The notes below the pieces were generated by a model. That model saw only the letters and a program-made list of their open reading frames with translations, ran no database searches and was not told the origin of the DNA. From a virus: a stretch of DNA of 64,000 bases. The position numbers and the translations under genes are program-made. Below, one piece after another: positions 1-64,000 of the stretch. Location of the stretch: the IMG/VR virus record IMGVR_UViG_3300016665_000824, positions 64,001-128,000 of that record; one strand, 5' to 3'. The number at the start of each line of letters is the position of its first letter. Positions within the stretch are counted from its first letter, which is position 1.

Positions 1-686
1 TGTTCCCCTTCAAACCAAATCATCGGTTTGATCCTACAAATTTACAGTTTGAAGGATGGTTTACTGGGTGTAATTGGTACGAATTGAGAAAGGGCGAGTA
101 CATCACCGCAGAAGAGGAAGTTCTTGACGGCATTGCCTATCAAGGACAGGAAGTAGCGATCATCACAAAGAATGCTTACGAGGCAGAAGTTTTGAACGCC
201 AAGAATATGATGATTGTTGACGTGGATCTTGAGGGTGATCAGGCGATCGTGCAGAATGCTCAGTTCGCTCTTGACGTACTTCGATCTTTTATTAGCAACA
301 CAAAAAATTGGGATCTAGGCTTTAGGGTTTACAAAACTGCGGCAGGTTTGAGATATATCTGCACGACCCATGAATTTGAAGCGACAGATCCTCTTAGCGA
401 CAAGATTATGCGTAATTTACTCGCTGATGATCGCTACCGAGCTTTGTGTAAATTCCAAGATACCTATCGCGCTCGATTAACTCCAAAACCTTGGCGAGCT
501 TCTGACATTGCGTGGCGTAATCGCGGAGTGTGGGATGTTTCAGGCGAATGGGTGGAATATTTCAGGGTGTGTGACTCGCTTAGCCTCTACGGAAATACTA
601 ATATCCTTCCCCAGTTCGCCAAGGCGATCGAATACCATGATCGAATCACAAATGTCTTTGCCGATCCAAAACTAATCCTCGCGTAG
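1..686 (+). CDS. hypothetical protein, probably 5-prime partial (frame stays open to window start; TTG at 84 is the in-window start)
   Basis: No stop codon in this frame between nt 3 and 84; long ORF; no recognisable motif. Confidence 0.45.
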   Translation, partial: FPFKPNHRFDPTNLQFEGWFTGCNWYELRKGEYITAEEEVLDGIAYQGQEVAIITKNAYEAEVLNAKNMMIVDVDLEGDQAIVQNAQFALDVLRSFISNTKNWDLGFRVYKTAAGLRYICTTHEFEATDPLSDKIMRNLLADDRYRALCKFQDTYRARLTPKPWRASDIAWRNRGVWDVSGEWVEYFRVCDSLSLYGNTNILPQFAKAIEYHDRITNVFADPKLILA

Positions 687-1109
687 ATACTCTTCCAGAA
701 TAATCCCGATCTCTACCTCATCCTCTTTGGATACACCCAAGAACTTACGCACGGGTAAACCCTCTAGTCCTAATTGATGCTTCCGCATATAGTCCACATT
801 AGTACCCACAACCACGCGATCTTTAGTTGCCGCATAGTTAATCGAAGCTCGACCTCGACCTGACGCTTGGAGGATTTTATCGATATACCCCTTAGCCTTC
901 TTTAGTCGCCTTGTATAGGGCGTATTAGCCTTCCAAGGGTTTCCGTCGGGGTCAACCTCTTTCTCGAATCTCTGGTCTGTACTCAATAGAAGTTGCTGTC
1001 CGATCTCATTCATTACTGGAGTGAGGTCGGATGTTTTTTTGATCAACTTTCGGAGTTGCTCTTGGATGGCTTTGTCATTATAAGTGAGCGAGATGATTGG
1101 ATCAGCCAT
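672..1109 (-). CDS. phage virion morphogenesis protein (Mu gpG-like)
   Basis: 145 aa; ILQASGRGRASINY segment typical of Mu G-like family; directly downstream of Mu F-like gene with 8-nt overlap. Confidence 0.5.
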   Translation of the reverse strand: MADPIISLTYNDKAIQEQLRKLIKKTSDLTPVMNEIGQQLLLSTDQRFEKEVDPDGNPWKANTPYTRRLKKAKGYIDKILQASGRGRASINYAATKDRVVVGTNVDYMRKHQLGLEGLPVRKFLGVSKEDEVEIGIILEEYLRED

Positions 1110-1812
1110 TGACTTTCGCCTTGATTTGCTTCTTGACTTGAGTTCTCAGGTCTGGGGATAGTCGCTTCAGTCCCTGATTCAATATTTGCTGAGTTGTCTT
1201 CGCGTCTGTACCGCGACGAAAGTTGACACCCATGATCGTGTCGGGATCTGGTGGGTTTTCCAAGATTTCAATACCATTTCGCTCGCAGTAAGCGCGAGAC
1301 ACAGCGATCGCAGTACACTTGCAATTCCAATCACATGGAAATCCTATTCGCCTCCAGAAAGGAGAGGCTGCGGGAATCCCTTTATTGTGTAAAGCCTTAT
1401 GTGCTGGACGAGGCACTACCGAGTCGCGATGTCTCCATACCCATATATCGAGTTTCGCCATCACTTCAGGACTCCGCATCACCTTCTCCCTACCCTGCCA
1501 ATAAGACTTGTTGATATTCGTATCAAAAATCAACTTAATCTTCTGACCATTCGGCTGATATCCTGCGCGACCGATACGACGGTTAAAGCTACGAGTAAAT
1601 TGCTCGAAGGACGTGCCATCTTCAAGGGCTTTACCGATTAACCACTTAGTTGCTTCAAGTAAATCTGCTCGCATTAATCCAGATACCATAAAAGCGTGGT
1701 CGTGGATACGGGCATCTAAACCTTTGTAGTCGGATATAGGTAGAGCTAACCGATCGCGTAAGGCTGCGATCGCATCAACAGGTTTTAACTTCAAATACTC
1801 AGGGGTTGCCAC
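1102..1812 (-). CDS. phage head morphogenesis protein, Mu F / SPP1 gp7 family
   Basis: 236 aa; C-terminal PCDWNCKC resembles the conserved HPNCRC-type motif of the Mu F family; stop/start overlaps neighbours. Confidence 0.6.
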   Translation of the reverse strand: MATPEYLKLKPVDAIAALRDRLALPISDYKGLDARIHDHAFMVSGLMRADLLEATKWLIGKALEDGTSFEQFTRSFNRRIGRAGYQPNGQKIKLIFDTNINKSYWQGREKVMRSPEVMAKLDIWVWRHRDSVVPRPAHKALHNKGIPAASPFWRRIGFPCDWNCKCTAIAVSRAYCERNGIEILENPPDPDTIMGVNFRRGTDAKTTQQILNQGLKRLSPDLRTQVKKQIKAKVNG

Positions 1813-4394
1813 TAGCTCACCCTCCGAAACTTGTCGCGGGTTTCCCAGTAGGCTGCGAGGTAGACTTCCGATGTGGCGATCGCGTCGTTATTGAGTTGAC
1901 TGTCAATGAAGTCGCGTCCCTCCTTCTGCTTTTTCTGGATTTGCTCTTGTTGATAGGCGATCGCTTTTTGTAGTTTTGAGATCTGCTTCTCAGGGGTTAG
2001 TGTTCCAAATCCAGTTATATCTATCCCCATATTGGTTAGTGCTGTTTGAGATGCAGCTAGCGGCTTCTTCCCTGACTGAATTCGAGCAAGGGTCGCCTCT
2101 AAGGTCTTAGTGGTTGCCTCCATCTTGCTGATGTTGTTTTGAAGCGTTTTCAAGTCTATAGGCGGAGTAGCAGTCTTTGATTCAGTACTTGCAGCAGTAT
2201 CCACTGATTTATTTTTACGCGATCGTTTTTGGGTTGCGGTAGTACTGGTTGCAGTACTTACTGATTTACTGCTAGGCGATCGCGTAGAACTTTTTGAAAG
2301 GGGTGGCGCGGCGGAAGACTTAGCTCCGTAGTTTTCGGGATATCGGGCTTTGTTTTCTTGCACCAGTGATTCGTAGTAATCGGCGAATCCGTCTGCCGCT
2401 TCTTTTGCCTGTTCAAGGGAAAAGAAGCGGGTTTTATCTCTGTTCCTACCGCTAAACATATCGGCTAAATCTTCAGGTTCGTGCTCTTCGGTATAAACCA
2501 TCCACCCATCATCTTCTTTTTGGATGGAAATAAAGAGTGATGCGTCTTTGTCTGAAGCCTTTTTTCTTGCGTTGGAGCTGTATCTGTCAGCAGAGTCTGG
2601 ATCTTTAACCCACTCTCCAGCAATAACCTTGTCCAGCTTTTTATTGTATGTTTCTCGTGCTTTCTGTCTTCTCTCTGCGGCTTTCTGTTTTTTGGCAAAC
2701 TCTGCCAGTGTTTTTTCGGCGCTAGATACTAAACTGTTGGACTGACTTGAAGTCAAGTTGTCGGGTTTGCTGCTAGGCGATCGCTCTTGAGGGGTTTCGG
2801 GTTCTGCTTTAGGTGGTTTCGGAGCAACATACTTTTTACCAATCATCGCCTCATGCAGCAGCATTAATTCCTTGGCTTCAGAAGTATCAACACCTAGTGT
2901 CTCGATATCCCTAGCAATGACGGAGGCAAGCTTAGACTTTTGTTCTGGGGTAGCCTTGTCCGCAAACACCTCCTGATCCGACTGAGGAAACTTCTTGGTG
3001 TTTCTCAGCTCGTAAGCCGCATTTATGTTTGCTATCCCATCAACAGCCTTGGAAATCCTAACAGCTTCTTCCTGTGCTATTTCTTTCTTGCTTTTAGGTT
3101 TGACTGGAACATTCGCCTCCTGAGCGATCGCCGCTACTGGCTGGATAACTTCTTCAGTTTTTGGTTTTACCGCCCTGCTGCGACTCTTCTTAGGCTCGCC
3201 CTCTACGGGGTTTTTGGTTGATCTTTCTGTGTTAGGAGTCTCGTCTACCTGAGTTTTTGGAGGCTTAGCCGCTTTCTCTGTCGATCGAGACTTCGCCCGT
3301 GGGTTCTTGATGTTCTCGGCGATCGCCTCTTGAATCTTGTCTTGATTACGAGTAAACCGCATCTCGCCTACACGAATAACTCCTTTCCCATCCCTAAGAT
3401 CGATAGAGTATTGATTTGCACTCTCGGCAAGAGGAGTTCCTTTTTTCTTGTCAATGGCTCCACGAAACTGGATAGAGTCCTCAAGTCCATGTTCTTTAAG
3501 CTTGTCGTATAGTCGCTGCAAATCGACAGACTGTTTTTCGCGAGCAACCTTGTTTACAATACCGTTTCCTGCGCGAGCCTTTACGTCGTCGATACGGACA
3601 TATCCCTCATCATCAGCTAACTCAAGGTTCTGCTTCTTCCTCTCGATCTCTTCTGGGAGGAGTTGCTTACGTTTCAGTTCCGCAGCTAGAGCTAGTTCAT
3701 ACCCCCTCTTTTGGGCGGGGTAATTAACCGAAACTAGCTCCTTCAGGGCTTGAATCTTGGGTTGCTCAGCTTCGTATGCGGACTGGGCTTCTGGAGTTCT
3801 AACCTCTTGAGTCTTCTGCGGTTTTGTTACAGGAGTAGACTCAACCTGTTCAACTATGGGTTCAACCTCTTTAATATCTGTGTTTGCGGGTGGAGTTGAC
3901 TTGTTTGCGATCGCCGCACCAACACCCAATCCAACAGTCGCAGCCGCACCAACACCTACCGCAACATTTCTTGAAGTATTAGAGGGCGGAAGAGTTGGTC
4001 TCTGCCTAACGGGTTCCTGATAAGGTTCACTAGAACGCCCTGCGTTCACCACTGCGCCAGTCAAGGCTAGTCCGCCAACAGCTAATCCCGCACCGATCGC
4101 CGCTTTACTAAGAAAGCCCATCTCAGATTTTGGTGGTTCCTGCGATCGCGCCAATGCTCGCTCTAATTTTGATGGTGGTAGTACATTTACGCCCTGTCCT
4201 TGTGGAGCTTTCCGATAATAAAAACCACCCCTAACACGTCTATCCTGAACGCAAACATAACCTGCCCGTGGAGCGCAAGCATCGTAGCGCAACTTAACTT
4301 CTAGAGCCGCATCAATATACTCTTGAGGCATTACATCAAGAGTAATTTCGTCTAGATACAGACCAGCAAGGTAGTTCTTATCGAGATCTGGCAT
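1812..4394 (-). CDS. large (860 aa) membrane-anchored, low-complexity/coiled-coil protein of unknown function
   Basis: Two Gly/Ala-rich hydrophobic segments near N-terminus, long Lys/Glu/Ser/Thr-rich region; immediately upstream of Mu F-like gene. Confidence 0.55.
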   Translation of the reverse strand: MPDLDKNYLAGLYLDEITLDVMPQEYIDAALEVKLRYDACAPRAGYVCVQDRRVRGGFYYRKAPQGQGVNVLPPSKLERALARSQEPPKSEMGFLSKAAIGAGLAVGGLALTGAVVNAGRSSEPYQEPVRQRPTLPPSNTSRNVAVGVGAAATVGLGVGAAIANKSTPPANTDIKEVEPIVEQVESTPVTKPQKTQEVRTPEAQSAYEAEQPKIQALKELVSVNYPAQKRGYELALAAELKRKQLLPEEIERKKQNLELADDEGYVRIDDVKARAGNGIVNKVAREKQSVDLQRLYDKLKEHGLEDSIQFRGAIDKKKGTPLAESANQYSIDLRDGKGVIRVGEMRFTRNQDKIQEAIAENIKNPRAKSRSTEKAAKPPKTQVDETPNTERSTKNPVEGEPKKSRSRAVKPKTEEVIQPVAAIAQEANVPVKPKSKKEIAQEEAVRISKAVDGIANINAAYELRNTKKFPQSDQEVFADKATPEQKSKLASVIARDIETLGVDTSEAKELMLLHEAMIGKKYVAPKPPKAEPETPQERSPSSKPDNLTSSQSNSLVSSAEKTLAEFAKKQKAAERRQKARETYNKKLDKVIAGEWVKDPDSADRYSSNARKKASDKDASLFISIQKEDDGWMVYTEEHEPEDLADMFSGRNRDKTRFFSLEQAKEAADGFADYYESLVQENKARYPENYGAKSSAAPPLSKSSTRSPSSKSVSTATSTTATQKRSRKNKSVDTAASTESKTATPPIDLKTLQNNISKMEATTKTLEATLARIQSGKKPLAASQTALTNMGIDITGFGTLTPEKQISKLQKAIAYQQEQIQKKQKEGRDFIDSQLNNDAIATSEVYLAAYWETRDKFRRVS

Positions 4395-4953
4395 AATGTC
4401 TTTTCACTTCTAGATAGGCGGCTTGGTACTCAAGGGGTTTGGTTGAGTCAACTCGTTTAGATTTTGCGAGTGGTTTCTTATAGTTCGGAGCCTTGTCTTG
4501 ACCACCACAAGCGCATTGAGCTTTAGTCAACCCTTTCTTCTTGCAGTCCGAACATCCGCATTTATCGTTCATACCCATAGAATCCACCTTGTATTTATTA
4601 CTGCCGTTAGCAGGAAGGCTCTTTGACCACAAATCTTTCCTTGCCCAATGATTGGGACTAAACACGTCGTTTGCTGTGGACTGCCCTGATTTGTTTTTAA
4701 TCCCCGCCGATCGCGCTAAGTAGCTCTTCTTCGCCTCGGCGCTGTAGTTGTTCTGATATCCAGTTGCGCCATAGTGGACAACCTTGATGCGATCGCCTTT
4801 TTTCACGAGTACAGCCCGTTTCTTGCCTGGTCGCCATGACTTGATGGGTTTGTTAAAAGCGGGAAAGGTATGCCCAGCATAGTTAATACCGCCACCTTCC
4901 TTCTTGAGGCAGCGCTTGCCTGCCGAGATATATCCTTTGCCGCATTGAGCCAT
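4378..4953 (-). CDS. basic Cys-rich hypothetical protein
   Basis: 191 aa ORF, Lys-rich with CGCSDC and CACGG cysteine clusters; 17-nt overlap with downstream gene. Confidence 0.4.
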   Translation of the reverse strand: MAQCGKGYISAGKRCLKKEGGGINYAGHTFPAFNKPIKSWRPGKKRAVLVKKGDRIKVVHYGATGYQNNYSAEAKKSYLARSAGIKNKSGQSTANDVFSPNHWARKDLWSKSLPANGSNKYKVDSMGMNDKCGCSDCKKKGLTKAQCACGGQDKAPNYKKPLAKSKRVDSTKPLEYQAAYLEVKRHYARSR

Positions 4954-5039
4954 GATTTAGATCTGAATACGTTGTCCGATAATAAGCGATCGCCAATTCA
5001 GCTTCATTTAAAATCTCCGAAGGCGCGATCGCTAAGATT

Positions 5040-6593
5040 TTGGCATTTAGTTGTGCGATCGCTATGGCAAAATTTACAACAGGAGATCAGGCTTCAACTG
5101 CTGCTCTGTCGCGAGTTGACACTCTTCTCCAAACTATAAATACCGACGCAGACTATGCGCTTTGGCGGGAATGGATTTATGACAGGGCGATCGCCAAACT
5201 AGCACTAGGCTTAACTGGCGGAGGTGGAAGCTCCACTTCAATTCTTGCGGGTTTCAAGGCGATCGCTAATGGCACTGGCTACAGTATTGGCGATTTGATA
5301 TTTTTGCGGCAAACAGGAACTAACCAAACCGAATATTACAACGGTACTACAGGTTTAGTTATTACACCTGCCCCACCTAGCAGCGATCTTGGCTCTATTA
5401 TCTCTTCTAGTAATGTTGCTGTTACATCACTTCCTCCATTGCCGTCTGGCGCAAATACCATTGGCGCTATATCAAATGCTAGTTTTGGTATTAGTGGTAG
5501 CTTGCCAGCATTTGCTAGCACACCCACAGTAAATATTGGTACTACTGGCGCGATCGCCACTGATAGCACCTTACAGCAAGTAAGGGACGCGATCAAAGCA
5601 CAGATCGATATCGCCTCAACAATTTGGACAGATAACACAGATACTTTTTATGTACGACGAGATCTGGTAAACGAAGGAACGGGAGTAATCACTGTATCTT
5701 TTACTTTGCCAGACGGTACGGCGGCTACACCTAGCGCTGGACTTAGACCTCTAGCAACCGTAGATAAAGATGTTCTTAGTGATTATTACGATGTATTGAT
5801 TGCGGGTACTGGCTATGCGATCGGGGATTTATTAGCAAGGGTTGCGATCATTGATGCAAACGGTGCTTCTCCAACATCAACATTTATCTGGCTGAATTTG
5901 ACGGCAGGGACAATCCTCGGAACAGCACCTAGTTCTGCAAATATTGAAAGAGCGAACGAAACTATCGGTGCTAGGCAAAGCGGTACATGGAATATCACCA
6001 ATATTAGTGGTACGGTATCACTACCTACGGGAGCCAGTACATCGGCTAATCAGGCTACAGCGATCTCAAGCCTTGGCAGCATTGACGGAAAACTCCCTGC
6101 GAGTTTAGGGGTAAAAACTGCTGCTAATTCACTTGCTGTAACGCTTTCAACGGATGGAATCGCGAGTGGAATTGACACAAAAATTGGCGAAGTCCAAACA
6201 ACTCCAACTGCTAATACTGTTTTGGCGAGATTAAAAAATATTGCTGATGCGTTGGTGTTTGGGGCAAAATCACCAGCTAATAGTATTTCAGTTACCCAAG
6301 CTTTCGCCGCAACATCTACCCTAGCGAATGTGGCTAGTAGTGCGACATCAGTTAGCTTGTTAGCTGCCAACAATAACCGCAAAACAGCAATCATTCTAAA
6401 TGATTCGACTTCAGATTTATACGTTACTCTCAACGCAAGCGCCGCCAGTACGACGAATTATTCATTATTTTTAGCCGCTAAAGTTGGTAACACGCCATCA
6501 TTTTTAGCTATAAATGGTGATGATTATTCGGGCGAAATTCGTGGAATTTGGAGTAGTGCTAATGGTTTCGCAAGAATTACGGAGGTCGTGTAA
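5040..6593 (+). CDS. tail fibre-like protein (Ser/Thr/Ala/Gly-rich); ATG at 5064 is an alternative start
   Basis: 517 aa low-complexity S/T/A/G/N-rich composition typical of fibre/receptor-binding proteins; stop overlaps next start (TAATG). Confidence 0.5.
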   Translation: MAFSCAIAMAKFTTGDQASTAALSRVDTLLQTINTDADYALWREWIYDRAIAKLALGLTGGGGSSTSILAGFKAIANGTGYSIGDLIFLRQTGTNQTEYYNGTTGLVITPAPPSSDLGSIISSSNVAVTSLPPLPSGANTIGAISNASFGISGSLPAFASTPTVNIGTTGAIATDSTLQQVRDAIKAQIDIASTIWTDNTDTFYVRRDLVNEGTGVITVSFTLPDGTAATPSAGLRPLATVDKDVLSDYYDVLIAGTGYAIGDLLARVAIIDANGASPTSTFIWLNLTAGTILGTAPSSANIERANETIGARQSGTWNITNISGTVSLPTGASTSANQATAISSLGSIDGKLPASLGVKTAANSLAVTLSTDGIASGIDTKIGEVQTTPTANTVLARLKNIADALVFGAKSPANSISVTQAFAATSTLANVASSATSVSLLAANNNRKTAIILNDSTSDLYVTLNASAASTTNYSLFLAAKVGNTPSFLAINGDDYSGEIRGIWSSANGFARITEVV

Positions 6594-7498
6594 TGATTAT
6601 TGTTAATAATTCCACTAGTGCTGCTGGCATTGGGAAAAACTATTTTAAGAATCCCAATTTTCAAGTAATCCAAGGCACTGCATCAGGGACGCTCGCCAAT
6701 TCCACAGCATTACCCACAGCATCACTAGGATACCTAGGTGAGACTGAATGGGGTATTGCGGCGGCGGGTGGCACTCCTGCTTATGCTTTTAGCTCAGCGA
6801 ATGAATCTGTTACCTTTACGGGTGCAGCATCAACTACCGCTATTTATTTGCTTCAAAGACTTGAAAGCAGAGATATTACTACTCTAGCCAACAAACTGGC
6901 GACAATTACTTTTAGTGCTGAGATATCTAATTCGCTGCTTACTTCGGTAATTTGGGAAGTATTTCGCCCTACTACCACTGCTGACACTCATGGCACAATT
7001 GGCACACCTACGCAGACATTGATTGCTAGTGGAACGTTCACCGTAAACTCAACGCTGACAAAGTATAGCGCCACATTTACCCTTCCTGCATTAGCTGCTA
7101 ATGGACTGGAGGTAAGACTAAGAGTAGGGGCGCAAACTTCTGGAACTTGGGTGGTGTCAAGGTTGCAATTAGAAGAAGGTAGTGTTGCTACTAACTTCAT
7201 TTGTGATGATTATTTGACTGAATTGAATCAATGTCAAAGATACTTTAGAAGATTATCAGATTATCTATATGTTTATTTTGGTACTACTGGTGTATTAAAT
7301 AGTGAACGAATGCATTTAAATATGTTTGGTACTACTAGAATTAGAAATTTAATAGCACAAAATTCAATAGGTGGAACTGGAGTTACTATATCAGCAGGAC
7401 TTAATGAAGATTCAACTAGAGCTAATTATATAAATAATGCTGGAGCTGGTTACTATGGTGGCAATCCATTATATACAGTGTCAGCACACATCCCTTAA
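6593..7498 (+). CDS. tail fibre-like protein
   Basis: 301 aa, S/T/A/G-rich, translationally coupled to upstream fibre-like gene. Confidence 0.45.
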
Positions 7499-7515
7499 AA
7501 ATACAAATAAAAACA

Positions 7516-7896
7516 ATGGAATTTACATATAAACTAATACAAAATCAACCAAACTCCATCATAAGACTTGAAGATGGAGCAATTATCCCAGAAGGGCATA
7601 ATGGTGATTGGCAACTTTACGAGGCATGGTTAGCTGAAGGAAATACGCCTGAAGCCGCTGATGCGCTGCCTATTGTAGTGCGGGAAATCGATGCTCGTAA
7701 ACTGCGATTAGCTTTGCTTCAATTAGGGCATCTATCTACCGTCACTAGCGCTATTTCTAGCCTTGGTGAGGCTGCAATCATTGATTGGGAATATGCCACA
7801 ATCATTCGCGAAGATTACCCTTTGGTACTGGCTTTGGCAAGCAATTTAAATTTGGATATTAAAGCAATATTTGATTTAGCGAATTCATTGGTGTAA
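7516..7896 (+). CDS. hypothetical protein (possible tail-fibre assembly/chaperone by position)
   Basis: 126 aa ORF directly downstream of fibre-like genes; positional inference only. Confidence 0.35.
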
Positions 7897-7898
7897 TT

Positions 7899-8444
7899 GT
7901 GGCAGGAGATCTAATCCCAATCTTAAAGAGCTATTTTGATTTTGCGGTGATCGCGCAAATATCGGACAATAGAGGTACGGTTGGGATACCTTCTCAATCA
8001 AATCCCCCCGACAGCAGCATCAGCCAGATCAGCACTGCTGCTGTCGGTAGTGCTGTCGTTGTTACTGCTCTTTTTAAATTGTTTGAAAAATTTGGAACAA
8101 ATGTAATTGATGGGCAAAAAAGCAGGCTTAGCCTTGATTTAAAGGCTAAAGAGCTAGAGCTAGAATTTGAAAAGGCTGAAAAGTTGGCAGCCAGAAAAGA
8201 GGAAGAGCGCAAAACTGAACTAATCGAACAAATACTGAATAACGCACTGTCACACGTTTACAGCACAGCCAAAGAAAACAAAGAAATTTACCATGAATTG
8301 CTTGAAAAATTCCAAAAAAGTAACGAAATTAACGAGAAAGCTTGGAGCAAAATAGAAGAACAAAGCCAAGAAATCCATTTGTTAAACCAAACTTTAAAAG
8401 ATGTTTTAGCGACGCTAAGTTTGAAAGATCGTCAAAAAACCTAA
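7899..8444 (+). CDS. hypothetical protein with hydrophobic segment and Lys/Glu-rich coiled-coil region
   Basis: 181 aa ORF; start 3 nt after upstream stop. Confidence 0.4.
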   Translation: MAGDLIPILKSYFDFAVIAQISDNRGTVGIPSQSNPPDSSISQISTAAVGSAVVVTALFKLFEKFGTNVIDGQKSRLSLDLKAKELELEFEKAEKLAARKEEERKTELIEQILNNALSHVYSTAKENKEIYHELLEKFQKSNEINEKAWSKIEEQSQEIHLLNQTLKDVLATLSLKDRQKT

Positions 8445-8510
8445 AACAAAAGCCCAACTCAAGCTATGGCAAGAATTGGGCGTAGGTTACGGACAGGGGT
8501 GGCTATGGGG

Positions 8511-8930
8511 TCAGGCCATTCCTACTTGATCTTGACCAGATAACGTAGCGATCGCCAACCACTCCGCTAGTCCATCGGCAAATCCTTTGTCACTGTATTC
8601 GTCAAGGCTGTAGATAGAGTCGATGCGATCACGCACCTCTTCTAGCGTCAAACCTTCTTTTTGCCATTGTTTTAGCTTTCGCCCAATCACTTGATTGAAC
8701 TTCTCGATTTGTGGCGCTAGATTTTCTCTCGCCAACTCAGAAATGCGATCGCGCAAATCATTCTCTTCGATTTCGGAGATCTCATCGTCAAACCGTTGCA
8801 GATATTCGGGATTTTCTTGAGCAATGCGAACGCGGAGTAGCTGTATCGCATCATCGAACAGGATGTCGATTTCGTTAGGTGCGATCGCGTCAGTCCTATA
8901 GCCAAGCTTTTCTAATACTTCGAGTTTCAT
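8511..8930 (-). CDS. hypothetical protein
   Basis: 139 aa ORF, 4-nt overlap with upstream gene. Confidence 0.4.
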   Translation of the reverse strand: MKLEVLEKLGYRTDAIAPNEIDILFDDAIQLLRVRIAQENPEYLQRFDDEISEIEENDLRDRISELARENLAPQIEKFNQVIGRKLKQWQKEGLTLEEVRDRIDSIYSLDEYSDKGFADGLAEWLAIATLSGQDQVGMA

Positions 8931-9337
8931 ACCTCTACCGCCTTAACACCATAATCGAAACTGAGAAGCTTGATCAAAAAGCTTGGCAACTCATCTTCAA
9001 GTCTAGTAAATCCAGTCTCTGACTGCCCTTCAAGATACGTGTAAACGTAGTAGGGAGCTTCTTCTTGGAGTAAGAAATAAAATTGATATCCTTGATGATC
9101 GTAAAAAACAATAGCTTCGTCAGGAAGTTCCTTTAAAAACCCATCCTCTTTGAGCAAAGATTTAAAAGCTGCTTTTACTTCGGAGCAAGAGTGAACAAGC
9201 AGGGCTATCAACTTGTTGTTCTCGCCTAGTAGTAGTTCTGTACTCATAGACTGATGGAGTCGCTCAAACTCTTCGGTAGGAGCGTCGGAAAAATTTATTC
9301 TTAGGAGATCCTGAACCTTATCGAAAACTATATACAT
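8927..9337 (-). CDS. hypothetical protein (start moved to internal ATG at 9337)
   Basis: Track ORF 8927..9442 overlaps upstream gene; internal Met (MYIVFDKV) removes most of the overlap. Confidence 0.4.
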   Translation of the reverse strand: MYIVFDKVQDLLRINFSDAPTEEFERLHQSMSTELLLGENNKLIALLVHSCSEVKAAFKSLLKEDGFLKELPDEAIVFYDHQGYQFYFLLQEEAPYYVYTYLEGQSETGFTRLEDELPSFLIKLLSFDYGVKAVEV

Positions 9338-9552
9338 TTTAATCCTAAATCCTTGGTGGCTTTGATAGCGTCCTTTTCTGAGTCGGCGGCGTACAGGCAA
9401 AACTTGTCGGCGATCGCCTGTACCTTCCATAGCCCTGCCCATCCCTGCTCGATCTCAACTGGTTCCTGTGTATTCACAATGTTGGTGGCACGAATCAAGG
9501 TGTTGCTGAGCAGGTGGGAGTTTTGAATATCTTCGAGTGTTAATTTTGCCAT
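9328..9552 (-). CDS. hypothetical small protein
   Basis: 74 aa; ATG immediately follows the stop of the 551-aa gene (TAAATG on minus strand). Confidence 0.4.
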   Translation of the reverse strand: MAKLTLEDIQNSHLLSNTLIRATNIVNTQEPVEIEQGWAGLWKVQAIADKFCLYAADSEKDAIKATKDLGLKCI

Positions 9553-11208
9553 TTATTTGAGTCGTCCCTCAACCCACATCTTAGCAAAGGGAGAGTCCAA
9601 ATCCTTAAACAACCGAGAAGCAATTTCTACAGCCGAAACGGAATCCTGTTTAACACCTTCTTCGGGAGGTGTATCTGCTTGACCCTGATCTGCACCTTGA
9701 TCGCCAAAGTAGTCGCCACCTTGATCGCCGCCATATCCCTGTAGAGCTGCAAGCTCTTGTTGCTGCTTGGCTAATTCTTCATCCTGCTTCAGTTTTTCCC
9801 ACGCTTCCTTATCGAGAGAGACCTCATAGGAGTACTCTGTTCCACCGTAGAGGCTAGCGCGAACTTCATCCTTAGTAATTGCTCCCGACTGGGTTTGCAG
9901 AGCGATAAGCATATTAGTGTGAGCAGTTTGGTTGGCTACTTCATCTTTGCGACTCTCTACATAGAGGGGTTTAAACTTATAAGACCATCCTTCAGGGATC
10001 TTACCCTTCGTAGGGCCATCTTGAGCGAGCCAAATATACTTGTAAAGCATATCCAACTTGCGGTGGCGATAATTCTGCTCTTGATAGGCAGCAACGGTCT
10101 TTGACCAAACCTGATCTTCGGTTTCTCCAGTACCACCTGCCGCTAACCCTTTTGGTCCACGCCCAAAGATCATTGTGTAAGGAATCCCCACCGCAGCAAC
10201 CAAATCTTCTTGAAAGCTCGCTTTCATGTCGGACAAGCCTTGGTAGTTCCGCACTAGATAAGTAAGGTCATCTTCCGAGTCTACCGACACCGCCCCCAGC
10301 TTCCGCATCTGCATCTTCATGGCGCGAAACTGTTCTGAAAGAATGGTTAAAGCTTTTGGCACTCCATTGGTAGTGGCAGCTCCACCAGCAGCTTTTTCTT
10401 GGGCAAGATTTTGTTTGATCAGGTTTTGCAGGTTCTTCATCTTGTGGAGAAGAATCGTGTGATCTTGAATCATCTCCGCCATTGCGTCGGAGACTTTTGT
10501 GTAGCGAGCAATTTCTTTGAGTGCTGAGACGATTAGCGGATCGCCCCATCCACCCGTCGATCGCAACAATCTTGGAGGTAATCGAGAACCATCAAATCGA
10601 ATAATCCGCGATTTGTGAATTAAGTTGAACGAGGTGTAGTTTGAGCCTAACTTATCTATCTTGGATTTCGATTCTTGGGAGTAAAAGACCTGATAAAAGT
10701 CGGGGTCATCAGAGGGTGCATCAAGGTTTGGGAAATACGGGCGGATATCCTGCGGGTCAAGCTCGTAGATACCCTTGATGGTTTTAATTTTTGCCGTGTT
10801 AACTGGCTCGTTTGGGGGTAGCCCATCATCGATATTGACGAGAATAGCTGCGCCGCCATAAATATTCGCTAGCCAGTCAGCCTTATTAAATTTGTATTTC
10901 GCTTCTATCCTTTCTTCGTACTGTTCAAAGGCTGTGGCAATCTTGCGATCAGTGTCCTTAACTAAGCTAATCTCAGTCCATTTTCTTGTTGCCTCGTCAG
11001 GAAACACCGAGACAATTTTCTTTCCTAGCCAGTCCCTAGATAGTTCTTCGAGGGCTTTGTAGCTTAGTCTGCGCCGATCGCCTGTGCTATTCATCCCCAG
11101 ATCATTCTGAGCGAGCAGGTTGTTGTTGTACTCAGCCTCATAGAGCGCATCGATAATGGCTCCGTCTTGTCTCACATAGACTTCGGGATAATCTGTTTCT
11201 TTGGACAT
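9553..11208 (-). CDS. major virion structural protein (portal or major capsid candidate; not resolvable by eye)
   Basis: 551 aa ORF with Gly/Asp/Gln-rich C-terminal tail; preceded by intrinsic terminator and leader inverted repeat; downstream of a coiled-coil scaffold-like gene. Confidence 0.6.
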   Translation of the reverse strand: MSKETDYPEVYVRQDGAIIDALYEAEYNNNLLAQNDLGMNSTGDRRRLSYKALEELSRDWLGKKIVSVFPDEATRKWTEISLVKDTDRKIATAFEQYEERIEAKYKFNKADWLANIYGGAAILVNIDDGLPPNEPVNTAKIKTIKGIYELDPQDIRPYFPNLDAPSDDPDFYQVFYSQESKSKIDKLGSNYTSFNLIHKSRIIRFDGSRLPPRLLRSTGGWGDPLIVSALKEIARYTKVSDAMAEMIQDHTILLHKMKNLQNLIKQNLAQEKAAGGAATTNGVPKALTILSEQFRAMKMQMRKLGAVSVDSEDDLTYLVRNYQGLSDMKASFQEDLVAAVGIPYTMIFGRGPKGLAAGGTGETEDQVWSKTVAAYQEQNYRHRKLDMLYKYIWLAQDGPTKGKIPEGWSYKFKPLYVESRKDEVANQTAHTNMLIALQTQSGAITKDEVRASLYGGTEYSYEVSLDKEAWEKLKQDEELAKQQQELAALQGYGGDQGGDYFGDQGADQGQADTPPEEGVKQDSVSAVEIASRLFKDLDSPFAKMWVEGRLK

Positions 11209-11257
11209 ATTCAGTGGCGATCGCGTATGTCCATCTGACAGGCGATCGCCACTGAAT
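11209..11257. promoter_or_regulatory. perfect 16-bp inverted repeat (ATTCAGTGGCGATCGC / GCGATCGCCACTGAAT, 17-nt spacer) abutting the start codon of the 551-aa gene
   Basis: Read directly: arms 11209-11224 and 11242-11257; start codon at 11206-11208 on minus strand. Confidence 0.55.
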
Positions 11258-11279
11258 CAGGAGTATTTGCTAAAAAAGC

Positions 11280-11309
11280 AAAACAGGACTGCGTTGGCAA
11301 TCCTGTTTT
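11280..11309 (-). terminator. rho-independent terminator-like hairpin for minus-strand transcripts
   Basis: 9-bp stem AAAACAGGA/TCCTGTTTT with 12-nt loop; on the minus strand followed by GCTTTTTTA. Confidence 0.5.
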
Positions 11310-11310
11310 A

Positions 11311-11328
11311 GGTGATTCAGATCGGAAT
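11311..11328. repeat. 18-mer GGTGATTCAGATCGGAAT (copy 1), abutting stop codon of minus-strand gene 11329..12120
   Basis: Exact copy at 21272-21289; one-mismatch copy at 49106-49123. Confidence 0.6.
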
Positions 11329-12120
11329 CTATTCTGGGATGTCTATATCCCCAAGCGCTCTTATCTTCTCTCTAAACTCTATAAATGTCCTTACCACGCC
11401 TATGTAGTCACTAAATCGAGTCTTAAGCTCAGAGACTTCTTTCTGGCTTAGCTGTAGAGACTCAATATAGTTTTGTTCTCGATCCTTGAGGTTCGCGTTC
11501 TCTTCCTTAAGATCCGCAATCTGTCTGCGTAGATCGGCGATCGCTATTAGGATCTGATCAATCTCCTCCTTTGTTATTGCGCTTGGAGGATCTTCAAACT
11601 CCCCATTCTGTAGGGCGATCGCGCCAATCTTCCGAATAGCTTCGCGGTACTGAAGTCTTTCTTTCTGGAGGTCGTAGGCACTTTTCTCGATCTTTGTATA
11701 CTCTGCGTCAGTCACGTATGGAGGGGACTCCACTTCGACACACAGAAAGTTCGTGCCAATTCTTGCTAATCTATACCCAATCTCGGACTTAGCTCGACGG
11801 ATATGATTTATCTGGGATTCCAGCTTTGTATAGAACTCGTCGGTCTCAACGTCGGACGGAGAAAAACCTTCGTCTAGCAAGAGCCTGCCAAGATAATCAA
11901 TCTTTTTAGCGAATAGCTTCTTGGTTTCTACTGCTCGTTCGTAGTCTTCTAGCTGCTCAACATAGGTCTGTGCAAGCGTCTGAATACTCTCGTACTGCGA
12001 TCGCGGAACGAACCACTTGGAAAGGATGTCGTTAATTAGATTCAAATCAATCCTCCAGCTCATCTGCGTCTGGGGGTGCGGGAGTGCTAACCACAGTAAG
12101 CCAATTAGCTTTTTGCTCAA
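11329..12120 (-). CDS. coiled-coil protein (scaffold-like by composition and position)
   Basis: 263 aa, Glu/Lys/Leu/Gln-rich heptad-like stretches; immediately upstream of the major virion gene. Confidence 0.4.
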   Translation of the reverse strand: MSKKLIGLLWLALPHPQTQMSWRIDLNLINDILSKWFVPRSQYESIQTLAQTYVEQLEDYERAVETKKLFAKKIDYLGRLLLDEGFSPSDVETDEFYTKLESQINHIRRAKSEIGYRLARIGTNFLCVEVESPPYVTDAEYTKIEKSAYDLQKERLQYREAIRKIGAIALQNGEFEDPPSAITKEEIDQILIAIADLRRQIADLKEENANLKDREQNYIESLQLSQKEVSELKTRFSDYIGVVRTFIEFREKIRALGDIDIPE

Positions 12121-12736
12121 CTAAAGCCGCTTGATAGTCCTGCTCCTCAAGAGTGGAGAGATCGGGGCGCAACTCGGCTAGTTTTTCGTCAGGAATGGCA
12201 ATCAATTTTTCGGCAGTTTTGACTGCGGCGATTTCTTCGGGAGTTACTTGCTGCCCAGTGAGATCTTCTAGGGTTGGCGCTTCAGGAGTTTTTTCGCCGA
12301 AGCCTTTTTTCTTGCGAGATTTCTTTTCTGGTTGAGGCTCCTCCACTGCGGCTTCCGTATTTTGAGGTAACACCGCATTGATAAATTCAATCAGTTCAGT
12401 TGCACCCAAACTTGCTGGCAAGGTGGGGATTAGCTTTCTGAGATTATTCTCCAATGCTACGCGGGGATTCTTGGCGGGGTCTGGCTCGATTTCAGGGTCT
12501 AGGTTTAGAGAGAACAAGAAAGCCGAGTCGCGATCGCTAGATTGTGTTTCCACCATTAGATCCTGAAAGGCTTTTACGGGATCTTTGGTTGTTAGCGCCG
12601 ACTCATAGGCTTTGGCGGACGAAATTTTTAAAAGCGACCAAATAATCTTGGTGGCAGGATCGATCGCGGCATCGCCAGAAACGAAGGGGTACTCAACGCC
12701 GCGCACGGTGATAGTGTTACTCAACGAATTCTCCAT
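12047..12736 (-). CDS. acidic hypothetical protein
   Basis: 229 aa ORF, Glu/Asp/Pro-rich C-terminus. Confidence 0.4.
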   Translation of the reverse strand: MENSLSNTITVRGVEYPFVSGDAAIDPATKIIWSLLKISSAKAYESALTTKDPVKAFQDLMVETQSSDRDSAFLFSLNLDPEIEPDPAKNPRVALENNLRKLIPTLPASLGATELIEFINAVLPQNTEAAVEEPQPEKKSRKKKGFGEKTPEAPTLEDLTGQQVTPEEIAAVKTAEKLIAIPDEKLAELRPDLSTLEEQDYQAALVEQKANWLTVVSTPAPPDADELED

Positions 12737-13247
12737 AAATATTTAGGTTTGACTGATATCGAAAAATCACGCCGAAGGGGATATCGACTATCCATGCAGG
12801 TGACTGCTCATACTGCGTCCTTATGGGCTGTCTTGGTACAGGGGTAATATCCCGTCCGTCCCATTCGACTCCTAAGAAGTTTTTGCTGGGGATTTTAAAT
12901 CTGTTGTACTTCGCGATCGCGTGAGAGATGAACGCCAGTTCGACAGGAACTTTTTGTTTGTATTCAGTCTCGTTGGCATATCCTTTGATCGCCAAAACCT
13001 CAATCCTTTGCATTCGATAAGCCCTGTTTGGGCTGTCGGGACGCTCAGAATCTTTGCCGTGGTCGCCAATTGAAGCTATGCCGACGGTCTCGCCTTCGAT
13101 CACGTTGTAGTAATCCCCACTAGTGTCTAAGTGCAGCTCACTGATAATGTGTGCGACAAAGTGATTTATCGACTCGGTTATAAGCCCTTTGTAATAGTCT
13201 TCAAAGTTCATCGTGGCGATCGCAAAATATTGCCTTGATATTACCAC
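12717..13247 (-). CDS. hypothetical protein
   Basis: 176 aa ORF in minus-strand structural block. Confidence 0.4.
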   Translation of the reverse strand: MVISRQYFAIATMNFEDYYKGLITESINHFVAHIISELHLDTSGDYYNVIEGETVGIASIGDHGKDSERPDSPNRAYRMQRIEVLAIKGYANETEYKQKVPVELAFISHAIAKYNRFKIPSKNFLGVEWDGRDITPVPRQPIRTQYEQSPAWIVDIPFGVIFRYQSNLNIYGEFVE

Positions 13248-13373
13248 AGAAATGCGTTATGGTTGTTATGCGATCGCCAAGTCTCAATTGGCAGGAAGAA
13301 TGTCACTGGCGACAAACATAAGGATACGCGGCGAGATACTGGCGATCATCTTAAAAGAAATCGTAAAAACCAC

Positions 13374-13805
13374 ATGAAAGAACTTGAAAACAATAAAGAT
13401 CTTGAATCTTTTCTAAAAGAGCTGCGAGAGCAGGCGGTTGCGGGTGACTTTGGTGTGGATGCTCTGCTTAACGAAGTAAGGAAAGCCGCAAAAAAGTGTG
13501 AAGAATTTAGGAATACAGAGTCTAGTCAGCCCAAGGATATTGAGTTTATTCAAGCTCTAATGCGATTTGCCGCTAACCAGCCCAGTCTTGCATTTCTAAC
13601 CCCTTATTTTGGCAAACAAAAATCAGAAGAAGAAGTTCAGGCTATTTTTAAATCGTTGCTGCTTAGGGAGTTAGGAGAACTCAAACTCTCTGCTAATCAC
13701 CACAAAGCCAGTATTCAGTTCTATCAATATGAACTAAAAAGGAACGAGAGATATCGAGCAGACATAGAAGAAGCGATCTCCAGAAATTATCCAAACCTAA
13801 AATAA
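13374..13805 (+). CDS. hypothetical protein (opposite-strand insert in the structural block)
   Basis: In-frame ATG at 13374 inside track ORF 13263..13805; Lys/Glu-rich. Confidence 0.35.
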   Translation: MKELENNKDLESFLKELREQAVAGDFGVDALLNEVRKAAKKCEEFRNTESSQPKDIEFIQALMRFAANQPSLAFLTPYFGKQKSEEEVQAIFKSLLLRELGELKLSANHHKASIQFYQYELKRNERYRADIEEAISRNYPNLK

Positions 13806-14050
13806 TGAACTTGTATATTTCAATTCTGTCGTACCTATCCCTTGGAGTTGCCTATACTCTTCTGAGGTACAAATACCTTGAAGACAACTGTATTAGGGCT
13901 TTGCGAGACAATTTTTCTTATCTGGATTCACGAACTCAAAATCTTCTGCTAAAACAGGTTCTTTTCTCCGTCGTCTTGACTTATCCTCTGTTTATTCTTG
14001 GAGGCATTTGGGACTGGATATGCGATCGCTTTAATCCGCCCGAAGACTAA
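13805..14050 (+). CDS. small membrane protein (two hydrophobic helices)
   Basis: 81 aa; ILSYLSLGVAYTLL and LTYPLFILGGIW hydrophobic segments; start overlaps upstream stop. Confidence 0.4.
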   Translation: MNLYISILSYLSLGVAYTLLRYKYLEDNCIRALRDNFSYLDSRTQNLLLKQVLFSVVLTYPLFILGGIWDWICDRFNPPED

Positions 14051-14781
14051 AACCCATCGGGGAAACAAACTCCCCGATCGCGCAGAATTCCCGCAATATC
14101 ATCCTTAACCCCTTCCCAGTATTCCCGATCAATCTTGCCGACTGCGACAGTCCGAGAAGTGGTCGGGAATTTTTGATCTTTCTCGGCATCTTTAGGATCT
14201 CGCTGGAGGTTAGCAGCTTCCTCAAGAATATCCATGACCATGCCCATGCCAAAACTCTTAAGCACCGTATCGCCAGAGCCTTTGAAATTTAGATGTACTG
14301 CGGCAATGATGCGAGCGTCCAAATTGCCTGTCGAGAGCGGTGCGGAAGGCTTGTCTTTGGACTGTTTGGGTTGACGACTTTGCTTGGCGGGATAGGTCAA
14401 ACCCATCAACAATTGCAGTTGTGATAGACCAGGCATTTCCTGCTCGTAGCCAACGGGTTTAACTGGCTCGGTACAGAAGAAAAAGTTGTGGCGGGACTTA
14501 GTGGTGAGATTGTCGATATTTAGGAGGCAGTCTGGCTGGGTGCGGCGAAATATCAGCGCGATCGCCTCTAAATGTTTGCGCGATCGATATACCAAGAACT
14601 GATGCACCGTAATTTCATCCTTTAATACTGCGTCGGGCGGATATACTGGTACACCCCTGATGAGTTCGAGCATGTCGTCGATAACAGGGATTAACTCGGA
14701 ACGGGTATGAAAAGATGGTTCGCGAATAAATTCCCACGACTCGTCTTCATAGTTAATTTTCTGAGGATAAATTAAGGGCAC
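14047..14781 (-). CDS. hypothetical protein (structural block)
   Basis: 244 aa ORF. Confidence 0.45.
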   Translation of the reverse strand: MPLIYPQKINYEDESWEFIREPSFHTRSELIPVIDDMLELIRGVPVYPPDAVLKDEITVHQFLVYRSRKHLEAIALIFRRTQPDCLLNIDNLTTKSRHNFFFCTEPVKPVGYEQEMPGLSQLQLLMGLTYPAKQSRQPKQSKDKPSAPLSTGNLDARIIAAVHLNFKGSGDTVLKSFGMGMVMDILEEAANLQRDPKDAEKDQKFPTTSRTVAVGKIDREYWEGVKDDIAGILRDRGVCFPDGF

Positions 14782-15508
14782 TTACGGCTAAATTGTTGTT
14801 ATCGAAAGCTAATCTCAAGGTGATGTTCTGCGCGTCGGCATCAAAAGCCTCAATTACGGGCAAAACATCCTTGATGACAACATGGTACGGCACTTCGCTT
14901 TTTATTGCCACAAGATTTAATTCGATGGGGGGTAAGGGCTGATTAGTGTTAACAACAACATCGTCCACCAAAACAACTGCCATTTGAGAGACGATCCGTT
15001 TGCCATAAAAGCTCCTGTTAACTTGAAAAGTACCATCGGGTGCGATCGCCACATCATTCCCATCGGTGTATTTGTCAGCAATCCGTAACGAAATATTGTC
15101 GCAAAGAACTTTGGGCTGGTCGGTTGTATCGAGCTTATAGTTAGCCGTCAATCGCTGAGTTGGTTCTAGCCTGCCCGTACCATCTTGATTGACGTTGGCT
15201 TGAAACAAGTAGCGTTGGCGGTAGTTTTTGTGGACTTTGTAATCTGAGCCAGAGGCGATCGCCACAATCTCCGCGCTATTAACAGTCTCAAATGACAATG
15301 CGACCACAGGCATTTTTACTGGCGTACTTTCCTGTGATCGCATCTTACCGAAAAACATTTTGTCCGAGCAGGCATCTCGAAAGATCTCCTGCTCGGAGAT
15401 GGCGATCGCGCCCAAGGACGGATACGCCGAAACTACTCGGCTTGGCTCCAATACAAGCCAAGCGCGGTAGAACACCATATCGTCGAGACTAGACTCCACG
15501 GGCAGCAC
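14753..15508 (-). CDS. hypothetical protein (structural block)
   Basis: 251 aa ORF. Confidence 0.45.
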   Translation of the reverse strand: MLPVESSLDDMVFYRAWLVLEPSRVVSAYPSLGAIAISEQEIFRDACSDKMFFGKMRSQESTPVKMPVVALSFETVNSAEIVAIASGSDYKVHKNYRQRYLFQANVNQDGTGRLEPTQRLTANYKLDTTDQPKVLCDNISLRIADKYTDGNDVAIAPDGTFQVNRSFYGKRIVSQMAVVLVDDVVVNTNQPLPPIELNLVAIKSEVPYHVVIKDVLPVIEAFDADAQNITLRLAFDNNNLAVSALNLSSEN

Positions 15509-16202
15509 GTAAAGCCTTGATAGACTTGGCGTGTTTAGCAGGTGCTAGGGTAACAACACCACTAGCACTTGCGGCGGTGGGTTGAGCACCGTCGAAGGAC
15601 TGGAAGTCCACGCTGACTTGGAAGTAAGCATCGGCATCACCAGAAACACCAGCATTGATATTGGTGGTAAAGATCTTGCCGTAGTTGGGTACACCGCTCG
15701 CAGCCGTCGCAACGGTCGTACTGGAAATTGTAAAAGATGTGCCAGTCTCGGTAACAGCGATCGTGTGGGCTTGACCAGGAACTACCGAGGTTACGGTAAT
15801 CGTGTAAGGACTAGCGACAGAAGCGGTGCTGGCGTAGAGATAAGGATTGAGGTTGATTAGAGCCAAGACAATTTCGATTACATCAGCAAGGCTGTCGCCA
15901 GACTGAACCGTGTAAGTCAACTCGCGAGTCTTGGGAGATCCAGAACCGTCGGTTGCCGAGACAATAACAGTGTCGCCTGCGGTAGGAGATGTTGCGGCAA
16001 TAGTAAAGGTGGAAACTTGAGCGATCGCGCTAGGGTTGAAAGATAGGTAGTGGTCAACTGTGTTGCGCTTGTTGGAGCCTACAAAGTTGACACTAGTTTG
16101 AGCGGTCAGAGGCAGTGTTGTAGGGGTCGAAGTGGTCGCGGTTTGACCGTAAGTAATCGAAGATACTGCTTGAGCCGAAGCTTCGGGGCTGTAGGAAGGC
16201 AT
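15489..16202 (-). CDS. Ser/Thr-rich virion structural protein candidate
   Basis: 237 aa, T/S/A/V-rich beta-rich composition. Confidence 0.45.
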   Translation of the reverse strand: MPSYSPEASAQAVSSITYGQTATTSTPTTLPLTAQTSVNFVGSNKRNTVDHYLSFNPSAIAQVSTFTIAATSPTAGDTVIVSATDGSGSPKTRELTYTVQSGDSLADVIEIVLALINLNPYLYASTASVASPYTITVTSVVPGQAHTIAVTETGTSFTISSTTVATAASGVPNYGKIFTTNINAGVSGDADAYFQVSVDFQSFDGAQPTAASASGVVTLAPAKHAKSIKALRAARGV

Positions 16203-16351
16203 TGAAAGTAATCCTCATGAGGGAATCCCCCGATACTTTCAGTTAAATAAGAAGGCTGTTTTTTTTTAGAGGAATTAGCGAATGTTATTCCCTATTTACC
16301 CTCGTTCTTGAGGTAGAATTACTTCAATCGATAACAAGCAGGGGTCTTCAC

Positions 16352-16630
16352 TTGGTGATTACGCAACAACTACGGGGGCTAGAAAGCTTCCTGTCGGAAC
16401 TATGCCCGTCACACGGATCTGGAATTGAATTAACTTCGATAGGCGATCGCGTCGTTAAAATTGCGTGTCAATACGAGGGTCACGCAAGAATTATTAGTGA
16501 TCTGCTAAAGCTGCAAAAAAACATAGCCAAGCTCGAAGGGCTTGGCTATGAAAAAGCAATAATTGTCTTTGCCAGCGCGACAAAGAAAGAAGTTATCTTG
16601 ACCGTAGAGACCTGTGACTATCTTCCCTGA
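16352..16630 (+). CDS. hypothetical protein
   Basis: 92 aa ORF. Confidence 0.3.
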   Translation: MVITQQLRGLESFLSELCPSHGSGIELTSIGDRVVKIACQYEGHARIISDLLKLQKNIAKLEGLGYEKAIIVFASATKKEVILTVETCDYLP

Positions 16631-17471
16631 TTGGCTCAAAGCCTAGTGGCGTTGCTAGCAGCTCCGCCACTGAATAGGGATCTCCATTCTCTTTCTTAAG
16701 GACTTCGAGCTTTGCTAGTTGCTTAACAATGCTCCTGATTTGTCCTAGATAAGAGCTTTCAGAGATTTTGTTTATGATCAGTTCTAGCTCCATCCTCACA
16801 AAGTTTTGTCCATCTTCGTTCATCTGATCGACTAGCGATCGCAGAACCCCGTCTTGAGTTATTCCTCTTAACGTCATTTGCTCTCTAACGTACTTACTCA
16901 GCAAGTCAGAGATGGTTGTCTCGGATTCCATGCGGTTTTCTTTTGTAGGTATTGTCTTCGACTCTATAGCCTCGACCTTCTTCCGCGAGTCGGCGGAAGG
17001 CGCTTTACTGGCAACTATTAGCGGGATCTCCTTCCTTATCCACGCATTTTTGGGTAGTTTGCCATCATCATTCGTGTCTAAATAATCAAAAACGTTGTAA
17101 TCCGAATCCACACTTCCCGTCATACAGAAGAGGAGGAATAATTTAGTCCAAGCTTCGTTCACTTTCGAGTCAGAATATCTTTGTTCTATTTCAAATCCGC
17201 GAGCCATCTCAGTAAGCTCCCCCCGCAGCCTTTCCTGAGCGGAAAATCTGTCCTTAGCTGTCAAGTTTGTGCCGTCTAGTTTGAGCAGATAGATAATAAA
17301 CTGCTGCATGTAATTACCAAACTCCGCTTGGCTCATTACCATTACATCTTTACGATAGCGCGAGAACCATCTTGAAAATGCCTTAGATCGAATTTTTGTT
17401 CTAGGGTCGTCCTTCCCCTTCTTGAGACTGCCTTGCTTTTCTTTGTCTTTCACCATAGTTGCCGAAGGCAT
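16593..17471 (-). CDS. hypothetical protein (ATG at 17471; track start 17495 is TTG)
   Basis: Long ORF; internal ATG 24 nt downstream of track start. Confidence 0.45.
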   Translation of the reverse strand: MPSATMVKDKEKQGSLKKGKDDPRTKIRSKAFSRWFSRYRKDVMVMSQAEFGNYMQQFIIYLLKLDGTNLTAKDRFSAQERLRGELTEMARGFEIEQRYSDSKVNEAWTKLFLLFCMTGSVDSDYNVFDYLDTNDDGKLPKNAWIRKEIPLIVASKAPSADSRKKVEAIESKTIPTKENRMESETTISDLLSKYVREQMTLRGITQDGVLRSLVDQMNEDGQNFVRMELELIINKISESSYLGQIRSIVKQLAKLEVLKKENGDPYSVAELLATPLGFEPIREDSHRSLRSR

Positions 17472-17595
17472 AATTTTCCTCTTGTTTTGCCACAAAATTA
17501 AAACATTTTTACGTTATATATGGTATCCTTATGAGGTGTCCATATATTGGATCAAATCCTAGTATAAGGATACACCAAAAAACGGAAAAACGAGT

Positions 17596-18051
17596 ATGTC
17601 TAACTCTAGTTCTGCCACAAAATTGGCGATCGCAAGATTAAAAGGATCTGACCTGCCTATTTTTGTTCCAGTTTCAGTCTCTGAGAAAGTCGCAACCCTA
17701 GTCAGGGAGTGTATTTTACAGTCCGACAGTTTAAAGATATTAAAAGTTACTACTACAGTTTACAACGAGCTTACTAAGCATTTAAAGCAGTACGAAAAGC
17801 CAAAATATACCATTCCTCAGTATCTTTTGATGCTCCTATATACGGTTTCTACTACTTCAGAATTGATCGAAAAACACAACAAGGGTTTAATTTCAGATGA
17901 CGAGTTTATTAACTGTATCAAAAACAACAAAAACGCAAACGGGACTAAAACCTCCCGCAAAATGGGTCGGAAGAAAGCAAGCGTTGATGCCAGCGATCGC
18001 GCAGTACTTCCCCGCGAGGTTCACAAAAGAACCAGTTCCAAGGTTTCTTGA
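17596..18051 (+). CDS. hypothetical protein (3-prime end overlaps methyltransferase start; true end uncertain)
   Basis: 151 aa ORF. Confidence 0.35.
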   Translation: MSNSSSATKLAIARLKGSDLPIFVPVSVSEKVATLVRECILQSDSLKILKVTTTVYNELTKHLKQYEKPKYTIPQYLLMLLYTVSTTSELIEKHNKGLISDDEFINCIKNNKNANGTKTSRKMGRKKASVDASDRAVLPREVHKRTSSKVS

Positions 18052-18814
18052 TTTCAAAAAGGGTGTCGGCAATTTCCACGACCCTTTCGTTGGTACTGGT
18101 AGTGCATTTTTGTATTTTGCGGATGGATTTCGAGGCGATCGCAAGATTTTTATTAGTGACAGTAATCCTGAACTCATTAATATTTGGCTGTGCATTCAAG
18201 CCGATCCTCTAAGGCTTTTAAGATCCTTGCTTGAATACAAGCGCCCTGTATTTAACAGCGCCGAATCGTACTATCACGAAAGGCAGATCTTCAATCAGCA
18301 GTTTAAAGGTTCTTACGACTACGAGCTAGCAGCAAGAATGATCTACTTAATTCAGGCTGGTTTCAATAGCCTATGGAGGGTTAACAGCGACGGTGAAATG
18401 AACACGCCTTTTGGCTCTCAGAAGCAAATTGCCCTTCTTACCGAGAATGATTTGACCGCGCTTTCGGTTCTCCTTCAAAAAGCGACAATCAAACATCAGC
18501 CTTTTGAAGAGTCGCTAAAAGATGTACAACCCAATGATGTCGTCTATCTCGACCCGCCATACATTGAAGTCAAAAAGAATTCCTTCAATAAATACACCAC
18601 AAAAGGTTTTAGCAGAGAGCAGCAGATACTCCTCCGCCAAGAAGCCGATCGCCTGCACGATCTAGGCGCTTATGTATACGCCAGTAATAGCGATACCCCC
18701 TTGAGTCGCGAAATTTGGTCGGGCTGGAAAATCGCAGAACTGACGAGATCGGGCTGCATGAACTCAGATGCAACCAAGCGTCAACGGGTTGGAGAGTTGT
18801 TATTTTATAAATAA
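17897..18814 (+). CDS. dam: DNA N6-adenine methyltransferase, Dam/D12 class
   Basis: KWVGRK near N-terminus, FVGTGS AdoMet-binding-like motif, DPPY catalytic motif. Confidence 0.7.
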   Translation: MTSLLTVSKTTKTQTGLKPPAKWVGRKQALMPAIAQYFPARFTKEPVPRFLDFKKGVGNFHDPFVGTGSAFLYFADGFRGDRKIFISDSNPELINIWLCIQADPLRLLRSLLEYKRPVFNSAESYYHERQIFNQQFKGSYDYELAARMIYLIQAGFNSLWRVNSDGEMNTPFGSQKQIALLTENDLTALSVLLQKATIKHQPFEESLKDVQPNDVVYLDPPYIEVKKNSFNKYTTKGFSREQQILLRQEADRLHDLGAYVYASNSDTPLSREIWSGWKIAELTRSGCMNSDATKRQRVGELLFYK

Positions 18815-18914
18815 AAAAAGCCAGTCGCGGGACTGGCTACAGGTAAAACAACAAAAGACAACTAAGCGGAAATCAACATATACCGAGCATTTGTGGAGAA
18901 CAGCTCAGGCACTT

Positions 18915-19418
18915 ATGGATATTAGCACAGAATTAAAACAAATCACTGTGAGATCGATGCGAGGAGGCAGCTTTTCGTTCGGTCCTCACGATATTCGAGT
19001 CGATCGCGGGTCGATCTTAGGCAATCCCTACGAGATGGCGAAAGATGAATCCAATCGCGATCGCGTATGCCTTGCCTACAAGCACTGGCTATTTGCAAAT
19101 ATTCGGTACTGGCTGGACATGAAAGAAAAAGGCATTGCAAAGGCTCTCTGGTGGCATATCGATCCAAAGAGCATAGCGATCGCCTCGGATTTAAGAATTG
19201 CTCCGTCGTGGAAGCAGTTCACTGTTGCTCAGGTGGAGAGTGAATTTACTCGCCTCTGCTATGAAGCAACCCAGCACGATATCAACCTCATTTGCTGGTG
19301 CTTTCCAAAAGCTTGCCATGCGGATGTACTGCGAGCAGCCTTGATCTGGTACTACGAGGAGCATTACTTAAAGGAGTGCTCACGGATTGAAACGACTATT
19401 AAAGAATTTTTTAGGTAA
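18915..19418 (+). CDS. DUF4326-like protein
   Basis: GNPY...CWCFPKACHADVL pattern; start placed at internal ATG 18915 to avoid overlap with the methyltransferase. Confidence 0.35.
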   Translation: MDISTELKQITVRSMRGGSFSFGPHDIRVDRGSILGNPYEMAKDESNRDRVCLAYKHWLFANIRYWLDMKEKGIAKALWWHIDPKSIAIASDLRIAPSWKQFTVAQVESEFTRLCYEATQHDINLICWCFPKACHADVLRAALIWYYEEHYLKECSRIETTIKEFFR

Positions 19419-19423
19419 ACACT

Positions 19424-19690
19424 ATGAGAAAACAAGTCCACTATGCCGTTCGCGCCGTTAAAGCCTTGATGGATGGCGATGTTGTAACAATCGATGGGAT
19501 GGATTATATCTATCAAGACGGGCAGATACTGATAAGGGCTACTCGCATTGAAGACGGCGTTGAGTCTGAAGTATGGCTGGGAGGAATGTGCTCCGAAATG
19601 AGTCTCGACTACTTTTTGAATTACTGCGCCAACAAAACTTTTGAAGATCAAGTTCTCGATTTTCCCGTAAAAATTCCATCACGGTACTAA
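19424..19690 (+). CDS. hypothetical protein
   Basis: 88 aa ORF. Confidence 0.4.
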   Translation: MRKQVHYAVRAVKALMDGDVVTIDGMDYIYQDGQILIRATRIEDGVESEVWLGGMCSEMSLDYFLNYCANKTFEDQVLDFPVKIPSRY

Positions 19691-19691
19691 T

Positions 19692-19901
19692 ATGAATACA
19701 CAAATTAAGCTCAGGCATTCCGTTGTTTTACCTACACCCCTAAAAGTTGGCGATCGCGTAGAAATCGCAGGTCCATCTCGCCACGTTGGAATTATTACGG
19801 AGATTAAAGATAGTCCATATTCGGGGCTATCCTACAGCGTCAAGTTTGGCAGCAATATCCGTCTTGACCGTATCGCCCCAGAAGCCTTGACAAAGTTATG
19901 A
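19692..19901 (+). CDS. hypothetical protein
   Basis: 69 aa ORF, 4-nt overlap with next gene. Confidence 0.4.
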   Translation: MNTQIKLRHSVVLPTPLKVGDRVEIAGPSRHVGIITEIKDSPYSGLSYSVKFGSNIRLDRIAPEALTKL

Positions 19902-20230
19902 TTAAGAAGCGTCCAGCGATCGGGCGGCTAGTAAGGTTGCCAAGTAAAATCGTCACTGTTGTGGGGTATAAGGATGGGGTTTTTCTAGTCCGCGTCGGCA
20001 CGGGAAAGACTCAGAAAATCACGGAATCGTTTCTTATGGCGCACGGCGTTCTTGTCGAGAAGGAGTGGCGCGAGGAGAAGAAGTCTGCACCCAAACAGGA
20101 ATACGTGAACCGAGAGTTTAAACGCTTCTTTGAGGAGCGAGCCGAAAGGGACTACCAAGAAAAAGTTCTTAAGGGCTTTAAGATTGAGGATGAAGTTATC
20201 GAAGGATTTGAGGCGATCGCGGAGGAATAA
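19898..20230 (+). CDS. hypothetical protein
   Basis: 110 aa; ends in junction repeat GGCGATCGCGGAGGAATAA. Confidence 0.4.
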   Translation: MIKKRPAIGRLVRLPSKIVTVVGYKDGVFLVRVGTGKTQKITESFLMAHGVLVEKEWREEKKSAPKQEYVNREFKRFFEERAERDYQEKVLKGFKIEDEVIEGFEAIAEE

Positions 20231-20233
20231 ATG
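20212..20233 (+). repeat. gene-junction repeat GGCGATCGCGGAGGAATAA + ATG (copy 1)
   Basis: Identical 19-mer at 20419-20437; degenerate third copy at 20682-20703. Confidence 0.7.
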
Positions 20234-20437
20234 GATATCGAAGAACTTGTTGCCGCAGCATCCGTAAGTCGGCATATATATCTTGAGCGCGTCGGCAAAG
20301 GTAGGCTACCAAAAGGATTTCCCTGTGGTGAGCTAATGTGCGTTAATTCGGACGGCAACCGAACTTATTTATTTGATTCGGCGAAAGTCTTAAAGTGGTG
20401 TCGAAAGCAAAATAATCAGGCGATCGCGGAGGAATAA
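20231..20437 (+). CDS. small DNA-binding protein candidate (excisionase/AlpA-like HTH)
   Basis: 68 aa; overall resemblance to excisionase-type HTH proteins; weak. Confidence 0.3.
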   Translation: MDIEELVAAASVSRHIYLERVGKGRLPKGFPCGELMCVNSDGNRTYLFDSAKVLKWCRKQNNQAIAEE

Positions 20438-20439
20438 TG
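20419..20439 (+). repeat. gene-junction repeat GGCGATCGCGGAGGAATAA + ATG (copy 2)
   Basis: Read directly; combines HIP1, GGAGGA, stop TAA and next ATG. Confidence 0.7.
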
Positions 20440-20703
20440 CGAAAAATAGACAAGGACTACAGTTTTACAGAACGAGAGATTCAGGCGTTAATGTTGATAT
20501 GCACTATTGGACGAGAAGACTGGCTCACTAAAGAGGTGAAGGAGATATTGTCGCAATACATAAGCAGAAAGATGTATCACAGGACTGCTTCTCAAGTCTT
20601 TGCTCACAGAAAAAGAGTTCTGGGTTCTTTCCCTAGCAATGCGGGTAAATACTTACTTGAAAGGCGAACTAGCTTTATTGAGCGATCGCGGAGGAGTGAG
20701 TAA
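20437..20703 (+). CDS. hypothetical protein
   Basis: 88 aa; ATG overlaps upstream stop (TAATG). Confidence 0.4.
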   Translation: MRKIDKDYSFTEREIQALMLICTIGREDWLTKEVKEILSQYISRKMYHRTASQVFAHRKRVLGSFPSNAGKYLLERRTSFIERSRRSE

Positions 20704-20710
20704 AAATATA

Positions 20711-20745
20711 AAAAGACGATCCGACGTGAGATCGGATCGTCTTTT
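20711..20745. terminator. bidirectional intrinsic terminator between convergent genes
   Basis: 14-bp perfect stem AAAAGACGATCCGA/TCGGATCGTCTTTT, 7-nt loop; A-run on one side and T-run on the other. Confidence 0.6.
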
Positions 20746-20874
20746 TATATTTTGGTAGGCTGTGAAACAACTAATACAAAAGGGTTTTAGGGTATTGGAA
20801 GGAATTTTGGTAAGGTGTGAATCTCGCTGCTTTTTAATTACGCGAATACACGTAATTCATATTTACCAATACCT

Positions 20875-22632
20875 CTAGCTAGCGATCGCCATTAATTTAG
20901 TCAACCCAGCCTTCCGCAACATCTCTTGCTGGAGCTTGGTTTGAAAATATGGCTTATCCTCAGCACTTGCTACTCGATACAGTTCCAGCCAGTATTTCTC
21001 CCGCTTCTCGCAGTGTATATGCTGAATCTTGGCGATCGCACGGTCAACCACTGCCTTGACATCGCCAGCGATCGCCTCTTGCATTGCGTAAGGTATGTCC
21101 GAAAAGTCATCGTTCAGGAATTTATCCCACAGCGCACAGTGATCGTCATGGGCAAATTCGATCTCTTGAAGCAGGATATACCCCCGCAAATCGGGATGAT
21201 GGACAAAGGCTTTTAGTATCTGCATTTCGGCTAGTTGCAGAGCAGTATAACTGGGTTTTGCGGCAACCTGTGGTGATTCAGATCGGAATACCGATCGCGC
21301 AAGTCGATGTAAATCCTCCTCAATGCGTACGGCAAGGCGAGCATTTCCCTGAGCTAACTTCTGAGCACACTTATGGGTATAGTGGCTACGTCGGGCATCC
21401 ATCGGCAATGGGGCGAGTATTTGCGCGATCGCTTGATTAGCTCGCTGGAAGTCGGCAGAATTGTTAAGGTCTTTGCCCTTAATCTCAAGGTCAATTAACC
21501 AGTCAAGGTATAGCGGCGCTTCGCGGAGCAGCGATAAGTACGCTTCAGAACCATAAGTGGTTAGGTACTCGTCGGCATCTTTTTTGCCCTCAATGGTTAG
21601 TATCCGTAGATTTACCGTACCATCCAGAACTAGCTCTAGGACTTGACTTACGGCTTTTTTAGTTGCCGTAACACCTGCTTTGTCCGAGTCGAAGTTGCAA
21701 ACTATACGCTTCGACTCAGTATGGCGTAAAACCTGTTTAATTTGAGCGGCGCTAAGCGCTGTGCCCATTGAGCCGACTGCATGGGTAATTCCATTTTGGT
21801 GCAGGGAAATCACGTCGAGGTGTCCTTCGACAATTACCGCCTCGTCGTTCTTGGCGATCGCCTCACAAGCTTTGTCTAGTCCAAACAGTAGTTCACCCTT
21901 TTTGAACAACTCGGTTTCGGGCGAGTTGATATACTTTGCGCCGTCGTCCTCACCGCTTAGCGATCGCGCAGAAAATCCAACCACGCGACCACGGATATCG
22001 GCGATCGGGATAATCAGGCGATCGCGAAATCGGTCATAGTAGCCTTCGTTTTCTTTGCGAGGTATCGCCAACCCCAATTCTTCAAGAGTTTGAACGGGGA
22101 TATTTAACTCGGCAAGGTTACTCCACCCCGCAGGCGCGTAACCGAGCTTGAACTTATTGCAGGTATCTCTGGTGATTTTGCGTTTTTCTAAGTAGGCAAG
22201 GGCTTTGGTGTTGAGCTGTTGCTGGTAGTAACGAGTGACTTTAGCTATTTGATCGAAGAGGTATTCCCTGTGCGATCGCTCCTTAACGATTTGCTCGGCA
22301 TGTTCTGGCTCTTCGGTTCTTACTTCAACCCCGTAACGACCAGCCAAATCTAGTACGGCATCTGGGAACGATTTATGACCAATCTCCATCATAAACTTGA
22401 TCGCACCACCCGACGCACCGCAGTTATGGCAGTAATACATGCCTTTGCTGGGGTCTACCGAGAGGGCGCTGGGATTCGTGCCGTTGTGAAATGGGCAAGC
22501 GCCACGAAATGAGTGACCCGACCGCTTAAGTACGACGTTTTCGCTAACGACATCAACGATGTCGGCTTTGTCGTTTACTGCGGCGATCGTATCAGCATGG
22601 ATTCGGAATGATTTAGGTTTGGCGGATTGCAT
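20875..22632 (-). CDS. DNA primase, DnaG-like (CHC2 zinc finger + Toprim)
   Basis: CPFHNGTNPSALSVDPSKGMYYCHNCGASG zinc-binding motif; Toprim-like EGHLDVISL and NFDSDKAG. Confidence 0.75.
   Translation of the reverse strand: MQSAKPKSFRIHADTIAAVNDKADIVDVVSENVVLKRSGHSFRGACPFHNGTNPSALSVDPSKGMYYCHNCGASGGAIKFMMEIGHKSFPDAVLDLAGRYGVEVRTEEPEHAEQIVKERSHREYLFDQIAKVTRYYQQQLNTKALAYLEKRKITRDTCNKFKLGYAPAGWSNLAELNIPVQTLEELGLAIPRKENEGYYDRFRDRLIIPIADIRGRVVGFSARSLSGEDDGAKYINSPETELFKKGELLFGLDKACEAIAKNDEAVIVEGHLDVISLHQNGITHAVGSMGTALSAAQIKQVLRHTESKRIVCNFDSDKAGVTATKKAVSQVLELVLDGTVNLRILTIEGKKDADEYLTTYGSEAYLSLLREAPLYLDWLIDLEIKGKDLNNSADFQRANQAIAQILAPLPMDARRSHYTHKCAQKLAQGNARLAVRIEEDLHRLARSVFRSESPQVAAKPSYTALQLAEMQILKAFVHHPDLRGYILLQEIEFAHDDHCALWDKFLNDDFSDIPYAMQEAIAGDVKAVVDRAIAKIQHIHCEKREKYWLELYRVASAEDKPYFQTKLQQEMLRKAGLTKLMAIAS
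21272..21289. repeat. 18-mer GGTGATTCAGATCGGAAT (copy 2), inside primase coding sequence
   Basis: Encodes VFRSESP in the primase frame. Confidence 0.6.
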
Positions 22633-22861
22633 CTTGATCTTCCCTATCTACGCGAGCTTCTCCCTCTAAAACTTTTTGCAGGTCTAAAACTCTGAAGCCG
22701 ACTGGGTTGCACTGAGTTAACTTGGCTGCGTCATGGATGGCATGACCATACTCTTCGTAAATCTTTCCCTCTTCTACCCCCGCTTCGGCGCAGGCAGGGC
22801 CAGAATAAGGCTCGGAGGTGTAACGACTCGATTTATTGATGATGTACTTAGGCATATTCAC
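22613..22861 (-). CDS. hypothetical protein
   Basis: 82 aa ORF overlapping primase start by 20 nt. Confidence 0.35.
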   Translation of the reverse strand: MNMPKYIINKSSRYTSEPYSGPACAEAGVEEGKIYEEYGHAIHDAAKLTQCNPVGFRVLDLQKVLEGEARVDREDQDAIRQT

Positions 22862-22896
22862 CTCTTGAGAATCTTTTGTACGATCGCTTGTTGTCG

Positions 22897-23199
22897 TTAA
22901 ACAAATAGGAAGGACTGAACTTCATCAGCCTTGGTTGCGACCAACGGCAAGTGCTGACGCAGTATCTTGTACCCTTGCATCTCCCAAGTCAAAGCAATCC
23001 TCTCCGCTAGCTCTAAAGCGTCATAACAAGGATTTAATCGATGAAAAACACCGCTCAGTAATTCGTACCCACACTCAGGGGGGAGTTGCTCAAGATCTTG
23101 GATTAGCTGAGTAATTTTAGTACTTACCGTGATACCACCTTGATTAACAAAAATAGTCGCGTCAAATGTTTTGCTTAGACCTTTCAAATTGATTGTCAT
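22897..23199 (-). CDS. hypothetical protein (start at internal ATG 23199)
   Basis: Track ORF 22897..23283 overlaps upstream gene; internal Met (MTINLKG) removes the overlap. Confidence 0.35.
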   Translation of the reverse strand: MTINLKGLSKTFDATIFVNQGGITVSTKITQLIQDLEQLPPECGYELLSGVFHRLNPCYDALELAERIALTWEMQGYKILRQHLPLVATKADEVQSFLFV

Positions 23200-23209
23200 T
23201 TTGTTCTTC

Positions 23210-23674
23210 CTATATCTTTTGCGCGATCGCTTGCTTATGGATGCGATCGCTATGTGTTTGCACTGCCGCCAATTCCCGCTCAAGCTGATCGAATGTCACT
23301 CCATCCCTCTTGTCGCCGTCAACCACTGGGGTTAGTACGGGGTTGATAACTGGGGAGTAGACACACCAGCAGATAGCGATCATGTCGAACTCGGAAGACA
23401 ATCCTTCAGCCTTAAAGACCTCTACCGAATCAACAACCCAATCGGACTTACGAGAATGTGTAGTCCCATCGTCACGCTGATGGGACTTGAGAGACTCGGT
23501 TACTGTTACTGGGTGGATAGGTCGATCGCCTTTCTTTGGCACGGGTTTTGATGAGTAGCTAAGAACCGTGTAGAGGATGTCGGTAAATAGATTGCAGTGA
23601 GTTAGCTTGCGATCGCTAGCACCCTCAGTTTGTCCCACTTTTGCCTTATAGATAATATATTTACTCACTGTCAT
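23210..23674 (-). CDS. hypothetical protein
   Basis: 154 aa ORF. Confidence 0.4.
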   Translation of the reverse strand: MTVSKYIIYKAKVGQTEGASDRKLTHCNLFTDILYTVLSYSSKPVPKKGDRPIHPVTVTESLKSHQRDDGTTHSRKSDWVVDSVEVFKAEGLSSEFDMIAICWCVYSPVINPVLTPVVDGDKRDGVTFDQLERELAAVQTHSDRIHKQAIAQKI

Positions 23675-23882
23675 TGTCTCCGTATGTTCTGGGGAATTTT
23701 GCTTCGCCTTTGTAGAAGCAGTTGTGTGTCAGGATTGGATCTCTTGTCAGCTCGTAATGAGAGTAATCCCAATCGTATTTCTTAGCCATTTTTATACATC
23801 TTTCTTCGCTTGACGCGCTGTGAGTTGTATAAAACTCCTGTTCTTCGTCGTCGTCATTCTGTGGCAAAATCTCGTTAGCCAT
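23661..23882 (-). CDS. hypothetical small protein (first gene of minus-strand operon)
   Basis: 73 aa; divergent from the HTH gene at 24028. Confidence 0.35.
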   Translation of the reverse strand: MANEILPQNDDDEEQEFYTTHSASSEERCIKMAKKYDWDYSHYELTRDPILTHNCFYKGEAKFPRTYGDNDSE

Positions 23883-24027
23883 TAGACCTCTCAGATAGGT
23901 TTGTTTGGTTAGAGGTGATTGCTTGTTGAGAGCAGGCGATCGCCTCGATAGAAATATTATTGCAGAAGTATTGCCAAAACGTCAACTATTGTTTTACACT
24001 TAGAGCATATTAATTCGGTGTAGCGAT

Positions 24028-24261
24028 ATGACTAGTTCTACTTTTGTTGTTGAAGTACCTGTAGAGGTCGGAGACCTACCCCAAAAAATATGGGAGGCTC
24101 GGAGACTTTGCCGACGCAATCATGTTGATTTGTGTAGGGATGCTGGCATAACCCGACAATATTGGACACAAATTGAGAAGGGGCAACGCAAATCAATCCC
24201 TTTACACACACTAAGAAAAATAGAAAAAGCTTTAGGCGTTGATTTTGGTATTCAGGCTTAG
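24028..24261 (+). CDS. helix-turn-helix transcriptional regulator (XRE-like)
   Basis: 77 aa; segment DAGITRQYWTQIEKGQR resembles an XRE-type HTH. Confidence 0.45.
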   Translation: MTSSTFVVEVPVEVGDLPQKIWEARRLCRRNHVDLCRDAGITRQYWTQIEKGQRKSIPLHTLRKIEKALGVDFGIQA

Positions 24262-24266
24262 AAATT

Positions 24267-24623
24267 ATGAAAAAGTTAGACCCCGATGAAATTATCAACA
24301 TCAGCTTTGGCTGGTGCTACTTACTTAAAAATGGCGATCGCGTCTGGGAGCAGGACGACGAAGCTATCTGGGCGCATGATGGTGAGGGTGAAATTCGGTG
24401 GGATCGTGTCAAGGATATTGAGGCGATCGCTGCTCAAGACCCCACCGCCAGATACTTGCTAGTTGTAGACGGAGCCATGTATTCGCGAATATACGAGCGC
24501 TTTGCAACTGGCTGGGTGCAGATTAGGCAGATGCTCGGATTTGCGGATGACTACAGCGCTGAGCTTTTTCAAGAAGAGTTGGAGCGGATTGTTCGTGAAA
24601 AGACATTGTGTTTTGTTGAATAG
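24267..24623 (+). CDS. hypothetical protein
   Basis: 118 aa ORF 6 nt after HTH gene. Confidence 0.4.
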   Translation: MKKLDPDEIINISFGWCYLLKNGDRVWEQDDEAIWAHDGEGEIRWDRVKDIEAIAAQDPTARYLLVVDGAMYSRIYERFATGWVQIRQMLGFADDYSAELFQEELERIVREKTLCFVE

Positions 24624-24655
24624 GCTGCGATCGCATAAAAATCGAGGAGAAAACC

Positions 24656-25102
24656 ATGAGTTACGACGGGAACATTTACGAGGATGCTATGGAATCAATT
24701 TCACAGTTATCCTCAACGGAAAATCTTTTGTCTTGGGCTAAGAAACTGCGAGAGGCGGCTGAAGTCGAAACGTATCGCAGTCAGTTTTTGATAAATACAG
24801 CGTGGAATCTTGAGGAGTGCGCGTGGATGCCTGAGCTATTACAGCAGCTTGAGGATATGGGGATCAAAAGAAACACAATGTTTGGCGGCGCTCCGACTGG
24901 GAGGGGGCAGACAGGATACTGGACCCATTTAGCCCCCAAGGACTGCGATTTCGATCCTTGTATCTCACCCGTGTTTGGTAAGACTGAGTATGAGTCACTG
25001 AAAGAGGCGATCGCGCTGGAGGTACAAATCCGAGAGTATATGACTGGTTGGAGCAAAATACCCTTTGCTTGTTCTATACCTGCGGAAGTAGGCGATCGCT
25101 AA
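24656..25102 (+). CDS. hypothetical protein
   Basis: 148 aa ORF. Confidence 0.4.
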   Translation: MSYDGNIYEDAMESISQLSSTENLLSWAKKLREAAEVETYRSQFLINTAWNLEECAWMPELLQQLEDMGIKRNTMFGGAPTGRGQTGYWTHLAPKDCDFDPCISPVFGKTEYESLKEAIALEVQIREYMTGWSKIPFACSIPAEVGDR

Positions 25103-25466
25103 TTTTTAATCCGCAACGTAATTTTGTTGTGCTATTGTTGTAATCACCAAAGAAGCAAATGAGAGACCCACCTGCTAAAAATAAGCAAAAAATAAAAGAG
25201 CCAACCGCCAAGTCGCTCTTTCATTCTTTGAAAATGATTGTTTGTTTCACTTCAGTTTCGGTTGTTCCTTCCACCTCGTCGTTTACACGCCTTGGCTGTT
25301 TGTGTTCAACACGACACTAATTTCCTGAATACTCTAACACATGGCGATCGCTTTGTGAAGGGGAATTTACGGAATTGGTGAAAAAACTGGAAGACAAGTG
25401 GTTTCTTGGGAATCTCAAGAACGCTTTGGTTGTTTTTTACACTTTAGTTTCGTAGGAAATTTAGTT

Positions 25467-25997
25467 ATGCTCTCAAGCGAAGAATACATACGCGACAGAC
25501 AAGACTTCGGTTGCTGGGAAGCCCGTATATTTTACTCCCCAGAATTAGATGCCGTTGTTGCGGCAGGTTTTATGGATGGGTTGATCTTCAACAAGGAAGA
25601 ACTCTTCCAGCTAGGCTCATTACTCCTTGATGCCTCAATTAACGTTTCGGGTAAAGACATCTGCCACCTCAATAATCGGACATCGGCGAGAGGTCGTTCT
25701 GACAAGGATTTTTGGCTACAGCGCAAGAATAGATCTGGACTCGTGTATCTAATCAAGGCGATCGGGACTAACTACTACAAAATTGGTAGAACAAAAGATA
25801 TTGAGACTAGATTAGAGACCCTGCAAAAGTCATCTCCATTCGACCTCTCGCTGATTCTTGCCATAGAAACATCAGACTCTTTGGCTCTAGAGAGGTACTT
25901 CCACGATAAGTACAATGATTGTCGAGTTAGGGGTGAGTGGTTTGAGCTAGATGAGTATGCGATCGCTGAATTTATGAGCTACGAGGAGGTCGCGTGA
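25467..25997 (+). CDS. GIY-YIG / T5orf172-like nuclease domain protein
   Basis: GLVYLI...YYKIGRTKDIETRLETL pattern; start placed at internal ATG 25467. Confidence 0.45.
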   Translation: MLSSEEYIRDRQDFGCWEARIFYSPELDAVVAAGFMDGLIFNKEELFQLGSLLLDASINVSGKDICHLNNRTSARGRSDKDFWLQRKNRSGLVYLIKAIGTNYYKIGRTKDIETRLETLQKSSPFDLSLILAIETSDSLALERYFHDKYNDCRVRGEWFELDEYAIAEFMSYEEVA

Positions 25998-27220
25998 TGA
26001 AAGGATACGAACAGACCTGCCCCAAAGTCGAAGCGATCGGGCAAATCAACTTTCACGGCGACGGTGTTTTTACGCCAAACAACTGGTATCACAACATCTG
26101 TCACAAGAACGGTAAACCCTATCTCGAAGCAATAATTCTTCTTGCGGATATTGTTTCTTGGTATTTGCCCATCTACGAAAGAGATGAAGTCACTGGCAAG
26201 ACGATTGGGGTCAGGAAAAAATTCAAGGCAGACAAACTCCAGCGAAACTACGACTCTTTTGCGGACCATTATGGCATGACCAAAGATCAAGCTAGAAATG
26301 CTCTGAAACACCTAGAAAGAGACGGACTCATAGACCTAGAGCTAAGAACAGTCGAAACTTCAGTACAAAAGCTTGGAAATGTTTTGTTTATCGGTGTTTA
26401 CCCAGAAAAAATCAAGGATTACACTTTCACCCTCTCGCCAAAAGAACAGACCCCTGTGCTCACAGAAACCGATAGGGGTATCGACAGAAAAGCAGAGGGG
26501 TCTGCACAGAAACAGACAGCACTCCCCACAGAAGCCCAGACAAATACAGATCAATCTACAGATCTTTCTACTGATCAATCTACTAAAAATATAAGAGCGG
26601 ATGAATTTTTTGCGATCGCTCCTTCGTCGCAAATCCAAGAAAATTCTTTTCCCGCACAAACAGAAAATCCGAGAATTGAAGAAACCCCAACACCCCCTAC
26701 CCCCTCTTCCCCTTCCGCGCCCGAAAATATCGGCAAGGCGATCGCGCCCTCGGTAGCCACCTCAAAACAGGCAGAAGCGTATATGCAGTTTGAGCAGCGC
26801 TTTAGCCAACCAAAACCTCAAAACCGCCACGTACCCAAACTGCTTGTGGAGGCTGGCTATGCAGAATGGCACAACGGCAAACACCCGAACGACTGGCGCA
26901 AATCCTTGATAGATGTTTGCATCCAAAGGAAGAAAAAGCGTGGCGATGAAGCGACTGTAGGTGCAGCCACCGACTTTATTTTTAACGTAATGAAAGACTG
27001 TATTTCCCTCGGATTCTGGGGTAAGTTCCAAGAGCTTGTTGATCAAGCCCTAAAGCTCGAAGCCGTCGAAGCGATCGCCGCACAACAAAAACAAATTGAA
27101 GATCAGCGATTCGAGCAACAGCCAGTTGAATCTAACGCCCCCACAATGACTCTTGAACTTCGCAAGCAATATGCTGCCGAATTGAGACGTAAAGCCAACA
27201 ACATGAGACTAATTGCTTAA
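25994..27220 (+). CDS. hypothetical protein translationally coupled to DnaB (replication initiator / helicase loader is a positional guess)
   Basis: 408 aa; strong GAGGAGG upstream; 8-nt overlap with dnaB-like gene; low-complexity linker in the middle. Confidence 0.35.
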   Translation: MMKGYEQTCPKVEAIGQINFHGDGVFTPNNWYHNICHKNGKPYLEAIILLADIVSWYLPIYERDEVTGKTIGVRKKFKADKLQRNYDSFADHYGMTKDQARNALKHLERDGLIDLELRTVETSVQKLGNVLFIGVYPEKIKDYTFTLSPKEQTPVLTETDRGIDRKAEGSAQKQTALPTEAQTNTDQSTDLSTDQSTKNIRADEFFAIAPSSQIQENSFPAQTENPRIEETPTPPTPSSPSAPENIGKAIAPSVATSKQAEAYMQFEQRFSQPKPQNRHVPKLLVEAGYAEWHNGKHPNDWRKSLIDVCIQRKKKRGDEATVGAATDFIFNVMKDCISLGFWGKFQELVDQALKLEAVEAIAAQQKQIEDQRFEQQPVESNAPTMTLELRKQYAAELRRKANNMRLIA

Positions 27221-28952
27221 AACTATGAAAGACCCACAACAGATCCAAAGACTCAACGCTCAGATCGAACCTAGCAACGTTGAAGCCGAACAAACGATCA
27301 TTGCGGGGGTTTTTGAAGGTGGAAGCCTTCTTAGCCTAGTCGCCGACGCAATCACACCTGAGATGTTTTTTTCGAGCCTTCTAGGGGCATTTTTTAGGGC
27401 ATCGTTGTTTTTGAGAAATAGCGATCGCGACATAAACACCCTAACCTTAGCCGCCGCGCTACAGGAGATGGGTTTTAAAGACTTTTACGGCTTTGACAGT
27501 ATCTCGGCGCTAGTCCACAACACCTATGCCGACATTATGGGCAGCACGTATATTCAAAGTCCAGCCCACTACGAATCTGCCGCCGCCCTAATCCGTGAAG
27601 CCTCCGTAAGGCGAGACCTGATTAAAGCTGGCAGAGCAGCGATCGCCGCAGCCTACGATCAAGAAATATCTGTGCTTGATGCCTGTACTAAAGCTCAAGA
27701 TTTGATTGGGGATGCTATGACATCATCTCAGGTTCGTAGTACCGTGTTTGAGGTTGGTACAACCTACACAAACATGTGTGCGGAACTTCTCGATCCTCAA
27801 ATTGGAGAGTTCAATCCCGTAATCCCCAGTGGTTATGCGGCGTGGGATGAAATGCTTGAAGGTGGTTTTCGGGGTGCTGAACTCGCGGTTATTGGTGGAG
27901 ACTCGGCGATCGGTAAGTCGATGCTCTTGTTTGGTGCGGCATGGAATATGGCGAAATTCCTTTCGGATCAAGGTAGGGTGGGTTATATCGGCTCGATGGA
28001 AATGTCCACTCGTAGCGTTGTGCATCGCTGGATTGCTTCCGAAGCGCAAGTGGCTTTATCTCGGATGCGTCGCCGAGAATTAAGCGAAGCCGATTGCGAA
28101 AGGATTATGAAGGCATCTAGCGCTGGCGAAATGTTGAATAACCTTGTAATTGACGAGGACAACAAGGCTACTATCCCCCAAATGCTTAACCGAGCCAAAG
28201 AATTTGCACGTAAACATGCTAGAAAATATGGCGGTAGCGGCGAGCTTGGCTTTATGGTTATCGACAACATCAAGATCGCCGAAAAAGGTGGTGACGATTT
28301 CAACTTGGTTAACCGATACCTCAAAGATCTCAAGGGGATTGCAAAGGATTACAACATCCCGATAATCTCTTTGTCTCAGCTAACTAGAGAATCCCTGTTA
28401 AAAAGTTCTGACAAACGCCCTACTGTTGAGGGGTTGTATGGCGGCAAAGCGATTGAAGAAAATGCTGACGACATTTTTGGCTTGTATCGAGGTGTTAAGT
28501 ACGACGATTTCTCTATCCCCACAAACCGAGCTGAGATTATTCGTCTGAAAGGTCGAAACTCAGACCAGTCAAAGGAAAATAGAACGATTTTGCTTGGCTT
28601 CAATGGCGCTCTTTCTACTTTTTACGACCTTGGCGAACCAAAACTAGCCCAAAAATCGGAGCAAAAACAAGCGATCGCCACACCAGTCACCGAAGACATT
28701 AACTACTTCGGCGATCTCGAAGATGGATGTCAAGTTGTTCTGGATATTTCCTACTCAACACCTGAAGAAAAATCGGAGATCAGCGATCGTATCAACGCAA
28801 AGCAGCTACCAAAGCCCAATGAAGTCTGTGGAGTAACCCGCCTAAGCGTTTGCGAAACTCCTGAAGTAGGTAAATTTGGGGTTGCCCACCTAATACTGCC
28901 CGACAACTCCGAAATGAAGGTTGCAGTAGACGAATTGCGCCGAGTCAGTTAG
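27213..28952 (+). CDS. dnaB: replicative DNA helicase, DnaB-like
   Basis: Walker A IGGDSAIGKS, Walker B-like FMVIDNIK, RecA-type core with N-terminal helical domain; C-terminal extension. Confidence 0.65.
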   Translation: MLKTMKDPQQIQRLNAQIEPSNVEAEQTIIAGVFEGGSLLSLVADAITPEMFFSSLLGAFFRASLFLRNSDRDINTLTLAAALQEMGFKDFYGFDSISALVHNTYADIMGSTYIQSPAHYESAAALIREASVRRDLIKAGRAAIAAAYDQEISVLDACTKAQDLIGDAMTSSQVRSTVFEVGTTYTNMCAELLDPQIGEFNPVIPSGYAAWDEMLEGGFRGAELAVIGGDSAIGKSMLLFGAAWNMAKFLSDQGRVGYIGSMEMSTRSVVHRWIASEAQVALSRMRRRELSEADCERIMKASSAGEMLNNLVIDEDNKATIPQMLNRAKEFARKHARKYGGSGELGFMVIDNIKIAEKGGDDFNLVNRYLKDLKGIAKDYNIPIISLSQLTRESLLKSSDKRPTVEGLYGGKAIEENADDIFGLYRGVKYDDFSIPTNRAEIIRLKGRNSDQSKENRTILLGFNGALSTFYDLGEPKLAQKSEQKQAIATPVTEDINYFGDLEDGCQVVLDISYSTPEEKSEISDRINAKQLPKPNEVCGVTRLSVCETPEVGKFGVAHLILPDNSEMKVAVDELRRVS

Positions 28953-28977
28953 TAAAAAGCCCACGAGACCCATTCTT

Positions 28978-29559
28978 GTGGGCAAAAACACACAAAATTA
29001 CAACAAAACTATGCAAGAAGAAATCTCACAACAGGAAATCGCTGCGATCGCAGCCGCAAAACTGAAAAGAATGCAGCGATCGCAACAACAAGAGCCGATA
29101 ACGAAGGTCGAGCCAAAAACTCCAAGTCCCGCACCAGCAAAACAGTCAAAATCAGCAACAAACAGCTACTGGAACAAACCTCAAAGCAGCATCGACATCG
29201 TGAAAAACCCCAAGCACGTTGCCGATATTTACACCATGACCCCGTGGATACCCCAGCCACAGGTAGATGATATCTGCGCGATCGCCGAAAGACCCTACGG
29301 CGACTGGATAGACCTCGAAGCGCAGCATATCGAAGGCAAGTGGGATAGGCAAAGATTCATTGAGTCAGCCTATAACTGGCCTTTCCGCGCCAAGATGCGA
29401 TGTGTTGAAATTTCTGAGGACGGACTGATGGCAACAGTATCCGTCTCAGGAGTCCGCAAACGATTACCACTAGTGTGTTTATGGGAGATGAATGAAATAG
29501 TTGACACTATGACTAATAGTGAGTATGATGAATCTTGGTTTCAGGTAAGACAATTATGA
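28978..29559 (+). CDS. hypothetical protein
   Basis: 193 aa ORF; 3-prime end lies in a duplicated junction segment. Confidence 0.4.
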   Translation: MGKNTQNYNKTMQEEISQQEIAAIAAAKLKRMQRSQQQEPITKVEPKTPSPAPAKQSKSATNSYWNKPQSSIDIVKNPKHVADIYTMTPWIPQPQVDDICAIAERPYGDWIDLEAQHIEGKWDRQRFIESAYNWPFRAKMRCVEISEDGLMATVSVSGVRKRLPLVCLWEMNEIVDTMTNSEYDESWFQVRQL

Positions 29560-29560
29560 C
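29501..29560 (+). repeat. ~60-bp junction segment, copy A
   Basis: About 80 percent identical to 29958-30016 by eye; both end in ...TTTCAGGTAA(G/A)ACAAT(T)ATGAC. Confidence 0.6.
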
Positions 29561-29870
29561 AAAGACTTTAATCTGTAGAGAGATTAAGTGCCTGTATTTC
29601 GACGTTTCAGACCCAATGAGTTCTGGTTGTAAATTCTACGAAAGCGCTCGTCAATGTCACCTACTGTCTGGGATGCTTTCTACTGAAAAGACAGCACTGG
29701 CGACTGACTACGAAATAATTGCTGAAGATTTGTATACGGCTGAAGACCTGATCAGGGTTGAAAACGATTTTTACATTAAATGTTCTGAAAAGTATTTACG
29801 CGATTGTGAGCTTCAGGGGCTTACACCTGAACCCGTAAGAGAAAATGTTCGAGCATGGTTTCGTAGATGA
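29556..29870 (+). CDS. Cys-containing hypothetical protein (ATG at 29556; track start 29535 is TTG)
   Basis: ATG overlaps upstream stop; flanked by two copies of a ~60-bp junction segment. Confidence 0.4.
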   Translation: MTKTLICREIKCLYFDVSDPMSSGCKFYESARQCHLLSGMLSTEKTALATDYEIIAEDLYTAEDLIRVENDFYIKCSEKYLRDCELQGLTPEPVRENVRAWFRR

Positions 29871-29957
29871 CTCCAGCAACTAAAGCAAGATTCACAAATA
29901 GGCGATCGCCTTCTCTGCCTCGTTTTTTAACATTTTGTGGCAGTTAAAAGAAAATGT

Positions 29958-30016
29958 TTGACAGTATGCCTAGTAGTGTGTATGATGGTATTTAGTTTCA
30001 GGTAAAACAATATGAC
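29958..30016 (+). repeat. ~60-bp junction segment, copy B (upstream region of gene 30012)
   Basis: See copy A. Confidence 0.6.
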
Positions 30017-30530
30017 GAATAGCTTGGCTGTGACCTACCAATCGCTCCCACAGAAAGAACAGCTTGAGATACTAGCAGGAGTATCACACCTTATGATAAA
30101 GGTAATGGCAGGTAAAATCCCAACAACAGAAGAGATGGACTTGGCTTCAAAAGCCCAGACCCATCCAAGCCTATTTTTAAAATGCTTCTCTGCCGAACTT
30201 ATGGGAGAGGAGTGGAGACCAAAGCTATTGCCTCAAGGCGGAGAAGGGTATATTATTCGCTGGAAATCCGATGAATACGAAGAGGTAGAGACCGACTCCT
30301 ATCCCTTTAAAAAGAGGGTTTACAAAGAAGAGGGCAATGGACTTGAAATCCAAAGCTACGAGCAGGCGATCGCCAATTGTGAATTTCTAAATAAGCAATA
30401 CCCAGAGAGGACTTACTGGCACTTCTGGGTAAACCAAGACATCCTCAACAACGCAGAAAGCGAGGGTCTTCAACTCATAGACACTGTTGCTCAGCATCTC
30501 TTTGAGGCTCTATCACAGGCTCATGGTTAG
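30012..30530 (+). CDS. hypothetical protein
   Basis: 172 aa ORF. Confidence 0.45.
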   Translation: MTNSLAVTYQSLPQKEQLEILAGVSHLMIKVMAGKIPTTEEMDLASKAQTHPSLFLKCFSAELMGEEWRPKLLPQGGEGYIIRWKSDEYEEVETDSYPFKKRVYKEEGNGLEIQSYEQAIANCEFLNKQYPERTYWHFWVNQDILNNAESEGLQLIDTVAQHLFEALSQAHG

Positions 30531-30533
30531 TTT

Positions 30534-30824
30534 ATGACCCCAGAAACTAGAGCGCGATTCAAAGAATGGGCGATCGCCTACTGGAAGAAAAATCCAAAGT
30601 TACTGAAGCCACCCGATGACTTTCTCACGCAAGGACAGCAGTTGGCGATCGCTATCTACCATGCCATTCCCGCCGATGGGAAGTTTATTAAAGCTGATGC
30701 GATCGCTACTAAGCTCAAACGCAAAACCAGACAAATAGAAGAGATTCTGGGGCTAATCAAAGAGCCGTGGCATCTCAAGTCAAGTAAAAACAACAAGGAA
30801 GGAGGATATACGAGAAATGAGTGA
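30534..30824 (+). CDS. hypothetical protein
   Basis: 96 aa ORF. Confidence 0.4.
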   Translation: MTPETRARFKEWAIAYWKKNPKLLKPPDDFLTQGQQLAIAIYHAIPADGKFIKADAIATKLKRKTRQIEEILGLIKEPWHLKSSKNNKEGGYTRNE

Positions 30825-31089
30825 CACAGTTGGTTTGATTTTTGGTAAGGAAGATAGCAGGACAGAGCAGGAAATCTCTGAGCTTGCGGAGGTCGTAAAA
30901 GCGGCTGGAATTAAGAGAAACCCTGCCATGTTTGCAAGATTTATTTACACACTCGACAAGACAAAAACCTGTCACCCGTCGATTGACCGTGAAGCCTTTC
31001 TGCTAACACTTCAAGAAGTATGGGAAGAGAAGGGACTCCAAGGACTTTCTCTCGCTGAAGAAATATATCAAAGAGGTTTTACAAGATGA
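30817..31089 (+). CDS. hypothetical protein
   Basis: 90 aa ORF, overlapping starts/stops. Confidence 0.4.
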   Translation: MSDTVGLIFGKEDSRTEQEISELAEVVKAAGIKRNPAMFARFIYTLDKTKTCHPSIDREAFLLTLQEVWEEKGLQGLSLAEEIYQRGFTR

Positions 31090-31823
31090 TTGAAAGGCAA
31101 GTTAAACTGCTGGTTCTAGACAAAGACGGTACACTCGTTCGCCCCAAATCTGGCAATACCTTCGTCCAGCACCCCGAAGATCAGGAGCTAATCGAAGGAG
31201 TGGCTGAAGCTATTCAGAGGTATGTTGCTGATGGATGGCAGTTGGCGATCGCGTCAAATCAGGGTGGATGCGAAGTGCGATGGTGTCACCCCGCCGAATT
31301 ACCTGTAGGTAGTTACTGCAATGTAGATAACATTGCCATCAAGGTTGAATACCTTCAAGACACTGGTGAGTTTATACTCGTAAATGGGCATCACCCACTA
31401 CCAAAAACTAGGTTTGCGAAGTTCCAATACAAGACTCTCGGCATAGCGATCGCAGAGATGCAGTATGCGATGAAGCTGATCGGCATTCAGTATCATGGTC
31501 TATTCTGTCCAGACATGCAAGGGAATGAATGCTACATGACTTCGGACTTTGCTGCTCCGCCATTACACAAGGTTGATAGATACAAACACTTAATAGGCTC
31601 GTTCCGTAAGCCCAGTGGTGGAATGTTGCTAGCATTAAAGCAGCACTTTGAAACACATCTTGATGATGTTGATCGGCTGCTCATGATCGGCGATCGTCCC
31701 GAAGATTTGGGATCGGCTCAAGCCGCAGGATTCGATTTTGTGTGGGCAGAAGACTGGCGAAATAACGAACTAGACAAAGTTCTGCCCTACAGGAGCGAAG
31801 AATGGATCGCTCTGAACTCCTAA
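31086..31823 (+). CDS. HAD-superfamily phosphatase
   Basis: N-terminal VLDKDGTL (DxDGT motif I) and C-terminal MIGDRPEDLGSAQAAG (motif IV-like). Confidence 0.5.
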   Translation: MIERQVKLLVLDKDGTLVRPKSGNTFVQHPEDQELIEGVAEAIQRYVADGWQLAIASNQGGCEVRWCHPAELPVGSYCNVDNIAIKVEYLQDTGEFILVNGHHPLPKTRFAKFQYKTLGIAIAEMQYAMKLIGIQYHGLFCPDMQGNECYMTSDFAAPPLHKVDRYKHLIGSFRKPSGGMLLALKQHFETHLDDVDRLLMIGDRPEDLGSAQAAGFDFVWAEDWRNNELDKVLPYRSEEWIALNS

Positions 31824-32101
31824 CTCGCATCCAAGTCCAGCGAATGTGGCTAGAGGACATCCGTGGCAAGTCTCTAGCTCCTCAGTTGGAGATTTGGAAG
31901 AACAAATACCTTGCCGCAAATAATCTCACGCATCTGGATGCTCAGGGGCTGGAGCAACTGCTTAAGGCTCTTGAGTCTATGACTAAGGCTACGGTGAGTA
32001 ACGCCGAGGAATTGGATAGTCAGATGCGCGAGAGGATTAAGAGTGGCGACTACTCGATTCGATTTGTTGAAAAGATTGTTGAAGATGATGAATATTTTTA
32101 G
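31802..32101 (+). CDS. hypothetical protein
   Basis: 99 aa; 3-prime end encoded by junction repeat R1. Confidence 0.4.
   Translation: MDRSELLTRIQVQRMWLEDIRGKSLAPQLEIWKNKYLAANNLTHLDAQGLEQLLKALESMTKATVSNAEELDSQMRERIKSGDYSIRFVEKIVEDDEYF
32074..32100 (+). repeat. junction repeat R1 (GATTGTTGAAGATGATGAATATTTTTA), copy a
   Basis: Identical 27-mer at 32619-32645; both followed by a purine-rich RBS-like GGAGG/AGAGG. Confidence 0.75.
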
Positions 32102-32120
32102 GAGGAGGTAAACCCCAACC

Positions 32121-32336
32121 ATGCGAAACGCCTACTTAACACTTTTTGTGATCAACACCCGTTCAGGACTCGCAGTTAATTATTCAATCAATACCGCAGC
32201 CGACCAGAAGGAGGCTAGAGCCGATGCTCTACTACTCATCGATGAGAGATATCGAGGTCAAAATATTCAGGTTCTAGAAACATCTATTATTCCAAACGAA
32301 GTTATCGATCAGGTTTATGAGTCTCGACACGAGTAA
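32121..32336 (+). CDS. hypothetical small protein
   Basis: 71 aa; GGAGGAGG RBS upstream. Confidence 0.4.
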   Translation: MRNAYLTLFVINTRSGLAVNYSINTAADQKEARADALLLIDERYRGQNIQVLETSIIPNEVIDQVYESRHE

Positions 32337-32340
32337 ACTC

Positions 32341-32384
32341 GATCGCCACTTTTTCAGATCTGAATTACCACAAAAGCACAATGA
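32341..32384 (+). repeat. junction repeat R2 (...AGATCTGAATTACCACAAAAGCACAATGA), copy a
   Basis: 29-bp identical core at 32356-32384 and 33097-33125, flanked by near-identical GATCGNCNCTTTTT. Confidence 0.75.
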
Positions 32385-32614
32385 TTTTAGAGGCCTATTA
32401 TGAAACGTGGGTATCTCGCCCCATTCAAAAGAGAGCTAAAGGTCGAGCCACCTATAGTAAGCCGCAGTGGGAGCATACCTCAGACACAGAAGAAGAGGCG
32501 ATCGCTCACAACAAGATGCTTTCGGCTTACTACCCCGACTGGAAGATTGAAATCAGGGCTGTCGAACAAAAACGAGAATACTGGGATGTCAAGACTGCGG
32601 CAGTTCGAGATTAA
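32381..32614 (+). CDS. hypothetical small protein
   Basis: 77 aa; ATG supplied by junction repeat R2; alternative frame 32400..32627 also open. Confidence 0.35.
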   Translation: MILEAYYETWVSRPIQKRAKGRATYSKPQWEHTSDTEEEAIAHNKMLSAYYPDWKIEIRAVEQKREYWDVKTAAVRD

Positions 32615-32618
32615 AGAA

Positions 32619-32645
32619 GATTGTTGAAGATGATGAATATTTTTA
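32619..32645 (+). repeat. junction repeat R1, copy b
   Basis: See copy a. Confidence 0.75.
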
Positions 32646-32655
32646 AGAGGTTAAT

Positions 32656-33147
32656 ATGGCAAGTGTCAAGCATTATTTAAGTTGCCCAGCTAAGCCCTAC
32701 GAAGAAGGGATACCCTTATACTCCGATCGCCTGAGAGAATGGTTTCACGATATCGGTGATGTCTGGGAATACTACGAAGATCAGATCGGAGAAGATGAGG
32801 ATATTGATCTTGAATGGGCGGAAGCCAAGCAATCGCCTCAAGGTATTTGTGAAATGGCTCGTCTTTTCTTAGGTAGACCAGTTTATTTGCCGTGGGCTGA
32901 GATTCCTGAATTTGATCTACCTGATGGTGTTGACGATATCTCGGAAATACTGCCGCCAAGCCACGAGATCAACATAAAACTTGCCGAGTTAAACAAGCTT
33001 ATCGAAGAAACAAAGCTGGTTGTTTGCTACGAGGAGTCTAGCTACCGCCCAGATCCAGAAACCTTGGACTTTAAGTGCGCGATCGTCGCTTTTTTTAGAT
33101 CTGAATTACCACAAAAGCACAATGAAAGCTCGACAGTTCGAGATTAA
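32656..33147 (+). CDS. hypothetical acidic protein
   Basis: 163 aa; C-terminal codons lie in second copy of repeat R2. Confidence 0.4.
   Translation: MASVKHYLSCPAKPYEEGIPLYSDRLREWFHDIGDVWEYYEDQIGEDEDIDLEWAEAKQSPQGICEMARLFLGRPVYLPWAEIPEFDLPDGVDDISEILPPSHEINIKLAELNKLIEETKLVVCYEESSYRPDPETLDFKCAIVAFFRSELPQKHNESSTVRD
33081..33125 (+). repeat. junction repeat R2, copy b
   Basis: See copy a; supplies C-terminal codons of gene 32656..33147 and the ATG of gene 33122..33376. Confidence 0.75.
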
Positions 33148-33376
33148 ATTTAGAAACCATCCAGAGTGCGATCGCCTAGTCGAAGCCACCAGTCATGCCA
33201 AAGCCAAGATGAAGCTCGCCTACGAGTTGGTTGAGGCGGGAGTATTTAATACTTTTGGAGAGGCTTTACTGGCGATCGCCACCTGCCGAGTCTTACAGCC
33301 AATGAAGCGAGGGAAACCCGAAGGGTGGTATCGGGTGAACCCTAAACGAAAAACAACAAGGAACAAAAAGCAGTGA
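33122..33376 (+). CDS. hypothetical small basic protein
   Basis: Internal ATG at 33122 (supplied by R2 copy) inside track ORF 33020..33376. Confidence 0.35.
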   Translation: MKARQFEIKFRNHPECDRLVEATSHAKAKMKLAYELVEAGVFNTFGEALLAIATCRVLQPMKRGKPEGWYRVNPKRKTTRNKKQ

Positions 33377-33939
33377 TTGACAAAACAAGATTAGAAATAG
33401 CGAACAAGGTCTTAGCAGTACTCAGTGAGTCTTATCGTAAGACTGAGTTTGTAGTTAGCGATCGCAACCGACTTTACCTGAACTGGTTCGATTATTACGG
33501 CAAGGCATATAGTCGTCCTTGGGCAACAAGATGTGGCTCGGCGTATCCAAGCTGGAGCGACAAACTGTCTTGCGGCGGCACGATGATGACGGCGATCGCG
33601 CAGTTGGCTTTATGGGTTCGCGGATTGCCTTGCTACCCCATTCAGACTTGGGAGTATTGGTGCGGAGAGACGGTTGGAATGAGAGGTGGGGAGAAAATTC
33701 TTCCACTCTTAAGGGACAGTGGCTGTTATCCCGATGGACTTAGTTGTGCTTTTTGTGGGGCTAGGGATGTCGAGAGGGATTGGTATTGGTTCTCGCCTCA
33801 CCCTAAGCACTCTGGGTTTGGATGCCAGCGCCCAGAATGCCAGCCAATTATAGATCTTAGGAATAGTTTGGACGTAAAACAACAAAATCGCGTCAAAAGA
33901 ATTTTATCCTCGCAACGTATCCCTGCTTCCGTAAAATAG
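33373..33939 (+). CDS. Cys/Trp-rich hypothetical protein (possible metal-binding)
   Basis: 188 aa with 12 Cys and many Trp/Tyr. Confidence 0.4.
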   Translation: MIDKTRLEIANKVLAVLSESYRKTEFVVSDRNRLYLNWFDYYGKAYSRPWATRCGSAYPSWSDKLSCGGTMMTAIAQLALWVRGLPCYPIQTWEYWCGETVGMRGGEKILPLLRDSGCYPDGLSCAFCGARDVERDWYWFSPHPKHSGFGCQRPECQPIIDLRNSLDVKQQNRVKRILSSQRIPASVK

Positions 33940-34086
33940 TTTGATCGGTAACGTAAATTTGTGGCAATATTAACAGAAGCGTTTCAAGAACAATGAACAA
34001 ACTAATTGCCTATCTGGTAAACAAAATCGAATCTGCTTACCACACTGCAAGATTCCTGCTATCTATACTTAAATTGGAGTTTCCCC

Positions 34087-34401
34087 ATGCTAGACCCCAT
34101 AGAGCTACAGGTCAGTATTTTCGAGATGGAGTTCACGCAGGCGATCGCGCACCAATCCCTCCCAGAAGCAAGAAAGGCAGTAGCCGATTATTTGCAGCTA
34201 CTGGAGCACAAGAAGGACTCGACAATCAGGCTGAGACCCCAAGTGACATCCTTGGTTTCTGGGCTGGAGACCCTCTCGATAGATTTACTAATTCAATCAA
34301 CCGAAAGTCGGGAGGAACTCAAGGCGATCGCGGTAAGGATTTGCAGGATGTTGCTGAAACTAAACACGCTGCTCAAGGAAGCGGTGAGCGGGATCTGCTA
34401 A
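34087..34401 (+). CDS. hypothetical protein
   Basis: 104 aa ORF with protein-like composition; overlapping track ORF 33993..34631 looks out-of-frame in its middle. Confidence 0.3.
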   Translation: MLDPIELQVSIFEMEFTQAIAHQSLPEARKAVADYLQLLEHKKDSTIRLRPQVTSLVSGLETLSIDLLIQSTESREELKAIAVRICRMLLKLNTLLKEAVSGIC

Positions 34402-34627
34402 CCCAGCAGGACATTATCCTAGACAAGATGCGTCGGAAGCAATCGGAATTTGAAGACTACTACGTTTTTAGCACTCACGACATAGTGACCCTATGTGAGG
34501 ACAGTCATCTGGACTGGGACTTGGCTTTTGACCAGCTAATAGCTTTAAACAAGAGGAATCTAGTTGCTATAAATCCGACATATTGCGATCGCACAGGCAA
34601 ATTTATCGGATTGTTGTGGGGTTTAAA

Positions 34628-35572
34628 ATGAGTAAAACCGTAGCCACGATGTATTCTGGCTTTGGCGGAGTTGATCAGGGTTTCGTTTTGGCAGGGTATA
34701 CGCCAGTCTTTGCGATCGATAACAATCCTGATGCAGTAGCGGTTTATATCGAGAATTTTGGCAACCACTGTCTAGAGAAGGACGTTTGTGAGTTTGATTA
34801 TTCAAGAGTTAAAGCAGATCACCTCCATGCTTCTCCAAGCTGCAAAGAGTTTAGTAGCGCCAATCACCGTAGTAGCGAAACCGATCTCGATATTCGATGC
34901 GCCCAAGCTACGGTTAAGGCGATCGCACAGATAAACCCTCAAACATTTTCCCTCGAAAATGTAAAGCAGTACGCTAAGTCTAAGTCTTTTGATTTGATTA
35001 GGCGATCGCTACGAGAAATGGGCTACGCCTGCAACGTAACCGTAGTCAACGCGAAGGATTTCGGTGTATCCCAATCACGAGAAAGGCTAATTCTTCGAGC
35101 ATGGGTTAAATCCCGCAAACGCCCTAGACCTTTGGCGTTGTACAAACAGTGTTTAACAATGGGGTGGCATGACGCGATCGCCGATTTAATCCCCACTCTC
35201 AAACCACAACCATTGAATAATTGGCAGCTAGCCTCTCTTGAGGAGCAGGGTATAGACCCCACCAACCTAACTGCACTGGTTAGCAAAGATGGGTCTCGCA
35301 AGAAAAAAGGCTTTAAAAATACTTTTGCCTTGGTAATCCCCTCGTCCAAGCCTTGCCCAACCCTCAAGGCAATGGGGCATAATCAGCACTGTCAGCAGTA
35401 TTCGATTGTGGTTAACGGTGTTGGTTATCGGATTTCTACCGAGGCGATCGCGAGACTAATGAGCTTTCCCGACTCATTCAAATTCTCAGGAGTGAATTAT
35501 AAAGACTGTATGGGTTTAGGTAATGCAGTACCGCCATTATTGGTAAGAGCGATCGCGGAAAGTTTTGCTTAA
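34628..35572 (+). CDS. DNA (cytosine-5)-methyltransferase
   Basis: Motif I-like MYSGFGG, catalytic PSCKEFSSAN (Pro-Cys), ENV motif; start at internal ATG 34628. Confidence 0.65.
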   Translation: MSKTVATMYSGFGGVDQGFVLAGYTPVFAIDNNPDAVAVYIENFGNHCLEKDVCEFDYSRVKADHLHASPSCKEFSSANHRSSETDLDIRCAQATVKAIAQINPQTFSLENVKQYAKSKSFDLIRRSLREMGYACNVTVVNAKDFGVSQSRERLILRAWVKSRKRPRPLALYKQCLTMGWHDAIADLIPTLKPQPLNNWQLASLEEQGIDPTNLTALVSKDGSRKKKGFKNTFALVIPSSKPCPTLKAMGHNQHCQQYSIVVNGVGYRISTEAIARLMSFPDSFKFSGVNYKDCMGLGNAVPPLLVRAIAESFA

Positions 35573-35605
35573 AAATCCATAAAACTACCACAAAATCGAG
35601 TTATC

Positions 35606-35875
35606 ATGAAGGAATCTGATTTAGACAATGCGATCACGCAGGCAGAACAGTTTTTAATTCTCGCAAAAGAGCTAAAAGCTGGCTTTCAAGCTCAGAAGAA
35701 GGTGATCGCCGAGGCAGAAGCCGAGGTGATTCGCGAAAATCTATCTGAGACATACGCGGAAAATAAAATCTTTTTCGCCCGTTACAACAACAAGATGGAG
35801 GGAACGAGACTAATGGGTGCAGTAAAGCATTCCTGTGTTACCCTCTCCCTCTTTTTAGCAAAGCTGAGGAAATAA
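35606..35875 (+). CDS. hypothetical protein
   Basis: 89 aa ORF. Confidence 0.4.
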   Translation: MKESDLDNAITQAEQFLILAKELKAGFQAQKKVIAEAEAEVIRENLSETYAENKIFFARYNNKMEGTRLMGAVKHSCVTLSLFLAKLRK

Positions 35876-36117
35876 TGACCCAGTATATACAGACCGAATT
35901 CTGCCTTGATTTAAGGCAAGGTGATACCGAATCACTGCCTACATGGATGAAAAGCGTAGGCGATCGCCCACCGATTCTCCCTTTAAAACCACTCTCAATT
36001 CAATTGCCACTATTCGATACAACACCCTATGCCTCAACCCAAGCTCCTGCTAAAACCAAAACCGCCAGAGGCGATCGCTATAAGCAAGTTGCTATTTCGA
36101 CCCCGCAACACCTCTAG
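35875..36117 (+). CDS. hypothetical protein
   Basis: 80 aa ORF. Confidence 0.3.
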   Translation: MTQYIQTEFCLDLRQGDTESLPTWMKSVGDRPPILPLKPLSIQLPLFDTTPYASTQAPAKTKTARGDRYKQVAISTPQHL

Positions 36118-36475
36118 CCCCAACCAGTCCCGCAGATTGATGTCTGATGGTCTGGTTGCTCACTATCCCGTACACGCCGAAGCAAGCTTGGTAATTACTG
36201 AATATACCTCCGAGATACTTCAGGAGCACCAGTCTTGCTTGGGTAAGGGTATTGATCACTTCGCGATCGCTATCTACTGGGGTAACAAAATCCGTATTGA
36301 GGCTAAACCCCTTGAGTGATTGCGCTGGCTACAGGATTCTAATTGGCGTACTGCTTTTTGGAAAGAGTTAGGCGATCGGGCGGAGAGCTATAACCCCACC
36401 ACCCATCTCAATATCGGGTACATCTCTGGAGATGGGTTGGGATGCACAAAATTACAGGCGATTTTGGAGGTGTGA

Positions 36476-36982
36476 TTGATACTTGTAGACAGGCAAATAA
36501 GAAGGTTGTGCGAACAAGGAATGGTAACACCTTTCGACCCATCCCTTCTCAACTCTCACTCTATCGATGTCCGAATAGGCGATCGCGCCAAGATTGAAGA
36601 CGGAGAAGATCTTAAGGATATTCACTTGGATTGGTACGACAAGGAGAACCCCTACAAGGTTAGACCCAACCAGTTCTTCCTATCCTGTACCCTAGAACTT
36701 GTTGACATCCCCCCTAATATCGCGGCAGAGTTTCGACTCAAATCTACCAGAGCGAGAGAAGGTTGGGTTCATGCTCTGGCGGTATGGATAGATGGTGGGT
36801 TTAACGGCTCTATTACTCTTGAGTTGGGCAATGCTCGTCAACACAAAAGCCTACCCATATACACGGGTATGAAAATTGGTCAGTTGATATTTCACGAAAC
36901 TGAGACCCCTGACGTTAGCTACGCAGAAGTCGGGAGGTATAACGGCTATACCACGGTGCAGGAGGCTAAGCCAGATGCCTAG
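36476..36982 (+). CDS. dcd: dCTP deaminase (dUTPase-fold)
   Basis: N-terminal ILVDRQIRRL...SIDVRIGD resembles Dcd N-terminus; GGAGG 5 nt upstream of TTG start. Confidence 0.6.
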   Translation: MILVDRQIRRLCEQGMVTPFDPSLLNSHSIDVRIGDRAKIEDGEDLKDIHLDWYDKENPYKVRPNQFFLSCTLELVDIPPNIAAEFRLKSTRAREGWVHALAVWIDGGFNGSITLELGNARQHKSLPIYTGMKIGQLIFHETETPDVSYAEVGRYNGYTTVQEAKPDA

Positions 36983-37367
36983 ACGTAAAAACTACTCTGT
37001 TCCAGAACCACCACCGATCGCAACCGATGAACCCGCAATCATCGACCTAGCAATCGAGGATATTGAAACCTATGGTGGTGAATTTAAGATACTTATTCCC
37101 CACCTGCGCGATCGCCTAGCTATGGGCATAGCTAAACATGGTACTCCCCTCCAGAAATCCAACGGGCGAAACCATAGGGTCGATGGATTTCAAGAGCTTG
37201 AAGACTTTATTGCTTACATGAAGCAAGGTCTTGAGCGAGGGGATGAGGAGATGAGGTGGTTTTATTATCAAGGGCTTATCCTTGCCACCGATTTCGCCAA
37301 GCTCCTAGAGGGCAAGCAATTTAACTACAACGTCAAGAAGAAAACCGTACTAAGACCAAACGAATAG
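36975..37367 (+). CDS. hypothetical protein
   Basis: 130 aa ORF, 8-nt overlap with dcd. Confidence 0.4.
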   Translation: MPRRKNYSVPEPPPIATDEPAIIDLAIEDIETYGGEFKILIPHLRDRLAMGIAKHGTPLQKSNGRNHRVDGFQELEDFIAYMKQGLERGDEEMRWFYYQGLILATDFAKLLEGKQFNYNVKKKTVLRPNE

Positions 37368-37373
37368 GAGCCA

Positions 37374-37706
37374 GTGATGACCACAAAGAAGACAATCCCG
37401 CAAGAGCCAAAGATTGATTTTGCCTTAATTGCAGAGGCGATCGCCTTTAAAACCCACGATGCTATACGAAGCGCCTTGAGATCTACCGATTCTCTATATG
37501 TGGAGAAGGCTTCCGAGGTAGCGATCGGGGACTTGGTGGCAAATATTTCCGATCTAACCGTGGGTGCTAGCTGTCTAGATAGCGTCGGCACGGTACTGGA
37601 GATTCGGGATGGCGAAATCGAAGTTCGCCGCATAGATGGAGTTACTTGGTGTGTGCTCCCTGCGATCGGTACTTATGTTGCGGCAAAAGGGGTTAGTAAT
37701 GGTTGA
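37374..37706 (+). CDS. hypothetical protein
   Basis: 110 aa ORF. Confidence 0.4.
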   Translation: MMTTKKTIPQEPKIDFALIAEAIAFKTHDAIRSALRSTDSLYVEKASEVAIGDLVANISDLTVGASCLDSVGTVLEIRDGEIEVRRIDGVTWCVLPAIGTYVAAKGVSNG

Positions 37707-37911
37707 TTTTTTTGGCGTAGCGATCGGTAAATACTATCGCAATATTAAAACTGGAGACATATACCAAGTAGTTCTTCTTTCATTTTCATCTGAGTTGGGT
37801 ACGGAACTTCTAGTTAGCTATAAGAAACAAGGAGACGCGCTTCCTTGGACTCGTCCCTTAGCTCTTTTTATTATTAAATTTGAGGAGGTCGGAAGTAATG
37901 TTCCAGCCTAA
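37699..37911 (+). CDS. hypothetical small protein (start at internal ATG 37699)
   Basis: ATG overlaps upstream stop. Confidence 0.3.
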   Translation: MVDFFGVAIGKYYRNIKTGDIYQVVLLSFSSELGTELLVSYKKQGDALPWTRPLALFIIKFEEVGSNVPA

Positions 37912-38752
37912 AGTAACGATTATTGCCGACAGCGTAAATCCGTGGGGGACGAGGCTGACCTCCTTTGCTCTTACCTATCCACGGTTTATACATGCAGAAA
38001 TGTTGCGGCACAGAGTCTTTTCTCGCTGTGTATCAAGTTCACGGGCTATTCCGATCGCCAAGATGATCAAAGCTGTCGAAGAAGCCGATCTGTATCCAGT
38101 CTTTTGGGGTGCAGCGCAAAAAGGCATGGCGGCTGACCACGAAATTAAAGAGGAAGATAAATGGTACGCGATCGCTATATGGGACGAACACAGAAAAGCG
38201 ACCATAGAAGCGGTCAAAAAGCTCTCCGACTTGGAACTGCACAAGCAAATTCCGAATAGACTGCTAGAACCATTTGCGCCAGTAACCGAACTGGTCACGG
38301 CAACTGAATATCAAAATTTCTTTGAGCTGCGAGATCACCCTGCGGCTCAGCCAGAAATTCAGGCGATCGCCAAGCTAATGCGTAAAGCATATACGGAAGG
38401 CAAACCCAAAGAGTGCGAGCTAGGTCAATGGCACATCCCGTTCATAGACCCAGAGAAAGACAAGGATTTAGATCCTGAAATTGTACTTAAGGTTGCGGTC
38501 GGTCGGTGCGCCAGAGTGAGCTATCTAACTCATGACGGCATTCGAGATCCACAGGAGGATGTCAGATTGTGCGATCGCCTATGGAATAGCAAGCCAAAGC
38601 ACCTGTCTCCGTTTGAACACGTAGCAAGGGTCGCTCCTTGGAAAACCAAGAACGATAACTTTGATGAATGGGCTAGCCTACGCCATGAGCTAAAGGTTGG
38701 CGCATTAATTTATGAGAATGGAAAAATCAAGGAGGGTCGTCGTGCTAAATAA
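37880..38752 (+). CDS. thyX: flavin-dependent thymidylate synthase ThyX
   Basis: ThyX signature RHRxxxxxxxSxR present as EMLRHRVFSRCVSSSRAIP. Confidence 0.75.
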   Translation: MRRSEVMFQPKVTIIADSVNPWGTRLTSFALTYPRFIHAEMLRHRVFSRCVSSSRAIPIAKMIKAVEEADLYPVFWGAAQKGMAADHEIKEEDKWYAIAIWDEHRKATIEAVKKLSDLELHKQIPNRLLEPFAPVTELVTATEYQNFFELRDHPAAQPEIQAIAKLMRKAYTEGKPKECELGQWHIPFIDPEKDKDLDPEIVLKVAVGRCARVSYLTHDGIRDPQEDVRLCDRLWNSKPKHLSPFEHVARVAPWKTKNDNFDEWASLRHELKVGALIYENGKIKEGRRAK

Positions 38753-39191
38753 CGAACAGATTGAAGCGATCGCCGAATCTCTTTATTGTAAAACCAGTGA
38801 CGGTTTTTGGGAAGACTCACCTCCCGAAAAGAAACAATCAGTCAAGGAGGGAATAGCTTTTATCGCAAACAGAGCGATCGCTATCCAATCAGAGCAAGAC
38901 CGCCGCAGCTTCATCGCCGTCGGGAAGTATATCGGCGTTACATTCACCTCTGAGACCGACGTGGTTTCCGCAGTCTACGACAAGCTCGACGAAATCATGA
39001 CGGTGTTTAGAGAGCATAGTCAAGAGATTGCGATCGCGCAGCAAATTAAAACCTTGAACAATCTACTGGAGAAATATGTCAAGCAACAGGAAGCCTCGCC
39101 TATTTGTACAGGGGCAGTGGGTGAAGAAACGGGAAGATCCTTTTGTGCTGGAGAAGAGTGCGTCGGAGGCTCTGAGGATTCAAACCTCTAG
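38712..39191 (+). CDS. hypothetical protein (boundaries uncertain; overlaps thyX end and next ORF)
   Basis: 159 aa ORF. Confidence 0.35.
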   Translation: MRMEKSRRVVVLNNEQIEAIAESLYCKTSDGFWEDSPPEKKQSVKEGIAFIANRAIAIQSEQDRRSFIAVGKYIGVTFTSETDVVSAVYDKLDEIMTVFREHSQEIAIAQQIKTLNNLLEKYVKQQEASPICTGAVGEETGRSFCAGEECVGGSEDSNL

Positions 39192-39373
39192 GAGAGGTGA
39201 ATCCAACTACGGCGTTGTTATTTCGTCAACAGAAAACAACAAAATTAACACAAAACTACGGATTTTATTTTACCCTCAAGGTAAGATAGAGGAGGTTGCA
39301 AAGAGTCGGCTAGACTTTGCGATCGCCCCTACTGATATCAATAGCGCTAGCCATAAATTTTTGGATACTTACA

Positions 39374-39811
39374 ATGAACGAATTAGAACTGCTTAACCAA
39401 AAGGTCGCAGAAAAAGCTGGCTGGATTGACATTCACGAATGGAGTCCTAACCCTAAATACCCGCGTCCGCGAAAATCTTACAAAGGAACAAACCCTGCCC
39501 ATCCTGAACTAGGGGCTTTTATCCCAAACTATGTCGAGGACTTGACCGCGATCGCAAAGGTATTCACCTCCCTAGGTATTGAATGGACTCTCTCCAGCAT
39601 TGGACACGCAAACACCGTAGACCCAGAAGAGATAATAACTTCTGGACTGTGTGACAGTCCCGCGATCGCACTTTGCCAACTCCTAATAAACATTGATCCC
39701 GAACCGATAAAACCCAAAGTCGAATGCGAAAAGTGTAAGACTGCTCCTAGAGACTTTCAGGCAGAAGCAGCGAAAAACAATTCTGGAGTTATCGAGGTGA
39801 GTTTTGGATGA
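39374..39811 (+). CDS. hypothetical protein (start at internal ATG 39374)
   Basis: Track ORF 39317..39811; internal Met MNELELL. Confidence 0.4.
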   Translation: MNELELLNQKVAEKAGWIDIHEWSPNPKYPRPRKSYKGTNPAHPELGAFIPNYVEDLTAIAKVFTSLGIEWTLSSIGHANTVDPEEIITSGLCDSPAIALCQLLINIDPEPIKPKVECEKCKTAPRDFQAEAAKNNSGVIEVSFG

Positions 39812-40065
39812 TGACTGTCGAGTATTCCATGCCCTGTCCACATTGCGGCGAACCTGCAACCCATAAGATTGGATTCACAAAGAAGACTGGTTATCGAAGA
39901 TTCAGGTGTCCTACATGTGGCAAAAACTTTAGTAACTCTCCCCATCCCAAGGGTAGCCGCCCTCACGGAGAGGAGCCTAAGCCTAAGTCTGTAATTGCAA
40001 TGCGATCGCGTCAAAAGAAAAAACAAGAAGCTCTGCTCGCAAAAGAAAATCATGAAATTAGCTAG
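39808..40065 (+). CDS. zinc-ribbon protein
   Basis: CPHCG...CPTCG pair of CxxC motifs; basic C-terminus. Confidence 0.45.
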   Translation: MMTVEYSMPCPHCGEPATHKIGFTKKTGYRRFRCPTCGKNFSNSPHPKGSRPHGEEPKPKSVIAMRSRQKKKQEALLAKENHEIS

Positions 40066-40339
40066 ACTACAAAAAATATTCGAGGAATTACAGACGGCTC
40101 AAAAGGAGGAGTGCGGGTTTGGGGATACCACTCCTTACTCACTCCTGATTGAGCGGATGCTTCAAGACGAAGATTCTGATTTCTGCCTAATGATTGTCGA
40201 GAGAGCGATCAACATCGGAAGAAAGAAAGAAGGGATCTTTGATCGCCAAAACCCTGAACCTGTTGTGCCAGTGATTGCTCCTGTTAAGAGAGGGCGGAAG
40301 CCCAAGGCTCAAGCAATATATGGAGCGACGGATGGCTAA
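40052..40339 (+). CDS. hypothetical protein (start at internal ATG 40052)
   Basis: Overlaps upstream stop by 14 nt. Confidence 0.35.
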   Translation: MKLARLQKIFEELQTAQKEECGFGDTTPYSLLIERMLQDEDSDFCLMIVERAINIGRKKEGIFDRQNPEPVVPVIAPVKRGRKPKAQAIYGATDG

Positions 40340-40799
40340 GCGATCGCAACCTCAACCACTTCTATCCGACGAAGAATTAAGGGACTATGCGATCGCCAAG
40401 TATATCGGGAACTTGCTTAAAGCGGAGAACGAGTCAATTGTTTTTCGCTTGCAAGGCTCGGTAGTACCCAAAGCACGACCAAGAGTGACTAAAACTGGTC
40501 AGGCATATATACCCCCGAACTATCGAGCATGGAAAGAAGAGGCGATCGCGTGTTTGAGAGGGATTAAGTTTCTCTACCCGCAGCACACTTTCCCGCTCGA
40601 ACAAGCTAACGCCATGTTCACCCTTGACGGCAAGCATAGCCGAGGCAGTGACGGAGACAATATTTCTGGGGCATTAAATGATGCTCTAGTACAGGCAGGG
40701 ATAATGAAGGAAGACAATCTACTCCATATTCCTGAGCAGGCGGTTATTTTGAATTATGACAAGACGCGATCGCCATCCACATTAATTGTTTTGTACTAG
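40332..40799 (+). CDS. rusA: Holliday-junction resolvase RusA-like
   Basis: VVPKARPRVTKTGQAYIPPNYRAWKEEA matches RusA core; start at internal ATG 40332. Confidence 0.6.
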   Translation: MAKRSQPQPLLSDEELRDYAIAKYIGNLLKAENESIVFRLQGSVVPKARPRVTKTGQAYIPPNYRAWKEEAIACLRGIKFLYPQHTFPLEQANAMFTLDGKHSRGSDGDNISGALNDALVQAGIMKEDNLLHIPEQAVILNYDKTRSPSTLIVLY

Positions 40800-40803
40800 A
40801 ACT

Positions 40804-41160
40804 ATGTCTATAAAAGTAAAAATCCTCCCAAAAGATGTTCTATGGCCACCCGAATTAGAGGGCTATGGTTTTGATGTTACTTCTGCCGACGTAGGTATCT
40901 GTGGAAAGAATGCCTATTGCCGTCTTCGGCGCTCTAAAATGAAGGCTGTTGAAGCGCTGTTTAGGGCGATCAAAGGCCAACAGAATTGTTCCGCGATATC
41001 AAGCGTGAATTTTGGCAGCTACTTTAGCGCTTCCTATAACGCGGACGGATCTATAACCTCAAGACCAAGAACAATGATGATCGATGGTGAGGAATACCTT
41101 GAATCATACATAGAAATCAATTACAGCTATCCGATCGCGATCATTGATCCCGTCGATTAA
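40804..41160 (+). CDS. hypothetical protein
   Basis: ATG at 40804 inside track ORF 40786..41160. Confidence 0.4.
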   Translation: MSIKVKILPKDVLWPPELEGYGFDVTSADVGICGKNAYCRLRRSKMKAVEALFRAIKGQQNCSAISSVNFGSYFSASYNADGSITSRPRTMMIDGEEYLESYIEINYSYPIAIIDPVD

Positions 41161-41240
41161 CTGACGTATATTTGTGGTAGTATTATTTTATTAGGCGATC
41201 GCCACAAGAATCGCATTAAACTTTTATCAGGTGAATAAAT

Positions 41241-41597
41241 ATGAGTTATCCCCAAGACAGGGAGACTGCTAATGACTATCAAGAGTATGTCGTGAAGTAT
41301 TCTAAGGGTTATGCTATCTATGGAACCGCAAATGCGTTGCCAGTCTATTCGCTCGGACTTGCTGGAGAAACTGGAGAAGTCTCAGAACTGTTGAAGCGGC
41401 ATTTTAGAGGTGACGATGTTAGCCCTGAAGCCTTTAAGGAAAAACTAACGCTCGAACTGGGTGATGTAATTGCCTATGCAGCGCTAATTGCCCATTCTTT
41501 TGATATCCGCTTGGATGACGTGCTTCAGGCTAATCTGCACAAGGCGGCTAAACGAAACGCCGCAAATACTCAACTAGGATCGGGAAGCGATCGCTAA
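41241..41597 (+). CDS. mazG: MazG-like nucleoside triphosphate pyrophosphohydrolase
   Basis: GLAGETGEVSELLKRHFRGDD and LELGDVIAYAALIA resemble the MazG EExxE/D motifs. Confidence 0.55.
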   Translation: MSYPQDRETANDYQEYVVKYSKGYAIYGTANALPVYSLGLAGETGEVSELLKRHFRGDDVSPEAFKEKLTLELGDVIAYAALIAHSFDIRLDDVLQANLHKAAKRNAANTQLGSGSDR

Positions 41598-41599
41598 CT

Positions 41600-41953
41600 A
41601 TGGCTACACAACTAGTCCACTATGAATATCTCTGTCACGGTAAGGCGTGGAAGATGCTCGCAGTAATTGGTGAACAGTTACTAAGCTACGATCAGCTATC
41701 AAGAAAGTACTTGGAGTTTGAGGGCGATTTCACTGGCGTTGTTACTACACCTGAAAAATGGGATATAGACACAACCTTGGAGGAGTTCACAAGGGCTGGA
41801 GCTATTTGTCAACGAAACACATTACTTGGAGTCAAATATTCACTCCCTCCTGAAGTCCTCGCCCTGAGCACTGACCCTCATTCTTACGAAGCTTGGGCGA
41901 CCGTATTTAGCCGAGCCTCCTTTGACGACTGGAAGACGTTACCCAAAAACTAA
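41600..41953 (+). CDS. hypothetical protein
   Basis: 117 aa ORF. Confidence 0.4.
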   Translation: MATQLVHYEYLCHGKAWKMLAVIGEQLLSYDQLSRKYLEFEGDFTGVVTTPEKWDIDTTLEEFTRAGAICQRNTLLGVKYSLPPEVLALSTDPHSYEAWATVFSRASFDDWKTLPKN

Positions 41954-41959
41954 CTAACT

Positions 41960-42415
41960 ATGAACAAACTTATATTGTCGCCCCTGACGCTGTTGGAGGG
42001 GAGAGCATCTAACACTAAAGACTCTACCCGATTTGATGGCGTGGGGTCATTCCATGAAGCCTATGGCGATCGCGCAGTTCGCCAGATTCACATCCTTGCA
42101 TTTGGCAAGACGGCTGAGCGATTGAAGGATATCGTGATCGGTAGCAAGCTGGAAACCTCTGGTGAATACCGTAGCGAGACAAGAGATCTTGGTAATGGCA
42201 GAAAAGAATATCTGAATATATTCTTGATCAACAAAATCACTAGGGTTGGCAAACCATCTGAGGTTAGCGAAGCCATTGAAGTCGAACAAGAGGCGATCGC
42301 GCCAGTAGTTGAGGCTAAGAAAGTGGCGCAGAAGACAAAGGTTGCTCCTGTTTATACACCACCCGCAGTAACAGACAGTACTGCCGACATAGATCTAGGG
42401 GACATCCCCTTTTAA
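41960..42415 (+). CDS. hypothetical protein
   Basis: 151 aa ORF immediately upstream of ssb. Confidence 0.4.
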   Translation: MNKLILSPLTLLEGRASNTKDSTRFDGVGSFHEAYGDRAVRQIHILAFGKTAERLKDIVIGSKLETSGEYRSETRDLGNGRKEYLNIFLINKITRVGKPSEVSEAIEVEQEAIAPVVEAKKVAQKTKVAPVYTPPAVTDSTADIDLGDIPF

Positions 42416-42429
42416 TTCAGGAGAATATA

Positions 42430-42792
42430 ATGATAAACGAAGCTATTTTTGTTGGCAGAGTAGGCAGAAATCCCGATATCAAATATTTTGAATCGGGCAA
42501 GTGTAACGCGACGTTATCGATCGCTGTTAATCGTAAAGGCAAAGACCTCCCTCCCGACTGGGTGAACCTTGTTGCATGGGAGAAGACCGCCGAAGTCTTT
42601 GCTCAGTACGTTCGTAAGGGCGACCTTATCGAGGTTGAAGCTAATCTAAAATTTGAGACATGGGAAGATCGCCAGACAGGGGAGCCTAGATCTAAAGCCG
42701 TGTTCCAAGTCGAGAGGTTAGGCTTGCTAGGTAAATCAAGAGGCAGTAGCCAGAATGATGCCGACTACGGAGACTATGACGACGACTTCTAG
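42430..42792 (+). CDS. ssb: single-stranded DNA-binding protein
   Basis: OB-fold-like N-terminus (FVGRVGRNPDIKYFESGK), acidic C-terminal tail ending DYDDDF. Confidence 0.7.
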   Translation: MINEAIFVGRVGRNPDIKYFESGKCNATLSIAVNRKGKDLPPDWVNLVAWEKTAEVFAQYVRKGDLIEVEANLKFETWEDRQTGEPRSKAVFQVERLGLLGKSRGSSQNDADYGDYDDDF

Positions 42793-42944
42793 TCCATGCG
42801 ATCGCTGCCGACACAACAGCGATCGCTACTGCAAGATTCTTGATGTGGCGATCGCTGAATATCCTCCCTGCCAGTATTGGTATCACAAAGCCCCTCATAG
42901 CAGGGGTATAGAATTACAACTAACAACAATTGAGGAGTTAATTA

Positions 42945-43256
42945 ATGCACACAAAGCTAAAGCTCTCGCATGATGAGATGGTGGTATTGGCGGCGATCGC
43001 TGATCAGGAATTAATGTTCTCCGAAATAAAAGAAGAAATAGGCGAATCCTGTCAAGAGGTCTTTGGTGGCAGCAACCTAAATGGGATGGTTCTTCTTCAG
43101 GGATTGATTGACAAGGGACATGTACTAAGAACATCTCCATTCAGATCGTCTCTCTTCCGTCCCTACCCACACTATTACTATAAGATCGCACCAGAAACCC
43201 TCTCGCTAAACCATCCGCCATATTCTTATGAAAGCTGGAGAAACTTAAGTGAGTAA
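42945..43256 (+). CDS. hypothetical protein
   Basis: 103 aa ORF. Confidence 0.35.
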   Translation: MHTKLKLSHDEMVVLAAIADQELMFSEIKEEIGESCQEVFGGSNLNGMVLLQGLIDKGHVLRTSPFRSSLFRPYPHYYYKIAPETLSLNHPPYSYESWRNLSE

Positions 43257-43479
43257 AAAGTCTGTCTACTGGCTAGATGAAGAATACTATCTTTATGAAC
43301 TGGAGGAGTGTGACTCTGACGAATATTTCGCCACTCTAGAAATAGACGAAGACTTTCTTCAAAAGTATCGTGACATCAAAAAGGAGTGTCTTGAGATGCA
43401 AAACCAAATTTCAAGAATGATCTGCAAGCAACATCCGCAGGAATGCCCTATCGTGAATTACAAGCCCGAAGATGAATAA
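43249..43479 (+). CDS. hypothetical small acidic protein
   Basis: 76 aa ORF, overlaps neighbours. Confidence 0.35.
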   Translation: MSKKSVYWLDEEYYLYELEECDSDEYFATLEIDEDFLQKYRDIKKECLEMQNQISRMICKQHPQECPIVNYKPEDE

Positions 43480-44668
43480 AATTATTTGGAAAGGCGATCG
43501 CTTTGAATGCAGTAGCCCCGAACTAGAAGGCGCAAAATGGCAAGTCCTAGCTTCTAACCATTTAAAGCTAAGGGATTTCATGGTTTGCTACGATTTGCGT
43601 CTCGACGAGTTTATATGCCACGCTGATCGCAGTATCACAATTCTTAAACTCAAGGAGGATCTGTCTTTTGCGGAGTTTCCGATCGCCGATGAAGGCGCAG
43701 GTTTTAATATTTGCTTTCACTTGGGAGCTTATGCGATCGCGTCAATGAATCTCGGTCAAAAGCTTGAGATCTGCGCGTACTCATTTAAGCCCTTACTGCA
43801 TCCAGTACTGTTTCAAGGTTTGGGTAAATGGTTTCGCGATCGCAGATCTTCTACTATTGATAGGAAATGTCCTTATTTTAGTGGCAGTTACGAGCTTAAG
43901 TGCGCGGTCAATCCTTCGTTGCCTTGTAATGAATGTGCCGAGGCTTCTGCAAGCTTCAGAGAGAATCTATTCGTATGGACTGCCGCCGATTTAGGCGATC
44001 GCATCCCTAGTGGCTTTGATTGGTTTAAAGCCATTGAGGATACCGTTAATCAAGGTCGAGGTTTCGACGAGATGAGACAAGCTTTTTGGGCAGCACAAGA
44101 ATCAATGCGATCGCAGATGGTAGAGATTCCTCGTATGGTCATAGGCGTAGATGAGGGTTCTGGGCAGGATACTACTGCGATCGCAATGGGACTCACTACT
44201 GAAGATGGAACTATTCTTACTGACGGTCTTGAGATCCGAGCAAATATTTCCGAGGCTGAGGCAAAAATAGAGGTAGCGATTACCAAACTTCAAGTCGCGG
44301 CTCATAAACTTCTCGATCAAAGATTGTTGGATGTATGTCAGCACGGACTAAGCGATCACATTACACCTCTACCGCCCAGACTTGAGGAGGAACGTCAACG
44401 GTATACGGAGGAGAGGAAACGGGCGAGGATCTGGTCTCACTTTGAAGGAGTAGTGGTATATCCTCAGCCCCACAGAATGCCAACGCCTCAAGAACTTTAT
44501 GGCTTGTCAACGAATACCGAGGAAGACCTCTCTAGTCGGCTAGGACTATCCCCAGAAGAGATGGCGGAGCATAAGGCTAACGGGACATTGTTTGCTGAAT
44601 TGCATAGGCGATGGCTACTAAAAAGAAACAATAGGCTTGATATTCACGATGAAAATATTCAAGGATAA
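43472..44668 (+). CDS. hypothetical protein (398 aa)
   Basis: Long ORF, Cys-rich N-terminal half; no recognisable motif. Confidence 0.5.
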   Translation: MNKIIWKGDRFECSSPELEGAKWQVLASNHLKLRDFMVCYDLRLDEFICHADRSITILKLKEDLSFAEFPIADEGAGFNICFHLGAYAIASMNLGQKLEICAYSFKPLLHPVLFQGLGKWFRDRRSSTIDRKCPYFSGSYELKCAVNPSLPCNECAEASASFRENLFVWTAADLGDRIPSGFDWFKAIEDTVNQGRGFDEMRQAFWAAQESMRSQMVEIPRMVIGVDEGSGQDTTAIAMGLTTEDGTILTDGLEIRANISEAEAKIEVAITKLQVAAHKLLDQRLLDVCQHGLSDHITPLPPRLEEERQRYTEERKRARIWSHFEGVVVYPQPHRMPTPQELYGLSTNTEEDLSSRLGLSPEEMAEHKANGTLFAELHRRWLLKRNNRLDIHDENIQG

Positions 44669-44797
44669 AGAAACCTTTGGTGAACCTACGTGGATTTGTT
44701 TCCACGACTGTTACATGTACACAGATGCGACATTCTGGGGCTTGATCGCTCAGATGCTGCGTGAGTGGAATGACGGCAAAAATCTTATAGGGTAGAT

Positions 44798-45160
44798 ATG
44801 GGTACTTGGACTGCATTTGTATTTAACGCGGTAATCAAAGATGATTCTGCCGCTAGTAGTTGGTTCTTGATTGAGCTTGATAATAAATTAGAGCAATTTC
44901 GCGATCGCCGAAGCTGTTACTTTCCTGCGGTAAAGCATTACGCCGTATTTAAGCAAGAGCCTACCGAGTGCTACGAAGTTGAGAATACTGTGTCGATTTG
45001 CTGTTCGACTAAAAACTATCACAACAAAATTGAAGGCTTCTTGGATTGGATTAATCCCCATCTTGCGGAATGGCAAAAGCCGACTCAGTGTCTTGGCTAT
45101 AAGCAGGTTATGGAGAACGAAAATCCGCCAGAGTTTATTTTTCGGAGGGTCTATGACTAG
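44798..45160 (+). CDS. hypothetical protein
   Basis: 120 aa ORF. Confidence 0.4.
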   Translation: MGTWTAFVFNAVIKDDSAASSWFLIELDNKLEQFRDRRSCYFPAVKHYAVFKQEPTECYEVENTVSICCSTKNYHNKIEGFLDWINPHLAEWQKPTQCLGYKQVMENENPPEFIFRRVYD

Positions 45161-45386
45161 AGAAGATGCTGAAGAATGCTTAGCTAAAAATCTAAAGGTT
45201 GTAACGCGCTATGGGCTAGGCGAAATTATTTCGATCGCCAAGAAAAGCGACCCAGTACAATGGGCAGAGATAAAACAACTTGACCGCGATCGCCAGTTTG
45301 AAGTACCCAGATGTCTATACCTATCGAGCATCAGCAGATATACTGCTGTTTTGGTTGAGCAAAGTGAAGTAGAAAGTATTTTTTAA
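45153..45386 (+). CDS. hypothetical small protein (start at ATG 45153 after GGAGGG)
   Basis: Internal ATG of track ORF 44979..45386 with RBS. Confidence 0.35.
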   Translation: MTREDAEECLAKNLKVVTRYGLGEIISIAKKSDPVQWAEIKQLDRDRQFEVPRCLYLSSISRYTAVLVEQSEVESIF

Positions 45387-47011
45387 TATCCCGATCGCCA
45401 CACGATATCCATCAGAGTTTCCCTACCAGCGAAAGCAATAACACAAGCGTCACTACAATTAGGCGATCGCCCCAATCTACGAATAGTTTTAGAAGCCTTA
45501 TCCTCAATGCGTAACTTCGCGTTGGGGGTTTCTTCGTAGTAGACGTTACTAAAGTCCGTCATCAGATATTCTTCCTCCTCTAGTGGTGCGATCGCCGATA
45601 TATCGTCATTGCCATCGGCAGCAGCAAAGAATTCACGCAGTTTCCAATACCATTGAGCCTTCCAGTTCATATATAGCTGATCGAAGTCTTGGTTGGCATC
45701 TTCTTCTACCGCATCACCAAAGTTAGCTGCCCATACTTGCGCTCCCCATCCGCGATCGAGCAAGTAAGCTAATGTACCCGAACCAACACCCGTGGCATCT
45801 ATACCCACTTTACAGTTAGGATAGACGCGCAGATATTCTTCCTCAATGATTTGGGCAATACGAATAACGTCTTTGCGATCGCCTACACAGGGGATAACCC
45901 TCGCGATCTTAAGCACATTACCTTGAAACCCACAAATAGCATGGTCATCACTCATGGAGCCGACATCTACACCAAAACTCCAAGGTGTATTGACATTGAT
46001 AATTGTTTCCCACAGATCGGGATTGAGATCGTATCTTGCCCGTGCCGCAACAAAGTAGCTCTTGGGAAGTATAGACGCGCCACCCGATTCCGAGAACAAG
46101 CCCTCAATACGAGTCAGCCAGAAAGGTGAGTTTTCACCCTTCTTGATACGCATCCTTTCAATCCATGCGATCGAGATAGCACCCTTGATTACATCTCTGG
46201 GTAAGTCAGCATCCCATTCGGATTGAGGTTTGATTGGCTCGTCGCGAGAGTTGGGGTCATTAGGCGATCGCTTAATCTTTGCCTCGACCTCTGGTTTAAG
46301 TCGGTGCATCCCATCAAGATGCAGGTCGTAAGCCCATTCAACATTTGGGTGCTGCCATGCACTGCATCTGATATGGCTGAGGTTGCAAGCAGTATAGAAA
46401 GGGGAGTCACATCTGGTTGGGTTGCCAATACGAAGAATCTTATTTTGTTCCCCTGTAAGACAGCTTTCTAGGGAGGTATCTACGGCAGGACTGATACCAC
46501 AGGCTTCATCTTCAATAATAAGCATTCGTTCTGAGTGGATACCCTGCGCTGCCGAATCATTATGGTCACTACTGGAAAAGCCGTATGCCTCAACCCCTTC
46601 TTCGAGGAATACCCGCAGCTCATTTCTCTTGCCGCCGAGCTTCTTCTTGTGTTTGTCGTATAGACGACGGACAACGCCCCAAAGCAACTTAGTAACCTGT
46701 CGGTGAGTTGGTGCGGTAGAGATAACAAGCGATCGCACAGCAAATACCGCCCAGAGGACTAACCACCCACTCAAGTATGTCTTGCCTAAACCGTGGCAGG
46801 CGGCAACATTGGTAACACGCTTGTTCTTGACCGATTCAAGAATGGTGATCTGTTGTCCCGTGATAACAATATCGGGTTCAAGGTATCGAATAAATCCTTC
46901 GGGGTCGTCGGCAAATCGGGTTAAGTCTTCACCGATCGCCACATCCCCCTCATTACCTGATACCAGCTTAATCTGCGTATTACAGCTCGTCTTCAGTCTC
47001 GCAAAGCCCAC
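45383..47011 (-). CDS. terL: terminase large subunit
   Basis: Walker A-like ACHGLGKT, Walker B-like LIIEDEA; 542 aa. Confidence 0.75.
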   Translation of the reverse strand: MGFARLKTSCNTQIKLVSGNEGDVAIGEDLTRFADDPEGFIRYLEPDIVITGQQITILESVKNKRVTNVAACHGLGKTYLSGWLVLWAVFAVRSLVISTAPTHRQVTKLLWGVVRRLYDKHKKKLGGKRNELRVFLEEGVEAYGFSSSDHNDSAAQGIHSERMLIIEDEACGISPAVDTSLESCLTGEQNKILRIGNPTRCDSPFYTACNLSHIRCSAWQHPNVEWAYDLHLDGMHRLKPEVEAKIKRSPNDPNSRDEPIKPQSEWDADLPRDVIKGAISIAWIERMRIKKGENSPFWLTRIEGLFSESGGASILPKSYFVAARARYDLNPDLWETIINVNTPWSFGVDVGSMSDDHAICGFQGNVLKIARVIPCVGDRKDVIRIAQIIEEEYLRVYPNCKVGIDATGVGSGTLAYLLDRGWGAQVWAANFGDAVEEDANQDFDQLYMNWKAQWYWKLREFFAAADGNDDISAIAPLEEEEYLMTDFSNVYYEETPNAKLRIEDKASKTIRRLGRSPNCSDACVIAFAGRETLMDIVWRSGY

Positions 47012-47567
47012 CGCTTAGTACCTCCCTGATAGTTGTTTGCGCTTGATCGGCGATCGCCATAATCGTCTCGGCTTTGGACTGCGGTAGTATTCCCTCGTTA
47101 GCCATTTGCGTCGCTAGTACATCGATTGTTGTCCGAGGTATCGCTGGCATAATCATCTCGATAATCTTGGGAGGGCAGCGCAGGATAACCTCGTTAGTAG
47201 TCTCTACCTCGTCAATGCAATCTAAGACTAATTCATCGGGCTTTTTCTTGTTTGGGACATACCGAGTCCTTTTAGTTCGAGAGGTGGTAGTCCTTGGAGA
47301 CTTGTGGCAGGTTAAATAGTCTTCTACGCAAGCCTTAGCTAAGTTAATAAAGTAATCGGGCTGCGATCGCCTGTAGGCTAGTAGCGCGTCGTCAATTTCT
47401 TCGCTCAGAGTTGGACACTCCTGTCTCAATCTGAGATACGTGTCTTTCGATAGAATACGAGGATCGTTTTTATAAATGGATTCGACCTCACCAGTTATCC
47501 TGATGCGGTCTTTTATCTCCTTTATTAATGCGGGAGTTACCTGCTTGATTACGCCTTTCTTAGCCAT
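46980..47567 (-). CDS. terminase small subunit candidate (positional)
   Basis: 195 aa immediately upstream of and overlapping terL. Confidence 0.3.
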   Translation of the reverse strand: MAKKGVIKQVTPALIKEIKDRIRITGEVESIYKNDPRILSKDTYLRLRQECPTLSEEIDDALLAYRRSQPDYFINLAKACVEDYLTCHKSPRTTTSRTKRTRYVPNKKKPDELVLDCIDEVETTNEVILRCPPKIIEMIMPAIPRTTIDVLATQMANEGILPQSKAETIMAIADQAQTTIREVLSGGLCETEDEL

Positions 47568-47598
47568 TCATCGACGAAAGCATGTCCTAACGCAGATT

Positions 47599-47847
47599 CT
47601 AGCCGATTTTGTGGTAATAGCGATCGCATTCTGCTAATTCTGACTCAATATACTTAAGATCGGACTCAAGATGAGGGGACAGAGGATTTAGATGGGCGTA
47701 TCTCATCTCGGCGGAATATCTTCTATAGAGGATCTTAAGCTCTTCCTTTGTTGGCTCAGGTAGCGATCGCCTAGCTCTGTCCTTGATCATTACATCGGAA
47801 TACTGTTCAAAAGCCAATTTATTCATTACTGATTCTGCTGATCGCAT
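47599..47847 (-). CDS. hypothetical protein
   Basis: 82 aa ORF. Confidence 0.35.
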   Translation of the reverse strand: MRSAESVMNKLAFEQYSDVMIKDRARRSLPEPTKEELKILYRRYSAEMRYAHLNPLSPHLESDLKYIESELAECDRYYHKIG

Positions 47848-48125
47848 AACACCACATTGTCAAAAGAAAATGGGACTAACTCCCCGTTGTCGAAGCGAAT
47901 CCACACCCTCTCACAAGCGATCGCCACTGTCTCTACGGTTGCCTCAAGCCCATACTTGCCATTGCCAGGGTATAGGCATACTACGCGATCGCCTTCTTCG
48001 GGAGTATATCTTCCGAGGCGTTTTAGAACTGTCTTTAGCTTGTGTATCATATTTTGCTTATTACTAACGGCAAGCCTGTTAGGAGATCGCATATTAACGA
48101 CAAACTTCAAGCTATAGACTTTCAA
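47826..48125 (-). CDS. hypothetical protein
   Basis: 99 aa ORF. Confidence 0.35.
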   Translation of the reverse strand: MKVYSLKFVVNMRSPNRLAVSNKQNMIHKLKTVLKRLGRYTPEEGDRVVCLYPGNGKYGLEATVETVAIACERVWIRFDNGELVPFSFDNVVLCDQQNQ

Positions 48126-48465
48126 AAGTTACAGCTTGATTAGCAAACATCCTGATCTGCTGAATCAACATCATTTTGTTTTCAGGGTTCGATTCTGCTT
48201 TGAGTTGATCATGCAGATTTAAAATCCACTCAGTAACCTTGACTGTGGATTCTTTTGCGGGGCTATCAAACAACCCTATGATTTGTGCGATCGCCTCCTT
48301 AGAGATTTCGTCCCACCCCATAGAGTCAATACTGCTAGCCAAAACAAAACTCAGCCTATTAACCGCTTCGTGTTTAGCTTTTCTATCCTCGGTTGTGGGC
48401 GGATGATATTTAAACCAATCACTCAACGGGATACCTAGATATAGTGCTTCCATAATTCTCCTCAA
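48112..48465 (-). CDS. hypothetical protein (first gene of terminase operon)
   Basis: 117 aa ORF. Confidence 0.4.
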   Translation of the reverse strand: MRRIMEALYLGIPLSDWFKYHPPTTEDRKAKHEAVNRLSFVLASSIDSMGWDEISKEAIAQIIGLFDSPAKESTVKVTEWILNLHDQLKAESNPENKMMLIQQIRMFANQAVTFESL

Positions 48466-48485
48466 ATGCTTTATAAAGGTAGGTT

Positions 48486-48580
48486 AAAACCCATCAGTTA
48501 AACCTTCAAGCACTGCCTTCAACAATATACGCGGCGCGTGTATCTCTGGCTTAGCTCTATTGATTTAACTGATGGGTTTT
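48486..48580. promoter_or_regulatory. perfect 17-bp inverted repeat (AAAACCCATCAGTTAAA / TTTAACTGATGGGTTTT) with 61-nt spacer
   Basis: Read directly: arms 48486-48502 and 48564-48580, inside a 657-bp ORF-free region upstream of the terminase operon. Confidence 0.5.
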
Positions 48581-49105
48581 GCAGAGAGTGGATTTTGCCT
48601 TTTTAGGAGCGCCAAGTAATTAGTTTTGGAAGAACAATTACTAACAAACTTTTATGCGATCGCACAACATGGCTTTTTCCTGATTCCTACATAGGCTTTT
48701 ACCCTGTAATGCCATGAATTTATAGGTTCAGCGATCGCATGGTAGACAGATTACTCTGTCCGCACTTTCTCTGGACAAGAAAGTAGTGGGATAATCAACC
48801 GCCAGCACCATATCTGGCATTCGTCACCACGAGGGCTTAAGGTGTGTGTTGCCACAGTTGATTGTTTGCTAGCGTACTGGAAAGGCGATCACTATTGCCT
48901 CATGACCACCTAAAACTCGCTCATATATTAAGGTTAGGCTTCGAGCAAGGCTTAATCTCAGGTCTAGCACCCCCTGTTCGACACCTTACTGCCGCAGGGA
49001 CGGTGCGATCGCCTACCAACTAGGGAAATTTATTCAATAACCACACGGAGAGACCCCGACGTTCATTGATAGTGCGATCGCAACATAATTCTAACACAGT
49101 CTTGT

Positions 49106-49123
49106 GGTGGTTCAGATCGGAAT
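49106..49123. repeat. 18-mer GGTGGTTCAGATCGGAAT (copy 3), overlapping stop codon of minus-strand gene 49123..49605
   Basis: One mismatch relative to copies 1 and 2. Confidence 0.55.
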
Positions 49124-49605
49124 TAGTTGGCTGCTCGACCACCACATCTAGTACCATCTGCGGCAGTCTGCCATGAGTATTGACAGTTTCCAGAGTATCC
49201 AGAAGTGTTTGAGGGTGGATTGTCTAGCAAATAAACAGGCTTTTGCTGACAAGTTAAAGAAGCACTATCAAAGGTTGAATCCGTCGGGCAGGGGGCAGTA
49301 CAAAGAGTCCCATCCCCACGTCTGTCGATAGTTCCTTTTGGGCAAGCACTACCAACCAGAAACCCTTGACTTGGAGAAGTTTTTTGTGATGAGGTTGGGA
49401 TGCTTCTTGATTCGCTAGTCGTATTGATAGAAGTCCCATTGTTGCCCGTACATAGATGGTCCAGATTTACCAGAACCCCTCGGCTGTTGACCATATAACA
49501 CAAGGGCAAGTTGCTGGGTAGCCCCTCAAAAGGATCTTTAGCGATCGCTAGTTGAGGCAAGGCAAAAATAGTAACAAGAGACAACAAGACACCGATCTTT
49601 TTCAA
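49123..49605 (-). CDS. secreted Cys-rich protein
   Basis: N-terminal signal-peptide-like MKKIGVLLSLVTIFALPQLAIA; 10 Cys in the mature part. Confidence 0.5.
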   Translation of the reverse strand: MKKIGVLLSLVTIFALPQLAIAKDPFEGLPSNLPLCYMVNSRGVLVNLDHLCTGNNGTSINTTSESRSIPTSSQKTSPSQGFLVGSACPKGTIDRRGDGTLCTAPCPTDSTFDSASLTCQQKPVYLLDNPPSNTSGYSGNCQYSWQTAADGTRCGGRAAN

Positions 49606-49671
49606 GATTTCTTCCTCTTTTTAGAATATATAAATGATTATTTCACTAAAGCCCGATCATTGGGTAGGCAT

Positions 49672-50331
49672 CTAGCCTCCGTAATAGTCAGCACATAAAT
49701 ACTCAAGCGATCGCCCTATTTTAACCGAGTAATTCTCACCCTCGATACTAGCTTCCTGCATCACCTTTTCTAAAGCCGCTCTCACGATCTCCACAGCGTC
49801 CGTAGGAACACTAAAGATCATTCGAGTGAATTCATCACTGGCTTCGGGAGGAGCTTTCTCCTTGGCGGCTTCGAGCATCTTGGCGAGACTTTCCTTTGTG
49901 TGAGGTGTGGGGAGATAAGCGCGATCGCCTAATTTCTTTTCAACCCTTTTGAGGGAAACACTTAGCTTAACTGGATCTTCTTCGCCGTGAGCCTTGGATG
50001 CGGAGGTGTATAACTCGTATTCTTCATCCTGTAAGCCCGTAATGACATTGCAATAGTAGTATTCCAGCCCCTCTAAGTATCTATGTTCGCCATTTACAAT
50101 CTCGTACTCACCCTCAATATGCGGATGGGGGCGAACAACAAGCGGCTCAATTTGGGTAAACATCTTTAAGCTCTCCCCCAAAGCCTTTTGGTGGTGAGGC
50201 TGCAAAACGTTTGAGTTCCAAGAGTTCGGATGTATCTTTGAGGTCTCAATCTTTACATTCCACTCTTTCTGGATTCGTTGCGCGATCGGTAGCGAATAAT
50301 CAATCTTCTTCGTCATCTTCATCCTCTTCAA
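49672..50331 (-). CDS. ParB-like nuclease domain protein
   Basis: EIVNGEHRY resembles the ParB N-terminal GxxR-type motif; weak. Confidence 0.35.
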   Translation of the reverse strand: MKRMKMTKKIDYSLPIAQRIQKEWNVKIETSKIHPNSWNSNVLQPHHQKALGESLKMFTQIEPLVVRPHPHIEGEYEIVNGEHRYLEGLEYYYCNVITGLQDEEYELYTSASKAHGEEDPVKLSVSLKRVEKKLGDRAYLPTPHTKESLAKMLEAAKEKAPPEASDEFTRMIFSVPTDAVEIVRAALEKVMQEASIEGENYSVKIGRSLEYLCADYYGG

Positions 50332-51481
50332 ATTTCTTGGGCATAATTACCGATGTCAGGAATGATTCCTGCTCTACTCCGTCGCAAGGGCTAACCATTA
50401 CTAGCGGTCGAGTTCCCTCGTATACCTCCAGCTTAATGTGTTTTGATTTTGTGGTATCCAAAATATGCTGCAAGTATTTTATGTTGAACCGAGCAGCAAA
50501 TCCTGACACGCCAACATCGCATGGCAGTGATTCTTCCACCCTGCCAACACCCGCAACTTCAGCAACAAGTATCAACTCATCACCCTTGATAGTGATGTCA
50601 ACCAAGTAGCTAGTAATCTCACCCTCACACAACGAAGCAACGGTCTTCAAGCTGGTAATCAGCTCTTTGCGATCGCACTTTACCGACCCAGACATCTCTT
50701 TGAGCCGTACGTTAACGAGACTCGATCGTACTGGTGGAAATGGTTGAGCAATTAGTGGTGAGATGATGGTTAGCGCGTGGCTATAAAACCAAATATGGTT
50801 ACTGGCTAAACGCACTTCAGTCTCTGCTTGGGTGATGTGCAGAACCTCTTTGAGCGATCGCGCAGGTATTGTCGCATTAATCAGCTTTTCACTCAATTCG
50901 GGGTGGACAAATCTGATACAAGATCCTCGACAGCCATCGGTTGCTGTGAAGGATAGGAATCTCGTCGGGTCATCTTCACCATCAATGATTTCGTCGTACT
51001 CCGCTAGGTTCACACCCGTAAGTGCAGGCTTAGTTTCGTCGTTAGATACGAGCTTTAAGGTAGCCACAATGCCGTCCCGCAGTATATCTGTGGCGATCGC
51101 AAAGGTGTCAGCATCAGTAATCTTGGGGGTGCTTGGGTATGAGTCGGCGCTGATAGTTGGTAGTGAGATTTTACTCTTACCACACTTAATAGTGGCAATA
51201 CCTTCGGATACCTTGATTAAAACCTCTTCACCGTTGAGGGACTTTACCGCGTCGGAGAATCGCTTGGCATTGAGCGCGATCGCGCCCTCTTCTTTGATAC
51301 TATCGGAATCCTCTCTGCGGATTAGCCAAAGCTTTAGGTCGGTAGCTGTGATGGTGAAGAGATCGTTCTTCGCTTCGAGTCGAAAGTTTGTTAAGATTTC
51401 CTGCGGTGGAGACTTAGAAACAGCTTCCTTTACTGCGTCCACCATCGATTTCAACGTTTTGAGAGGGAGTGTTAGTTGCAT
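50300..51481 (-). CDS. dnaN: DNA polymerase III beta subunit-like sliding clamp
   Basis: Matches to DnaN pattern: LFTITATDL, FTATDGCRG, FNIKYLQHILD, MPKKF near C-terminus; acidic tail. Confidence 0.55.
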   Translation of the reverse strand: MQLTLPLKTLKSMVDAVKEAVSKSPPQEILTNFRLEAKNDLFTITATDLKLWLIRREDSDSIKEEGAIALNAKRFSDAVKSLNGEEVLIKVSEGIATIKCGKSKISLPTISADSYPSTPKITDADTFAIATDILRDGIVATLKLVSNDETKPALTGVNLAEYDEIIDGEDDPTRFLSFTATDGCRGSCIRFVHPELSEKLINATIPARSLKEVLHITQAETEVRLASNHIWFYSHALTIISPLIAQPFPPVRSSLVNVRLKEMSGSVKCDRKELITSLKTVASLCEGEITSYLVDITIKGDELILVAEVAGVGRVEESLPCDVGVSGFAARFNIKYLQHILDTTKSKHIKLEVYEGTRPLVMVSPCDGVEQESFLTSVIMPKKFEEDEDDEED

Positions 51482-51506
51482 TTAGTATTATTACCACAAG
51501 ATTGCG

Positions 51507-51740
51507 TTACAAAAAGTTATCAATAACATTCTTCGCTCTGGCGATCGCCGCTCCAGAAGTTGTTTCTCCGCAGTCATGGGTATTGTCGCTGAGAACCCCC
51601 TTAAAGGCGCGATCACATACAAACCAGAAGTAGTGCGGAGGGTATTGAGGTGAAGCCTGCTCCGTAATAACAATGCCTTTCTTTTTGTATTTTTCGACGG
51701 CAACAACGTGGACGGATTTAAACAGGTCTGGCGGTTTCAT
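51507..51740 (-). CDS. hypothetical small protein
   Basis: 77 aa ORF. Confidence 0.3.
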   Translation of the reverse strand: MKPPDLFKSVHVVAVEKYKKKGIVITEQASPQYPPHYFWFVCDRAFKGVLSDNTHDCGETTSGAAIARAKNVIDNFL

Positions 51741-51775
51741 TTTCTGCTCCTAAACTCTTTGGATGATTGTTATCG

Positions 51776-52279
51776 CTATTCAAAAACCGAGTGGCAAACG
51801 AGACATACATAAGCAGCGATCGCGTAGACATACTTATACTCCGATGGGAGGAATGTCGGTTGCAATAGGGCATATCCAAAGACTCCTGTGAAAACAAAGG
51901 CGATCGCTGCCACCATCTTTTTACCGATCAGTTTTGCCCATAGGTTGGCAAGACCTAAAACCAGCAACCAGAAAAGTAGTGACGGACGGAGCAACAGCCA
52001 GTTAACGAAGAATCTAACCGCATGGATGTCATGCCTGCGATGGAATAATCTAGAAACAGGGTGGACTATGCCGTGGTGAACGAAGTTACTTAAGGGTATG
52101 CAGTCTCGAAGTAGTAACTCGCGAGAAAGATTAGCGTAGGTCATGTGATGGGTCTGATTAGATTTTAGGAACGGGAATACAGCACACCTGTCGAACATAA
52201 TGCTACGAAATTTTCGAGACTTCTGCTGCCAATCTTTTGAATGAATGTAGGCTTGATAATCTACTCTTACTTTTGTCAT
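51776..52279 (-). CDS. integral membrane protein
   Basis: 167 aa with several hydrophobic segments (LLLRPSLLFWLLVLGLANLWA, AIAFVFTGVFGYALL). Confidence 0.45.
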   Translation of the reverse strand: MTKVRVDYQAYIHSKDWQQKSRKFRSIMFDRCAVFPFLKSNQTHHMTYANLSRELLLRDCIPLSNFVHHGIVHPVSRLFHRRHDIHAVRFFVNWLLLRPSLLFWLLVLGLANLWAKLIGKKMVAAIAFVFTGVFGYALLQPTFLPSEYKYVYAIAAYVCLVCHSVFE

Positions 52280-53424
52280 TGTTTTTTGAATCTCTTATAA
52301 ACAGTTTCTGTATACTCAGCAATACTGGGGTAGGAGTTTCCACCATAGGTTTGGGGACGAGTGTTGTTAAATAGAGCTGGATCTCCCGAATACCAAATCG
52401 AAGCAGCCTTCCGAATTTGTTCTTCTTCGGATTTCGATGTTGGGGCGACCTGTTTTAGAGCTTCCTCTAACTTGCAGTCAATGATCTTGACCTGCTTAGT
52501 CTTGTCTTTAAGGAATTCCTGTTCGGTTAATGGAGAGCCGAGGCATTGAGTACTCCACGACTTGATGTTTTCAGGCATTATCTGCCCATAACCCAATGCG
52601 CCGCTATCTGCATTGATAGCTTTATGGTCGTGGTTTGATTCTTGACCAGCGATCGCATTACGAAGTCTCTCAACGACAGGTTTGGCTGGAGCCTTGGTCG
52701 GCTCTGTCCCCTGCAATAACCACGAGACAATACCTCTTGGAGGATTAATCAACTCGCCCTTGAACTTAACTCCGACGTGCAGGTGTGGACCGCTAGATGC
52801 TCCCGAATTTCCAGATTTGGCAATCATCGATCCGACGGGATGCCTACCTGAATAGCACTCGTTTAAGTGGAATAACTGGATTTCATATTCGGGTAGCAGA
52901 GGGCTGGTTACATAAGCTGCCACCCCTTCTGGCGGATTGAATGGGCTGAACGGGCAGGCAACATCTACAAAACCGTCATGAAATGCACTTTTAGAGCCTA
53001 ATTTCCCGATCGCGTAAACAGGAGTTCCAACTGGAGTTGCGATGTCAACGCCTTTGTGGTCTTCGCTACATGATGGGCATGGTTTTTCTCTCTTACCAAA
53101 GCCAGAAGTGACTTCATAGCCAAGTATTTTGTCCCCAACTTTAAGTGGCTCGTTAAAGTCCTCATCGGGCTTGAAGTTAACTTCAAGAGATGTCTTTGCG
53201 ACTGTTGGTAGTCCCAGAAACCTGTAAGCCCACTTAACCGAATCGTTTGCTGGCTTGTAGAGGATCGCGATCGCAATTAACGCGATCGCGAATAATTTAC
53301 CGTTTCTCCAGCGAGTCTCCTTTGCTTCGAGCTTCTCGTGGTAAACGATCTGAAACTCTTTGCTGGTTTCCTCCAGTTTCGGTTTTGGTGGTAGAAGGGG
53401 TCTCTTCTGGTGGCTTAAAACCAT
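52276..53424 (-). CDS. bifunctional peptidoglycan hydrolase: M23 peptidase + lytic transglycosylase-like domain, membrane anchored
   Basis: M23 motifs HKGVD and HLHVG; later QESNHD...GALGYGQIMPEN resembles SLT-type motif; N-terminal hydrophobic anchor. Confidence 0.6.
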   Translation of the reverse strand: MVLSHQKRPLLPPKPKLEETSKEFQIVYHEKLEAKETRWRNGKLFAIALIAIAILYKPANDSVKWAYRFLGLPTVAKTSLEVNFKPDEDFNEPLKVGDKILGYEVTSGFGKREKPCPSCSEDHKGVDIATPVGTPVYAIGKLGSKSAFHDGFVDVACPFSPFNPPEGVAAYVTSPLLPEYEIQLFHLNECYSGRHPVGSMIAKSGNSGASSGPHLHVGVKFKGELINPPRGIVSWLLQGTEPTKAPAKPVVERLRNAIAGQESNHDHKAINADSGALGYGQIMPENIKSWSTQCLGSPLTEQEFLKDKTKQVKIIDCKLEEALKQVAPTSKSEEEQIRKAASIWYSGDPALFNNTRPQTYGGNSYPSIAEYTETVYKRFKKQ

Positions 53425-53788
53425 ATCTAATAGGCTCGTCTAGACCTTGATCGAGTTGCACGTAAAGTTGTTTGGTTGAGTTGGTAAGGAATTTAAGATA
53501 AGTAACCGATCCTTTCTTGCCTTCACAAAAATAGTTGGGGAATTCTTTGAGAACCTGTCTTGTTGTTTTACCTTCAAGCTTGAGGGCTTGACTCATTGGT
53601 ACAGGTATTGTCTGAGATGAAGTGGTAAGGCAATCTTCGGTGTTGCCATCGAGTACTTTTGCTAGCTGTGTCTCCGCGATCGGGCGGAGATCTACGAAGG
53701 CGAGATAGCCTTCTTCTGGAAGATTTAAAGAAATAGCGATAAGCGCACCTAGCAGCAATGCGTTTATCGCTATGTCACGTTTTTTCAT
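53297..53788 (-). CDS. membrane-anchored hypothetical protein (start at internal ATG 53788)
   Basis: MKKRDIAINALLLGALIAISL signal-anchor-like N-terminus. Confidence 0.4.
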   Translation of the reverse strand: MKKRDIAINALLLGALIAISLNLPEEGYLAFVDLRPIAETQLAKVLDGNTEDCLTTSSQTIPVPMSQALKLEGKTTRQVLKEFPNYFCEGKKGSVTYLKFLTNSTKQLYVQLDQGLDEPIRYGFKPPEETPSTTKTETGGNQQRVSDRLPREARSKGDSLEKR

Positions 53789-53792
53789 TGGT

Positions 53793-54311
53793 TTAGCGAC
53801 GCTCAGCCCTTGCTTGACGAGGAGAAAATGCCACATCGTCATTTTTTTTAGTGTTCTCGGCAACGATGTCGTTAACCTTTTTTTCTGCGATCACACCAGT
53901 AAACTCTTTAACCGCAGAAACTCCGTTAAAAGCCCATGCGTTAGGCATTCCACCAGCTTCCGAGGTAGTGAGATAACGAGGCGTGGGATTGAAAAAACTA
54001 AGAAGAGCCATAATGCCCATAGGAATAACCACGATCGCTGTGCATCCGTATAGAAGCGCCCATCGTTTGTTGCTCAAAACAGAGTCTATAAATGCTCTAG
54101 CGGAAACGATGATTGCCTGATGCTGATCTTTGTCGATCAAGTAAACTCTTTTACCTGATTCAAGTCCATCAACAAGACCATCACCGTTGATATCGCCACT
54201 AAAAGCCGTCTTACCTGCTTTCCCGTAAACAACAATATCGCATTCTGCTCGTTTCATTGTCATTGGTTTTCCTCCTCCACCGCCCTGTGGCGGCATATTT
54301 CCTGCGTTCAT
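53793..54311 (-). CDS. membrane protein
   Basis: 172 aa; Gly-rich N-terminus, hydrophobic segment LLYGCTAIVVIPMGIMALLSF. Confidence 0.4.
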   Translation of the reverse strand: MNAGNMPPQGGGGGKPMTMKRAECDIVVYGKAGKTAFSGDINGDGLVDGLESGKRVYLIDKDQHQAIIVSARAFIDSVLSNKRWALLYGCTAIVVIPMGIMALLSFFNPTPRYLTTSEAGGMPNAWAFNGVSAVKEFTGVIAEKKVNDIVAENTKKNDDVAFSPRQARAERR

Positions 54312-54314
54312 GTT

Positions 54315-55658
54315 TTAAGCCGTTCTTGGAAACAGCACTAGGTTGTCTTTACCGATCGCGAGGATTCTATCAAGAGCTTCCTCCACCGATTCTTCAGTGA
54401 CTTCCGACTTCTCGGAATCAAACCTGAAGCCGTCCAGATGCTTGAGATCTGGCATTAATGCAATCTTGGGTATACCCATTGTGGTTAGCAATACTGGGCG
54501 ATCGCCTTGCTTCTTAGCCATTGCGATCGCATCTCCAAGCATCCCCGCAAGAGATAATCTTTGCTGCTTATTAGGGAATAGTTTTGCATCGGCAAGAGCT
54601 GCTTCAATGGGCCTATAGCCAACATCATTCTTTTCACCCATGCGACCTAGCGCAAGAACTGAGAAGCAGCCTCGCACTGGGTCGCTGAAGCCAATTTGAG
54701 TACAAAGGTGAGTTTGCGCGACAAGAATAAGGCGAACACACATCTCTCTTCCCATAGCAACTATCTGATTGAGCATTCCAAAAAATTCTGCCTCTCTTTT
54801 TGAGGAAGCAATCATGTCTTGTAGTACCCACCACTCGTCAAGGATTAGATATTGAGGGGCAAAGACTGGGCGCTTCCCGCCTTCTCGTAATATCTTTTGT
54901 ACTGCGCGAATCCTATTCTTCATGATCTTAAAGGCGCGGCTAATCTGCTCGGAAGCAGCATCAAGCTGCTCGTCTTGCGTGTCTTGATCTAAGTAGGTGA
55001 CGATGCCATCTTCGCTTTGAAGCCCTAGCCAGTCCGTTGTCTTTGGATCGACAATACCGAATTTAGAAGCGGGGTTGATCTTCTTTATTCGCTGGATAAG
55101 CGCCTTTAGCAAGGTAGACTTACCCGCGCCAGACTTGGTGGCAATCAGTACATGAAGATCTGTGTGAGCCACCTCGCCGATAATATCTCCAGTAAACACT
55201 CCTTTCGAGTACTCGGTAACAGCTATAGGCTCTTCGTCCGTATAAGGCTCGTCATCAAACTGAGGAGGTCTAACTGCTGCTACTGGTTGAGGGCGAGGCG
55301 CGGATGTGCGCTGAACATTGGTATTGCGAATAATTACTGGGGCAGCAACTTGCTGTTGAGCGTGAGGCAGAGCTACTGGAGTCTCCTCGCCTTTGGGTTG
55401 TTCATCTTCAAGGTTGCTTGCCAAGCCGACACCTGACGCGATCGCCATGCCAAGAAAAGCCAAAGTAGCAATAGGATTATTGTAGGAACTGGGCTGAAGT
55501 ACAGCCTGTTGCCCATGATCGTTAACACTTGAGTCTACCCTCCTGTATTCGTCTGCGGACTTAAATAGGACATCTCTCGGTAATACCGACCATCCAGCAG
55601 CTCCTAGCCATGCTGCACAGCTAATGCCTAATAGTAGGTTTACTGTTGACTTCTTCAT
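54315..55658 (-). CDS. FtsK/SpoIIIE-like membrane-anchored P-loop ATPase
   Basis: Walker A IATKSGAGKST, Walker B YLILDEW; N-terminal hydrophobic segment and Pro/Gln-rich linker. Confidence 0.5.
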   Translation of the reverse strand: MKKSTVNLLLGISCAAWLGAAGWSVLPRDVLFKSADEYRRVDSSVNDHGQQAVLQPSSYNNPIATLAFLGMAIASGVGLASNLEDEQPKGEETPVALPHAQQQVAAPVIIRNTNVQRTSAPRPQPVAAVRPPQFDDEPYTDEEPIAVTEYSKGVFTGDIIGEVAHTDLHVLIATKSGAGKSTLLKALIQRIKKINPASKFGIVDPKTTDWLGLQSEDGIVTYLDQDTQDEQLDAASEQISRAFKIMKNRIRAVQKILREGGKRPVFAPQYLILDEWWVLQDMIASSKREAEFFGMLNQIVAMGREMCVRLILVAQTHLCTQIGFSDPVRGCFSVLALGRMGEKNDVGYRPIEAALADAKLFPNKQQRLSLAGMLGDAIAMAKKQGDRPVLLTTMGIPKIALMPDLKHLDGFRFDSEKSEVTEESVEEALDRILAIGKDNLVLFPRTA

Positions 55659-56389
55659 AGCTTCTTGTTCAGTTTTCCAGCTTGGGCATTGGGGCTGGAC
55701 TCGATTAGGTCTAGCCTTATTCTTTGAAGCTCGTCAAGATTGCTTCTTACTACTTCTGGAGCGGTTTCAACCAGTTCAACTCTTCCCTCGCGAGCCGCCT
55801 CAATAGCTAAAAGATTTGCGTTTGCGAGAATCATCTCCTTGGCATCTCTAGCGCGAGAAGCAGCTTGCTGGCGAGCTAGCCAAGCGTCTCGTTTTCTGTT
55901 TAGATCGCAGTCAATCCCTTTCTCGGATCGAAGGCAGTCTTTATCGTTTTTATCCTTGACCGCTTTGTTTGCGGCTTGGAGATAATCATTCGCTAGAATT
56001 TTTATTGCAGCGTCCGTGTCTTTGTCTAAGGCTGCTTTAGCACCAGCTTTCGCCTCGCTAAAACTAATCTTTTTGCCTTCTAAAGATTTTTGGAGCAACT
56101 CCTCGGATCTTTGGTCAAAGGATTTAGGAACGAAAGGATCTATTCTTTCTGCGGGTTTGGGTTGGCTGTTGACCACTGCCGCGATCGCAATAACAGTAGA
56201 GACAACGCCTAGCCCGATATATATTAAGTTTTTTGGAGTAGCCCAAGCGAGGTTCGACTGAGCGGGTGCTGTAGCTGCGGGTGTCGTGGGAGCAAGTCGG
56301 CTGGGCTGTCTTTCTGTGATTCGAGGGGTAGCGATTGGAGTATCCGCTACTTCCTCAAACTCATCTTGCATTGCGGCAGTGTCAAGCAT
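55655..56389 (-). CDS. membrane protein with coiled-coil region
   Basis: 244 aa; hydrophobic segment LIYIGLGVVSTVIAIAAVV then Ala/Lys/Asp-rich helical region. Confidence 0.4.
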   Translation of the reverse strand: MLDTAAMQDEFEEVADTPIATPRITERQPSRLAPTTPAATAPAQSNLAWATPKNLIYIGLGVVSTVIAIAAVVNSQPKPAERIDPFVPKSFDQRSEELLQKSLEGKKISFSEAKAGAKAALDKDTDAAIKILANDYLQAANKAVKDKNDKDCLRSEKGIDCDLNRKRDAWLARQQAASRARDAKEMILANANLLAIEAAREGRVELVETAPEVVRSNLDELQRIRLDLIESSPNAQAGKLNKKL

Positions 56390-56391
56390 AT

Positions 56392-56754
56392 CTACCTCCC
56401 CGCCGAAGGAAGAAATTGACTGATTGGGCGGTTCGTAGGAAGAAAAGGATTGTCTTCCGAGTTGTTCACGCCAGTAAAAAAATCACCGAGAACTTCTCCG
56501 CTATAGGCGATCGCGTCAGGGAGTTTTTGAATTACGTTGAGCGCAATCTGTTCTCCAACCGCAAAGGCGATCGTTCCTGCGATTTCATTGCCGACTTGAG
56601 TTCCGACTGTGCCAACCTGAGTGCGAACCTGCATTTGTACCTGTTCTGGGGTTAGAAGGGCGGACTGGGGAGCAGTAGCCCTAACATCTTCTACAGGAGT
56701 TACATCTAGCAAGGCTTGCTCTTCTTCGGTTAAATGAGCGTTATCTTTGGACAT
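56392..56754 (-). CDS. hypothetical protein
   Basis: 120 aa ORF. Confidence 0.35.
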   Translation of the reverse strand: MSKDNAHLTEEEQALLDVTPVEDVRATAPQSALLTPEQVQMQVRTQVGTVGTQVGNEIAGTIAFAVGEQIALNVIQKLPDAIAYSGEVLGDFFTGVNNSEDNPFLPTNRPISQFLPSAGR

Positions 56755-57016
56755 CTTCGTATGTACTCTCTAAAAAATCTGAACATTTTTGGTAATTAGA
56801 CAGGGCAGCTTTTTTTGTAAAACCTCTTGCTTTGAGGCTGGTCTCTTTTCCGATTGCGGCTATCTGTCTTGCAGTTTTAAGACCGCAAGGAGATTTGATT
56901 CTTACTCCTCTCTTCTTTAAAAGGCGGTATCCCCAATCCTTAAAAGTCCCAAAAGGTATGCCAATCTGCTCTGCCCACTCGTGAAGGTGGCGTTCTACTT
57001 GGCTTGTTTGCGTCAT
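56741..57016 (-). CDS. hypothetical protein
   Basis: 91 aa ORF. Confidence 0.35.
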   Translation of the reverse strand: MTQTSQVERHLHEWAEQIGIPFGTFKDWGYRLLKKRGVRIKSPCGLKTARQIAAIGKETSLKARGFTKKAALSNYQKCSDFLESTYEDVQR

Positions 57017-57204
57017 AGGTCTTCAAAGTTTTCTGGAACAAGGTCGAACGAATCAAAGTTTGCGAGCTGAGATTCTACCTGTTCTAGTTCCAAGCTAAGA
57101 TTCTGGGCATCTTCTCCTTGACTCTGTAACTCAGAGATAGACCTCTTAAGTTGATACTTTCTATTAAATAATGATCTAATCAACTCGTCTTGGGCGTTTT
57201 GCAT
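57013..57204 (-). CDS. hypothetical small coiled-coil protein
   Basis: 63 aa ORF, first gene of minus-strand operon. Confidence 0.3.
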   Translation of the reverse strand: MQNAQDELIRSLFNRKYQLKRSISELQSQGEDAQNLSLELEQVESQLANFDSFDLVPENFEDL

Positions 57205-57384
57205 AAGCTTTATGGATAAATATTCGTCTGATTAGACTGTCCGATCACCTGTCCAATGGACATCTGATTAGACTGTCCGATCAGAATAAAATTAGTGTAC
57301 TTAAGTTATTCGCACTTGTCAACAAAATAGTAGAAACTCGTTTTGAATGCGCTAATATTGGGCAATTCAACCTATTAAGACCTT

Positions 57385-57648
57385 ATGAGCGTCACTCAGA
57401 CTGCGCGTTTCCCCGATGATTTACATGCTGCATTGAAAGAACACTGCGATCGCACAGGAAATAGCGCCAACGCAGAAATAATCCTCGCAGTGCGAAAACA
57501 TCTGGGTATGCCAACAGTCGAAGATCGTCTCGATAGTCTTGAAGAGGGATTGAGAAAATGTATTGATAGGTTGAATAGGCTAGAGGCTAGCGCGATCGCC
57601 ACTCAGCAATCTTCCGACACCGATATTCGGTCCAGTGCGGATGATTAG
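57385..57648 (+). CDS. ribbon-helix-helix (CopG/Arc-like) DNA-binding protein
   Basis: N-terminal RFPDDLHAALKEHCDRTG...AEIILAVRKHLG pattern typical of RHH proteins. Confidence 0.4.
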   Translation: MSVTQTARFPDDLHAALKEHCDRTGNSANAEIILAVRKHLGMPTVEDRLDSLEEGLRKCIDRLNRLEASAIATQQSSDTDIRSSADD

Positions 57649-57934
57649 TCGGCGTGTACCAATTTTCATATTTGTAAGTACCCTTTGACCTGTTGCAAGG
57701 CGTACAAGCTGGTACGGTATTTGCAAAGTCGTCGCTACCCGAATCATGGCGCGGAATGATATGGTCTAGTCCGTTTGCCTCGTTACCGCAGTAGGCACAT
57801 TTATAGTCAAACTCTTGGAACGTATAATCTCTAATCTTTTGCAAAACATCTTTTTTCCTAATGCAGTCAGATAGGGATATATAGAGCATATTCAATACCC
57901 ATGTTTTGACAATGCTGCCACAAAATTGAAACAA
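57587..57934 (-). CDS. HNH endonuclease
   Basis: CAYCG...DHIIP...N...CTPCNRSKG HNH motif. Confidence 0.65.
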   Translation of the reverse strand: MFQFCGSIVKTWVLNMLYISLSDCIRKKDVLQKIRDYTFQEFDYKCAYCGNEANGLDHIIPRHDSGSDDFANTVPACTPCNRSKGTYKYENWYTPTNHPHWTEYRCRKIAEWRSR

Positions 57935-58005
57935 GTGCGGCGATCGCTACAGATTTGGCGAACCAAATATCGCTATACTGACACAAGAAGATTTTTAAAA
58001 ACTAA

Positions 58006-58212
58006 ATGCTTAAGTACAAACAAGCTGAAGTGGCGATCGCTCCCAACGGTTCGTGCGAAATTCTTTGGGGAAATAACCACCCCACAATGGCTGGAATGAA
58101 GCAAGATGTACATCTGCCTGAAGAGATCAAGGGCCACCTTGTTGCAGTAAATCAGTACGTCAGTCAGTACATTGATATCGTGACGGAGCCAGCAGATGTC
58201 TTGGACTTATAG
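58006..58212 (+). CDS. hypothetical small protein
   Basis: 68 aa ORF. Confidence 0.3.
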   Translation: MLKYKQAEVAIAPNGSCEILWGNNHPTMAGMKQDVHLPEEIKGHLVAVNQYVSQYIDIVTEPADVLDL

Positions 58213-58441
58213 AGTCTGCCGTGATTTTGAACCTAATGGGGAAGAGTTCCTCAGTATTCGCGAATGCTGGGTTAGAGAGGGCGCTTCCCCTCCCTATAAA
58301 GACGAGGACTATACTTCTTGGTCTGCCGAGCCTATTTCTGTGGTCGGAGATAATCTTGAAGAGCTGGCATGGAAGCTAGAGAAGATGGCGATCGCTCTGA
58401 AGAAAAACATTCTTGATATACCACGCGATCGCCCTGAGTAA
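58196..58441 (+). CDS. hypothetical small protein
   Basis: 81 aa ORF. Confidence 0.3.
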   Translation: MSWTYRVCRDFEPNGEEFLSIRECWVREGASPPYKDEDYTSWSAEPISVVGDNLEELAWKLEKMAIALKKNILDIPRDRPE

Positions 58442-58545
58442 ATGCACAAGAAATCCCGAAATCGTGTGCATGTTTATTCAATATACACAAGCAACCCGCC
58501 AAGCCTCTCTACGATGCTGAAACTGGCGGGTTGCTTGTGTTGTGA

Positions 58546-58929
58546 TTATACCTGAGTGGCGAAGTATTTAGAGGCGATCGCGATAAGCCTTAATTGTTCG
58601 CTGGGATAAATCCCTGAAGGTCCAACTGCCTCATATAGTCTCTTTAGCACCTCAGCTTTGCCGTACTCGGAAATCAGTAAAGCCCATCCAAGTACATGTA
58701 GCTGGAACAAAAGCTCTTTCTGGAGCCGTTCCTTATGAGCTGTACTCTTACCCTTAAACGTCGGATGTCGAACCTCTCGTACTCGCAGCTTGTTTTTCGG
58801 GAAGGAAATGTAGAGACTTGAGGTTAGGTATTCATCTATCAGAACGAGAAGTTCTTGGCGATCTTTTTGTAAGAGTTCTGCTTGCATAGACATACTCAAA
58901 AACCTTTGTATTTCTGCCAAGAAGTCCAA
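58546..58929 (-). CDS. hypothetical protein (last gene of 8-gene operon)
   Basis: 127 aa ORF. Confidence 0.4.
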   Translation of the reverse strand: MDFLAEIQRFLSMSMQAELLQKDRQELLVLIDEYLTSSLYISFPKNKLRVREVRHPTFKGKSTAHKERLQKELLFQLHVLGWALLISEYGKAEVLKRLYEAVGPSGIYPSEQLRLIAIASKYFATQV

Positions 58930-59486
58930 AGGTTTTTTACTTCAATACCCTTTTTCTTGGCATATTTCACACAGTTAGCCGTACCACCTCTCGACCCGTC
59001 CCATAGTGCGAGCATTCTGTTAGCCCGATCGCACATCCACTCATTCCTAATCTGCATCGCCGCAGCCGAGTATGGCACATCAGGGCAATGCACGGCGATC
59101 GCCTTGTCGCAGATATACTGCCATTGGTCTTGCTGCGACTGACTCCACTTAAATGAGTGGTTTAAGCAAGGTACTGCGGCGACGAGAGGTATTTCTAATT
59201 CGATCGCTGCTAATGCGATCGCGGTGTCCCATCCCAAAGCCATGCCAGAAATAACAATTACAGGTCTTTCTTGCATCAAGGCATTCTTAGCAAGGGTAGT
59301 AAGTCTGGGCAGGGTTAAGGATTCGTATTGACTCCACGTACTTTGCAGCTTCTGGGGGCGATGTCCTGTGCCAGCAACGACTAATTGCCCGTCGGTAAGA
59401 TCGAGTTTAATGTCGGAGGAGTCTGATTCGCTACCTATAGGAATATTAACTTGGAGCCAGTGATCGGTGATTGATATTGTTTTCAT
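58896..59486 (-). CDS. SLOG-fold protein, DUF1273/YpsA-like
   Basis: VVAGTGHRPQKL near N-terminus resembles the YpsA ITGYKP motif; Rossmann-like alternation. Confidence 0.4.
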   Translation of the reverse strand: MKTISITDHWLQVNIPIGSESDSSDIKLDLTDGQLVVAGTGHRPQKLQSTWSQYESLTLPRLTTLAKNALMQERPVIVISGMALGWDTAIALAAIELEIPLVAAVPCLNHSFKWSQSQQDQWQYICDKAIAVHCPDVPYSAAAMQIRNEWMCDRANRMLALWDGSRGGTANCVKYAKKKGIEVKNLWTSWQKYKGF

Positions 59487-59761
59487 TCTAAAATCCCTGC
59501 GCTTACTAGGTCTGGTTTTAGATCTCTGACGGCTTCGCTCATGGTTTTTACGATTTTATTTCGTTTCACCAAGAGGGATCTAATCTCGCCTGCTTTGGTT
59601 GTTGAGTCGTATAGAGCGAACCTCCCCCCTTGCAAGAGTTCGTCAGCGATCGCTTCAAATTCTGCGGACAAAACCCTGAAGTCCTCAGCTAAAAGCTTTG
59701 CCTCGGCAACAGCTTCTAGAAACTCGTCAAGTCTCTCAAGCCTCCAGTCTTTTTGTGTCAT
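59483..59761 (-). CDS. hypothetical protein
   Basis: 92 aa ORF, 4-nt overlaps both sides. Confidence 0.4.
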   Translation of the reverse strand: MTQKDWRLERLDEFLEAVAEAKLLAEDFRVLSAEFEAIADELLQGGRFALYDSTTKAGEIRSLLVKRNKIVKTMSEAVRDLKPDLVSAGILE

Positions 59762-60132
59762 TGCTTCTTAAAACCTTCAAAAGGGATATAAGGCTCTTGC
59801 TCCATCCACTGCTTAAGGCGATCGCGGGCAAAAGCTTCTCGATATTGCGGTGGAACAAGACTAACTTCCTGTGCTGCTGCTTCGTACTTGTCTAACTCGG
59901 CGATCGCATCATCAGCCGACATTCTCCCAAACAGTACTTCCTGATTAAGTAACGCATACTGAAGTTCGTACATTAATTCAGGATCTGTGGGCGTATATTC
60001 GGGAACAAGCTTGGACAGGTCTTCAATCGCACTGCACCAGTGTTGGTCGCTGGAGCAAGGTGCATCATCGGCTTTGACTCGTGACCATAACAAGTTGACA
60101 AGGATTAATTCGAGTTGTTTAGGATCTGCCAT
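59758..60132 (-). CDS. hypothetical protein
   Basis: 124 aa ORF. Confidence 0.4.
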   Translation of the reverse strand: MADPKQLELILVNLLWSRVKADDAPCSSDQHWCSAIEDLSKLVPEYTPTDPELMYELQYALLNQEVLFGRMSADDAIAELDKYEAAAQEVSLVPPQYREAFARDRLKQWMEQEPYIPFEGFKKQ

Positions 60133-60598
60133 GTGGGTAATACGAAAAACTATTGGGGAATATAGAACCTATTAGCAAGGAAATACCTGTATCGACGTAG
60201 TTGCAAATAGCAAATACTTCTTTCTTATTTAGGTCTAAGAATGGCAAGTCTTCCTTGAGAAACGCCTCAATACGCTTGGTAAAGATTACGCAGTTATCGG
60301 GGCAAAAACGCTCAATATTGCCTGCGTCTACTGCTATATATCTTTTATGGTCGGCAAAGAAGAAGCTTTGGGCGTTATAAGCGCTACCAAAGTCAATAAC
60401 CGTCCAGTGCGTCGGGATTATCTTGGATAAGTAGTAGTAAGTATCGACAAACCCAAGAAAGCTTGGTTCGATATCGACGTATTCTTGGTTGAACACGCGA
60501 TCGCCCTGCTCTTTAGGCAGCAAAGCCAACAGTTTGGCATTGATCGATTCAGCTTCTTGCCAGCGAAGGGCATTGTCATTAGGTATTATCATCGTCAT
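60119..60598 (-). CDS. hypothetical protein (start at internal ATG 60598)
   Basis: VIDFGSAYN segment is loosely Rossmann-like; not assignable. Confidence 0.35.
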   Translation of the reverse strand: MTMIIPNDNALRWQEAESINAKLLALLPKEQGDRVFNQEYVDIEPSFLGFVDTYYYLSKIIPTHWTVIDFGSAYNAQSFFFADHKRYIAVDAGNIERFCPDNCVIFTKRIEAFLKEDLPFLDLNKKEVFAICNYVDTGISLLIGSIFPNSFSYYPHGRS

Positions 60599-60818
60599 AC
60601 TCCTCACGATCGCGTGCTTCTTGTTCTTGGTAGCCACCAAAAGTCAGCAACATCCCACGGATTACGGACAGATTAACTTCATTGGATGAATACTTTTTAG
60701 TCGGGAGGGATTCTTCTAAGTGATCAAGGGTGTCCCGAACCCTGTAAATTAGCCGCAGCCACTCAGGAATTTCTAGAATTATTGCTGACGCGATCGCGTA
60801 AAGGACTATTAGGTTCAT
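60579..60818 (-). CDS. hypothetical small protein
   Basis: 79 aa; start directly follows upstream stop. Confidence 0.3.
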   Translation of the reverse strand: MNLIVLYAIASAIILEIPEWLRLIYRVRDTLDHLEESLPTKKYSSNEVNLSVIRGMLLTFGGYQEQEARDREEYDDDNT

Positions 60819-61238
60819 TTACAGAAGCTCCTTAGAGAAGAAAGTTGTTTCTTTAGCCACGTCGATATCGACAGGATGAAGACCAACCGCCAACGACTCT
60901 AAAGCCTCACTCGCGTTACTAGGATCTACTACCCACGTTTTTGCGTCAACTTCGGGCACTTGAGACCAGTATCTTTGCAACCACTTTAACCAGCCGTTGC
61001 GAGAAAACGGTTTAGGCGGATCGATTGCCGCCAATTTTTCAACAGCTTCTTTTACAAGGATCGCATCCTCTTCTAGGCTTGCTGAGTCAATCCAGAAACC
61101 GCATTTTTTGCAGTAAACAATATAGTTGCCACTGCGCTTTGAGATCTGAATCCCCAAAGAAATGGTCTTGCGAGCAAATCCTTGACTAACTTTTCCGTAG
61201 TTAGGATCGATCGCTTTCCGTCTTTTAGCTTCACCCAT
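60819..61238 (-). CDS. hypothetical protein with CxxC pair
   Basis: 139 aa; YCKKCGF motif. Confidence 0.4.
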   Translation of the reverse strand: MGEAKRRKAIDPNYGKVSQGFARKTISLGIQISKRSGNYIVYCKKCGFWIDSASLEEDAILVKEAVEKLAAIDPPKPFSRNGWLKWLQRYWSQVPEVDAKTWVVDPSNASEALESLAVGLHPVDIDVAKETTFFSKELL

Positions 61239-61488
61239 TAAATTTCTCCCTTGATGTTAATTCGTATAGTCCCATCTCTTCAGTTATCCTAACCAACTCA
61301 CTCAAAGCGTCCATCCTCGCAACCTTCTCCTTGGCTCGCTCAACTTCTTCAAGCATTTCACCATAGGCGAATGGTTCGTATTGCTCAATCGCCTTTGCGA
61401 GGCGATCGCGATCTAATTCATCCAAGGCAGACTTAAATTTGAGATAGGCGATCGCCTCGTTTAGATTGCTTGGTAGTTGGGTTCTCAT
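61231..61488 (-). CDS. hypothetical small helical protein (first gene of operon)
   Basis: 85 aa ORF. Confidence 0.4.
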   Translation of the reverse strand: MRTQLPSNLNEAIAYLKFKSALDELDRDRLAKAIEQYEPFAYGEMLEEVERAKEKVARMDALSELVRITEEMGLYELTSREKFNG

Positions 61489-61591
61489 TGCGATACCACT
61501 TATTTATTATTAAAAAATACATAGAAGAAATGCGGCAATTCATATTAAATGAATTACGCTCAACTCCTGAAAAGTGCAAGATATTTCGTAG

Positions 61592-62683
61592 TTAATTATG
61601 TGTTAAGGGGGTTATCTTGGAGGTTTTAGCACCCTCCTCAGAAAGCCTTGCTAGGTAAGCAGACACCCGCCGTCGCAAACTTTTTTTCGACAGTAAATCA
61701 TACTCTTTTTCAAAGATACAGCAAAGTGATTTGTAAAACAAGTTTTTATACTTGAAATAATGAGTATTCACCCTTTCTGCATCAGCAAAATGTCGAGACA
61801 GATAATAGGAATAGTTTACTTCCGCATTGGAGTCTGTTTGACAAATATGTACTCGTCTCAATCTACTGAGAGACCTGCGATCGCGTACTTCTTCGTCAAT
61901 GGCTCGAATCGCATCAAGGATCTCAAGGTCATCGCTAAATGGTTCGGCGGCTTGATGGATCTCTTTTAAGTAGGAGTCCCATCGCCGAGTTAGCGATCGC
62001 TCCTTGAGATGATTTGATATGGTTCGAGCTGTGACTCCCAATGACTTAGCTATTTCTAGCTGAGAAGCGCCATAAGGTACGAAGTTCTCGTTAGTATAAA
62101 TCCTGTCCTTAGATACTGCCTCAACACCCTCAATCCCCATAGAACATAATTCAGAGGCTTGGAGTTTTAGCAAGTCCTTTGCAGGTACTAACCTGAGTTT
62201 TTTCTTTACTTTGCGCTGCTTGTTTTTTTCTTTTTCTGCCAGTCCAGCAGCAAATTTAGAACGAGCTTGTTTTGCAAGTAATTCGGCGCGAGTACAGTGA
62301 TACTTAACTTGAGTGATCTGAATCGGACTTAGTTCGACTATCGACCCAAGTTTGGCAACATCATGTTGTTTGCAGACCTTGCCAATACTTGTGTATCGCA
62401 CCCATGCTCGACCTTCTGGTAGCCACCGATAATCGATAAGCAATCCAGCTTTGTGAGACTCCCTAATCCATTTTTTGAGTGTGTCGGGTTTTACGCCGCA
62501 ATCACTCGCCAAATGACTGATATTGAATTTAACCCAGCCTTTCCCGCGATCGCTTCTAGATGAAAACTGATCTAGCCCACGCACGACATGCCAAATATTT
62601 ACTGCGCCGATCGCATGATTTTTGATCACGGCGTAGAGAATATTTGTGTAAGTTGTGGCAATTATGGGGTAATATAGTTTCAT
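61592..62683 (-). CDS. HTH domain protein (sigma-70 region-4-like / putative regulator)
   Basis: LEIAKSLGVTARTISNHLK helix-turn-helix; 363 aa. Confidence 0.45.
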   Translation of the reverse strand: MKLYYPIIATTYTNILYAVIKNHAIGAVNIWHVVRGLDQFSSRSDRGKGWVKFNISHLASDCGVKPDTLKKWIRESHKAGLLIDYRWLPEGRAWVRYTSIGKVCKQHDVAKLGSIVELSPIQITQVKYHCTRAELLAKQARSKFAAGLAEKEKNKQRKVKKKLRLVPAKDLLKLQASELCSMGIEGVEAVSKDRIYTNENFVPYGASQLEIAKSLGVTARTISNHLKERSLTRRWDSYLKEIHQAAEPFSDDLEILDAIRAIDEEVRDRRSLSRLRRVHICQTDSNAEVNYSYYLSRHFADAERVNTHYFKYKNLFYKSLCCIFEKEYDLLSKKSLRRRVSAYLARLSEEGAKTSKITPLTHN

Positions 62684-62822
62684 CTGAGCGCTACTATCGC
62701 TTGGGTCTGCATCTCATCAGGTTGATTAAGGAATTGAGCCTCCTTAGCCAACTGGCAGTAAAAACAATATAACACAAAACCCCCGCAAACAACTTATTCT
62801 TGTGGGGGTTTTGTTGTAAAAT

Positions 62823-63533
62823 ATGTTTATGCGATCGCGTATCTCACTACCGATCGCTGACCATCCAACCATACTGGACAGTAAAAATATTATGTCATAC
62901 ATAGACAGCCTGAAAGTAACTGCGAAGAAACATGCAATAATACAGGATATTATTTCTAGGTGCTGGAATTACTGTGTTCAACCACCCAAGAGACTCAATT
63001 CTGAGATACTTAACCATCCTGACATCATCAGCCTTATTGACCATAGCTGGGATAGCAGTATTGTTGGGCTAAACGAGTACCAAAAGCTTGTATTTTCCCT
63101 TGTCAGTGAAGGGGTAAGCGTTAGAAGCGAGTACCCTCTTTGTTTTCACGACATCTTTGTTAGGTTTCTATCGGAGATGTGCCCACTAAGCCAAAGGATT
63201 TCGATAGAGGAGAACTCTATCGACGAGATACACTTAAAATTTCCAGCCAAAAGAGGGATTTATTTTTGCTTGCGTACGGTTATTGGCTTTCGCCTTGACG
63301 GTTTTAAAAACGAAGTTTGGTATGTCGGGAAGTCGGGAAATTTTAGAGAGAGGTGGAAAAGTCACCACAAGTTTGAGGCTTTAAAGGCTATCAAGAACGT
63401 TGCAGTGTGTTGGCTGCCCCTCGAAGATTACTCTGATGAGCAGCTAAGCTACGCAGAAGAAGTATATATTTACATGCTTCAACCCGTATTTAATGGCACT
63501 TCCAAGCCTGAAAGGTGTCTAGTGGTTAACTAA
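62823..63533 (+). CDS. GIY-YIG nuclease domain protein
   Basis: C-terminal RGIYFC...VWYVGKSGNFRERWKSH...E pattern. Confidence 0.4.
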   Translation: MFMRSRISLPIADHPTILDSKNIMSYIDSLKVTAKKHAIIQDIISRCWNYCVQPPKRLNSEILNHPDIISLIDHSWDSSIVGLNEYQKLVFSLVSEGVSVRSEYPLCFHDIFVRFLSEMCPLSQRISIEENSIDEIHLKFPAKRGIYFCLRTVIGFRLDGFKNEVWYVGKSGNFRERWKSHHKFEALKAIKNVAVCWLPLEDYSDEQLSYAEEVYIYMLQPVFNGTSKPERCLVVN

Positions 63534-63548
63534 CAAACAGTCTAATAG

Positions 63549-63590
63549 CCAGACAAAAAAAGATCCGAAACTGGATCTTTTTTTGTCTGG
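63549..63590. terminator. bidirectional intrinsic terminator
   Basis: 18-bp perfect stem CCAGACAAAAAAAGATCC/GGATCTTTTTTTGTCTGG with 6-nt loop between convergent genes. Confidence 0.6.
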
Positions 63591-63638
63591 CTTGGTTTTC
63601 AACAAAAAAGCACCCCGCCTAAACGAGATGCTTTTCAC

Positions 63639-63908
63639 TTACCTTGGCAGATCCCTCACGATCGCCCTAACAATCCCCTCGAACTCTCGTTCTATAAGCA
63701 TGAAAGACTCCTGCCTCGACTCCGCTCGCCTAGCCATAACGGCATCAAATATCTCCGCGTCGCGTTGCTTCAATACTAATGCTGGCTCAGTATTCGGCGA
63801 GAAGCCCCTAACGTAATACGGGAAATAATCAACCCTCCAGTACCGCACTAAGCCATCGTCGGGATTGAGGAAATCTACAGGCGCGATCACCGTGTAAATA
63901 AAGTCCAA
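63639..63908 (-). CDS. hypothetical protein
   Basis: 89 aa ORF. Confidence 0.3.
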   Translation of the reverse strand: MDFIYTVIAPVDFLNPDDGLVRYWRVDYFPYYVRGFSPNTEPALVLKQRDAEIFDAVMARRAESRQESFMLIEREFEGIVRAIVRDLPR

Positions 63909-64000
63909 ATTAATCCCGTCTAGCTCGACCTCCTCCTCGCATTGAGGGCAGATCCATCCCCGTTGAATGGTTGCATTGTCAGGTATTGAGGTGACTGGGG

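Follow-up and report, generated by a model that had tools for sequence, protein, structure and literature searches.

HIP1, the 8-base palindrome GCGATCGC, is a known sequence signature of cyanobacteria (Elhai 2015, PMC4390886; Xu et al. 2018, PMC5861425; Delaye et al. 2011, PMC3025956), and in Synechococcus elongatus PCC 7942 it occurs 7,402 times in 2.7 Mb (2.7 per kb). A methyl-directed repair bias has been proposed for it, and the corresponding ratchet model predicts saturation at roughly 1 site per kb (Elhai 2015, PMC4390886). Between related genomes, HIP1 is conserved more than other octamers and more than the same codons elsewhere (Xu et al. 2018, PMC5861425). The signature is accompanied by host methyltransferases for GATC (DmtA) and CGATCG (DmtC), its scarcity has been used in the literature as a marker of foreign DNA, and recent work has linked methylated HIP1 to the acceptance of incoming DNA. 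The function of HIP1 has been a question for three decades, and the main published analyses leave viruses aside; in three HIP1 papers searched for the term, phages are nowhere mentioned.

Two isolates are the relevant points of comparison among cyanophages, vB_AphaS-CL131 (CL131) and PaV-LD, which are large freshwater cyanosiphoviruses with Aphanizomenon and Planktothrix as hosts; CL131 behaves as a virulent phage and has no integrase. Restriction-site avoidance in cyanophages of filamentous cyanobacteria is known from the older restriction-mapping literature. P1 and N15 are phage-plasmids. Here, we analyze a stretch of viral DNA for which a HIP1 enrichment, a phage-like gene set and the lack of an integrase had been predicted from the sequence.

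Results

The window, that is, the whole stretch of 64,000 bases, lies in reverse orientation at positions 56,779–120,778 of a metagenome contig 134,398 bp long (ENA ERZ27292652, k141_20893). Genes were searched for in 82.4 kb, comprising the window and flanks of 8.9 kb (left) and 9.5 kb (right); record positions 1–47,245 and 129,678–134,398 (~52 kb) lie outside the scope of the gene negatives given below. The gene content across the whole 82 kb is that of a phage. Near-identity DNA searches with 25 kb against phage and plasmid collections gave no match, an exact 44-mer had no occurrence in the JGI metagenomes, and protein scans of viral and metagenome contigs recovered only short relatives.

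Exact HIP1 occurs 185 times in the 64,000 bases, or once per 346 bases (~2.9 per kb; mean gap 334, median 262 bases), in agreement with the original prediction of one site roughly every 0.3–0.6 kb. Dinucleotide-preserving shuffles (n = 100) gave a mean of 1.02 sites per 64 kb and a maximum of 5, matching the predicted chance level of about one per 65 kb, and the composition-matched expectation is thus far exceeded. Shuffling synonymous codons, with proteins and codon usage kept, gave a mean of 31 (maximum 40). Sites fall in all three reading frames (97, 42 and 27), and 19 more are intergenic or lie across gene boundaries; HIP1 is therefore a DNA-level feature of coding and non-coding sequence alike, not a peptide motif. 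Every 4-kb bin of the window holds 6–17 sites, the 18 kb of flanking sequence has the same density, and 185 of the 244 CGATCG sites in the window lie inside HIP1. Two HIP1-free stretches stand out (5557–8548 and 9417–11217), and the capsid, cement and portal genes contain none. Gaps between sites fit an exponential, random model (CV 1.0, KS p = 0.13), so no regular or periodic spacing is apparent at the 82-kb scale, which is short beside the published periods of tens of kb. The enrichment is real, but it amounts to the familiar cyanobacterial signature carried by a new phage and defines no new kind of element.

In relatives that are 78–83% identical, 55–85% of HIP1 sites are retained, compared with 13–30% of neighbouring octamers. 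The individual comparisons gave 30 of 37 sites against 58 of 343 flanking octamers (P = 3e-15), 44 of 52 against about 29% and 11 of 20 against 13%, and HIP1 density in the relatives is 1.4–3.7 per kb. Where the amino acid is conserved, codons are unchanged in 149 of 151 cases inside HIP1 and in 345 of 510 outside (P = 3e-19). HIP1 is maintained at the DNA level, beyond the surrounding sequence or synonymous codon choice, and this positional conservation fits selection and repair bias equally. The proteins carry the mark of it: Ala-Ile-Ala is found 97 times against 9.3 expected, a tenfold excess, with all 97 encoded by GCGATCGC, and Gly-Asp-Arg is also in excess. Kept positions, distorted Ala-Ile-Ala content and a palindrome avoidance matching that of a host replicon (below) support the proposed long association with the host background.

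The virion and packaging set comprises TerL, portal, Mu F-like protein, capsid, a scaffold-like protein, cement and tail fibre, and the terminase and head-morphogenesis genes that had been read from the sequence are indeed present. On the minus strand, a virion morphogenesis protein of the Phage_tail_S family (672–1109; PF05069; 50% tblastx identity to CL131 gp023) adjoins a Mu F-like minor head protein (1102–1812; PF04233; phrog_220, E 7e-51), with a second segment of the minor head/DNA pilot family at 4378–4953 (phrog_220, E 2e-31). The portal protein (9553–11208; PF06381, E 1.5e-57) has 0 HIP1 in 1.66 kb. Further along the same strand lie the terminase large subunit (45383–47011; phrog_2, E 8e-28, and homologues), an M23 peptidase/SLT-like cell-wall hydrolase (52276–53424; profile match) and the FtsK/SpoIIIE-like P-loop ATPase that had also been called (54315–55658; phrog_1358, E 1.7e-8). 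A tail-fibre cassette of lower GC runs on the opposite, plus strand (5040–8444; gene at 6593–7498 matching phrog_4492, E 6e-19). Its opening 520 bases hold 4 HIP1 sites, whereas 5557–8548 is free of them (GC 0.413, 1 CGATCG); an origin outside the cyanobacteria is unsupported, because palindrome avoidance persists in it. Tail genes were seen only in relatives. The contig ends 4.7 kb past the head-completion gene, where relatives carry more than 10 kb of further tail genes, and the other end is therefore probably tail module rather than host DNA.

Capsid and portal are 28–34% identical to those of CL131 and PaV-LD, with S-CBS4 also among the nearest. Judged by these proteins, the phage is a large tailed cyanophage and a member of the CL131/PaV-LD group, a distant one given the low identity. 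In the cyanophages Ma-LMM01, MaMV-DC and Pan2, HIP1 is absent and CGATCG is nearly so.

The replication genes predicted for the window are present as DnaG primase (20875–22632, minus strand), DnaB replicative helicase (27213–28952, plus) and the DnaN beta sliding clamp (50300–51481, minus), all by profile match, and a replication initiator or DnaD-like helicase loader precedes dnaB (25994–27220, plus; phrog_270, E 2e-11). A block of nucleotide and DNA metabolism genes with Pfam matches (36476–42792, plus) includes a dCTP deaminase-like protein (36476–36982), ThyX (37880–38752), RusA (40275–40799), MazG (41241–41597) and SSB (42430–42792). No polymerase family was found by Pfam and profile searches in the 82.4 kb, so that the phage probably relies on the polymerase and repair of the host for its replication. 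A Cro/CI-type HTH_3 regulator (24028–24261, plus; PF01381, 28.6 bits) is divergent from a leftward operon, and the left flank contains a Rha gene. An orphan abiF-motif RNA (58495–58531, plus; RF03085, 46.9 bits, above the gathering score of 37) has no Abi_2 toxin gene beside it in the neighbouring proteins or Pfam lists, and the pairing expected of an AbiF RNA-protein toxin-antitoxin is thus lacking.

Two DNA methyltransferases are encoded on the plus strand. The first is a Dam-like D12 N6-adenine enzyme (17897–18814, called start ~18110; PF02086, E 7e-43) with DpnM (2e-37) and E. coli Dam as best PDB matches; its probable target is GATC, the core of HIP1. The second is a C5-cytosine enzyme (34583–35572; PF00145, E 1e-39). 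It could not be identified as an orthologue of DmtC (CGATCG): its top 120 homologues are unnamed metagenome proteins with no named close cyanobacterial relative among them, and its PDB matches are generic.

Many palindromes other than HIP1 are depleted over the same 1–64000 field: CCGG is absent against 155 expected, GGCC occurs 9 times and 27 of the 64 hexamer palindromes are missing altogether. In a k-mer comparison against a small number of replicons, the closest signature was that of a Pseudanabaena galeata plasmid (19 absent hexamers in common, P = 2e-7; Spearman 0.84), in which CCGG occurs 3 times in 70 kb and HIP1 at about half the density of the window. TerL relatives were found at 47 genome loci, nearly all cyanobacterial, and most of the cyanobacterial ones have 0.4–3.5 HIP1 per kb. 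HIP1 density in these loci tracks the host, although a few cyanobacterial loci are almost devoid of it, such as one from Caldora with 0 sites and one from Symploca with 1; a Balneola locus has 0, and one from Longimicrobiales has 4 in 21.5 kb, at 64% GC. The host is most likely a HIP1-rich cyanobacterium, Pseudanabaena-like by k-mer resemblance, and the original assignment to HIP1-rich cyanobacteria is further strengthened by capsid and portal, whose nearest relatives are in cyanophages, and by a ParA nearest to those of cyanobacterial plasmids.

As predicted, neither profile searches nor the Pfam lists gave an integrase or recombinase family for the window, and neither the 8.9 kb to the left nor the 9.5 kb to the right (82.4 kb in total) contains an integrase. 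The 64-kb window has no tRNA genes as integration targets and no long direct, terminal or att-like repeats. A plasmid-type ParA lies 2 kb outside the window; its nearest relatives are ParAs of cyanobacterial plasmids (55–59% identical), and a viral relative has it at 93% identity and in synteny. With its ribbon-helix-helix (RHH) partner and a 97-bp repeat upstream, this putative module is organized like a plasmid partition locus. The adjoining HTH_36 DNA-binding protein (61592–62683, minus; profile match) is a possible plasmid-type initiator that matches hypothetical proteins from two plasmids of cyanobacteria at only 25% identity; the reading of it as a duplicate of the DnaD-like initiator was rejected, there being no similarity between the two. 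Inside the window, a ParB-like protein and DnaN had been proposed as partition-like. DnaN is there but is the replication clamp, and the weak ParB_N match (49672–50331, minus) scores 22.7 bits, below the Pfam cut-off of 26.3, so that neither is evidence of partition. No cyanobacterial plasmid with this TerL was found in PLSDB.

A phage-plasmid is plausible, because the plasmid-type ParA and its RHH partner stand near the window and are conserved in a relative. It is unproven, since 82.4 of 134 kb are covered and since CL131, the closest isolate, combines HIP1 richness with virulence. The original prediction had offered a phage-plasmid or an integrase outside the window; the partition module and the integrase-free flanks may point to the former, but HIP1 richness counts for less as a sign of an episomal or temperate life, and shows neither by itself, given that CL131 is virulent, integrase-less and HIP1-rich as well.

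An ordinary integrated prophage, with integrase and att sites in record 1–47,245 or 129,678–134,398 and HIP1 acquired by long chromosomal residence, appears unlikely. TerL relatives with 38–47% identity do sit inside complete cyanobacterial chromosomes, PaV-LD has an integrase, and Cro/CI-type and Rha regulators are present. However, none of the marks of integration (integrase, att repeats, host flanking genes) occurs in the 82.4 kb examined, the other contig end is probably tail module by comparison with relatives, and the ParA module is conserved in the lineage. We are more doubtful still of a strictly virulent phage like CL131, which would have gained HIP1 and palindrome avoidance through repeated lytic cycles and whose ParA would serve a role other than prophage maintenance. 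CL131 is the precedent for this, being HIP1-rich, virulent in culture and without integrase, and its structural modules are syntenic with those seen here; the partition-locus architecture around ParA and the Cro/CI-type regulator at a divergent junction speak against it, as do the other sampled isolates (Pan2, Ma-LMM01 and MaMV-DC), which lack HIP1.

Discussion

On balance, and with moderate confidence, we read the window as an internal 64 kb of a large cyanophage that has ameliorated to its host's signature, whose HIP1 sites are kept up by host machinery and which persists as a ParA-partitioned episome. HIP1 sites would arise in place through point substitution and then be held by the same DNA-level process as on host replicons, which could be methyl-directed repair bias, as proposed by Elhai, or selection on HIP1 itself. 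The phage appears to bring its own DnaB, DnaG, DnaN, SSB and GATC-type methylase but no polymerase in 82 kb, which would be why the process acting on host replicons also acts on the phage. It probably spends long periods within the host lineage as an episome partitioned by ParA and not as an integrated prophage.

Simple drift to the host level may not explain everything, because the density is about twice that of the Pseudanabaena plasmid and about three times Elhai's saturation. HIP1 could instead be positively selected for the benefit of the phage, as a copy of a host 'self' mark that is methylated by the phage Dam-like enzyme and a host CGATCG methylase and that causes host repair, recombination or defence to treat the DNA as resident. 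Diverged relatives keep HIP1 positions together with their synonymous sites, the density is at least that of the most HIP1-rich chromosomes (PCC 7942, 2.7 per kb) and exceeds that of the sampled host-like plasmid, a putative GATC-type methylase is encoded, and methylated HIP1 has been tied to the acceptance of incoming DNA. Other cyanophages have no HIP1 at all, and HIP1 is therefore not an automatic result of infecting cyanobacteria. Against this, HIP1 has no established function in any replicon, the repair ratchet predicts conservation equally, and the phage C5 methylase has no demonstrated DmtC-like identity; the HIP1-free capsid, cement and portal genes and the random spacing argue against a need for regular coverage. 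We regard selection as a self mark as a minority possibility. Somewhat less probable is the combination in which a whole lineage of large cyanophages maintains HIP1 at no less than the density of the host to mimic its 'self' mark, methylated partly by the phage GATC methylase, purges almost all restriction-type palindromes and lives as a ParA plasmid prophage. If true, this would be the first phage-plasmid from cyanobacteria, and it would show in a natural system that the target of HIP1 is any replicon present in the cell and not chromosome architecture.

Host-type HIP1 density, positional conservation and protein distortion are here reproduced on a viral replicon. Comparing HIP1-rich with HIP1-free phages is a practical approach to the origin of HIP1, given that CL131 is culturable, and it could distinguish between replication by host machinery, methyl-directed repair and a selected self mark. 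The fingerprint of HIP1 together with a set of absent palindromes promises to help in linking uncultured cyanophages to their hosts, and if the ParA module does maintain an episome, cyanobacteria would join the hosts of phage-plasmids.

Compared with its nearest isolates, the phage shares with CL131 and PaV-LD the same order of DUF2213, cement and DUF2184 capsid, a PF06381 portal with Mu F-like parts, DnaB, a C5 methylase and RusA; both isolates show strong hexamer-palindrome avoidance and are HIP1-rich too (1.5 and 0.7 per kb, counted here). It differs in a protein identity of only 25–34%, a TerL from a different clade (at best 29% to any isolate), a plasmid-type ParA, roughly two to four times the HIP1 density and the lack of CCGG. 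PaV-LD has an integrase, whereas none was found in the 82.4 kb, and CL131, unlike the phage studied here, has its portal joined to the Mu F parts in a single giant protein.

P1 and N15 have in common with this phage the virion and packaging genes, a ParA-type partition locus and a repressor-type regulator, with an integrase absent here from the 82.4 kb; there is no sequence relationship, and here a plasmid replicon and an episomal state are putative. As on cyanobacterial chromosomes and plasmids (PMC4390886, PMC5861425, PMC3025956), enrichment of the octamer exceeds 100-fold, it occurs in every reading frame and outside coding sequence, its sites are kept beyond codon conservation, most CGATCG is embedded in HIP1 and the most highly expressed genes are poor in it. 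Unlike those replicons, this is a virus genome with ~3 sites per kb against Elhai's ~1 per kb saturation and no periodic spacing detectable at the 82-kb scale.

With cyanophages of filamentous cyanobacteria, the phage shares the loss of AvaI-type and AcyI-type sites, GGCC and many 6-bp palindromes, and it differs from them in the unusual extent of that loss (CCGG 0 against 155 expected, 27 of 64 hexamers gone) and in the huge enrichment of one 8-bp palindrome.

Results

The octamer GCGATCGC (HIP1, a palindromic cyanobacterial signature) occurs 185 times in the 64,000 bases of the window, whereas dinucleotide-preserving shuffles average 1.02 and never exceed 5, and the enrichment read by eye in the original prediction is thereby borne out. 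It amounts to approximately 180-fold, or one site per 346 bases, with 6–17 sites in every 4-kb bin. Synonymous-codon shuffles, which keep the proteins and a codon usage that is itself inflated by HIP1, give 31 sites (maximum 40) versus the real 185. The 6-base core CGATCG occurs 244 times, 185 of them embedded in HIP1. By reading frame, 97 sites fall as GCG-ATC-GCN, 42 as NGC-GAT-CGC and 27 as NNG-CGA-TCG-CNN, and 19 are extragenic or straddle gene boundaries. The gaps between sites match a random model (CV 1.0, KS p = 0.13). The window is the reverse of positions 56,779–120,778 of the 134,398-base contig k141_20893 (ENA ERZ27292652; sequence identity verified), of which we covered 82.4 kb by adding 8.9 kb beyond the window start (left flank) and 9.5 kb beyond its end (right flank). 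These flanks are equally HIP1-dense, with 18 and 24 sites.

All of the 82 kb covered is phage-like. The window encodes a portal protein (9553–11208, PF06381), Mu F-like and DNA-pilot-like head proteins, a tail-fibre protein and TerL, together with replication proteins (DnaG, a DnaD-like initiator, DnaB, DnaN, SSB and RusA), nucleotide enzymes (ThyX, a dCTP-deaminase-like protein and MazG), an M23/SLT hydrolase and an FtsK-like ATPase. The DUF2184 major capsid protein is encoded in the left flank, alongside a cement-like protein, a DUF2213 protein, an E217_gp27-like head-completion protein and a Rha regulator. At 32072–33125, two pairs of 34–35-base direct repeats (32072/32617 and 32350/33091, each 97% identical) flank small genes, which suggests recent local duplication.

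Phage and plasmid collections hold no near-identical DNA, and TerL shares no more than 29% identity with that of any isolated phage. The nearest capsid and portal proteins (28–34%) are those of Aphanizomenon phage vB_AphaS-CL131 (CL131), Planktothrix phage PaV-LD and Synechococcus phage S-CBS4, and the head module of CL131 is syntenic with that of the window. Nearer relatives are JGI, IMG/VR and Logan contigs of up to 93 kb (TerL 69–97%, DNA 78–84%). We interpret the element as a new phage belonging, as a distant member, to an established cyanophage group. TerL homologues at 38–47% identity lie at 47 genome loci, nearly all cyanobacterial and including complete chromosomes; with the capsid and portal kin, these loci and relatives make the predicted cyanobacterial host well supported. 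One homologue, the 676-residue TerL of Leptolyngbya sp. FACHB-671, carries intein/LAGLIDADG-type domains (PF14528, PF14890) and is thus a terminase with an intein, from a related cyanobacterial prophage.

The relatives are also rich in HIP1 (1.4–3.7 per kb) and the sites are maintained. In the aligned parts of the JGI relative (78.5% identity), HIP1 is present in both genomes at 30 of 37 sites, versus 58 identical among 343 in-phase octamers 12–36 bases away (Fisher P = 3e-15). An IMG/VR relative keeps 44 of 52 sites versus about 29% of octamers, and a third relative 11 of 20 versus 13% in the structural region. At conserved amino acids, the six HIP1 codons stay the same in 149 of 151 cases within HIP1 and in 345 of 510 outside (P = 3e-19), the same outcome that this test gave when Xu et al. 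(PMC5861425) applied it to host genomes. HIP1 upkeep thus acts on the DNA itself. The pressure extends to protein sequence: Ala-Ile-Ala is the most over-represented tripeptide (97 versus 9.3 expected from composition), all 97 are encoded by GCGATCGC where codon usage predicts 10%, and Gly-Asp-Arg ranks second.

Other palindromes are strongly avoided. CCGG is absent from the window, whereas first-order Markov simulations average 155 (lowest 127) and codon shuffles 92 (lowest 72); GGCC occurs 9 times versus 179 and 133 expected, and CYCGRG and GRCGYC are both absent. Altogether, 27 of the 64 hexamer palindromes are missing (0.02 in simulations, 0.38 in codon shuffles), versus 38 of 2,016 non-palindromic hexamer pairs, most of which include CCGG, GGCC, CCWGG or GGWCC. 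Both flanks and the relatives carry the same signature.

Within the comparison set, the replicon nearest to the window is plasmid pPg_02 of Pseudanabaena galeata CCNP1313 (70.6 kb sampled), which, the phage's own relatives aside, has the top tetranucleotide correlation. The sample contains 1.40 HIP1 per kb, 3 CCGG and 13 GGCC; it lacks 22 hexamer palindromes, 19 of which are among the 27 missing from the window (P = 2e-7), and the palindrome observed/expected ratios correlate at a Spearman coefficient of 0.84. A Pseudanabaena strain is also among the genomes densest in CGATCG (Elhai, PMC4390886). The shared fingerprint suggests a Pseudanabaena-like host, our best guess from a small comparison set, and that k-mer fingerprints may be a usable way to assign hosts.

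Across 3.4 kb of the portal gene and the left-flank cement-like and major capsid genes there is no HIP1, against a background of 2.8 per kb; in host genomes, too, strongly expressed genes are reported to be poor in HIP1 (Delaye et al., PMC3025956; Xu et al., PMC5861425). A four-gene tail-fibre cassette (5040–8444, plus strand; GC 0.41) lies antisense to the neighbouring structural genes, with no HIP1 over 3 kb (5557–8548), one CGATCG and the same palindromes still avoided, and looks like a module swapped with a related HIP1-poor cyanophage. Elsewhere, at 20213–20714, the same junction, GCGATCGCGGAGGA(A/G)T(A/G)A, precedes each of three consecutive small genes, with HIP1 directly adjoining the ribosome-binding site and an overlapping stop/start.

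A Dam-like D12 methylase (17897–18814) can be aligned along its entire length with two GATC enzymes, DpnM (E = 2e-37) and E. coli Dam, and is thus likely to methylate the HIP1 core. Reading the C5 methylase (34583–35572) as a CGATCG (DmtC-like) enzyme is unsupported, given that its best 120 matches are unnamed metagenome proteins and its PDB matches are generic. The near-consensus abiF-motif RNA at 58495–58531 (plus strand; Rfam RF03085, 46.9 bits) has no Abi_2/AbiF toxin gene in its vicinity and is missing from the relatives. Since abiF RNA acts in trans to neutralise the AbiF toxin (PMC12373285), it could be a phage antitoxin mimic against host abortive infection.

No integrase, resolvase or transposase family was found among the proteins of the 82.4 kb (window and both flanks), which agrees with the lack of an integrase in the window noted in the original prediction, and the window holds no long repeats or tRNA genes. 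The ParB-like gene proposed for the window falls short of the Pfam threshold. About 2 kb past the window end is a partition-like locus (window-equivalent about 65.9–68.0 kb), in which the gene after that for ParA encodes a small ribbon-helix-helix protein. Along its full length, ParA is 55–59% identical to its best matches, the ParA proteins of plasmids from Crocosphaera, Nostoc, Dolichospermum and Planktothrix (all cyanobacteria), the gene being at position 1 in several Planktothrix records; the window contig's ParA is 93% identical and syntenic in an IMG/VR relative and hence not an assembly chimera. Upstream, 1.26 kb of non-coding DNA that includes a 97-bp tandem repeat (2.4 copies) containing HIP1 sites is a candidate centromere or origin. 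An HTH_36 protein beside ParA matches only two hypothetical plasmid proteins (25% identity). A Cro/CI-type HTH_3 gene at a divergent junction, together with the Rha gene, points to a temperate habit. The phage-plasmid considered in the original prediction, or a plasmid-like prophage, is plausible though unproven: PLSDB has no cyanobacterial plasmid with the TerL of this phage, the more distant TerL relatives are chromosomal, and CL131, although rich in HIP1, is virulent and lacks an integrase.

In the relatives, tail genes extend for more than 10 kb beyond the head-completion gene, one of them encoding a 2,923-residue protein, and the window contig stops 4.7 kb past the head-completion gene; the other, 47-kb end therefore probably carries the tail genes of a circular or permuted genome. 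One relative was assembled twice independently (86.5 and 92.7 kb), and both contigs stop about 56.4 kb past the head-completion gene, by synteny near the ParA repeat region, which may be either a physical genome end or an assembly-breaking repeat.

Discussion

The signal is real and very strong, and we explain it as the known cyanobacterial HIP1 signature carried by a new cyanophage. Helicase, primase, clamp and SSB are present and no polymerase is found in the 82.4 kb covered, and we therefore propose replication by host polymerase and repair. Most likely, the phage has been copied in this way, probably for long as a partitioned episome; HIP1 sites would come about by substitution and then be held by the same process as on host replicons, either repair bias or selection on a HIP1 mark, and exposure to many restriction systems would purge other palindromes. 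The HIP1 density exceeds that of pPg_02 and the saturation of roughly 1 per kb in the repair-ratchet model (Elhai, PMC4390886), an excess that would be compatible with selection in the phage.

We found no report of HIP1 enrichment in phages in the literature searched (HIP1 with phage or cyanophage; partial journal coverage), and neither the HIP1 studies checked nor the paper on the CL131 genome refers to HIP1 on phages. The window's 2.9 HIP1 per kb is the highest long-stretch value among the DNA sampled and comparable to that of Synechococcus elongatus PCC 7942 (7,402 in 2.7 Mb). Isolated cyanophages split into HIP1-free and HIP1-rich ones in the pieces sampled. Pan2 (HIP1 0, CGATCG 1 in 50 kb) and the Microcystis phages Ma-LMM01 and MaMV-DC (both motifs 0 in 20 kb of each) look like cases of active HIP1 avoidance; PaV-LD (14 HIP1 in 20 kb, 0.7 per kb) and CL131 (68 in 45 kb, 1.5 per kb) are HIP1-rich. 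Mwe-JY05 has 5 HIP1 in 50 kb. Hence, HIP1 richness is a trait of the CL131/PaV-LD-like group and the window lineage, not of cyanophages generally, and the chief value of such phages is as a test of HIP1 function. CL131 and PaV-LD also share the hexamer avoidance of the window phage, whereas Ma-LMM01 and MaMV-DC do not.

Follow-up and report, generated by a model that had tools for sequence, protein, structure and literature searches.

The 860-aa open reading frame at 1812-4394 of the window, by which is meant the whole 64,000-nt stretch analysed (positions 64,001 to 128,000 of IMG/VR record IMGVR_UViG_3300016665_000824), is best read as encoding a variant, not previously known, of the MuF-linked "polyvalent" or ejection proteins. 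The ends of this protein are fixed, while its interior is replaced by unrelated cassettes among phages with portal and Mu G proteins that are 96-97% identical. With a probability of roughly 0.5, it is an injected cargo protein packaged in the phage head in association with MuF and the portal, with glycine-zipper segments that insert into the host membrane. On this reading it would be synthesised along with the Mu F-like minor head protein, stored in the capsid close to the portal, and leave the head with the DNA when a cell is infected. Its N-terminal unit would serve as the delivery part, soluble in the capsid and inserting into the host membrane after ejection; the interior would be a string of exchangeable cargo modules differing from phage to phage; and the C-terminal tail, which couples translation to MuF, may also dock onto MuF. 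The source is probably a cyanobacterial virus.

The frame is located in a block of head genes, listed here with the E-values of profile matches:

9553..11208, minus strand: phage portal protein (PF06381, E 1.5e-57; phrog_146, E 1.2e-74)
4378..4953, minus strand: upstream 191-aa gene with a head-associated domain (phrog_220 positions 512-631, E 2e-31)
1812..4394, minus strand: target ORF of 860 aa, with an ATG start and a TAG stop codon at 1812-1814
1102..1812, minus strand: Mu F-like minor head protein (PF04233, E 1.1e-8; phrog_220 positions 896-1116, E 7e-51)
672..1109, minus strand: Mu G-like virion morphogenesis / Neck1 protein (PF05069, E 7.5e-32)

The preliminary description of the window had given this frame with the exact limits found here, and had placed it upstream of Mu F-like and Mu G-like genes, which lie directly downstream, as is borne out by the PF04233 and PF05069 matches. 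A spurious frame was ruled out by the existence of homologues, 12 in a word-indexed search and 21 in an exhaustive HMMER search, and the ATG at 4394 is supported by the conservation of residues 1-21 at the protein level in distant clades. The end of the 191-aa gene overlaps the start of the target by 17 nt, and the GTG start of the MuF gene overlaps the target's TAG stop by 1 nt. The last Arg-Arg codon pair of the target (CGG AGG) forms a GGAGG Shine-Dalgarno sequence (1821-1825) serving the start codon of MuF, an arrangement present in the window and in three related loci reported (L002, L008 and L010). Judged from this layout, translation of the target is coupled to that of the 191-aa head-domain gene on its upstream side and to that of MuF and Mu G on its downstream side.

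A portal had been expected at this place, and published work likewise leads one to expect a portal ahead of MuF (PMC5576092); the portal is not missing, however, but is located about 5 kb further upstream. The possibility that the target itself is the portal was ruled out, since it has no portal profile match in Pfam or PHROG and the true portal is at 9553..11208. More generally, no clear profile match of the target to a portal or tape-measure family was found in Pfam or PHROG at E <= 0.01. The domain of the 191-aa gene is fused to the portal in CL131, the nearest isolate, and stands under capsid-protease annotations in Vibrio phages; a "DUF5872-like" designation for this ORF was dropped, as it had no Pfam confirmation. 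A scaffold-type gene (PF09979) and a capsid gene are also present near the target, both as separate genes. Promoter and terminator scans gave counts no higher than those in shuffled sequence, and an Rfam search gave no match.

Within the target the following parts can be distinguished:

4125..4394, minus strand: constant N-terminal domain, aa 1-90 (alignment and model)
4041..4118, minus strand: Gly/Ala-rich hydrophobic segment 1, aa 93-118 (G103xxxG107, A110xxxA114xxxA118)
3990..4040, minus strand: conserved linker, aa 119-135 (GRSSEPYQEPVRQ...; sequence comparison)
3900..3968, minus strand: Gly/Ala-rich hydrophobic segment 2, aa 143-165 (G147xxxA151xxxG155xxxG159)
3285..3797, minus strand: interior module A, predicted folded alpha/beta, aa 200-370 (model pLDDT 76-91)
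2820..3092, minus strand: interior module B, predicted helical, aa 435-525 (AlphaFold model)
2325..2726, minus strand: interior module C, aa 557-690 (sequence matches to P0026 and P0028)
2160..2324, minus strand: Ser/Thr-rich low-complexity linker, aa 691-745 (pLDDT < 50)
1893..2159, minus strand: interior module D, predicted helical, aa 746-834 (pLDDT 82-92)
1815..1892, minus strand: constant C-terminal tail, aa 835-860 (NNDAIATSEVYLAAYWETRDKFRRVS; homologue comparison)

An N-terminal unit of about 130 aa is common to all relatives and consists of a helix/beta-hairpin domain followed by a Gly/Ala-rich, marginally hydrophobic segment. The domain comprises helices 6-13, 16-21, 24-39 and 76-85 and a beta-hairpin (46-50/58-62), and carries the motif RAG-x-x-x-V-x-D-x-RV-x-x-G-x-Y-x-R, invariant among the relatives (R43, A44, G45, V49, D51, R53, V54, G57, Y59 and R61 in the target). 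Identity over aa 1-90 is 83-93% in close loci and 32-53% in distant ones. The folded N-terminal domain of about 110 aa proposed in the preliminary description is upheld for approximately aa 1-65 (pLDDT 68-84), while the remainder has no fold support.

The two Gly/Ala-rich hydrophobic stretches that had been noted were recovered at aa 93-118 and aa 143-165, where Kyte-Doolittle values over 19 residues peak at 1.93 and 1.97, respectively. Segment 1 is nearly invariant across the family, being its most invariant part, and segment 2 is conserved in the close clade only, not in distant clades. The accompanying statement that the protein is membrane-anchored is not established, because simple Hessa-scale sums, taken over the best 19-mers, are marginal (+1.7 kcal/mol for segment 1 and +2.2 kcal/mol for segment 2), AlphaFold does not model either segment as a helix, and only segment 1 is family-wide. 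On the evidence of the model, the segments could be non-membrane Gly/Ala linkers; the marginal hydrophobicity would also suit a segment that is first soluble and later inserted into a membrane.

The more than 600 residues of charged, coiled-coil-prone sequence attributed to the C-terminal part do not form one low-complexity or coiled-coil tract, since the model contains folded modules at approximately aa 200-370, 435-525 and 746-834 (pLDDT up to 92), with P/S/T/K-rich linkers between them. Over its whole length the protein abounds in A, K, E, S, P and T residues (100 A, 88 K, 75 E and 67 S), 23 Ser and Thr residues fall within aa 701-750, and no tandem repeats were found in it. Module A is 35-53% identical in L002, L008, L009 and L010 and has no match in L011, L012 and L013. 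Among the compared loci module B occurs only in L008, L009 and L011, and it is also found in the stand-alone protein P0017. Module C, with a helical stretch at about aa 557-590 in the model, is absent from every compared locus; part of it corresponds to the stand-alone 96-aa protein P0026 and is also found inside P0028. The counterpart of module D in L002 is a separate 260-aa ORF. The tail of about 25 aa is common to most relatives, not all, and its conservation is partly explained at the RNA level by the ribosome-binding site of MuF.

The family is small, with only 21 relatives of the target among 1.84 billion representative proteins in the exhaustive HMMER search. When compared by tblastn with 50,697 phage records, the full protein gave no match, and likewise the N-terminal unit gave none at E <= 1; no cultured phage carrying the gene was found among these records. 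No family match was obtained in Pfam, PHROG or NCBIfam with the whole protein or its segments, and a scan of segments at E <= 5 returned noise only, the sole Pfam match being DUF2613 (E 0.0076, below its cut-off) and all tail-labelled PHROG matches having E > 0.1. Sequences in the PDB gave no match for the target by phmmer and hmmsearch. Foldseek found nothing significant for the full model in the PDB (best E 2.1) or BFVD (best E 0.14), nor for the N-terminal model in the PDB (best E 1.6). The top PDB matches of the N-terminal model are winged-helix domains, at E > 1, which is a lead only.

The exchange of the interior is best seen by comparison with L002, whose portal, 191-aa ORF and Mu G products are 96%, 95% and 97% identical to those of the window. 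Over aa 201-370 the interior is 44% identical and over aa 371-690 there is no match. Between loci, nucleotide similarity breaks at aa ~130 or ~182 and is back at aa ~724, ~807 or ~831-835; for L002, L010 and L011 it stops at the conserved linker, aa 119-135. The full-length homologues are between 814 and 1684 aa long, and their interiors are unrelated in phages whose flanking genes are 80-97% identical. A target-like gene accompanied by MuF, Mu G and portal genes (or a gene like the 191-aa ORF) was found in four lineages, namely the clade of the window, a Pseudanabaena contig (Pseudanabaena sp. 'Roaring Creek', NZ_LIRE01000676; 53% N-terminal identity), L012 and L016; the gene order of L016 differs, the protein with the N-terminal unit following Mu G.

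Several relatives carry recognisable domains. In P0013 and P0025 the N-terminal unit is joined to HExxH domains, and P0027 combines DnaJ and LRAT/NlpC-P60 domains with four tandem N-terminal units, in which a junction element followed by Gly/Ala hydrophobic segments occurs four times. HeH (PF12949) modules are joined to the N-terminal unit in several homologues. In the target itself no enzymatic or effector domain is recognisable with Pfam, PHROG or NCBIfam.

Among known systems, a close parallel is with the polyvalent proteins of phages and conjugative elements, above all those that are injected and are fused to MuF or portal domains or encoded beside them, and whose repertoire matches the modules of the relatives (Iyer et al. 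2017, PMC5512222). In both cases multi-module mosaics occur in a portal-MuF context, here with HExxH peptidase, LRAT/NlpC-P60 and DnaJ domains in relatives of the target, the portal fusion of CL131 carries the polyvalent-associated InPase domain, and the predicted logic is head packaging and injection with the DNA. The target lies in such a virion-gene context (MuF, portal) and has at least four folded modules in the model, none with a recognisable activity; disparate activities in one polypeptide are found in its relatives P0027 (DnaJ and LRAT), P0013 and P0025 (HExxH). Unlike polyvalent proteins, the target has no recognised enzymatic domain, its family has a constant Gly/Ala hydrophobic N-terminal unit and a constant C-terminal tail, and its variable part is held between these two constant regions, on a different protein from MuF. 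The word "transmembrane" is absent from the main text of Iyer et al. 2017 (PMC5512222).

A second parallel is provided by PHROG 220 ("minor head protein and DNA pilot"), to which the portal, 191-aa ORF and MuF of the window match at positions 52-501, 512-631 and 896-1116, so that the target occupies the slot between the 191-aa ORF and MuF portions of the profile. In CL131 a single 1393-aa protein, gp012, comprises Portal_3, InPase and MuF and has a Gly-rich, hydrophobic tail at its C-terminus; LC-MS/MS has found it in virions (PMC6293099). A Gly-rich hydrophobic stretch is a feature that this proven virion protein has in common with the target, but the phage of the window has the fusion broken into separate genes, and the target showed no similarity to the PHROG 220 profile in the PHROG scan or to gp012 by BLAST.

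Ejection proteins are a further point of comparison. The MuF-family protein gp7 of SPP1 binds the portal (PMC5576092), and gp44 of 80alpha, whose ejection has been demonstrated experimentally (PMC7290940), is incorporated by way of the portal crown (PMC7290940, PMC12889711). The latter protein matches PF04233. The proposed likeness of the target to these proteins and to P22 gp7/gp20/gp16 and T7 gp14/gp15/gp16 is storage in the head near the portal followed by expulsion on infection, some of them inserting into the envelope. The target has no sequence or fold similarity to solved ejection proteins (Foldseek against the PDB, E 2.1 and 1.6; phmmer and hmmsearch of the PDB). The P22 and T7 ejectosome proteins belong to short-tailed phages, and to our knowledge no cassette-like interior has been described for them. 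Of the three readings offered in the preliminary description, the ejection or pilot protein is the one favoured, by evidence that is contextual throughout: the position and coupling of the gene in the head block, the modules of the relatives, the CL131 fusion and the existence of an ejected MuF-family protein. The only support for the membrane-remodelling factor comes from the two weakly hydrophobic segments. These segments share with glycine-zipper families and pore-forming effectors the G/A-xxx-G-xxx-G spacing and a short, weakly hydrophobic character; unlike those families, the target matches no Gly-zipper Pfam profile even at E <= 5, and a pore-forming or membrane role is putative.

The hydrophobic maxima, near 1.9-2.0 on the 19-residue Kyte-Doolittle scale, and co-translation with head-assembly genes would also fit an anchor in the cytoplasmic or thylakoid membrane of the producing cell, acting outside the virion to tether or organise prohead assembly initiated by portal and MuF, or another late process. 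Portal assembly in T4 is membrane-associated (gp20/gp40). We consider such an anchor unlikely, as the hydrophobicity of the segments is marginal for Sec/YidC insertion and the loop between them has a net charge of +2 and the C-side flank of segment 2 one of -3; the positive-inside rule would therefore make the C-terminal part of 700 aa extracellular, an arrangement that seems implausible without a signal peptide. Replacement of the interior between phages whose head genes are 96-97% identical, and the gain of peptidase, LRAT and DnaJ modules, would be unexpected for an assembly factor. There is likewise little likelihood that the target is a non-membrane internal head protein, charged and partly disordered, which organises DNA or resembles a core or scaffold and is packed with the genome, the Gly/Ala segments being flexible spacers. 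The high K/E/S/T/P content, long disordered linkers, HeH modules of the homologues, faint winged-helix-like topology of the N-terminal domain and head-block position agree with this proposal, but the separate scaffold-type and capsid genes nearby, the near-invariance of segment 1, unexpected for a spacer, and the fourfold recurrence of junction element and hydrophobic segments in P0027 speak against it.

The constant ends and variable interior beside MuF recall the logic of polymorphic toxins. In the MuF toxins of temperate phages, a constant and a highly variable part are likewise encoded in the packaging/head module; there, MuF is the constant N-terminus of the same polypeptide, and the toxin, which is the variable C-terminal part, has a small immunity gene downstream of it (Jamet et al. 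2017, PMC5576092). An integrase is present on the contig of one relative, and another relative is found in a cyanobacterial genome assembly, which would suit a toxin cargo used in competition between bacteria rather than in infection. This is nevertheless improbable, since in the window MuF is a separate polypeptide encoded by the downstream gene, where a small immunity ORF would be expected, and no toxin domain was detected in the target with Pfam or NCBIfam. A tape measure or other length ruler, as had also been proposed, is hardly credible: the target shares great length, many helices and hydrophobic Gly-rich segments with many tape measures, but it lies in the head block between portal and MuF and not among tail genes, matches no tape-measure family (Pfam, PHROG), and differs greatly in length and content between phages whose flanking genes are 80-97% identical. 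In CL131, moreover, the tape measure is another protein, ORF049 (PMC6293099). The tape measure and tail genes of the phage itself were not found in the window and the 10 kb beyond its end, because the tail genes lie beyond the sequence covered.

The injected-cargo reading may be extended, more speculatively and with considerable doubt, to a delivery platform of cyanophage heads that has not been described before, in which the N-terminal unit would be a portable device carrying arbitrary cargo into the host membrane at infection. The unit would comprise a junction helix with R-x-D-A at its end, followed by a RAGY hairpin or Cys knuckle and then by one or two Gly-zipper segments, and could be concatenated (four units in P0027), single (the target) or split. 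The recurring junction and tail peptides might then be cleavage or docking sites enabling an ancestral portal-cargo-MuF polyprotein to function as separate genes.

The function of MuF-family head proteins, and the way in which long-tailed phages bring proteins in with their DNA, are poorly understood. The pairing of a short MuF with a separate protein, fixed at its ends and exchangeable inside, offers a natural test system for capsid loading, in which it could be asked whether association with MuF and the portal acts as a cargo loader, which end bears the loading signal and whether Gly-zipper segments provide a route into the host membrane. Loading signals, if they can be defined, could serve for packaging chosen proteins into phage heads. 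Given the turnover of cassettes between near-identical phages, the interior is a likely site of phage-host conflict in bloom-forming cyanobacteria. In searches of viral contigs, the single proteins P0019 and P0027 gave no match, and scans based on alignments did match.

The largest ORF of the window, the 860-aa target of this analysis, starts with ATG on the minus strand and has bounds of exactly 1812..4394; the plus-strand AT skew over 2001-4000 is strongly negative, which fits coding on the minus strand. The window is phage DNA, with genes for primase, DnaB helicase, large terminase, sliding clamp and lysis-type peptidase. The residue counts (A 100, K 88, E 75, S 67, P 52, T 51) bear out the composition given in the preliminary description, which was largely right, except for its premise that a portal is missing and the target lies in its place. 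A true portal was found upstream, ruling out the target as a portal stand-in.

Head block of the window
9553..11208, minus strand, portal (PF06381, E 1.5e-57)
between the portal and the opposite-strand island, minus strand, small ORFs
5040..8444, plus strand, 3.4-kb opposite-strand island of four ORFs (517, 301, 126 and 181 aa)
4378..4953, minus strand, 191-aa ORF, a head-domain gene (PHROG 220 positions 512-631)
1812..4394, minus strand, target (860 aa)
1102..1812, minus strand, MuF, Mu F-like minor head protein (PF04233)
672..1109, minus strand, Mu G, Mu G-like virion morphogenesis protein (PF05069)

The last four genes form a tightly coupled run, in which the target ATG sits 17 nt within the 191-aa ORF and a single base is shared by the target TAG and the MuF GTG. 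The GGAGG located 8 bases 5' of this GTG is built by the last two Arg codons of the target; these codons (CGG AGG) recur in L002, L008 and L010, the three related loci that the script reported. Further head-module genes lie beyond the window start (L001 18568..21866): those for a PF09979 (DUF2213/Pa193_gp24) protein and a PF09950 major capsid protein, and a 290-aa ORF. Mu G is separated from them by an inserted anti-repressor-like gene (pRha; Bro-N in L002). The island at 5040..8444 separates the portal block from the four-gene operon. None of its four ORFs had a family match, and the first two are rich in S/T/A/G; in L002 it consists of about twelve different genes, though the flanking genes are 95-97% identical to those of the window. 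The island is a second variable spot, possibly with a role in host recognition.

Three of the head-block products, the portal (52-501), the 191-aa ORF (512-631) and MuF (896-1116), match the 1338-position profile PHROG 220 ('minor head protein and DNA pilot'), but the target does not. In the closest isolate, the cyanobacterial siphovirus vB_AphaS-CL131, a single 1393-aa protein, gp012, comprises Portal_3, a 191-aa-ORF-like domain, InPase, MuF and a Gly-rich hydrophobic tail; it was detected in virions by LC-MS/MS, and the separate tape measure of CL131 is ORF049 (PMC6293099). The phage of the window thus has this head polyprotein split up into separate genes, and the target fills the gap that lies after the 191-aa-ORF domain and before MuF.

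The target family is rare: a word-indexed search of 5.8 billion clusters gave 12 homologues, exhaustive scanning of 1.84 billion representatives with HMMER gave 21 matches at E <= 0.001, and none of 50,697 sequenced phages carries a member (tblastn). No description of it was found in the searchable libraries and literature. Alignments revealed an N-terminal unit that is constant over about 130 aa. Three short helices and a beta-hairpin, in which R43 A44 G45, V49, D51, R53 V54, G57, Y59 and R61 are invariant, are followed there by a nearly invariant hydrophobic segment 1 and a conserved linker. The interior is variable, and the tail of about 25 aa, NNDAIATSEVYLAAYWETRDKFRRVS in the window, is again conserved, reading ...NNDAIA-HETYYSA-EQA----LRRFAA in a clade whose only other similarity lies in the N-terminal unit; the MuF ribosome-binding site places a further constraint on the last four residues of the tail.

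Comparison with L002 illustrates this pattern. Portal, 191-aa ORF and Mu G are 96%, 95% and 97% identical, and the target is 93% identical over aa 1-135, 44% over aa 201-370, without a match over aa 371-690, and 76% identical over aa 746-834. Nucleotide similarity to the window ends at aa ~130 (L002, L010, L011) or ~182 (L008, L009) and picks up again at aa ~724, ~807 or ~831-835, with different subsets of modules kept from locus to locus. Single modules also occur alone (proteins P0017 and P0026) or within another protein (P0028). These alignments indicate that the interior undergoes cassette exchange between fixed ends. In L002 (10001..13362) the homologue is carried by two ORFs of 862 and 260 aa, parted at a module border with a 10-nt overlap in the -1 frame; the split is identical in three independent assemblies (L002, L003, L004), and P0020 and P0021 contain, in frame, the module that opens the 260-aa piece. 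Either gene fission or a programmed frameshift could account for the split. The module containing 'KEDDGWMVYTEEHEPED' (2325..2640, minus strand, target aa ~585-690) is found as the stand-alone 96-aa P0026 and inside the 487-aa P0028, which additionally bears a junction/Cys-knuckle element, and is therefore a mobile small domain.

In relatives the N-terminal unit is accompanied by effector-type domains. HExxH domains end P0013 (1684 aa) and P0025 (826 aa), and the PHROGs matched by the P0025 domain include one labelled 'minor head protein'; HeH (PF12949) occurs in several close homologues, and P0027 (1853 aa) carries DnaJ (PF00226) and LRAT/NlpC-P60 (PF04970). Genomic linkage of the family to the head block is seen in four lineages. 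Besides the window's own clade, these are a contig from a Pseudanabaena genome assembly (191-aa-ORF-like tail, target-like gene, MuF, Mu G, DUF2213), L012 (portal+InPase giant protein, N-unit/HExxH protein, MuF) and L016 (portal+InPase, MuF, Mu G, P0027).

AlphaFold with a 12-sequence alignment predicted a confident alpha/beta module at aa 200-370 (pLDDT 76-91), a confident helical module at aa 746-834 (pLDDT 82-92) and helical regions of intermediate confidence at aa 435-525 and 557-590, confidence being low for the remainder; a more diverse alignment gave pLDDT 68-84 for aa 1-65 of the N-terminal domain. Neither the full-length nor the N-terminal model had a significant neighbour in PDB, nor did the full-length model in BFVD; the top N-domain matches, winged-helix domains, were non-significant. 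Pfam, PHROGs and NCBIfam yielded no credible family match for any part of the target, even when the threshold was relaxed to E <= 5, no tandem repeats were found, and compositionally simple sequence is confined to linkers. The two Gly/Ala-rich hydrophobic stretches reported earlier are present (aa 93-118 and 143-165), with glycine-zipper spacing (G103xxxG107; G147xxxA151xxxG155xxxG159). Their hydrophobicity is marginal (simple Hessa-scale sums of +1.7 and +2.2 kcal/mol) and neither is modelled as a helix, so membrane anchoring is a hypothesis rather than an observation.

Variable effector domains are recurrently fused to MuF and portal domains, and their injection has been predicted (PMC5512222). 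80alpha gp44, confirmed here as a PF04233 protein, is ejected along with DNA and incorporated via the portal crown (PMC7290940, PMC12889711). The most economical reading of the target would be a similar one, namely cargo packed in the head with MuF/portal and expelled during infection, in which the constant N-terminal unit would serve delivery or membrane insertion, the interior would be lineage-specific cargo, and the tail would couple synthesis to that of MuF and perhaps dock onto it. Marginal hydrophobicity would suit a segment needing to stay soluble inside the capsid. For this whole chain we estimate a probability of about 0.5. Among the roles offered by the preliminary description, ejection or pilot protein is the best supported, through the head-block link and the effector-type domains of relatives. 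MuF/portal-linked mosaic proteins predicted to be injected are an already known kind; the target family differs in its fixed N-terminal hairpin/Gly-zipper unit, cassette interior and fixed tail, all on a polypeptide apart from MuF.

The target might instead be a membrane anchor serving assembly in the producer cell, which is unlikely: the loop between the segments is basic (net +2) and the flank after segment 2 acidic (net -3), a distribution that, read from sequence, would fit insertion from outside better. A non-membrane internal head or DNA-organising protein is an equally doubtful candidate. Still less probable is a MuF-type polymorphic toxin, given that MuF is on a separate polypeptide, the target has no toxin domain and no immunity gene is found. 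The earlier suggestion of a tape measure was wrong, this role being effectively excluded.

A short helix ending R-x-Y/D-A recurs at ORF and module borders (P-x-E-Y-x-x-A-x-L-E-x-K-x-R-Y / ...R-x-D-A).

Junction helices in the window
4381..4437, minus strand, C-end of the 191-aa ORF
4272..4328, minus strand, target aa 23-41
1815..1871, minus strand, target tail

The pattern was first spotted by eye; with a profile built from either of the two target motifs, the C-end of the 191-aa ORF was the top non-self 19-mer of 33,543 in the window, by modest margins. The pairing is repeated in the distant L013 clade, and the element lies at the domain borders of CL131 gp012 (YDYRADA, AYRQDNCGCS). P0027 contains four copies, consisting of four tandem units, in each of which a junction element (helix ending R-x-D-A plus RAGY hairpin or Cys knuckle) precedes one or two Gly/Ala hydrophobic segments and additional sequence. 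The helix may serve for cleavage or docking, or may be a scar left by recombination.

The 191-aa ORF contains Cys-rich knuckles (CGKGYISAGKRC; CGCSDC...CACGG). Its core (aa ~16-120) had no match to Pfam models at E <= 0.01 and is present in 107 phage records. In Vibrio phage ICP1 the core falls within what is annotated as 'capsid protease', in vB_VcorM_GR11A it belongs to a Peptidase_S78_2 protein, and in CL131 it is part of the portal fusion. One relative, L013, belongs to a 66.6-kb contig (NZ_LIRE01000676.1) in the genome assembly of a cyanobacterium, Pseudanabaena sp. 'Roaring Creek', which points to cyanobacteria as hosts, and the contig of another encodes an integrase (L016 22800..23864); temperate phages, or phages co-assembled with the host, may therefore be among the members of this group. 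In distant relatives, the head block is adjoined by giant ORFs of 1562 aa (L012 14829..19517) and 1796 aa (L017 6608..11998), which show signatures of lipase, cutinase and thioesterase and are further candidate polyvalent or injected proteins.

What the first reader, a model, noticed from the sequence alone, without database searches (positions are those of the whole stretch)
11209..11309. Start codon of the major virion gene sits directly against a perfect 16-bp inverted repeat, just downstream of a terminator
On the minus strand a terminator-like hairpin (11280-11309) is followed by a perfect inverted repeat (arms 11209-11224 and 11242-11257, 17-nt spacer, each arm containing HIP1 plus 8 further matching bases) whose 3-prime arm ends one base before the ATG at 11208-11206. 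No Shine-Dalgarno is visible, so the initiation region would be sequestered in a stable hairpin if transcribed, or the palindrome is a dimeric-regulator operator. Either way it suggests specific control of a highly expressed late gene.
Basis: seen in the sequence. Interest (0 to 1): 0.5.

Follow-up and report, generated by a model that had tools for sequence, protein, structure and literature searches.

The report
Conserved HIP1 hairpin before portal gene
A very stable hairpin made from two copies of the cyanobacterial HIP1 palindrome sits against the start codon of a cyanophage portal gene; its core is kept in all 13 known relatives, so it probably tunes portal production, but the perfect 16-bp form seen here is specific to this lineage.

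Summary
On the minus strand, an intrinsic terminator (11309-11280 plus T-run) is followed by a perfect 16-bp inverted repeat (11257-11242 / 11224-11209, 17-nt loop) that abuts the ATG at 11208. The gene is a phage portal (PF06381), not a major or highly expressed virion gene. HIP1 occurs 185 times in the window, so half of each arm comes cheaply. Even so, this is the only one of 39 close HIP1 pairs with an 8-bp outward extension. Thirteen related lineages (portal identity 97-49%) all keep HIP1 - loop - HIP1 - 6-9 nt - ATG, whereas HIP1 sites inside the portal genes turn over freely. The outer 8 bp is not conserved. It is replaced by other complementary sequences in two lineages, carries two G·U pairs in the nearest relatives, and is weak or absent elsewhere (folding energy -13 to -42 kcal/mol). 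The arms vary while the loop and the distance to the ATG are fixed, which is the opposite of what a dimeric-regulator operator would show. Best reading: a cis-acting RNA stem-loop in the portal translation-initiation region. In this window it closes positions -1 to -49 and should restrict ribosome loading or make it depend on processing. No step of this mechanism has been shown experimentally. A separate repeated palindrome (TTCNGATCTGAA) just upstream is the better operator candidate.

The parts
9553..11208 (-). Portal protein gene (551 aa); ATG at 11208-11206
   Evidence: PF06381 Phage_portal_3, E = 1.5e-57; phrog_146 portal, E = 1.2e-74; 20 homologs at 96-45% identity; N-terminus conserved from the first Met.
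11209..11224 (-). 3' arm of the inverted repeat (GCGATCGC-CACTGAAT); HIP1b = 11217-11224
   Evidence: HIP1b is present in 13/13 lineages (GTGATCGC in L073 and L075, which gives G·U), always 6-9 nt from the ATG.
11225..11241 (-). 17-nt loop CUGUCAGAUGGACAUAC, with inner 4-bp mini-stem UGUC (11240-11237) / GACA (11231-11228)
   Evidence: Ten loop positions are invariant in 9 close-clade lineages. The mini-stem is 94% paired with one-sided (wobble) changes only. The loop motif is unique in the window and is found in public contigs only in front of portal genes.
11242..11257 (-). 5' arm of the inverted repeat (ATTCAGTG-GCGATCGC); HIP1a = 11242-11249
   Evidence: HIP1a is present in 13/13 lineages (ACGATCGC in L068). 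The outer 8 nt is lineage-specific.
11271..11309 (-). Intrinsic terminator: stem 11309-11297 / 11292-11280, loop CAAC, then UUUUGCUUUUUU; the T-tract can also form a small hairpin with AGCAAA (11282-11266)
   Evidence: (I2). Consensus fold of 8 lineages: 13 pairs, 3-4 with compensatory changes. Absent in L091 and in the distant clade.
11311..11328 (-). Near-palindromic repeated motif ATTCCGATCTGAAT-CACC, immediately after the stop codon of the upstream ORF
   Evidence: The core TTC(A/C)GATCTGAA is conserved at this position in 8 of 9 close-clade lineages (all but L091). There are five strong copies plus one moderate copy in the window. Homology between the window, the L001 group and L004 begins exactly here.
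11329..12120 (-). Upstream ORF (263 aa, coiled-coil-like, no family); stop TAG at 11331-11329
   Evidence: A different gene occupies this position in the L001 group (292 aa) and in L004.

Best explanation
The inverted repeat is the DNA template of a cis-acting RNA stem-loop in the translation-initiation region of the portal mRNA. Its conserved core is an 8-bp stem formed by two HIP1 octamers, with a sequence-conserved loop and a fixed position 6-9 nt upstream of the AUG. In this window's lineage the stem has been extended outward by 8 bp, so that every nucleotide from -1 to -49 lies within the hairpin and only the AUG and the coding side are free. The most likely consequence (inferred, not shown) is that 30S docking is strongly hindered. 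Portal synthesis would then be kept low, in line with 12 copies per virion, or would depend on unwinding or endonucleolytic processing of the stem. The upstream terminator would independently reduce transcription entering the gene. In relatives without the extension, an SD-like GAGG/GGGUG lies directly 5' of the short hairpin, and the hairpin could bring it to working distance from the AUG. The same core may therefore act as a tunable gate whose setting differs between lineages. Shown: the existence, stability, conservation, position and partial covariation of the element, and its presence inside transcribed intercistronic space in some relatives. Inferred: that it acts as RNA, and the direction of its effect on translation.
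For: 1) Conservation beyond the HIP1 background. The dyad is present in 13/13 lineages spanning 97-49% portal identity. HIP1 sites inside the same portal genes number 0-3 per 1.65 kb, none is shared between clades, and they are patchy within clades. 2) The position is tied to the start codon and not to upstream features. The spacing is 6-9 nt whether the upstream context is a terminator (8 lineages), an upstream stop codon a few dozen nt or less before HIP1a (L091, L078, L079), or a divergent intergenic region (L075). 3) In the distant clade and L091 it fills the space between two co-oriented genes with no terminator, so it is transcribed. 4) Outer-stem evolution. Three different complementary sequences occur (win ATTCAGTG/CACTGAAT; L004 ATTTAGGTA/TACCTAAAT, extending over the AUG; L091 TAATAA/TTATTA). 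The nearest relatives differ from the window by two substitutions at G-paired positions (window C, relatives T: G-C versus G·U). L073 and L075 have GTGATCGC, again G·U. Formal count: 87% of cells paired against 23-53% in slid registers, and 5 pairs with changes on both sides (12/500 shuffles reach this). 5) The arms vary and the loop is conserved, as expected for a stem-loop recognised through its loop. 6) It is extreme for this genome: the most structured of 80 leaders, and the lowest -10..-1 accessibility. 7) An SD-like 5' flank (<= -5.7 kcal/mol; about 10% of background 12-mers score that well) occurs in L068, L071, L074 and L089, the lineages with little or no outer extension.
Against: Stability is not conserved: -12.9 kcal/mol (z = 0.2) in L068 and about -17 in L073 and L074, against -33 to -42 in the window and L004. 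A stable stem as such is therefore not under uniform selection. HIP1 is itself a palindrome, so two copies always pair, and the invariant 8 bp says nothing about RNA versus DNA. The strand-specific wobble signal is weak (about 7 G·U against 2 A-C in formed stems; no asymmetry when all flanks are counted). Both strands fold equally well in the window. Only two clades and 13 lineages are available. There is no transcript, 5'-end or expression data. At the operon's first gene (13211), a similar HIP1 pair brackets a conserved extended -10 promoter. There, only the proximal HIP1 would be in the mRNA, which shows that a HIP1 pair next to an ATG need not act as an RNA hairpin. Published genome-wide analyses found no enrichment of HIP1 near start codons or transcription start sites in cyanobacteria (PMC5861425).
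Confidence: 0.45

Rival explanations
1. The hairpin acts as RNA, but mainly as a processing or stability element and not as a translational gate. One version is an RNase III-type cleavage site that separates the portal message from upstream RNA and frees the AUG. Another is an intercistronic hairpin that protects flanking RNA from exonucleases and sets the ratio of upstream to downstream gene products.
For: In the window the 16-bp stem stacks on a 4-bp inner stem across a 1x3 internal loop, giving about 20 bp. L004 forms a stem of about 24 bp that is nearly continuous. Such long perfect duplexes are typical RNase III substrates (established knowledge from T7 and lambda N leader sites). The element is intercistronic in several relatives. 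Intergenic stem-loops that set operon stoichiometry are documented in other bacteria (PMC10311766).
Against: Several lineages have only 8-12 bp (L068, L073, L074, L089), too short for canonical RNase III recognition, so processing cannot be the conserved function. A fixed distance to the AUG is not required for a stabiliser. Nothing was tested with cyanobacterial RNases.
Confidence: 0.2
2. It is a neutral by-product. HIP1 sites are maintained genome-wide by whatever process makes them hyper-abundant, and two of them happen to flank the portal leader. The perfect outward extension then arose by quasi-palindrome 'correction' (template switching during replication), with no functional consequence.
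For: HIP1 occurs every 346 bp on average. The outward extension is labile: 0 to 12 bp in different lineages, in a non-monophyletic pattern. Stability varies from insignificant to extreme. The window differs from its nearest relatives by two changes that perfect the palindrome, as template switching would produce. When null placement is restricted to non-coding DNA, the enrichment of HIP1 pairs at gene starts is only marginal (P = 0.049).
Against: Both sites, their spacing and the loop persist in 13/13 lineages, down to 49% protein identity, while the rest of the intergenic sequence is unalignable and coding-region HIP1 sites turn over. The distance to the ATG is fixed. The loop has 10 invariant positions. 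A -33 kcal/mol hairpin abutting an AUG is very unlikely to have no effect on initiation (inference from established translation-initiation biology).
Confidence: 0.15
3. It is a DNA-level element. One version is an operator for a dimeric regulator. Another is a pair of methylatable HIP1 sites (each containing GATC and CGATCG) whose methylation state or occupancy controls transcription or RNA polymerase pausing, or marks a packaging or recombination site.
For: The dyad is symmetric. HIP1 is the target of two orphan methyltransferases in cyanobacteria (PMC4390886, PMC6105098). RNA polymerase ChIP peaks are enriched at HIP1 near transcript 5' ends in S. elongatus (PMC3219970). Together with the upstream palindrome, the region carries three GATC sites within about 130 bp in 8 of 9 close-clade lineages. 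At gene 13211 a HIP1 pair flanks a promoter. A C5 DNA methylase gene lies two genes upstream of the portal in L079 and L080.
Against: The non-HIP1 arm sequences differ between close relatives while the spacer is conserved, which is the reverse of an operator. The position is fixed relative to the ATG, not to any recognisable promoter. No sigma-70-like -10/-35 fits in or around the loop in either orientation (inspection). The arm sequence is not repeated elsewhere in the window. No terminase-like gene is adjacent. Long contigs run through the site, so it is not a genome end.
Confidence: 0.15

Closest known systems
Start-region-occluding leader hairpins and translational operator stem-loops (e.g. 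the MS2 replicase operator, the T4 gene 43 and regA targets, SD-sequestering leaders)
   Same: A stem-loop directly at the initiation region. The loop sequence is conserved while the stem sequence varies with compensatory changes. It would be expected to limit ribosome loading on a protein needed in few copies.
   Different: No binding protein is known or predicted. The stem core is a genome-wide repeat (HIP1), not a dedicated sequence. In the window the AUG itself is outside the stem. Stability varies about 3-fold between relatives.
Hairpin-bridged ('split') ribosome-binding sites of phage T4 genes 38 and 25 (from established knowledge)
   Same: In L068, L071, L074 and L089 an SD-like GAGG/GGGUG lies directly 5' of a compact hairpin, and the AUG lies 7-8 nt 3' of it. 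Folding would bring the SD and the AUG to a working distance.
   Different: In the window the 5' flank is not SD-like (-1.2 kcal/mol) and is itself paired with the spacer, so here the hairpin would occlude the site and not bridge it.
REP/BIME and similar intercistronic palindromes of enterobacteria; stem-loops that set operon stoichiometry (PMC10311766)
   Same: A hairpin made from a highly repeated genomic palindrome, located between cistrons, and plausibly affecting the relative expression of flanking genes.
   Different: REPs are defined units of about 35 bp, repeated as such. Here only the 8-mer is repeated, and the hairpin (arms plus loop) is unique to the portal leader. REPs are not fixed relative to the start codon.
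RNase III processing sites in phage leaders (T7 intergenic sites, lambda N leader)
   Same: A long, nearly perfect duplex with a small internal loop, immediately upstream of a phage gene. Cleavage would free the start codon.
   Different: The required duplex length is present only in some lineages, and cleavage is untested.
HIP1 (GCGATCGC), the highly iterated palindrome of cyanobacteria
   Same: Both arms contain exact HIP1. The whole window has host-like HIP1 density (1 per 346 bp).
   Different: HIP1 has no accepted gene-level function, and no enrichment near start codons was found genome-wide (PMC5861425). Here a specific pair is positionally conserved at a start codon across diverged phages.

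Membership tests
Intrinsic (Rho-independent) terminator - applied to the upstream hairpin 11309-11280 | G+C-containing stem-loop followed directly by a U-tract on the transcribed strand | tested here: met
   A 13-14 bp stem and 4-nt loop, then UUUUGCUUUUUU. The stem covaries in L004, L068, L074 and L089.
Intrinsic terminator - applied to the 16-bp inverted repeat itself | U-tract immediately 3' of the stem | tested here: not met
   The stem is followed by AUGUCCAAAG. In relatives it is followed by an A/U-mixed spacer of 6-9 nt and the AUG.
Operator for a dimeric DNA-binding regulator | Half-site (arm) sequence conserved among relatives and/or repeated at other regulated genes; spacer free to vary | tested here: not met
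   Outside HIP1 the arms are ATTCAGTG, ATTTAGGTA, TAATAA or unpaired in different lineages, while 10 of 17 spacer positions are invariant. There are no other copies of the arm in the window beyond generic HIP1 flanks.
Operator for a dimeric DNA-binding regulator | Positioned relative to a promoter (overlapping -35/-10 or the transcription start) | tested here: inconclusive
   No promoter-like site was found on the minus strand between 11209 and 11330. No conserved TAnnnT is present in the loop or flanks. Phage-specific promoters cannot be excluded.
Initiation-region-occluding leader hairpin | Stable structure covering the ribosome-docking region (-20 to -1) and/or the start codon | tested here: met
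   The unpaired probability of -10..-1 is 0.01 (the lowest of 80 genes) and of -20..-11 is 0.30. The AUG is 0.73 unpaired in the window and 0.0 in L004.
Initiation-region-occluding leader hairpin | Structure conserved with compensatory change in relatives | tested here: inconclusive
   The core dyad is invariant and therefore uninformative. The outer stem is 85% paired, with 5 pairs changed on both sides (12/500 shuffles), but it is absent in 6-7 of 13 lineages.
Initiation-region-occluding leader hairpin | The element is part of the mRNA and affects translation | not testable with these tools
   No transcript data are available. Indirect support: in the distant clade and L091 the element lies between co-oriented genes with no terminator.
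Hairpin-bridged (split) RBS, T4 gene 38/25 type | Shine-Dalgarno sequence directly 5' of the hairpin, with the AUG at SD-like spacing 3' of it | tested here: not met
   The window's 5' flank scores -1.2 kcal/mol against the anti-SD (background mean -1.4). The feature is met in L068, L071, L074 and L089 (-5.7 to -7.1).
RNase III processing site | About two helical turns of near-continuous duplex RNA | tested here: inconclusive
   The window has 16 bp + 1x3 internal loop + 4 bp. L004 has about 24 bp. L068, L073, L074 and L089 have only 8-12 bp. Cleavage is not testable here.
Described RNA family (Rfam 15) | Match to a curated covariance model | tested here: not met
   No match at E <= 1 in 4800-13500 on either strand.
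Mobile palindromic element (MITE, REP-like unit, IS200/IS605 end) | The same unit present at multiple unrelated genomic sites | tested here: not met
   The loop motif is unique in the window. A dyad-plus-loop pattern search of viral and metagenome contigs returned only portal-linked loci.

The most novel reading that the evidence does not exclude
A specific pair of HIP1 octamers has been recruited as a start-codon-proximal control element and kept for the whole divergence of a group of uncultured freshwater cyanophages. Similar HIP1 pairs abut two other operon-leading genes in this genome. If this is shown to act, as an RNA gate or as a methylation-sensitive DNA switch, it would be the first gene-level function demonstrated for HIP1, a repeat whose role has been open for about 30 years. 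Phages would then offer a compact system to test it.
Probability: 0.3. Interest if true: 0.6.

Novelty: new variant of a known kind. Interest (0 to 1): 0.4.

Why it matters
Leader hairpins that gate translation are a familiar device, so the mechanism class is ordinary. Two things are less ordinary. (1) The hairpin is built from HIP1, the hyper-abundant cyanobacterial palindrome, for which published genome-wide work found no gene-level role. Here one HIP1 pair is positionally conserved at a start codon in every known relative, while other HIP1 sites turn over. (2) Relatives show a graded series, from a short hairpin with an SD-like sequence beside it to a stem of more than 20 bp that buries the AUG. 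That series looks like evolutionary tuning of portal expression and could be tested directly with reporters.

Tried and rejected
1) Operator reading: rejected because the arms vary and the loop is conserved.
2) Promoter inside or around the hairpin, including a leaderless transcript. I looked for -35/-10 combinations in both orientations in all 13 lineages. TTGTCA-like loop sequences paired with A/T-rich 3' flanks would place the start inside the ORF, and no conserved TAnnnT is present.
3) Upstream mini-ORF in the loop (ATG 11234 to TGA 11211, 7 codons, ending 2 nt before the portal ATG), which could give translational coupling. The loop ATG is ATA in L073, L074, L089 and L091, and it is in frame with the portal in L004, so it is not conserved.
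4) Loop-to-start-codon pairing (11233-11226 with 11209-11202, I5) as a switch. It is wobble-compatible in L004, has a mismatch in the L001 group, and an 8-nt match is expected by chance about once per kb. Left as unproven.
5) Pairing of upstream CTGAATCA (11320-11313) with the 5' arm (I6): not conserved in L004.
6) Shared TCAGAT between the loop and the upstream palindrome: the hexamer is not enriched (41 observed against 38 expected), so this is treated as coincidence.
7) Packaging (pac/cos) site: there is no terminase-like neighbour, and long contigs run through the site.
8) Mobile element or IS605 end: the unit occurs only before portal genes.
9) Rfam: no hit.
10) Deposited phages: no nucleotide match. 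The closest portals, about 30% identical (S-CBS4, CL131, PaV-LD), have plain A/T-rich leaders without HIP1.
11) Leader comparison for gene 5064: only its C-terminal domain has relatives, so no comparison was possible.
12) The terminator-tail pattern search returned mostly unrelated contigs and was not used.

Full report
OBSERVATION. On the minus strand the region reads as follows: the stop codon TAG (11331-11329) of a 263-aa ORF; ATTCCGATCTGAAT-CACC (11328-11311); a stem-loop AAAACAGGATTGC/CAAC/GCAGTCCTGTTTT (11309-11280) followed by GCTTTTTT; 14 nt; then ATTCAGTG-GCGATCGC (11257-11242), a 17-nt spacer, GCGATCGC-CACTGAAT (11224-11209), and immediately ATG (11208-11206). The repeat finder reports the arms as 16 nt and 100% complementary. 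The terminator-like site is one of the two best in a 12-kb scan.

IS IT MORE THAN CHANCE? GCGATCGC (HIP1) occurs 185 times in the 64-kb window, against about 1 expected. Two nearby copies, which automatically pair with each other, are therefore common: 39 pairs lie within 110 nt of each other. Only this pair extends outward by 8 further complementary bases, and all the others extend 0-4. As RNA, the hairpin folds at -33.3 kcal/mol (z = -8.1). The -55..+12 leader is the most structured of 80 crude gene starts in the window (-33.9 against -10.5 +/- 5.6). The ten bases before the AUG have the lowest predicted accessibility of all 80 (0.01), while the AUG itself is mostly free (0.73).

WHAT THE GENE IS. 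The downstream ORF (551 aa) is a phage portal protein (PF06381, E = 1.5e-57; phrog_146, E = 1.2e-74). It is not a major capsid or other high-copy protein. The window also encodes a DnaG-type primase and a DnaB-type helicase and a tail-fibre-like protein, and it has no tRNA. It has no nucleotide match among deposited phages. The closest deposited portals are about 30% identical (Synechococcus S-CBS4, Aphanizomenon CL131, Planktothrix PaV-LD). The window is therefore part of an uncultured, HIP1-rich cyanophage. Related contigs reach 140 kb. One distant relative sits in a Pseudanabaena assembly.

COMPARATIVE EVIDENCE. Portal homologs at 96-45% identity and their contigs give 13 distinct leader sequences in two clades. 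Nine are in a close clade (78-97% identical among themselves) and four in a distant clade (about 50% identical to the close clade). Every one has HIP1 - loop - HIP1 - 6 to 9 nt - ATG. The exceptions are single transitions: ACGATCGC in L068, and GTGATCGC in L073 and L075, the latter giving G·U in the sense RNA. The close-clade loop is 17-18 nt, with 10 invariant positions (T-TCAGAT-G...AC). The distant-clade loop is 31-32 nt. Elsewhere the intergenic sequence of the two clades cannot be aligned.

As a control for the general 'stickiness' of HIP1, I counted HIP1 sites inside the 13 portal coding sequences. There are 0-3 per 1.65 kb, none is shared between clades, and they are patchy within clades. 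The leader dyad is therefore conserved well beyond the HIP1 background. Its distance to the ATG is constant although the upstream context differs. Eight lineages have a terminator there. In L091, L078 and L079 the stop codon of a co-oriented gene lies a few dozen nucleotides or less before HIP1a. L075 has a divergent intergenic region. The cultured cyanophages CL131 and PaV-LD have nothing comparable.

THE PERFECT 16 bp IS LINEAGE-SPECIFIC. I counted pairs in a fixed register outward from the HIP1 sites. The window has 8. The nearest relatives (97% portal identity) have 8, with two G·U pairs: their 3' arm is TATTGAAT, where the window has CACTGAAT. L004 has 12, using a different sequence (ATTTAGGTA/TACCTAAAT, continuing over the AUG). 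L091 has 6 (TAATAA/TTATTA). L071 and L073 have 3. The remaining seven have 0. The extended-stem lineages do not form a clade. Folding energies range from -12.9 (L068, no better than shuffles) through about -17 (L073, L074), -20 (L079), -25 (L091) and -29 (L001) to -33 (window) and -42 kcal/mol (L004). The formal pair count on the nine close-clade sequences gives 87% of cells paired against 23-53% for slid registers. Five outer pairs show changes on both sides (12 of 500 shuffles reach this). The 4-bp inner stem is 94% paired, with one-sided wobble changes only. The consensus fold of the eight lineages that share the whole module recovers the terminator (13 pairs, 3-4 with compensatory changes) and the HIP1 hairpin.

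INTERPRETATION. Three features point to an element that works as RNA at the translation-initiation region. First, its position is fixed relative to the start codon, not to any promoter or upstream gene. Second, in several lineages it lies in intercistronic space that must be transcribed. Third, the stem sequences vary, with compensatory or wobble changes, around a conserved loop. That last pattern is the opposite of what a dimeric-protein operator would show, since there the half-sites are conserved and the spacer is free. In the window the hairpin closes everything from -1 to -49, which should hinder 30S docking. Together with the upstream terminator, this fits a gene whose product is needed at only 12 copies per virion. 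The direction and size of the effect are inferred, not shown.

An extra observation suggests that the core may be used differently in different lineages. The four close-clade lineages with little or no outer extension (L068, L071, L074, L089) carry an SD-like GAGG/GGGUG directly 5' of the short hairpin (-5.7 to -7.1 kcal/mol against the anti-SD; about 10% of background 12-mers score that well). The extended-stem lineages, including the window (-1.2), do not. In those four, folding of the 33-nt hairpin would place the SD 8-12 nt from the AUG, as in the hairpin-bridged ribosome-binding sites of T4 genes 38 and 25 (established knowledge).

CAVEATS AND RIVALS. The invariant 8-bp core is a palindromic repeat, so it cannot by itself distinguish RNA from DNA function. 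The strand-specific wobble signal is weak (about 7 G·U against 2 A-C within formed stems; no asymmetry over all flanks). Both strands fold equally well in the window. Stability is not conserved.

A processing or stability role is plausible for the long-stem lineages, either as an RNase III-type site or as an intercistronic protective hairpin. It cannot be the shared function, because several lineages have only 8-12 bp.

A neutral origin of the extension (quasi-palindrome correction seeded by the HIP1 stem) would explain its lability and the two 'perfecting' changes in the window. It would not explain the conservation of the dyad, the loop and the spacing.

A DNA-level role remains possible. 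The options are methylation-sensitive sites, RNA polymerase pausing at HIP1 as reported in S. elongatus (PMC3219970), or protein binding to the conserved spacer. Such a role is also suggested by the operon's first gene (ATG 13211). There a HIP1 pair brackets a conserved extended -10 promoter (TGGTAATAT, 13246-13238), so that only the proximal HIP1 would be in the mRNA. I found no promoter-like arrangement in or around the portal hairpin in any lineage, no terminase-like neighbour, no Rfam match, and no copy of the unit away from portal genes.

RECURRENCE WITHIN THE GENOME. Of 16 HIP1 pairs spaced at most 50 nt apart, three end 1-8 nt before the ATG of a gene that appears to begin a transcription unit or follows a terminator: 5064(+), 11208(-) and 13211(-). 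The expectation is 0.24 (P = 0.0012 for random placement; P = 0.049 if all pairs are confined to non-coding DNA). This suggests a favoured leader layout but does not prove one. Published genome-wide work in cyanobacteria found no enrichment of HIP1 near start codons (PMC5861425).

A SEPARATE REPEATED MOTIF. Immediately after the upstream stop codon lies ATTCCGATCTGAAT, a near-perfect palindrome whose core TTC(A/C)GATCTGAA is conserved at this spot in every close-clade lineage except L091. It recurs in the window, followed by YACCACAA and oriented with the local genes, at 21289-21268(-), 49123-49102(-), 32352-32373(+) and 33093-33114(+). A weaker copy is at 61138, and a palindrome-only copy at 4955-4968. 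The uncompensated C at position 5 in three copies argues against an RNA hairpin and for a DNA site. If a dimeric regulator acts in this region, this motif is the better operator candidate. Homology between the window, the L001 group and L004 starts exactly at this motif, and the gene upstream of it differs in each, so it also marks a mosaic junction.

COMPARISON WITH KNOWN SYSTEMS AND NOVELTY. The element works like a start-region-occluding leader hairpin or translational operator. In some relatives it resembles a hairpin-bridged RBS. In its use of a genomic repeat it resembles REP-type intercistronic palindromes. It is not an intrinsic terminator (no U-tract), not an operator by the criteria tested, not a described RNA family, and not a mobile unit. 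I rate it a new variant of a known kind. The mechanism class is familiar. A positionally conserved HIP1 pair at a start codon has not been described in the literature I could search, and HIP1 has no accepted gene-level function. Interest is moderate (0.4). It would rise to about 0.6 if experiments showed that the dyad really controls expression.

Noticed in passing
window 11328-11311(-), 21289-21268(-), 49123-49102(-), 32352-32373(+), 33093-33114(+), 61138-61159(+), 4955-4968: Repeated motif TTC(A/C/T)GATCTGAAY-YACCACAA. It has a 12-bp palindromic core containing GATC and an asymmetric tail that follows gene orientation. There are five strong copies and one moderate copy (PWM scores 21.8-31.4; shuffle maximum 19.2). 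Most lie at gene boundaries, and one lies inside the primase ORF at about aa 448. It is a candidate phage promoter, operator or module-junction sequence; its function is unknown.
   Followed up: partly
window 11329-11331 and L001/L004 equivalents: This is a mosaic junction. The window, the L001 group and L004 carry three unrelated genes upstream of the portal. Nucleotide homology starts exactly at the stop codon and the palindromic motif.
   Followed up: partly
window 13211-13280 (-): The operon's first gene (164 aa, true ATG probably 13211 and not the listed GTG 13247) has a conserved leader: HIP1 - 46 nt containing the extended -10 TGGTAATAT (13246-13238) - HIP1 - CACG - ATG. This is kept in relatives even though the protein N-terminus differs (MNFEDYY in the window, MLTPTSV in relatives).
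   Followed up: partly
window 4955-5066 (+): The 509-aa gene (true ATG probably 5064) is preceded by three HIP1 sites (4986, 5025, 5055), the last only 1 nt from the ATG. A copy of the palindromic motif at 4955-4968 abuts the ATG (4953) of the divergent gene. Only the C-terminal 200 aa of the 509-aa protein has relatives (71 viral contigs), as expected for a mosaic receptor-binding or tail-fibre protein.
   Followed up: partly
window 9553-11208 and 5558-8547: These regions are HIP1-poor in an otherwise HIP1-dense genome. The portal gene has no internal HIP1 in 1.66 kb (about 4.8 expected from the window average), and there is a 3-kb gap in the tail-fibre-like operon. Relatives' portal genes also carry only 0-3.
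   Followed up: partly
window 20213-20233 and 20420-20439 (+): Two small adjacent genes have nearly identical leaders, GCGATCGC-GGAGGAATA(A)-ATG: a HIP1 fused to a strong Shine-Dalgarno sequence.
   Followed up: no
window 32357-32383 and 33098-33124 (+): A 27-nt exact duplicate, GATCTGAATTACCACAAAAGCACAATG, occurs 741 bp apart. Each copy ends in an ATG that opens an ORF. At 32400 an alternative ATG with a good SD (GAGG) suggests the first start may be mis-assigned.
   Followed up: no
window 48466-49122 (-): About 650 nt without an ORF longer than 45 aa. It begins with a motif copy followed by an extended -10-like TGTTAGAAT and two HIP1 sites. It could be a non-coding RNA or a regulatory or origin region.
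   Followed up: no
window 20703-20753, 63547-63592, 58485-58540, 62759-62829: Other long hairpins. Two are perfect, with 22-bp and 20-bp stems and A/T-rich feet (like bidirectional terminators). One is a perfect 17-bp stem with a 22-nt loop just after ORF 58546-58929(-). One is an imperfect 30-nt repeat whose 3' arm contains the ATG at 62823.
   Followed up: no
window 11234-11211 (-): A seven-codon mini-ORF (MDIRDRH) starts in the hairpin loop and stops 2 nt before the portal ATG. The loop ATG is ATA in four relatives, and it is in frame with the portal in L004, so it is not conserved.
   Followed up: yes
L078 2353-2934, L079 2351-2929; L078 4818-5990, L079 6323-7468: In the distant clade, the gene just upstream of the portal encodes a 192-aa protein with four tandem helix-turn-helix repeats. 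IS605-type OrfB/TnpB genes lie close to the portal. L079 and L080 also carry a C5 DNA methylase two genes upstream.
   Followed up: no
window 1812-4394 (-): An 860-aa ORF has no Pfam or PHROG match. It is adjacent to a gene that matches the 'minor head protein / DNA pilot' profile also hit by the portal.
   Followed up: no
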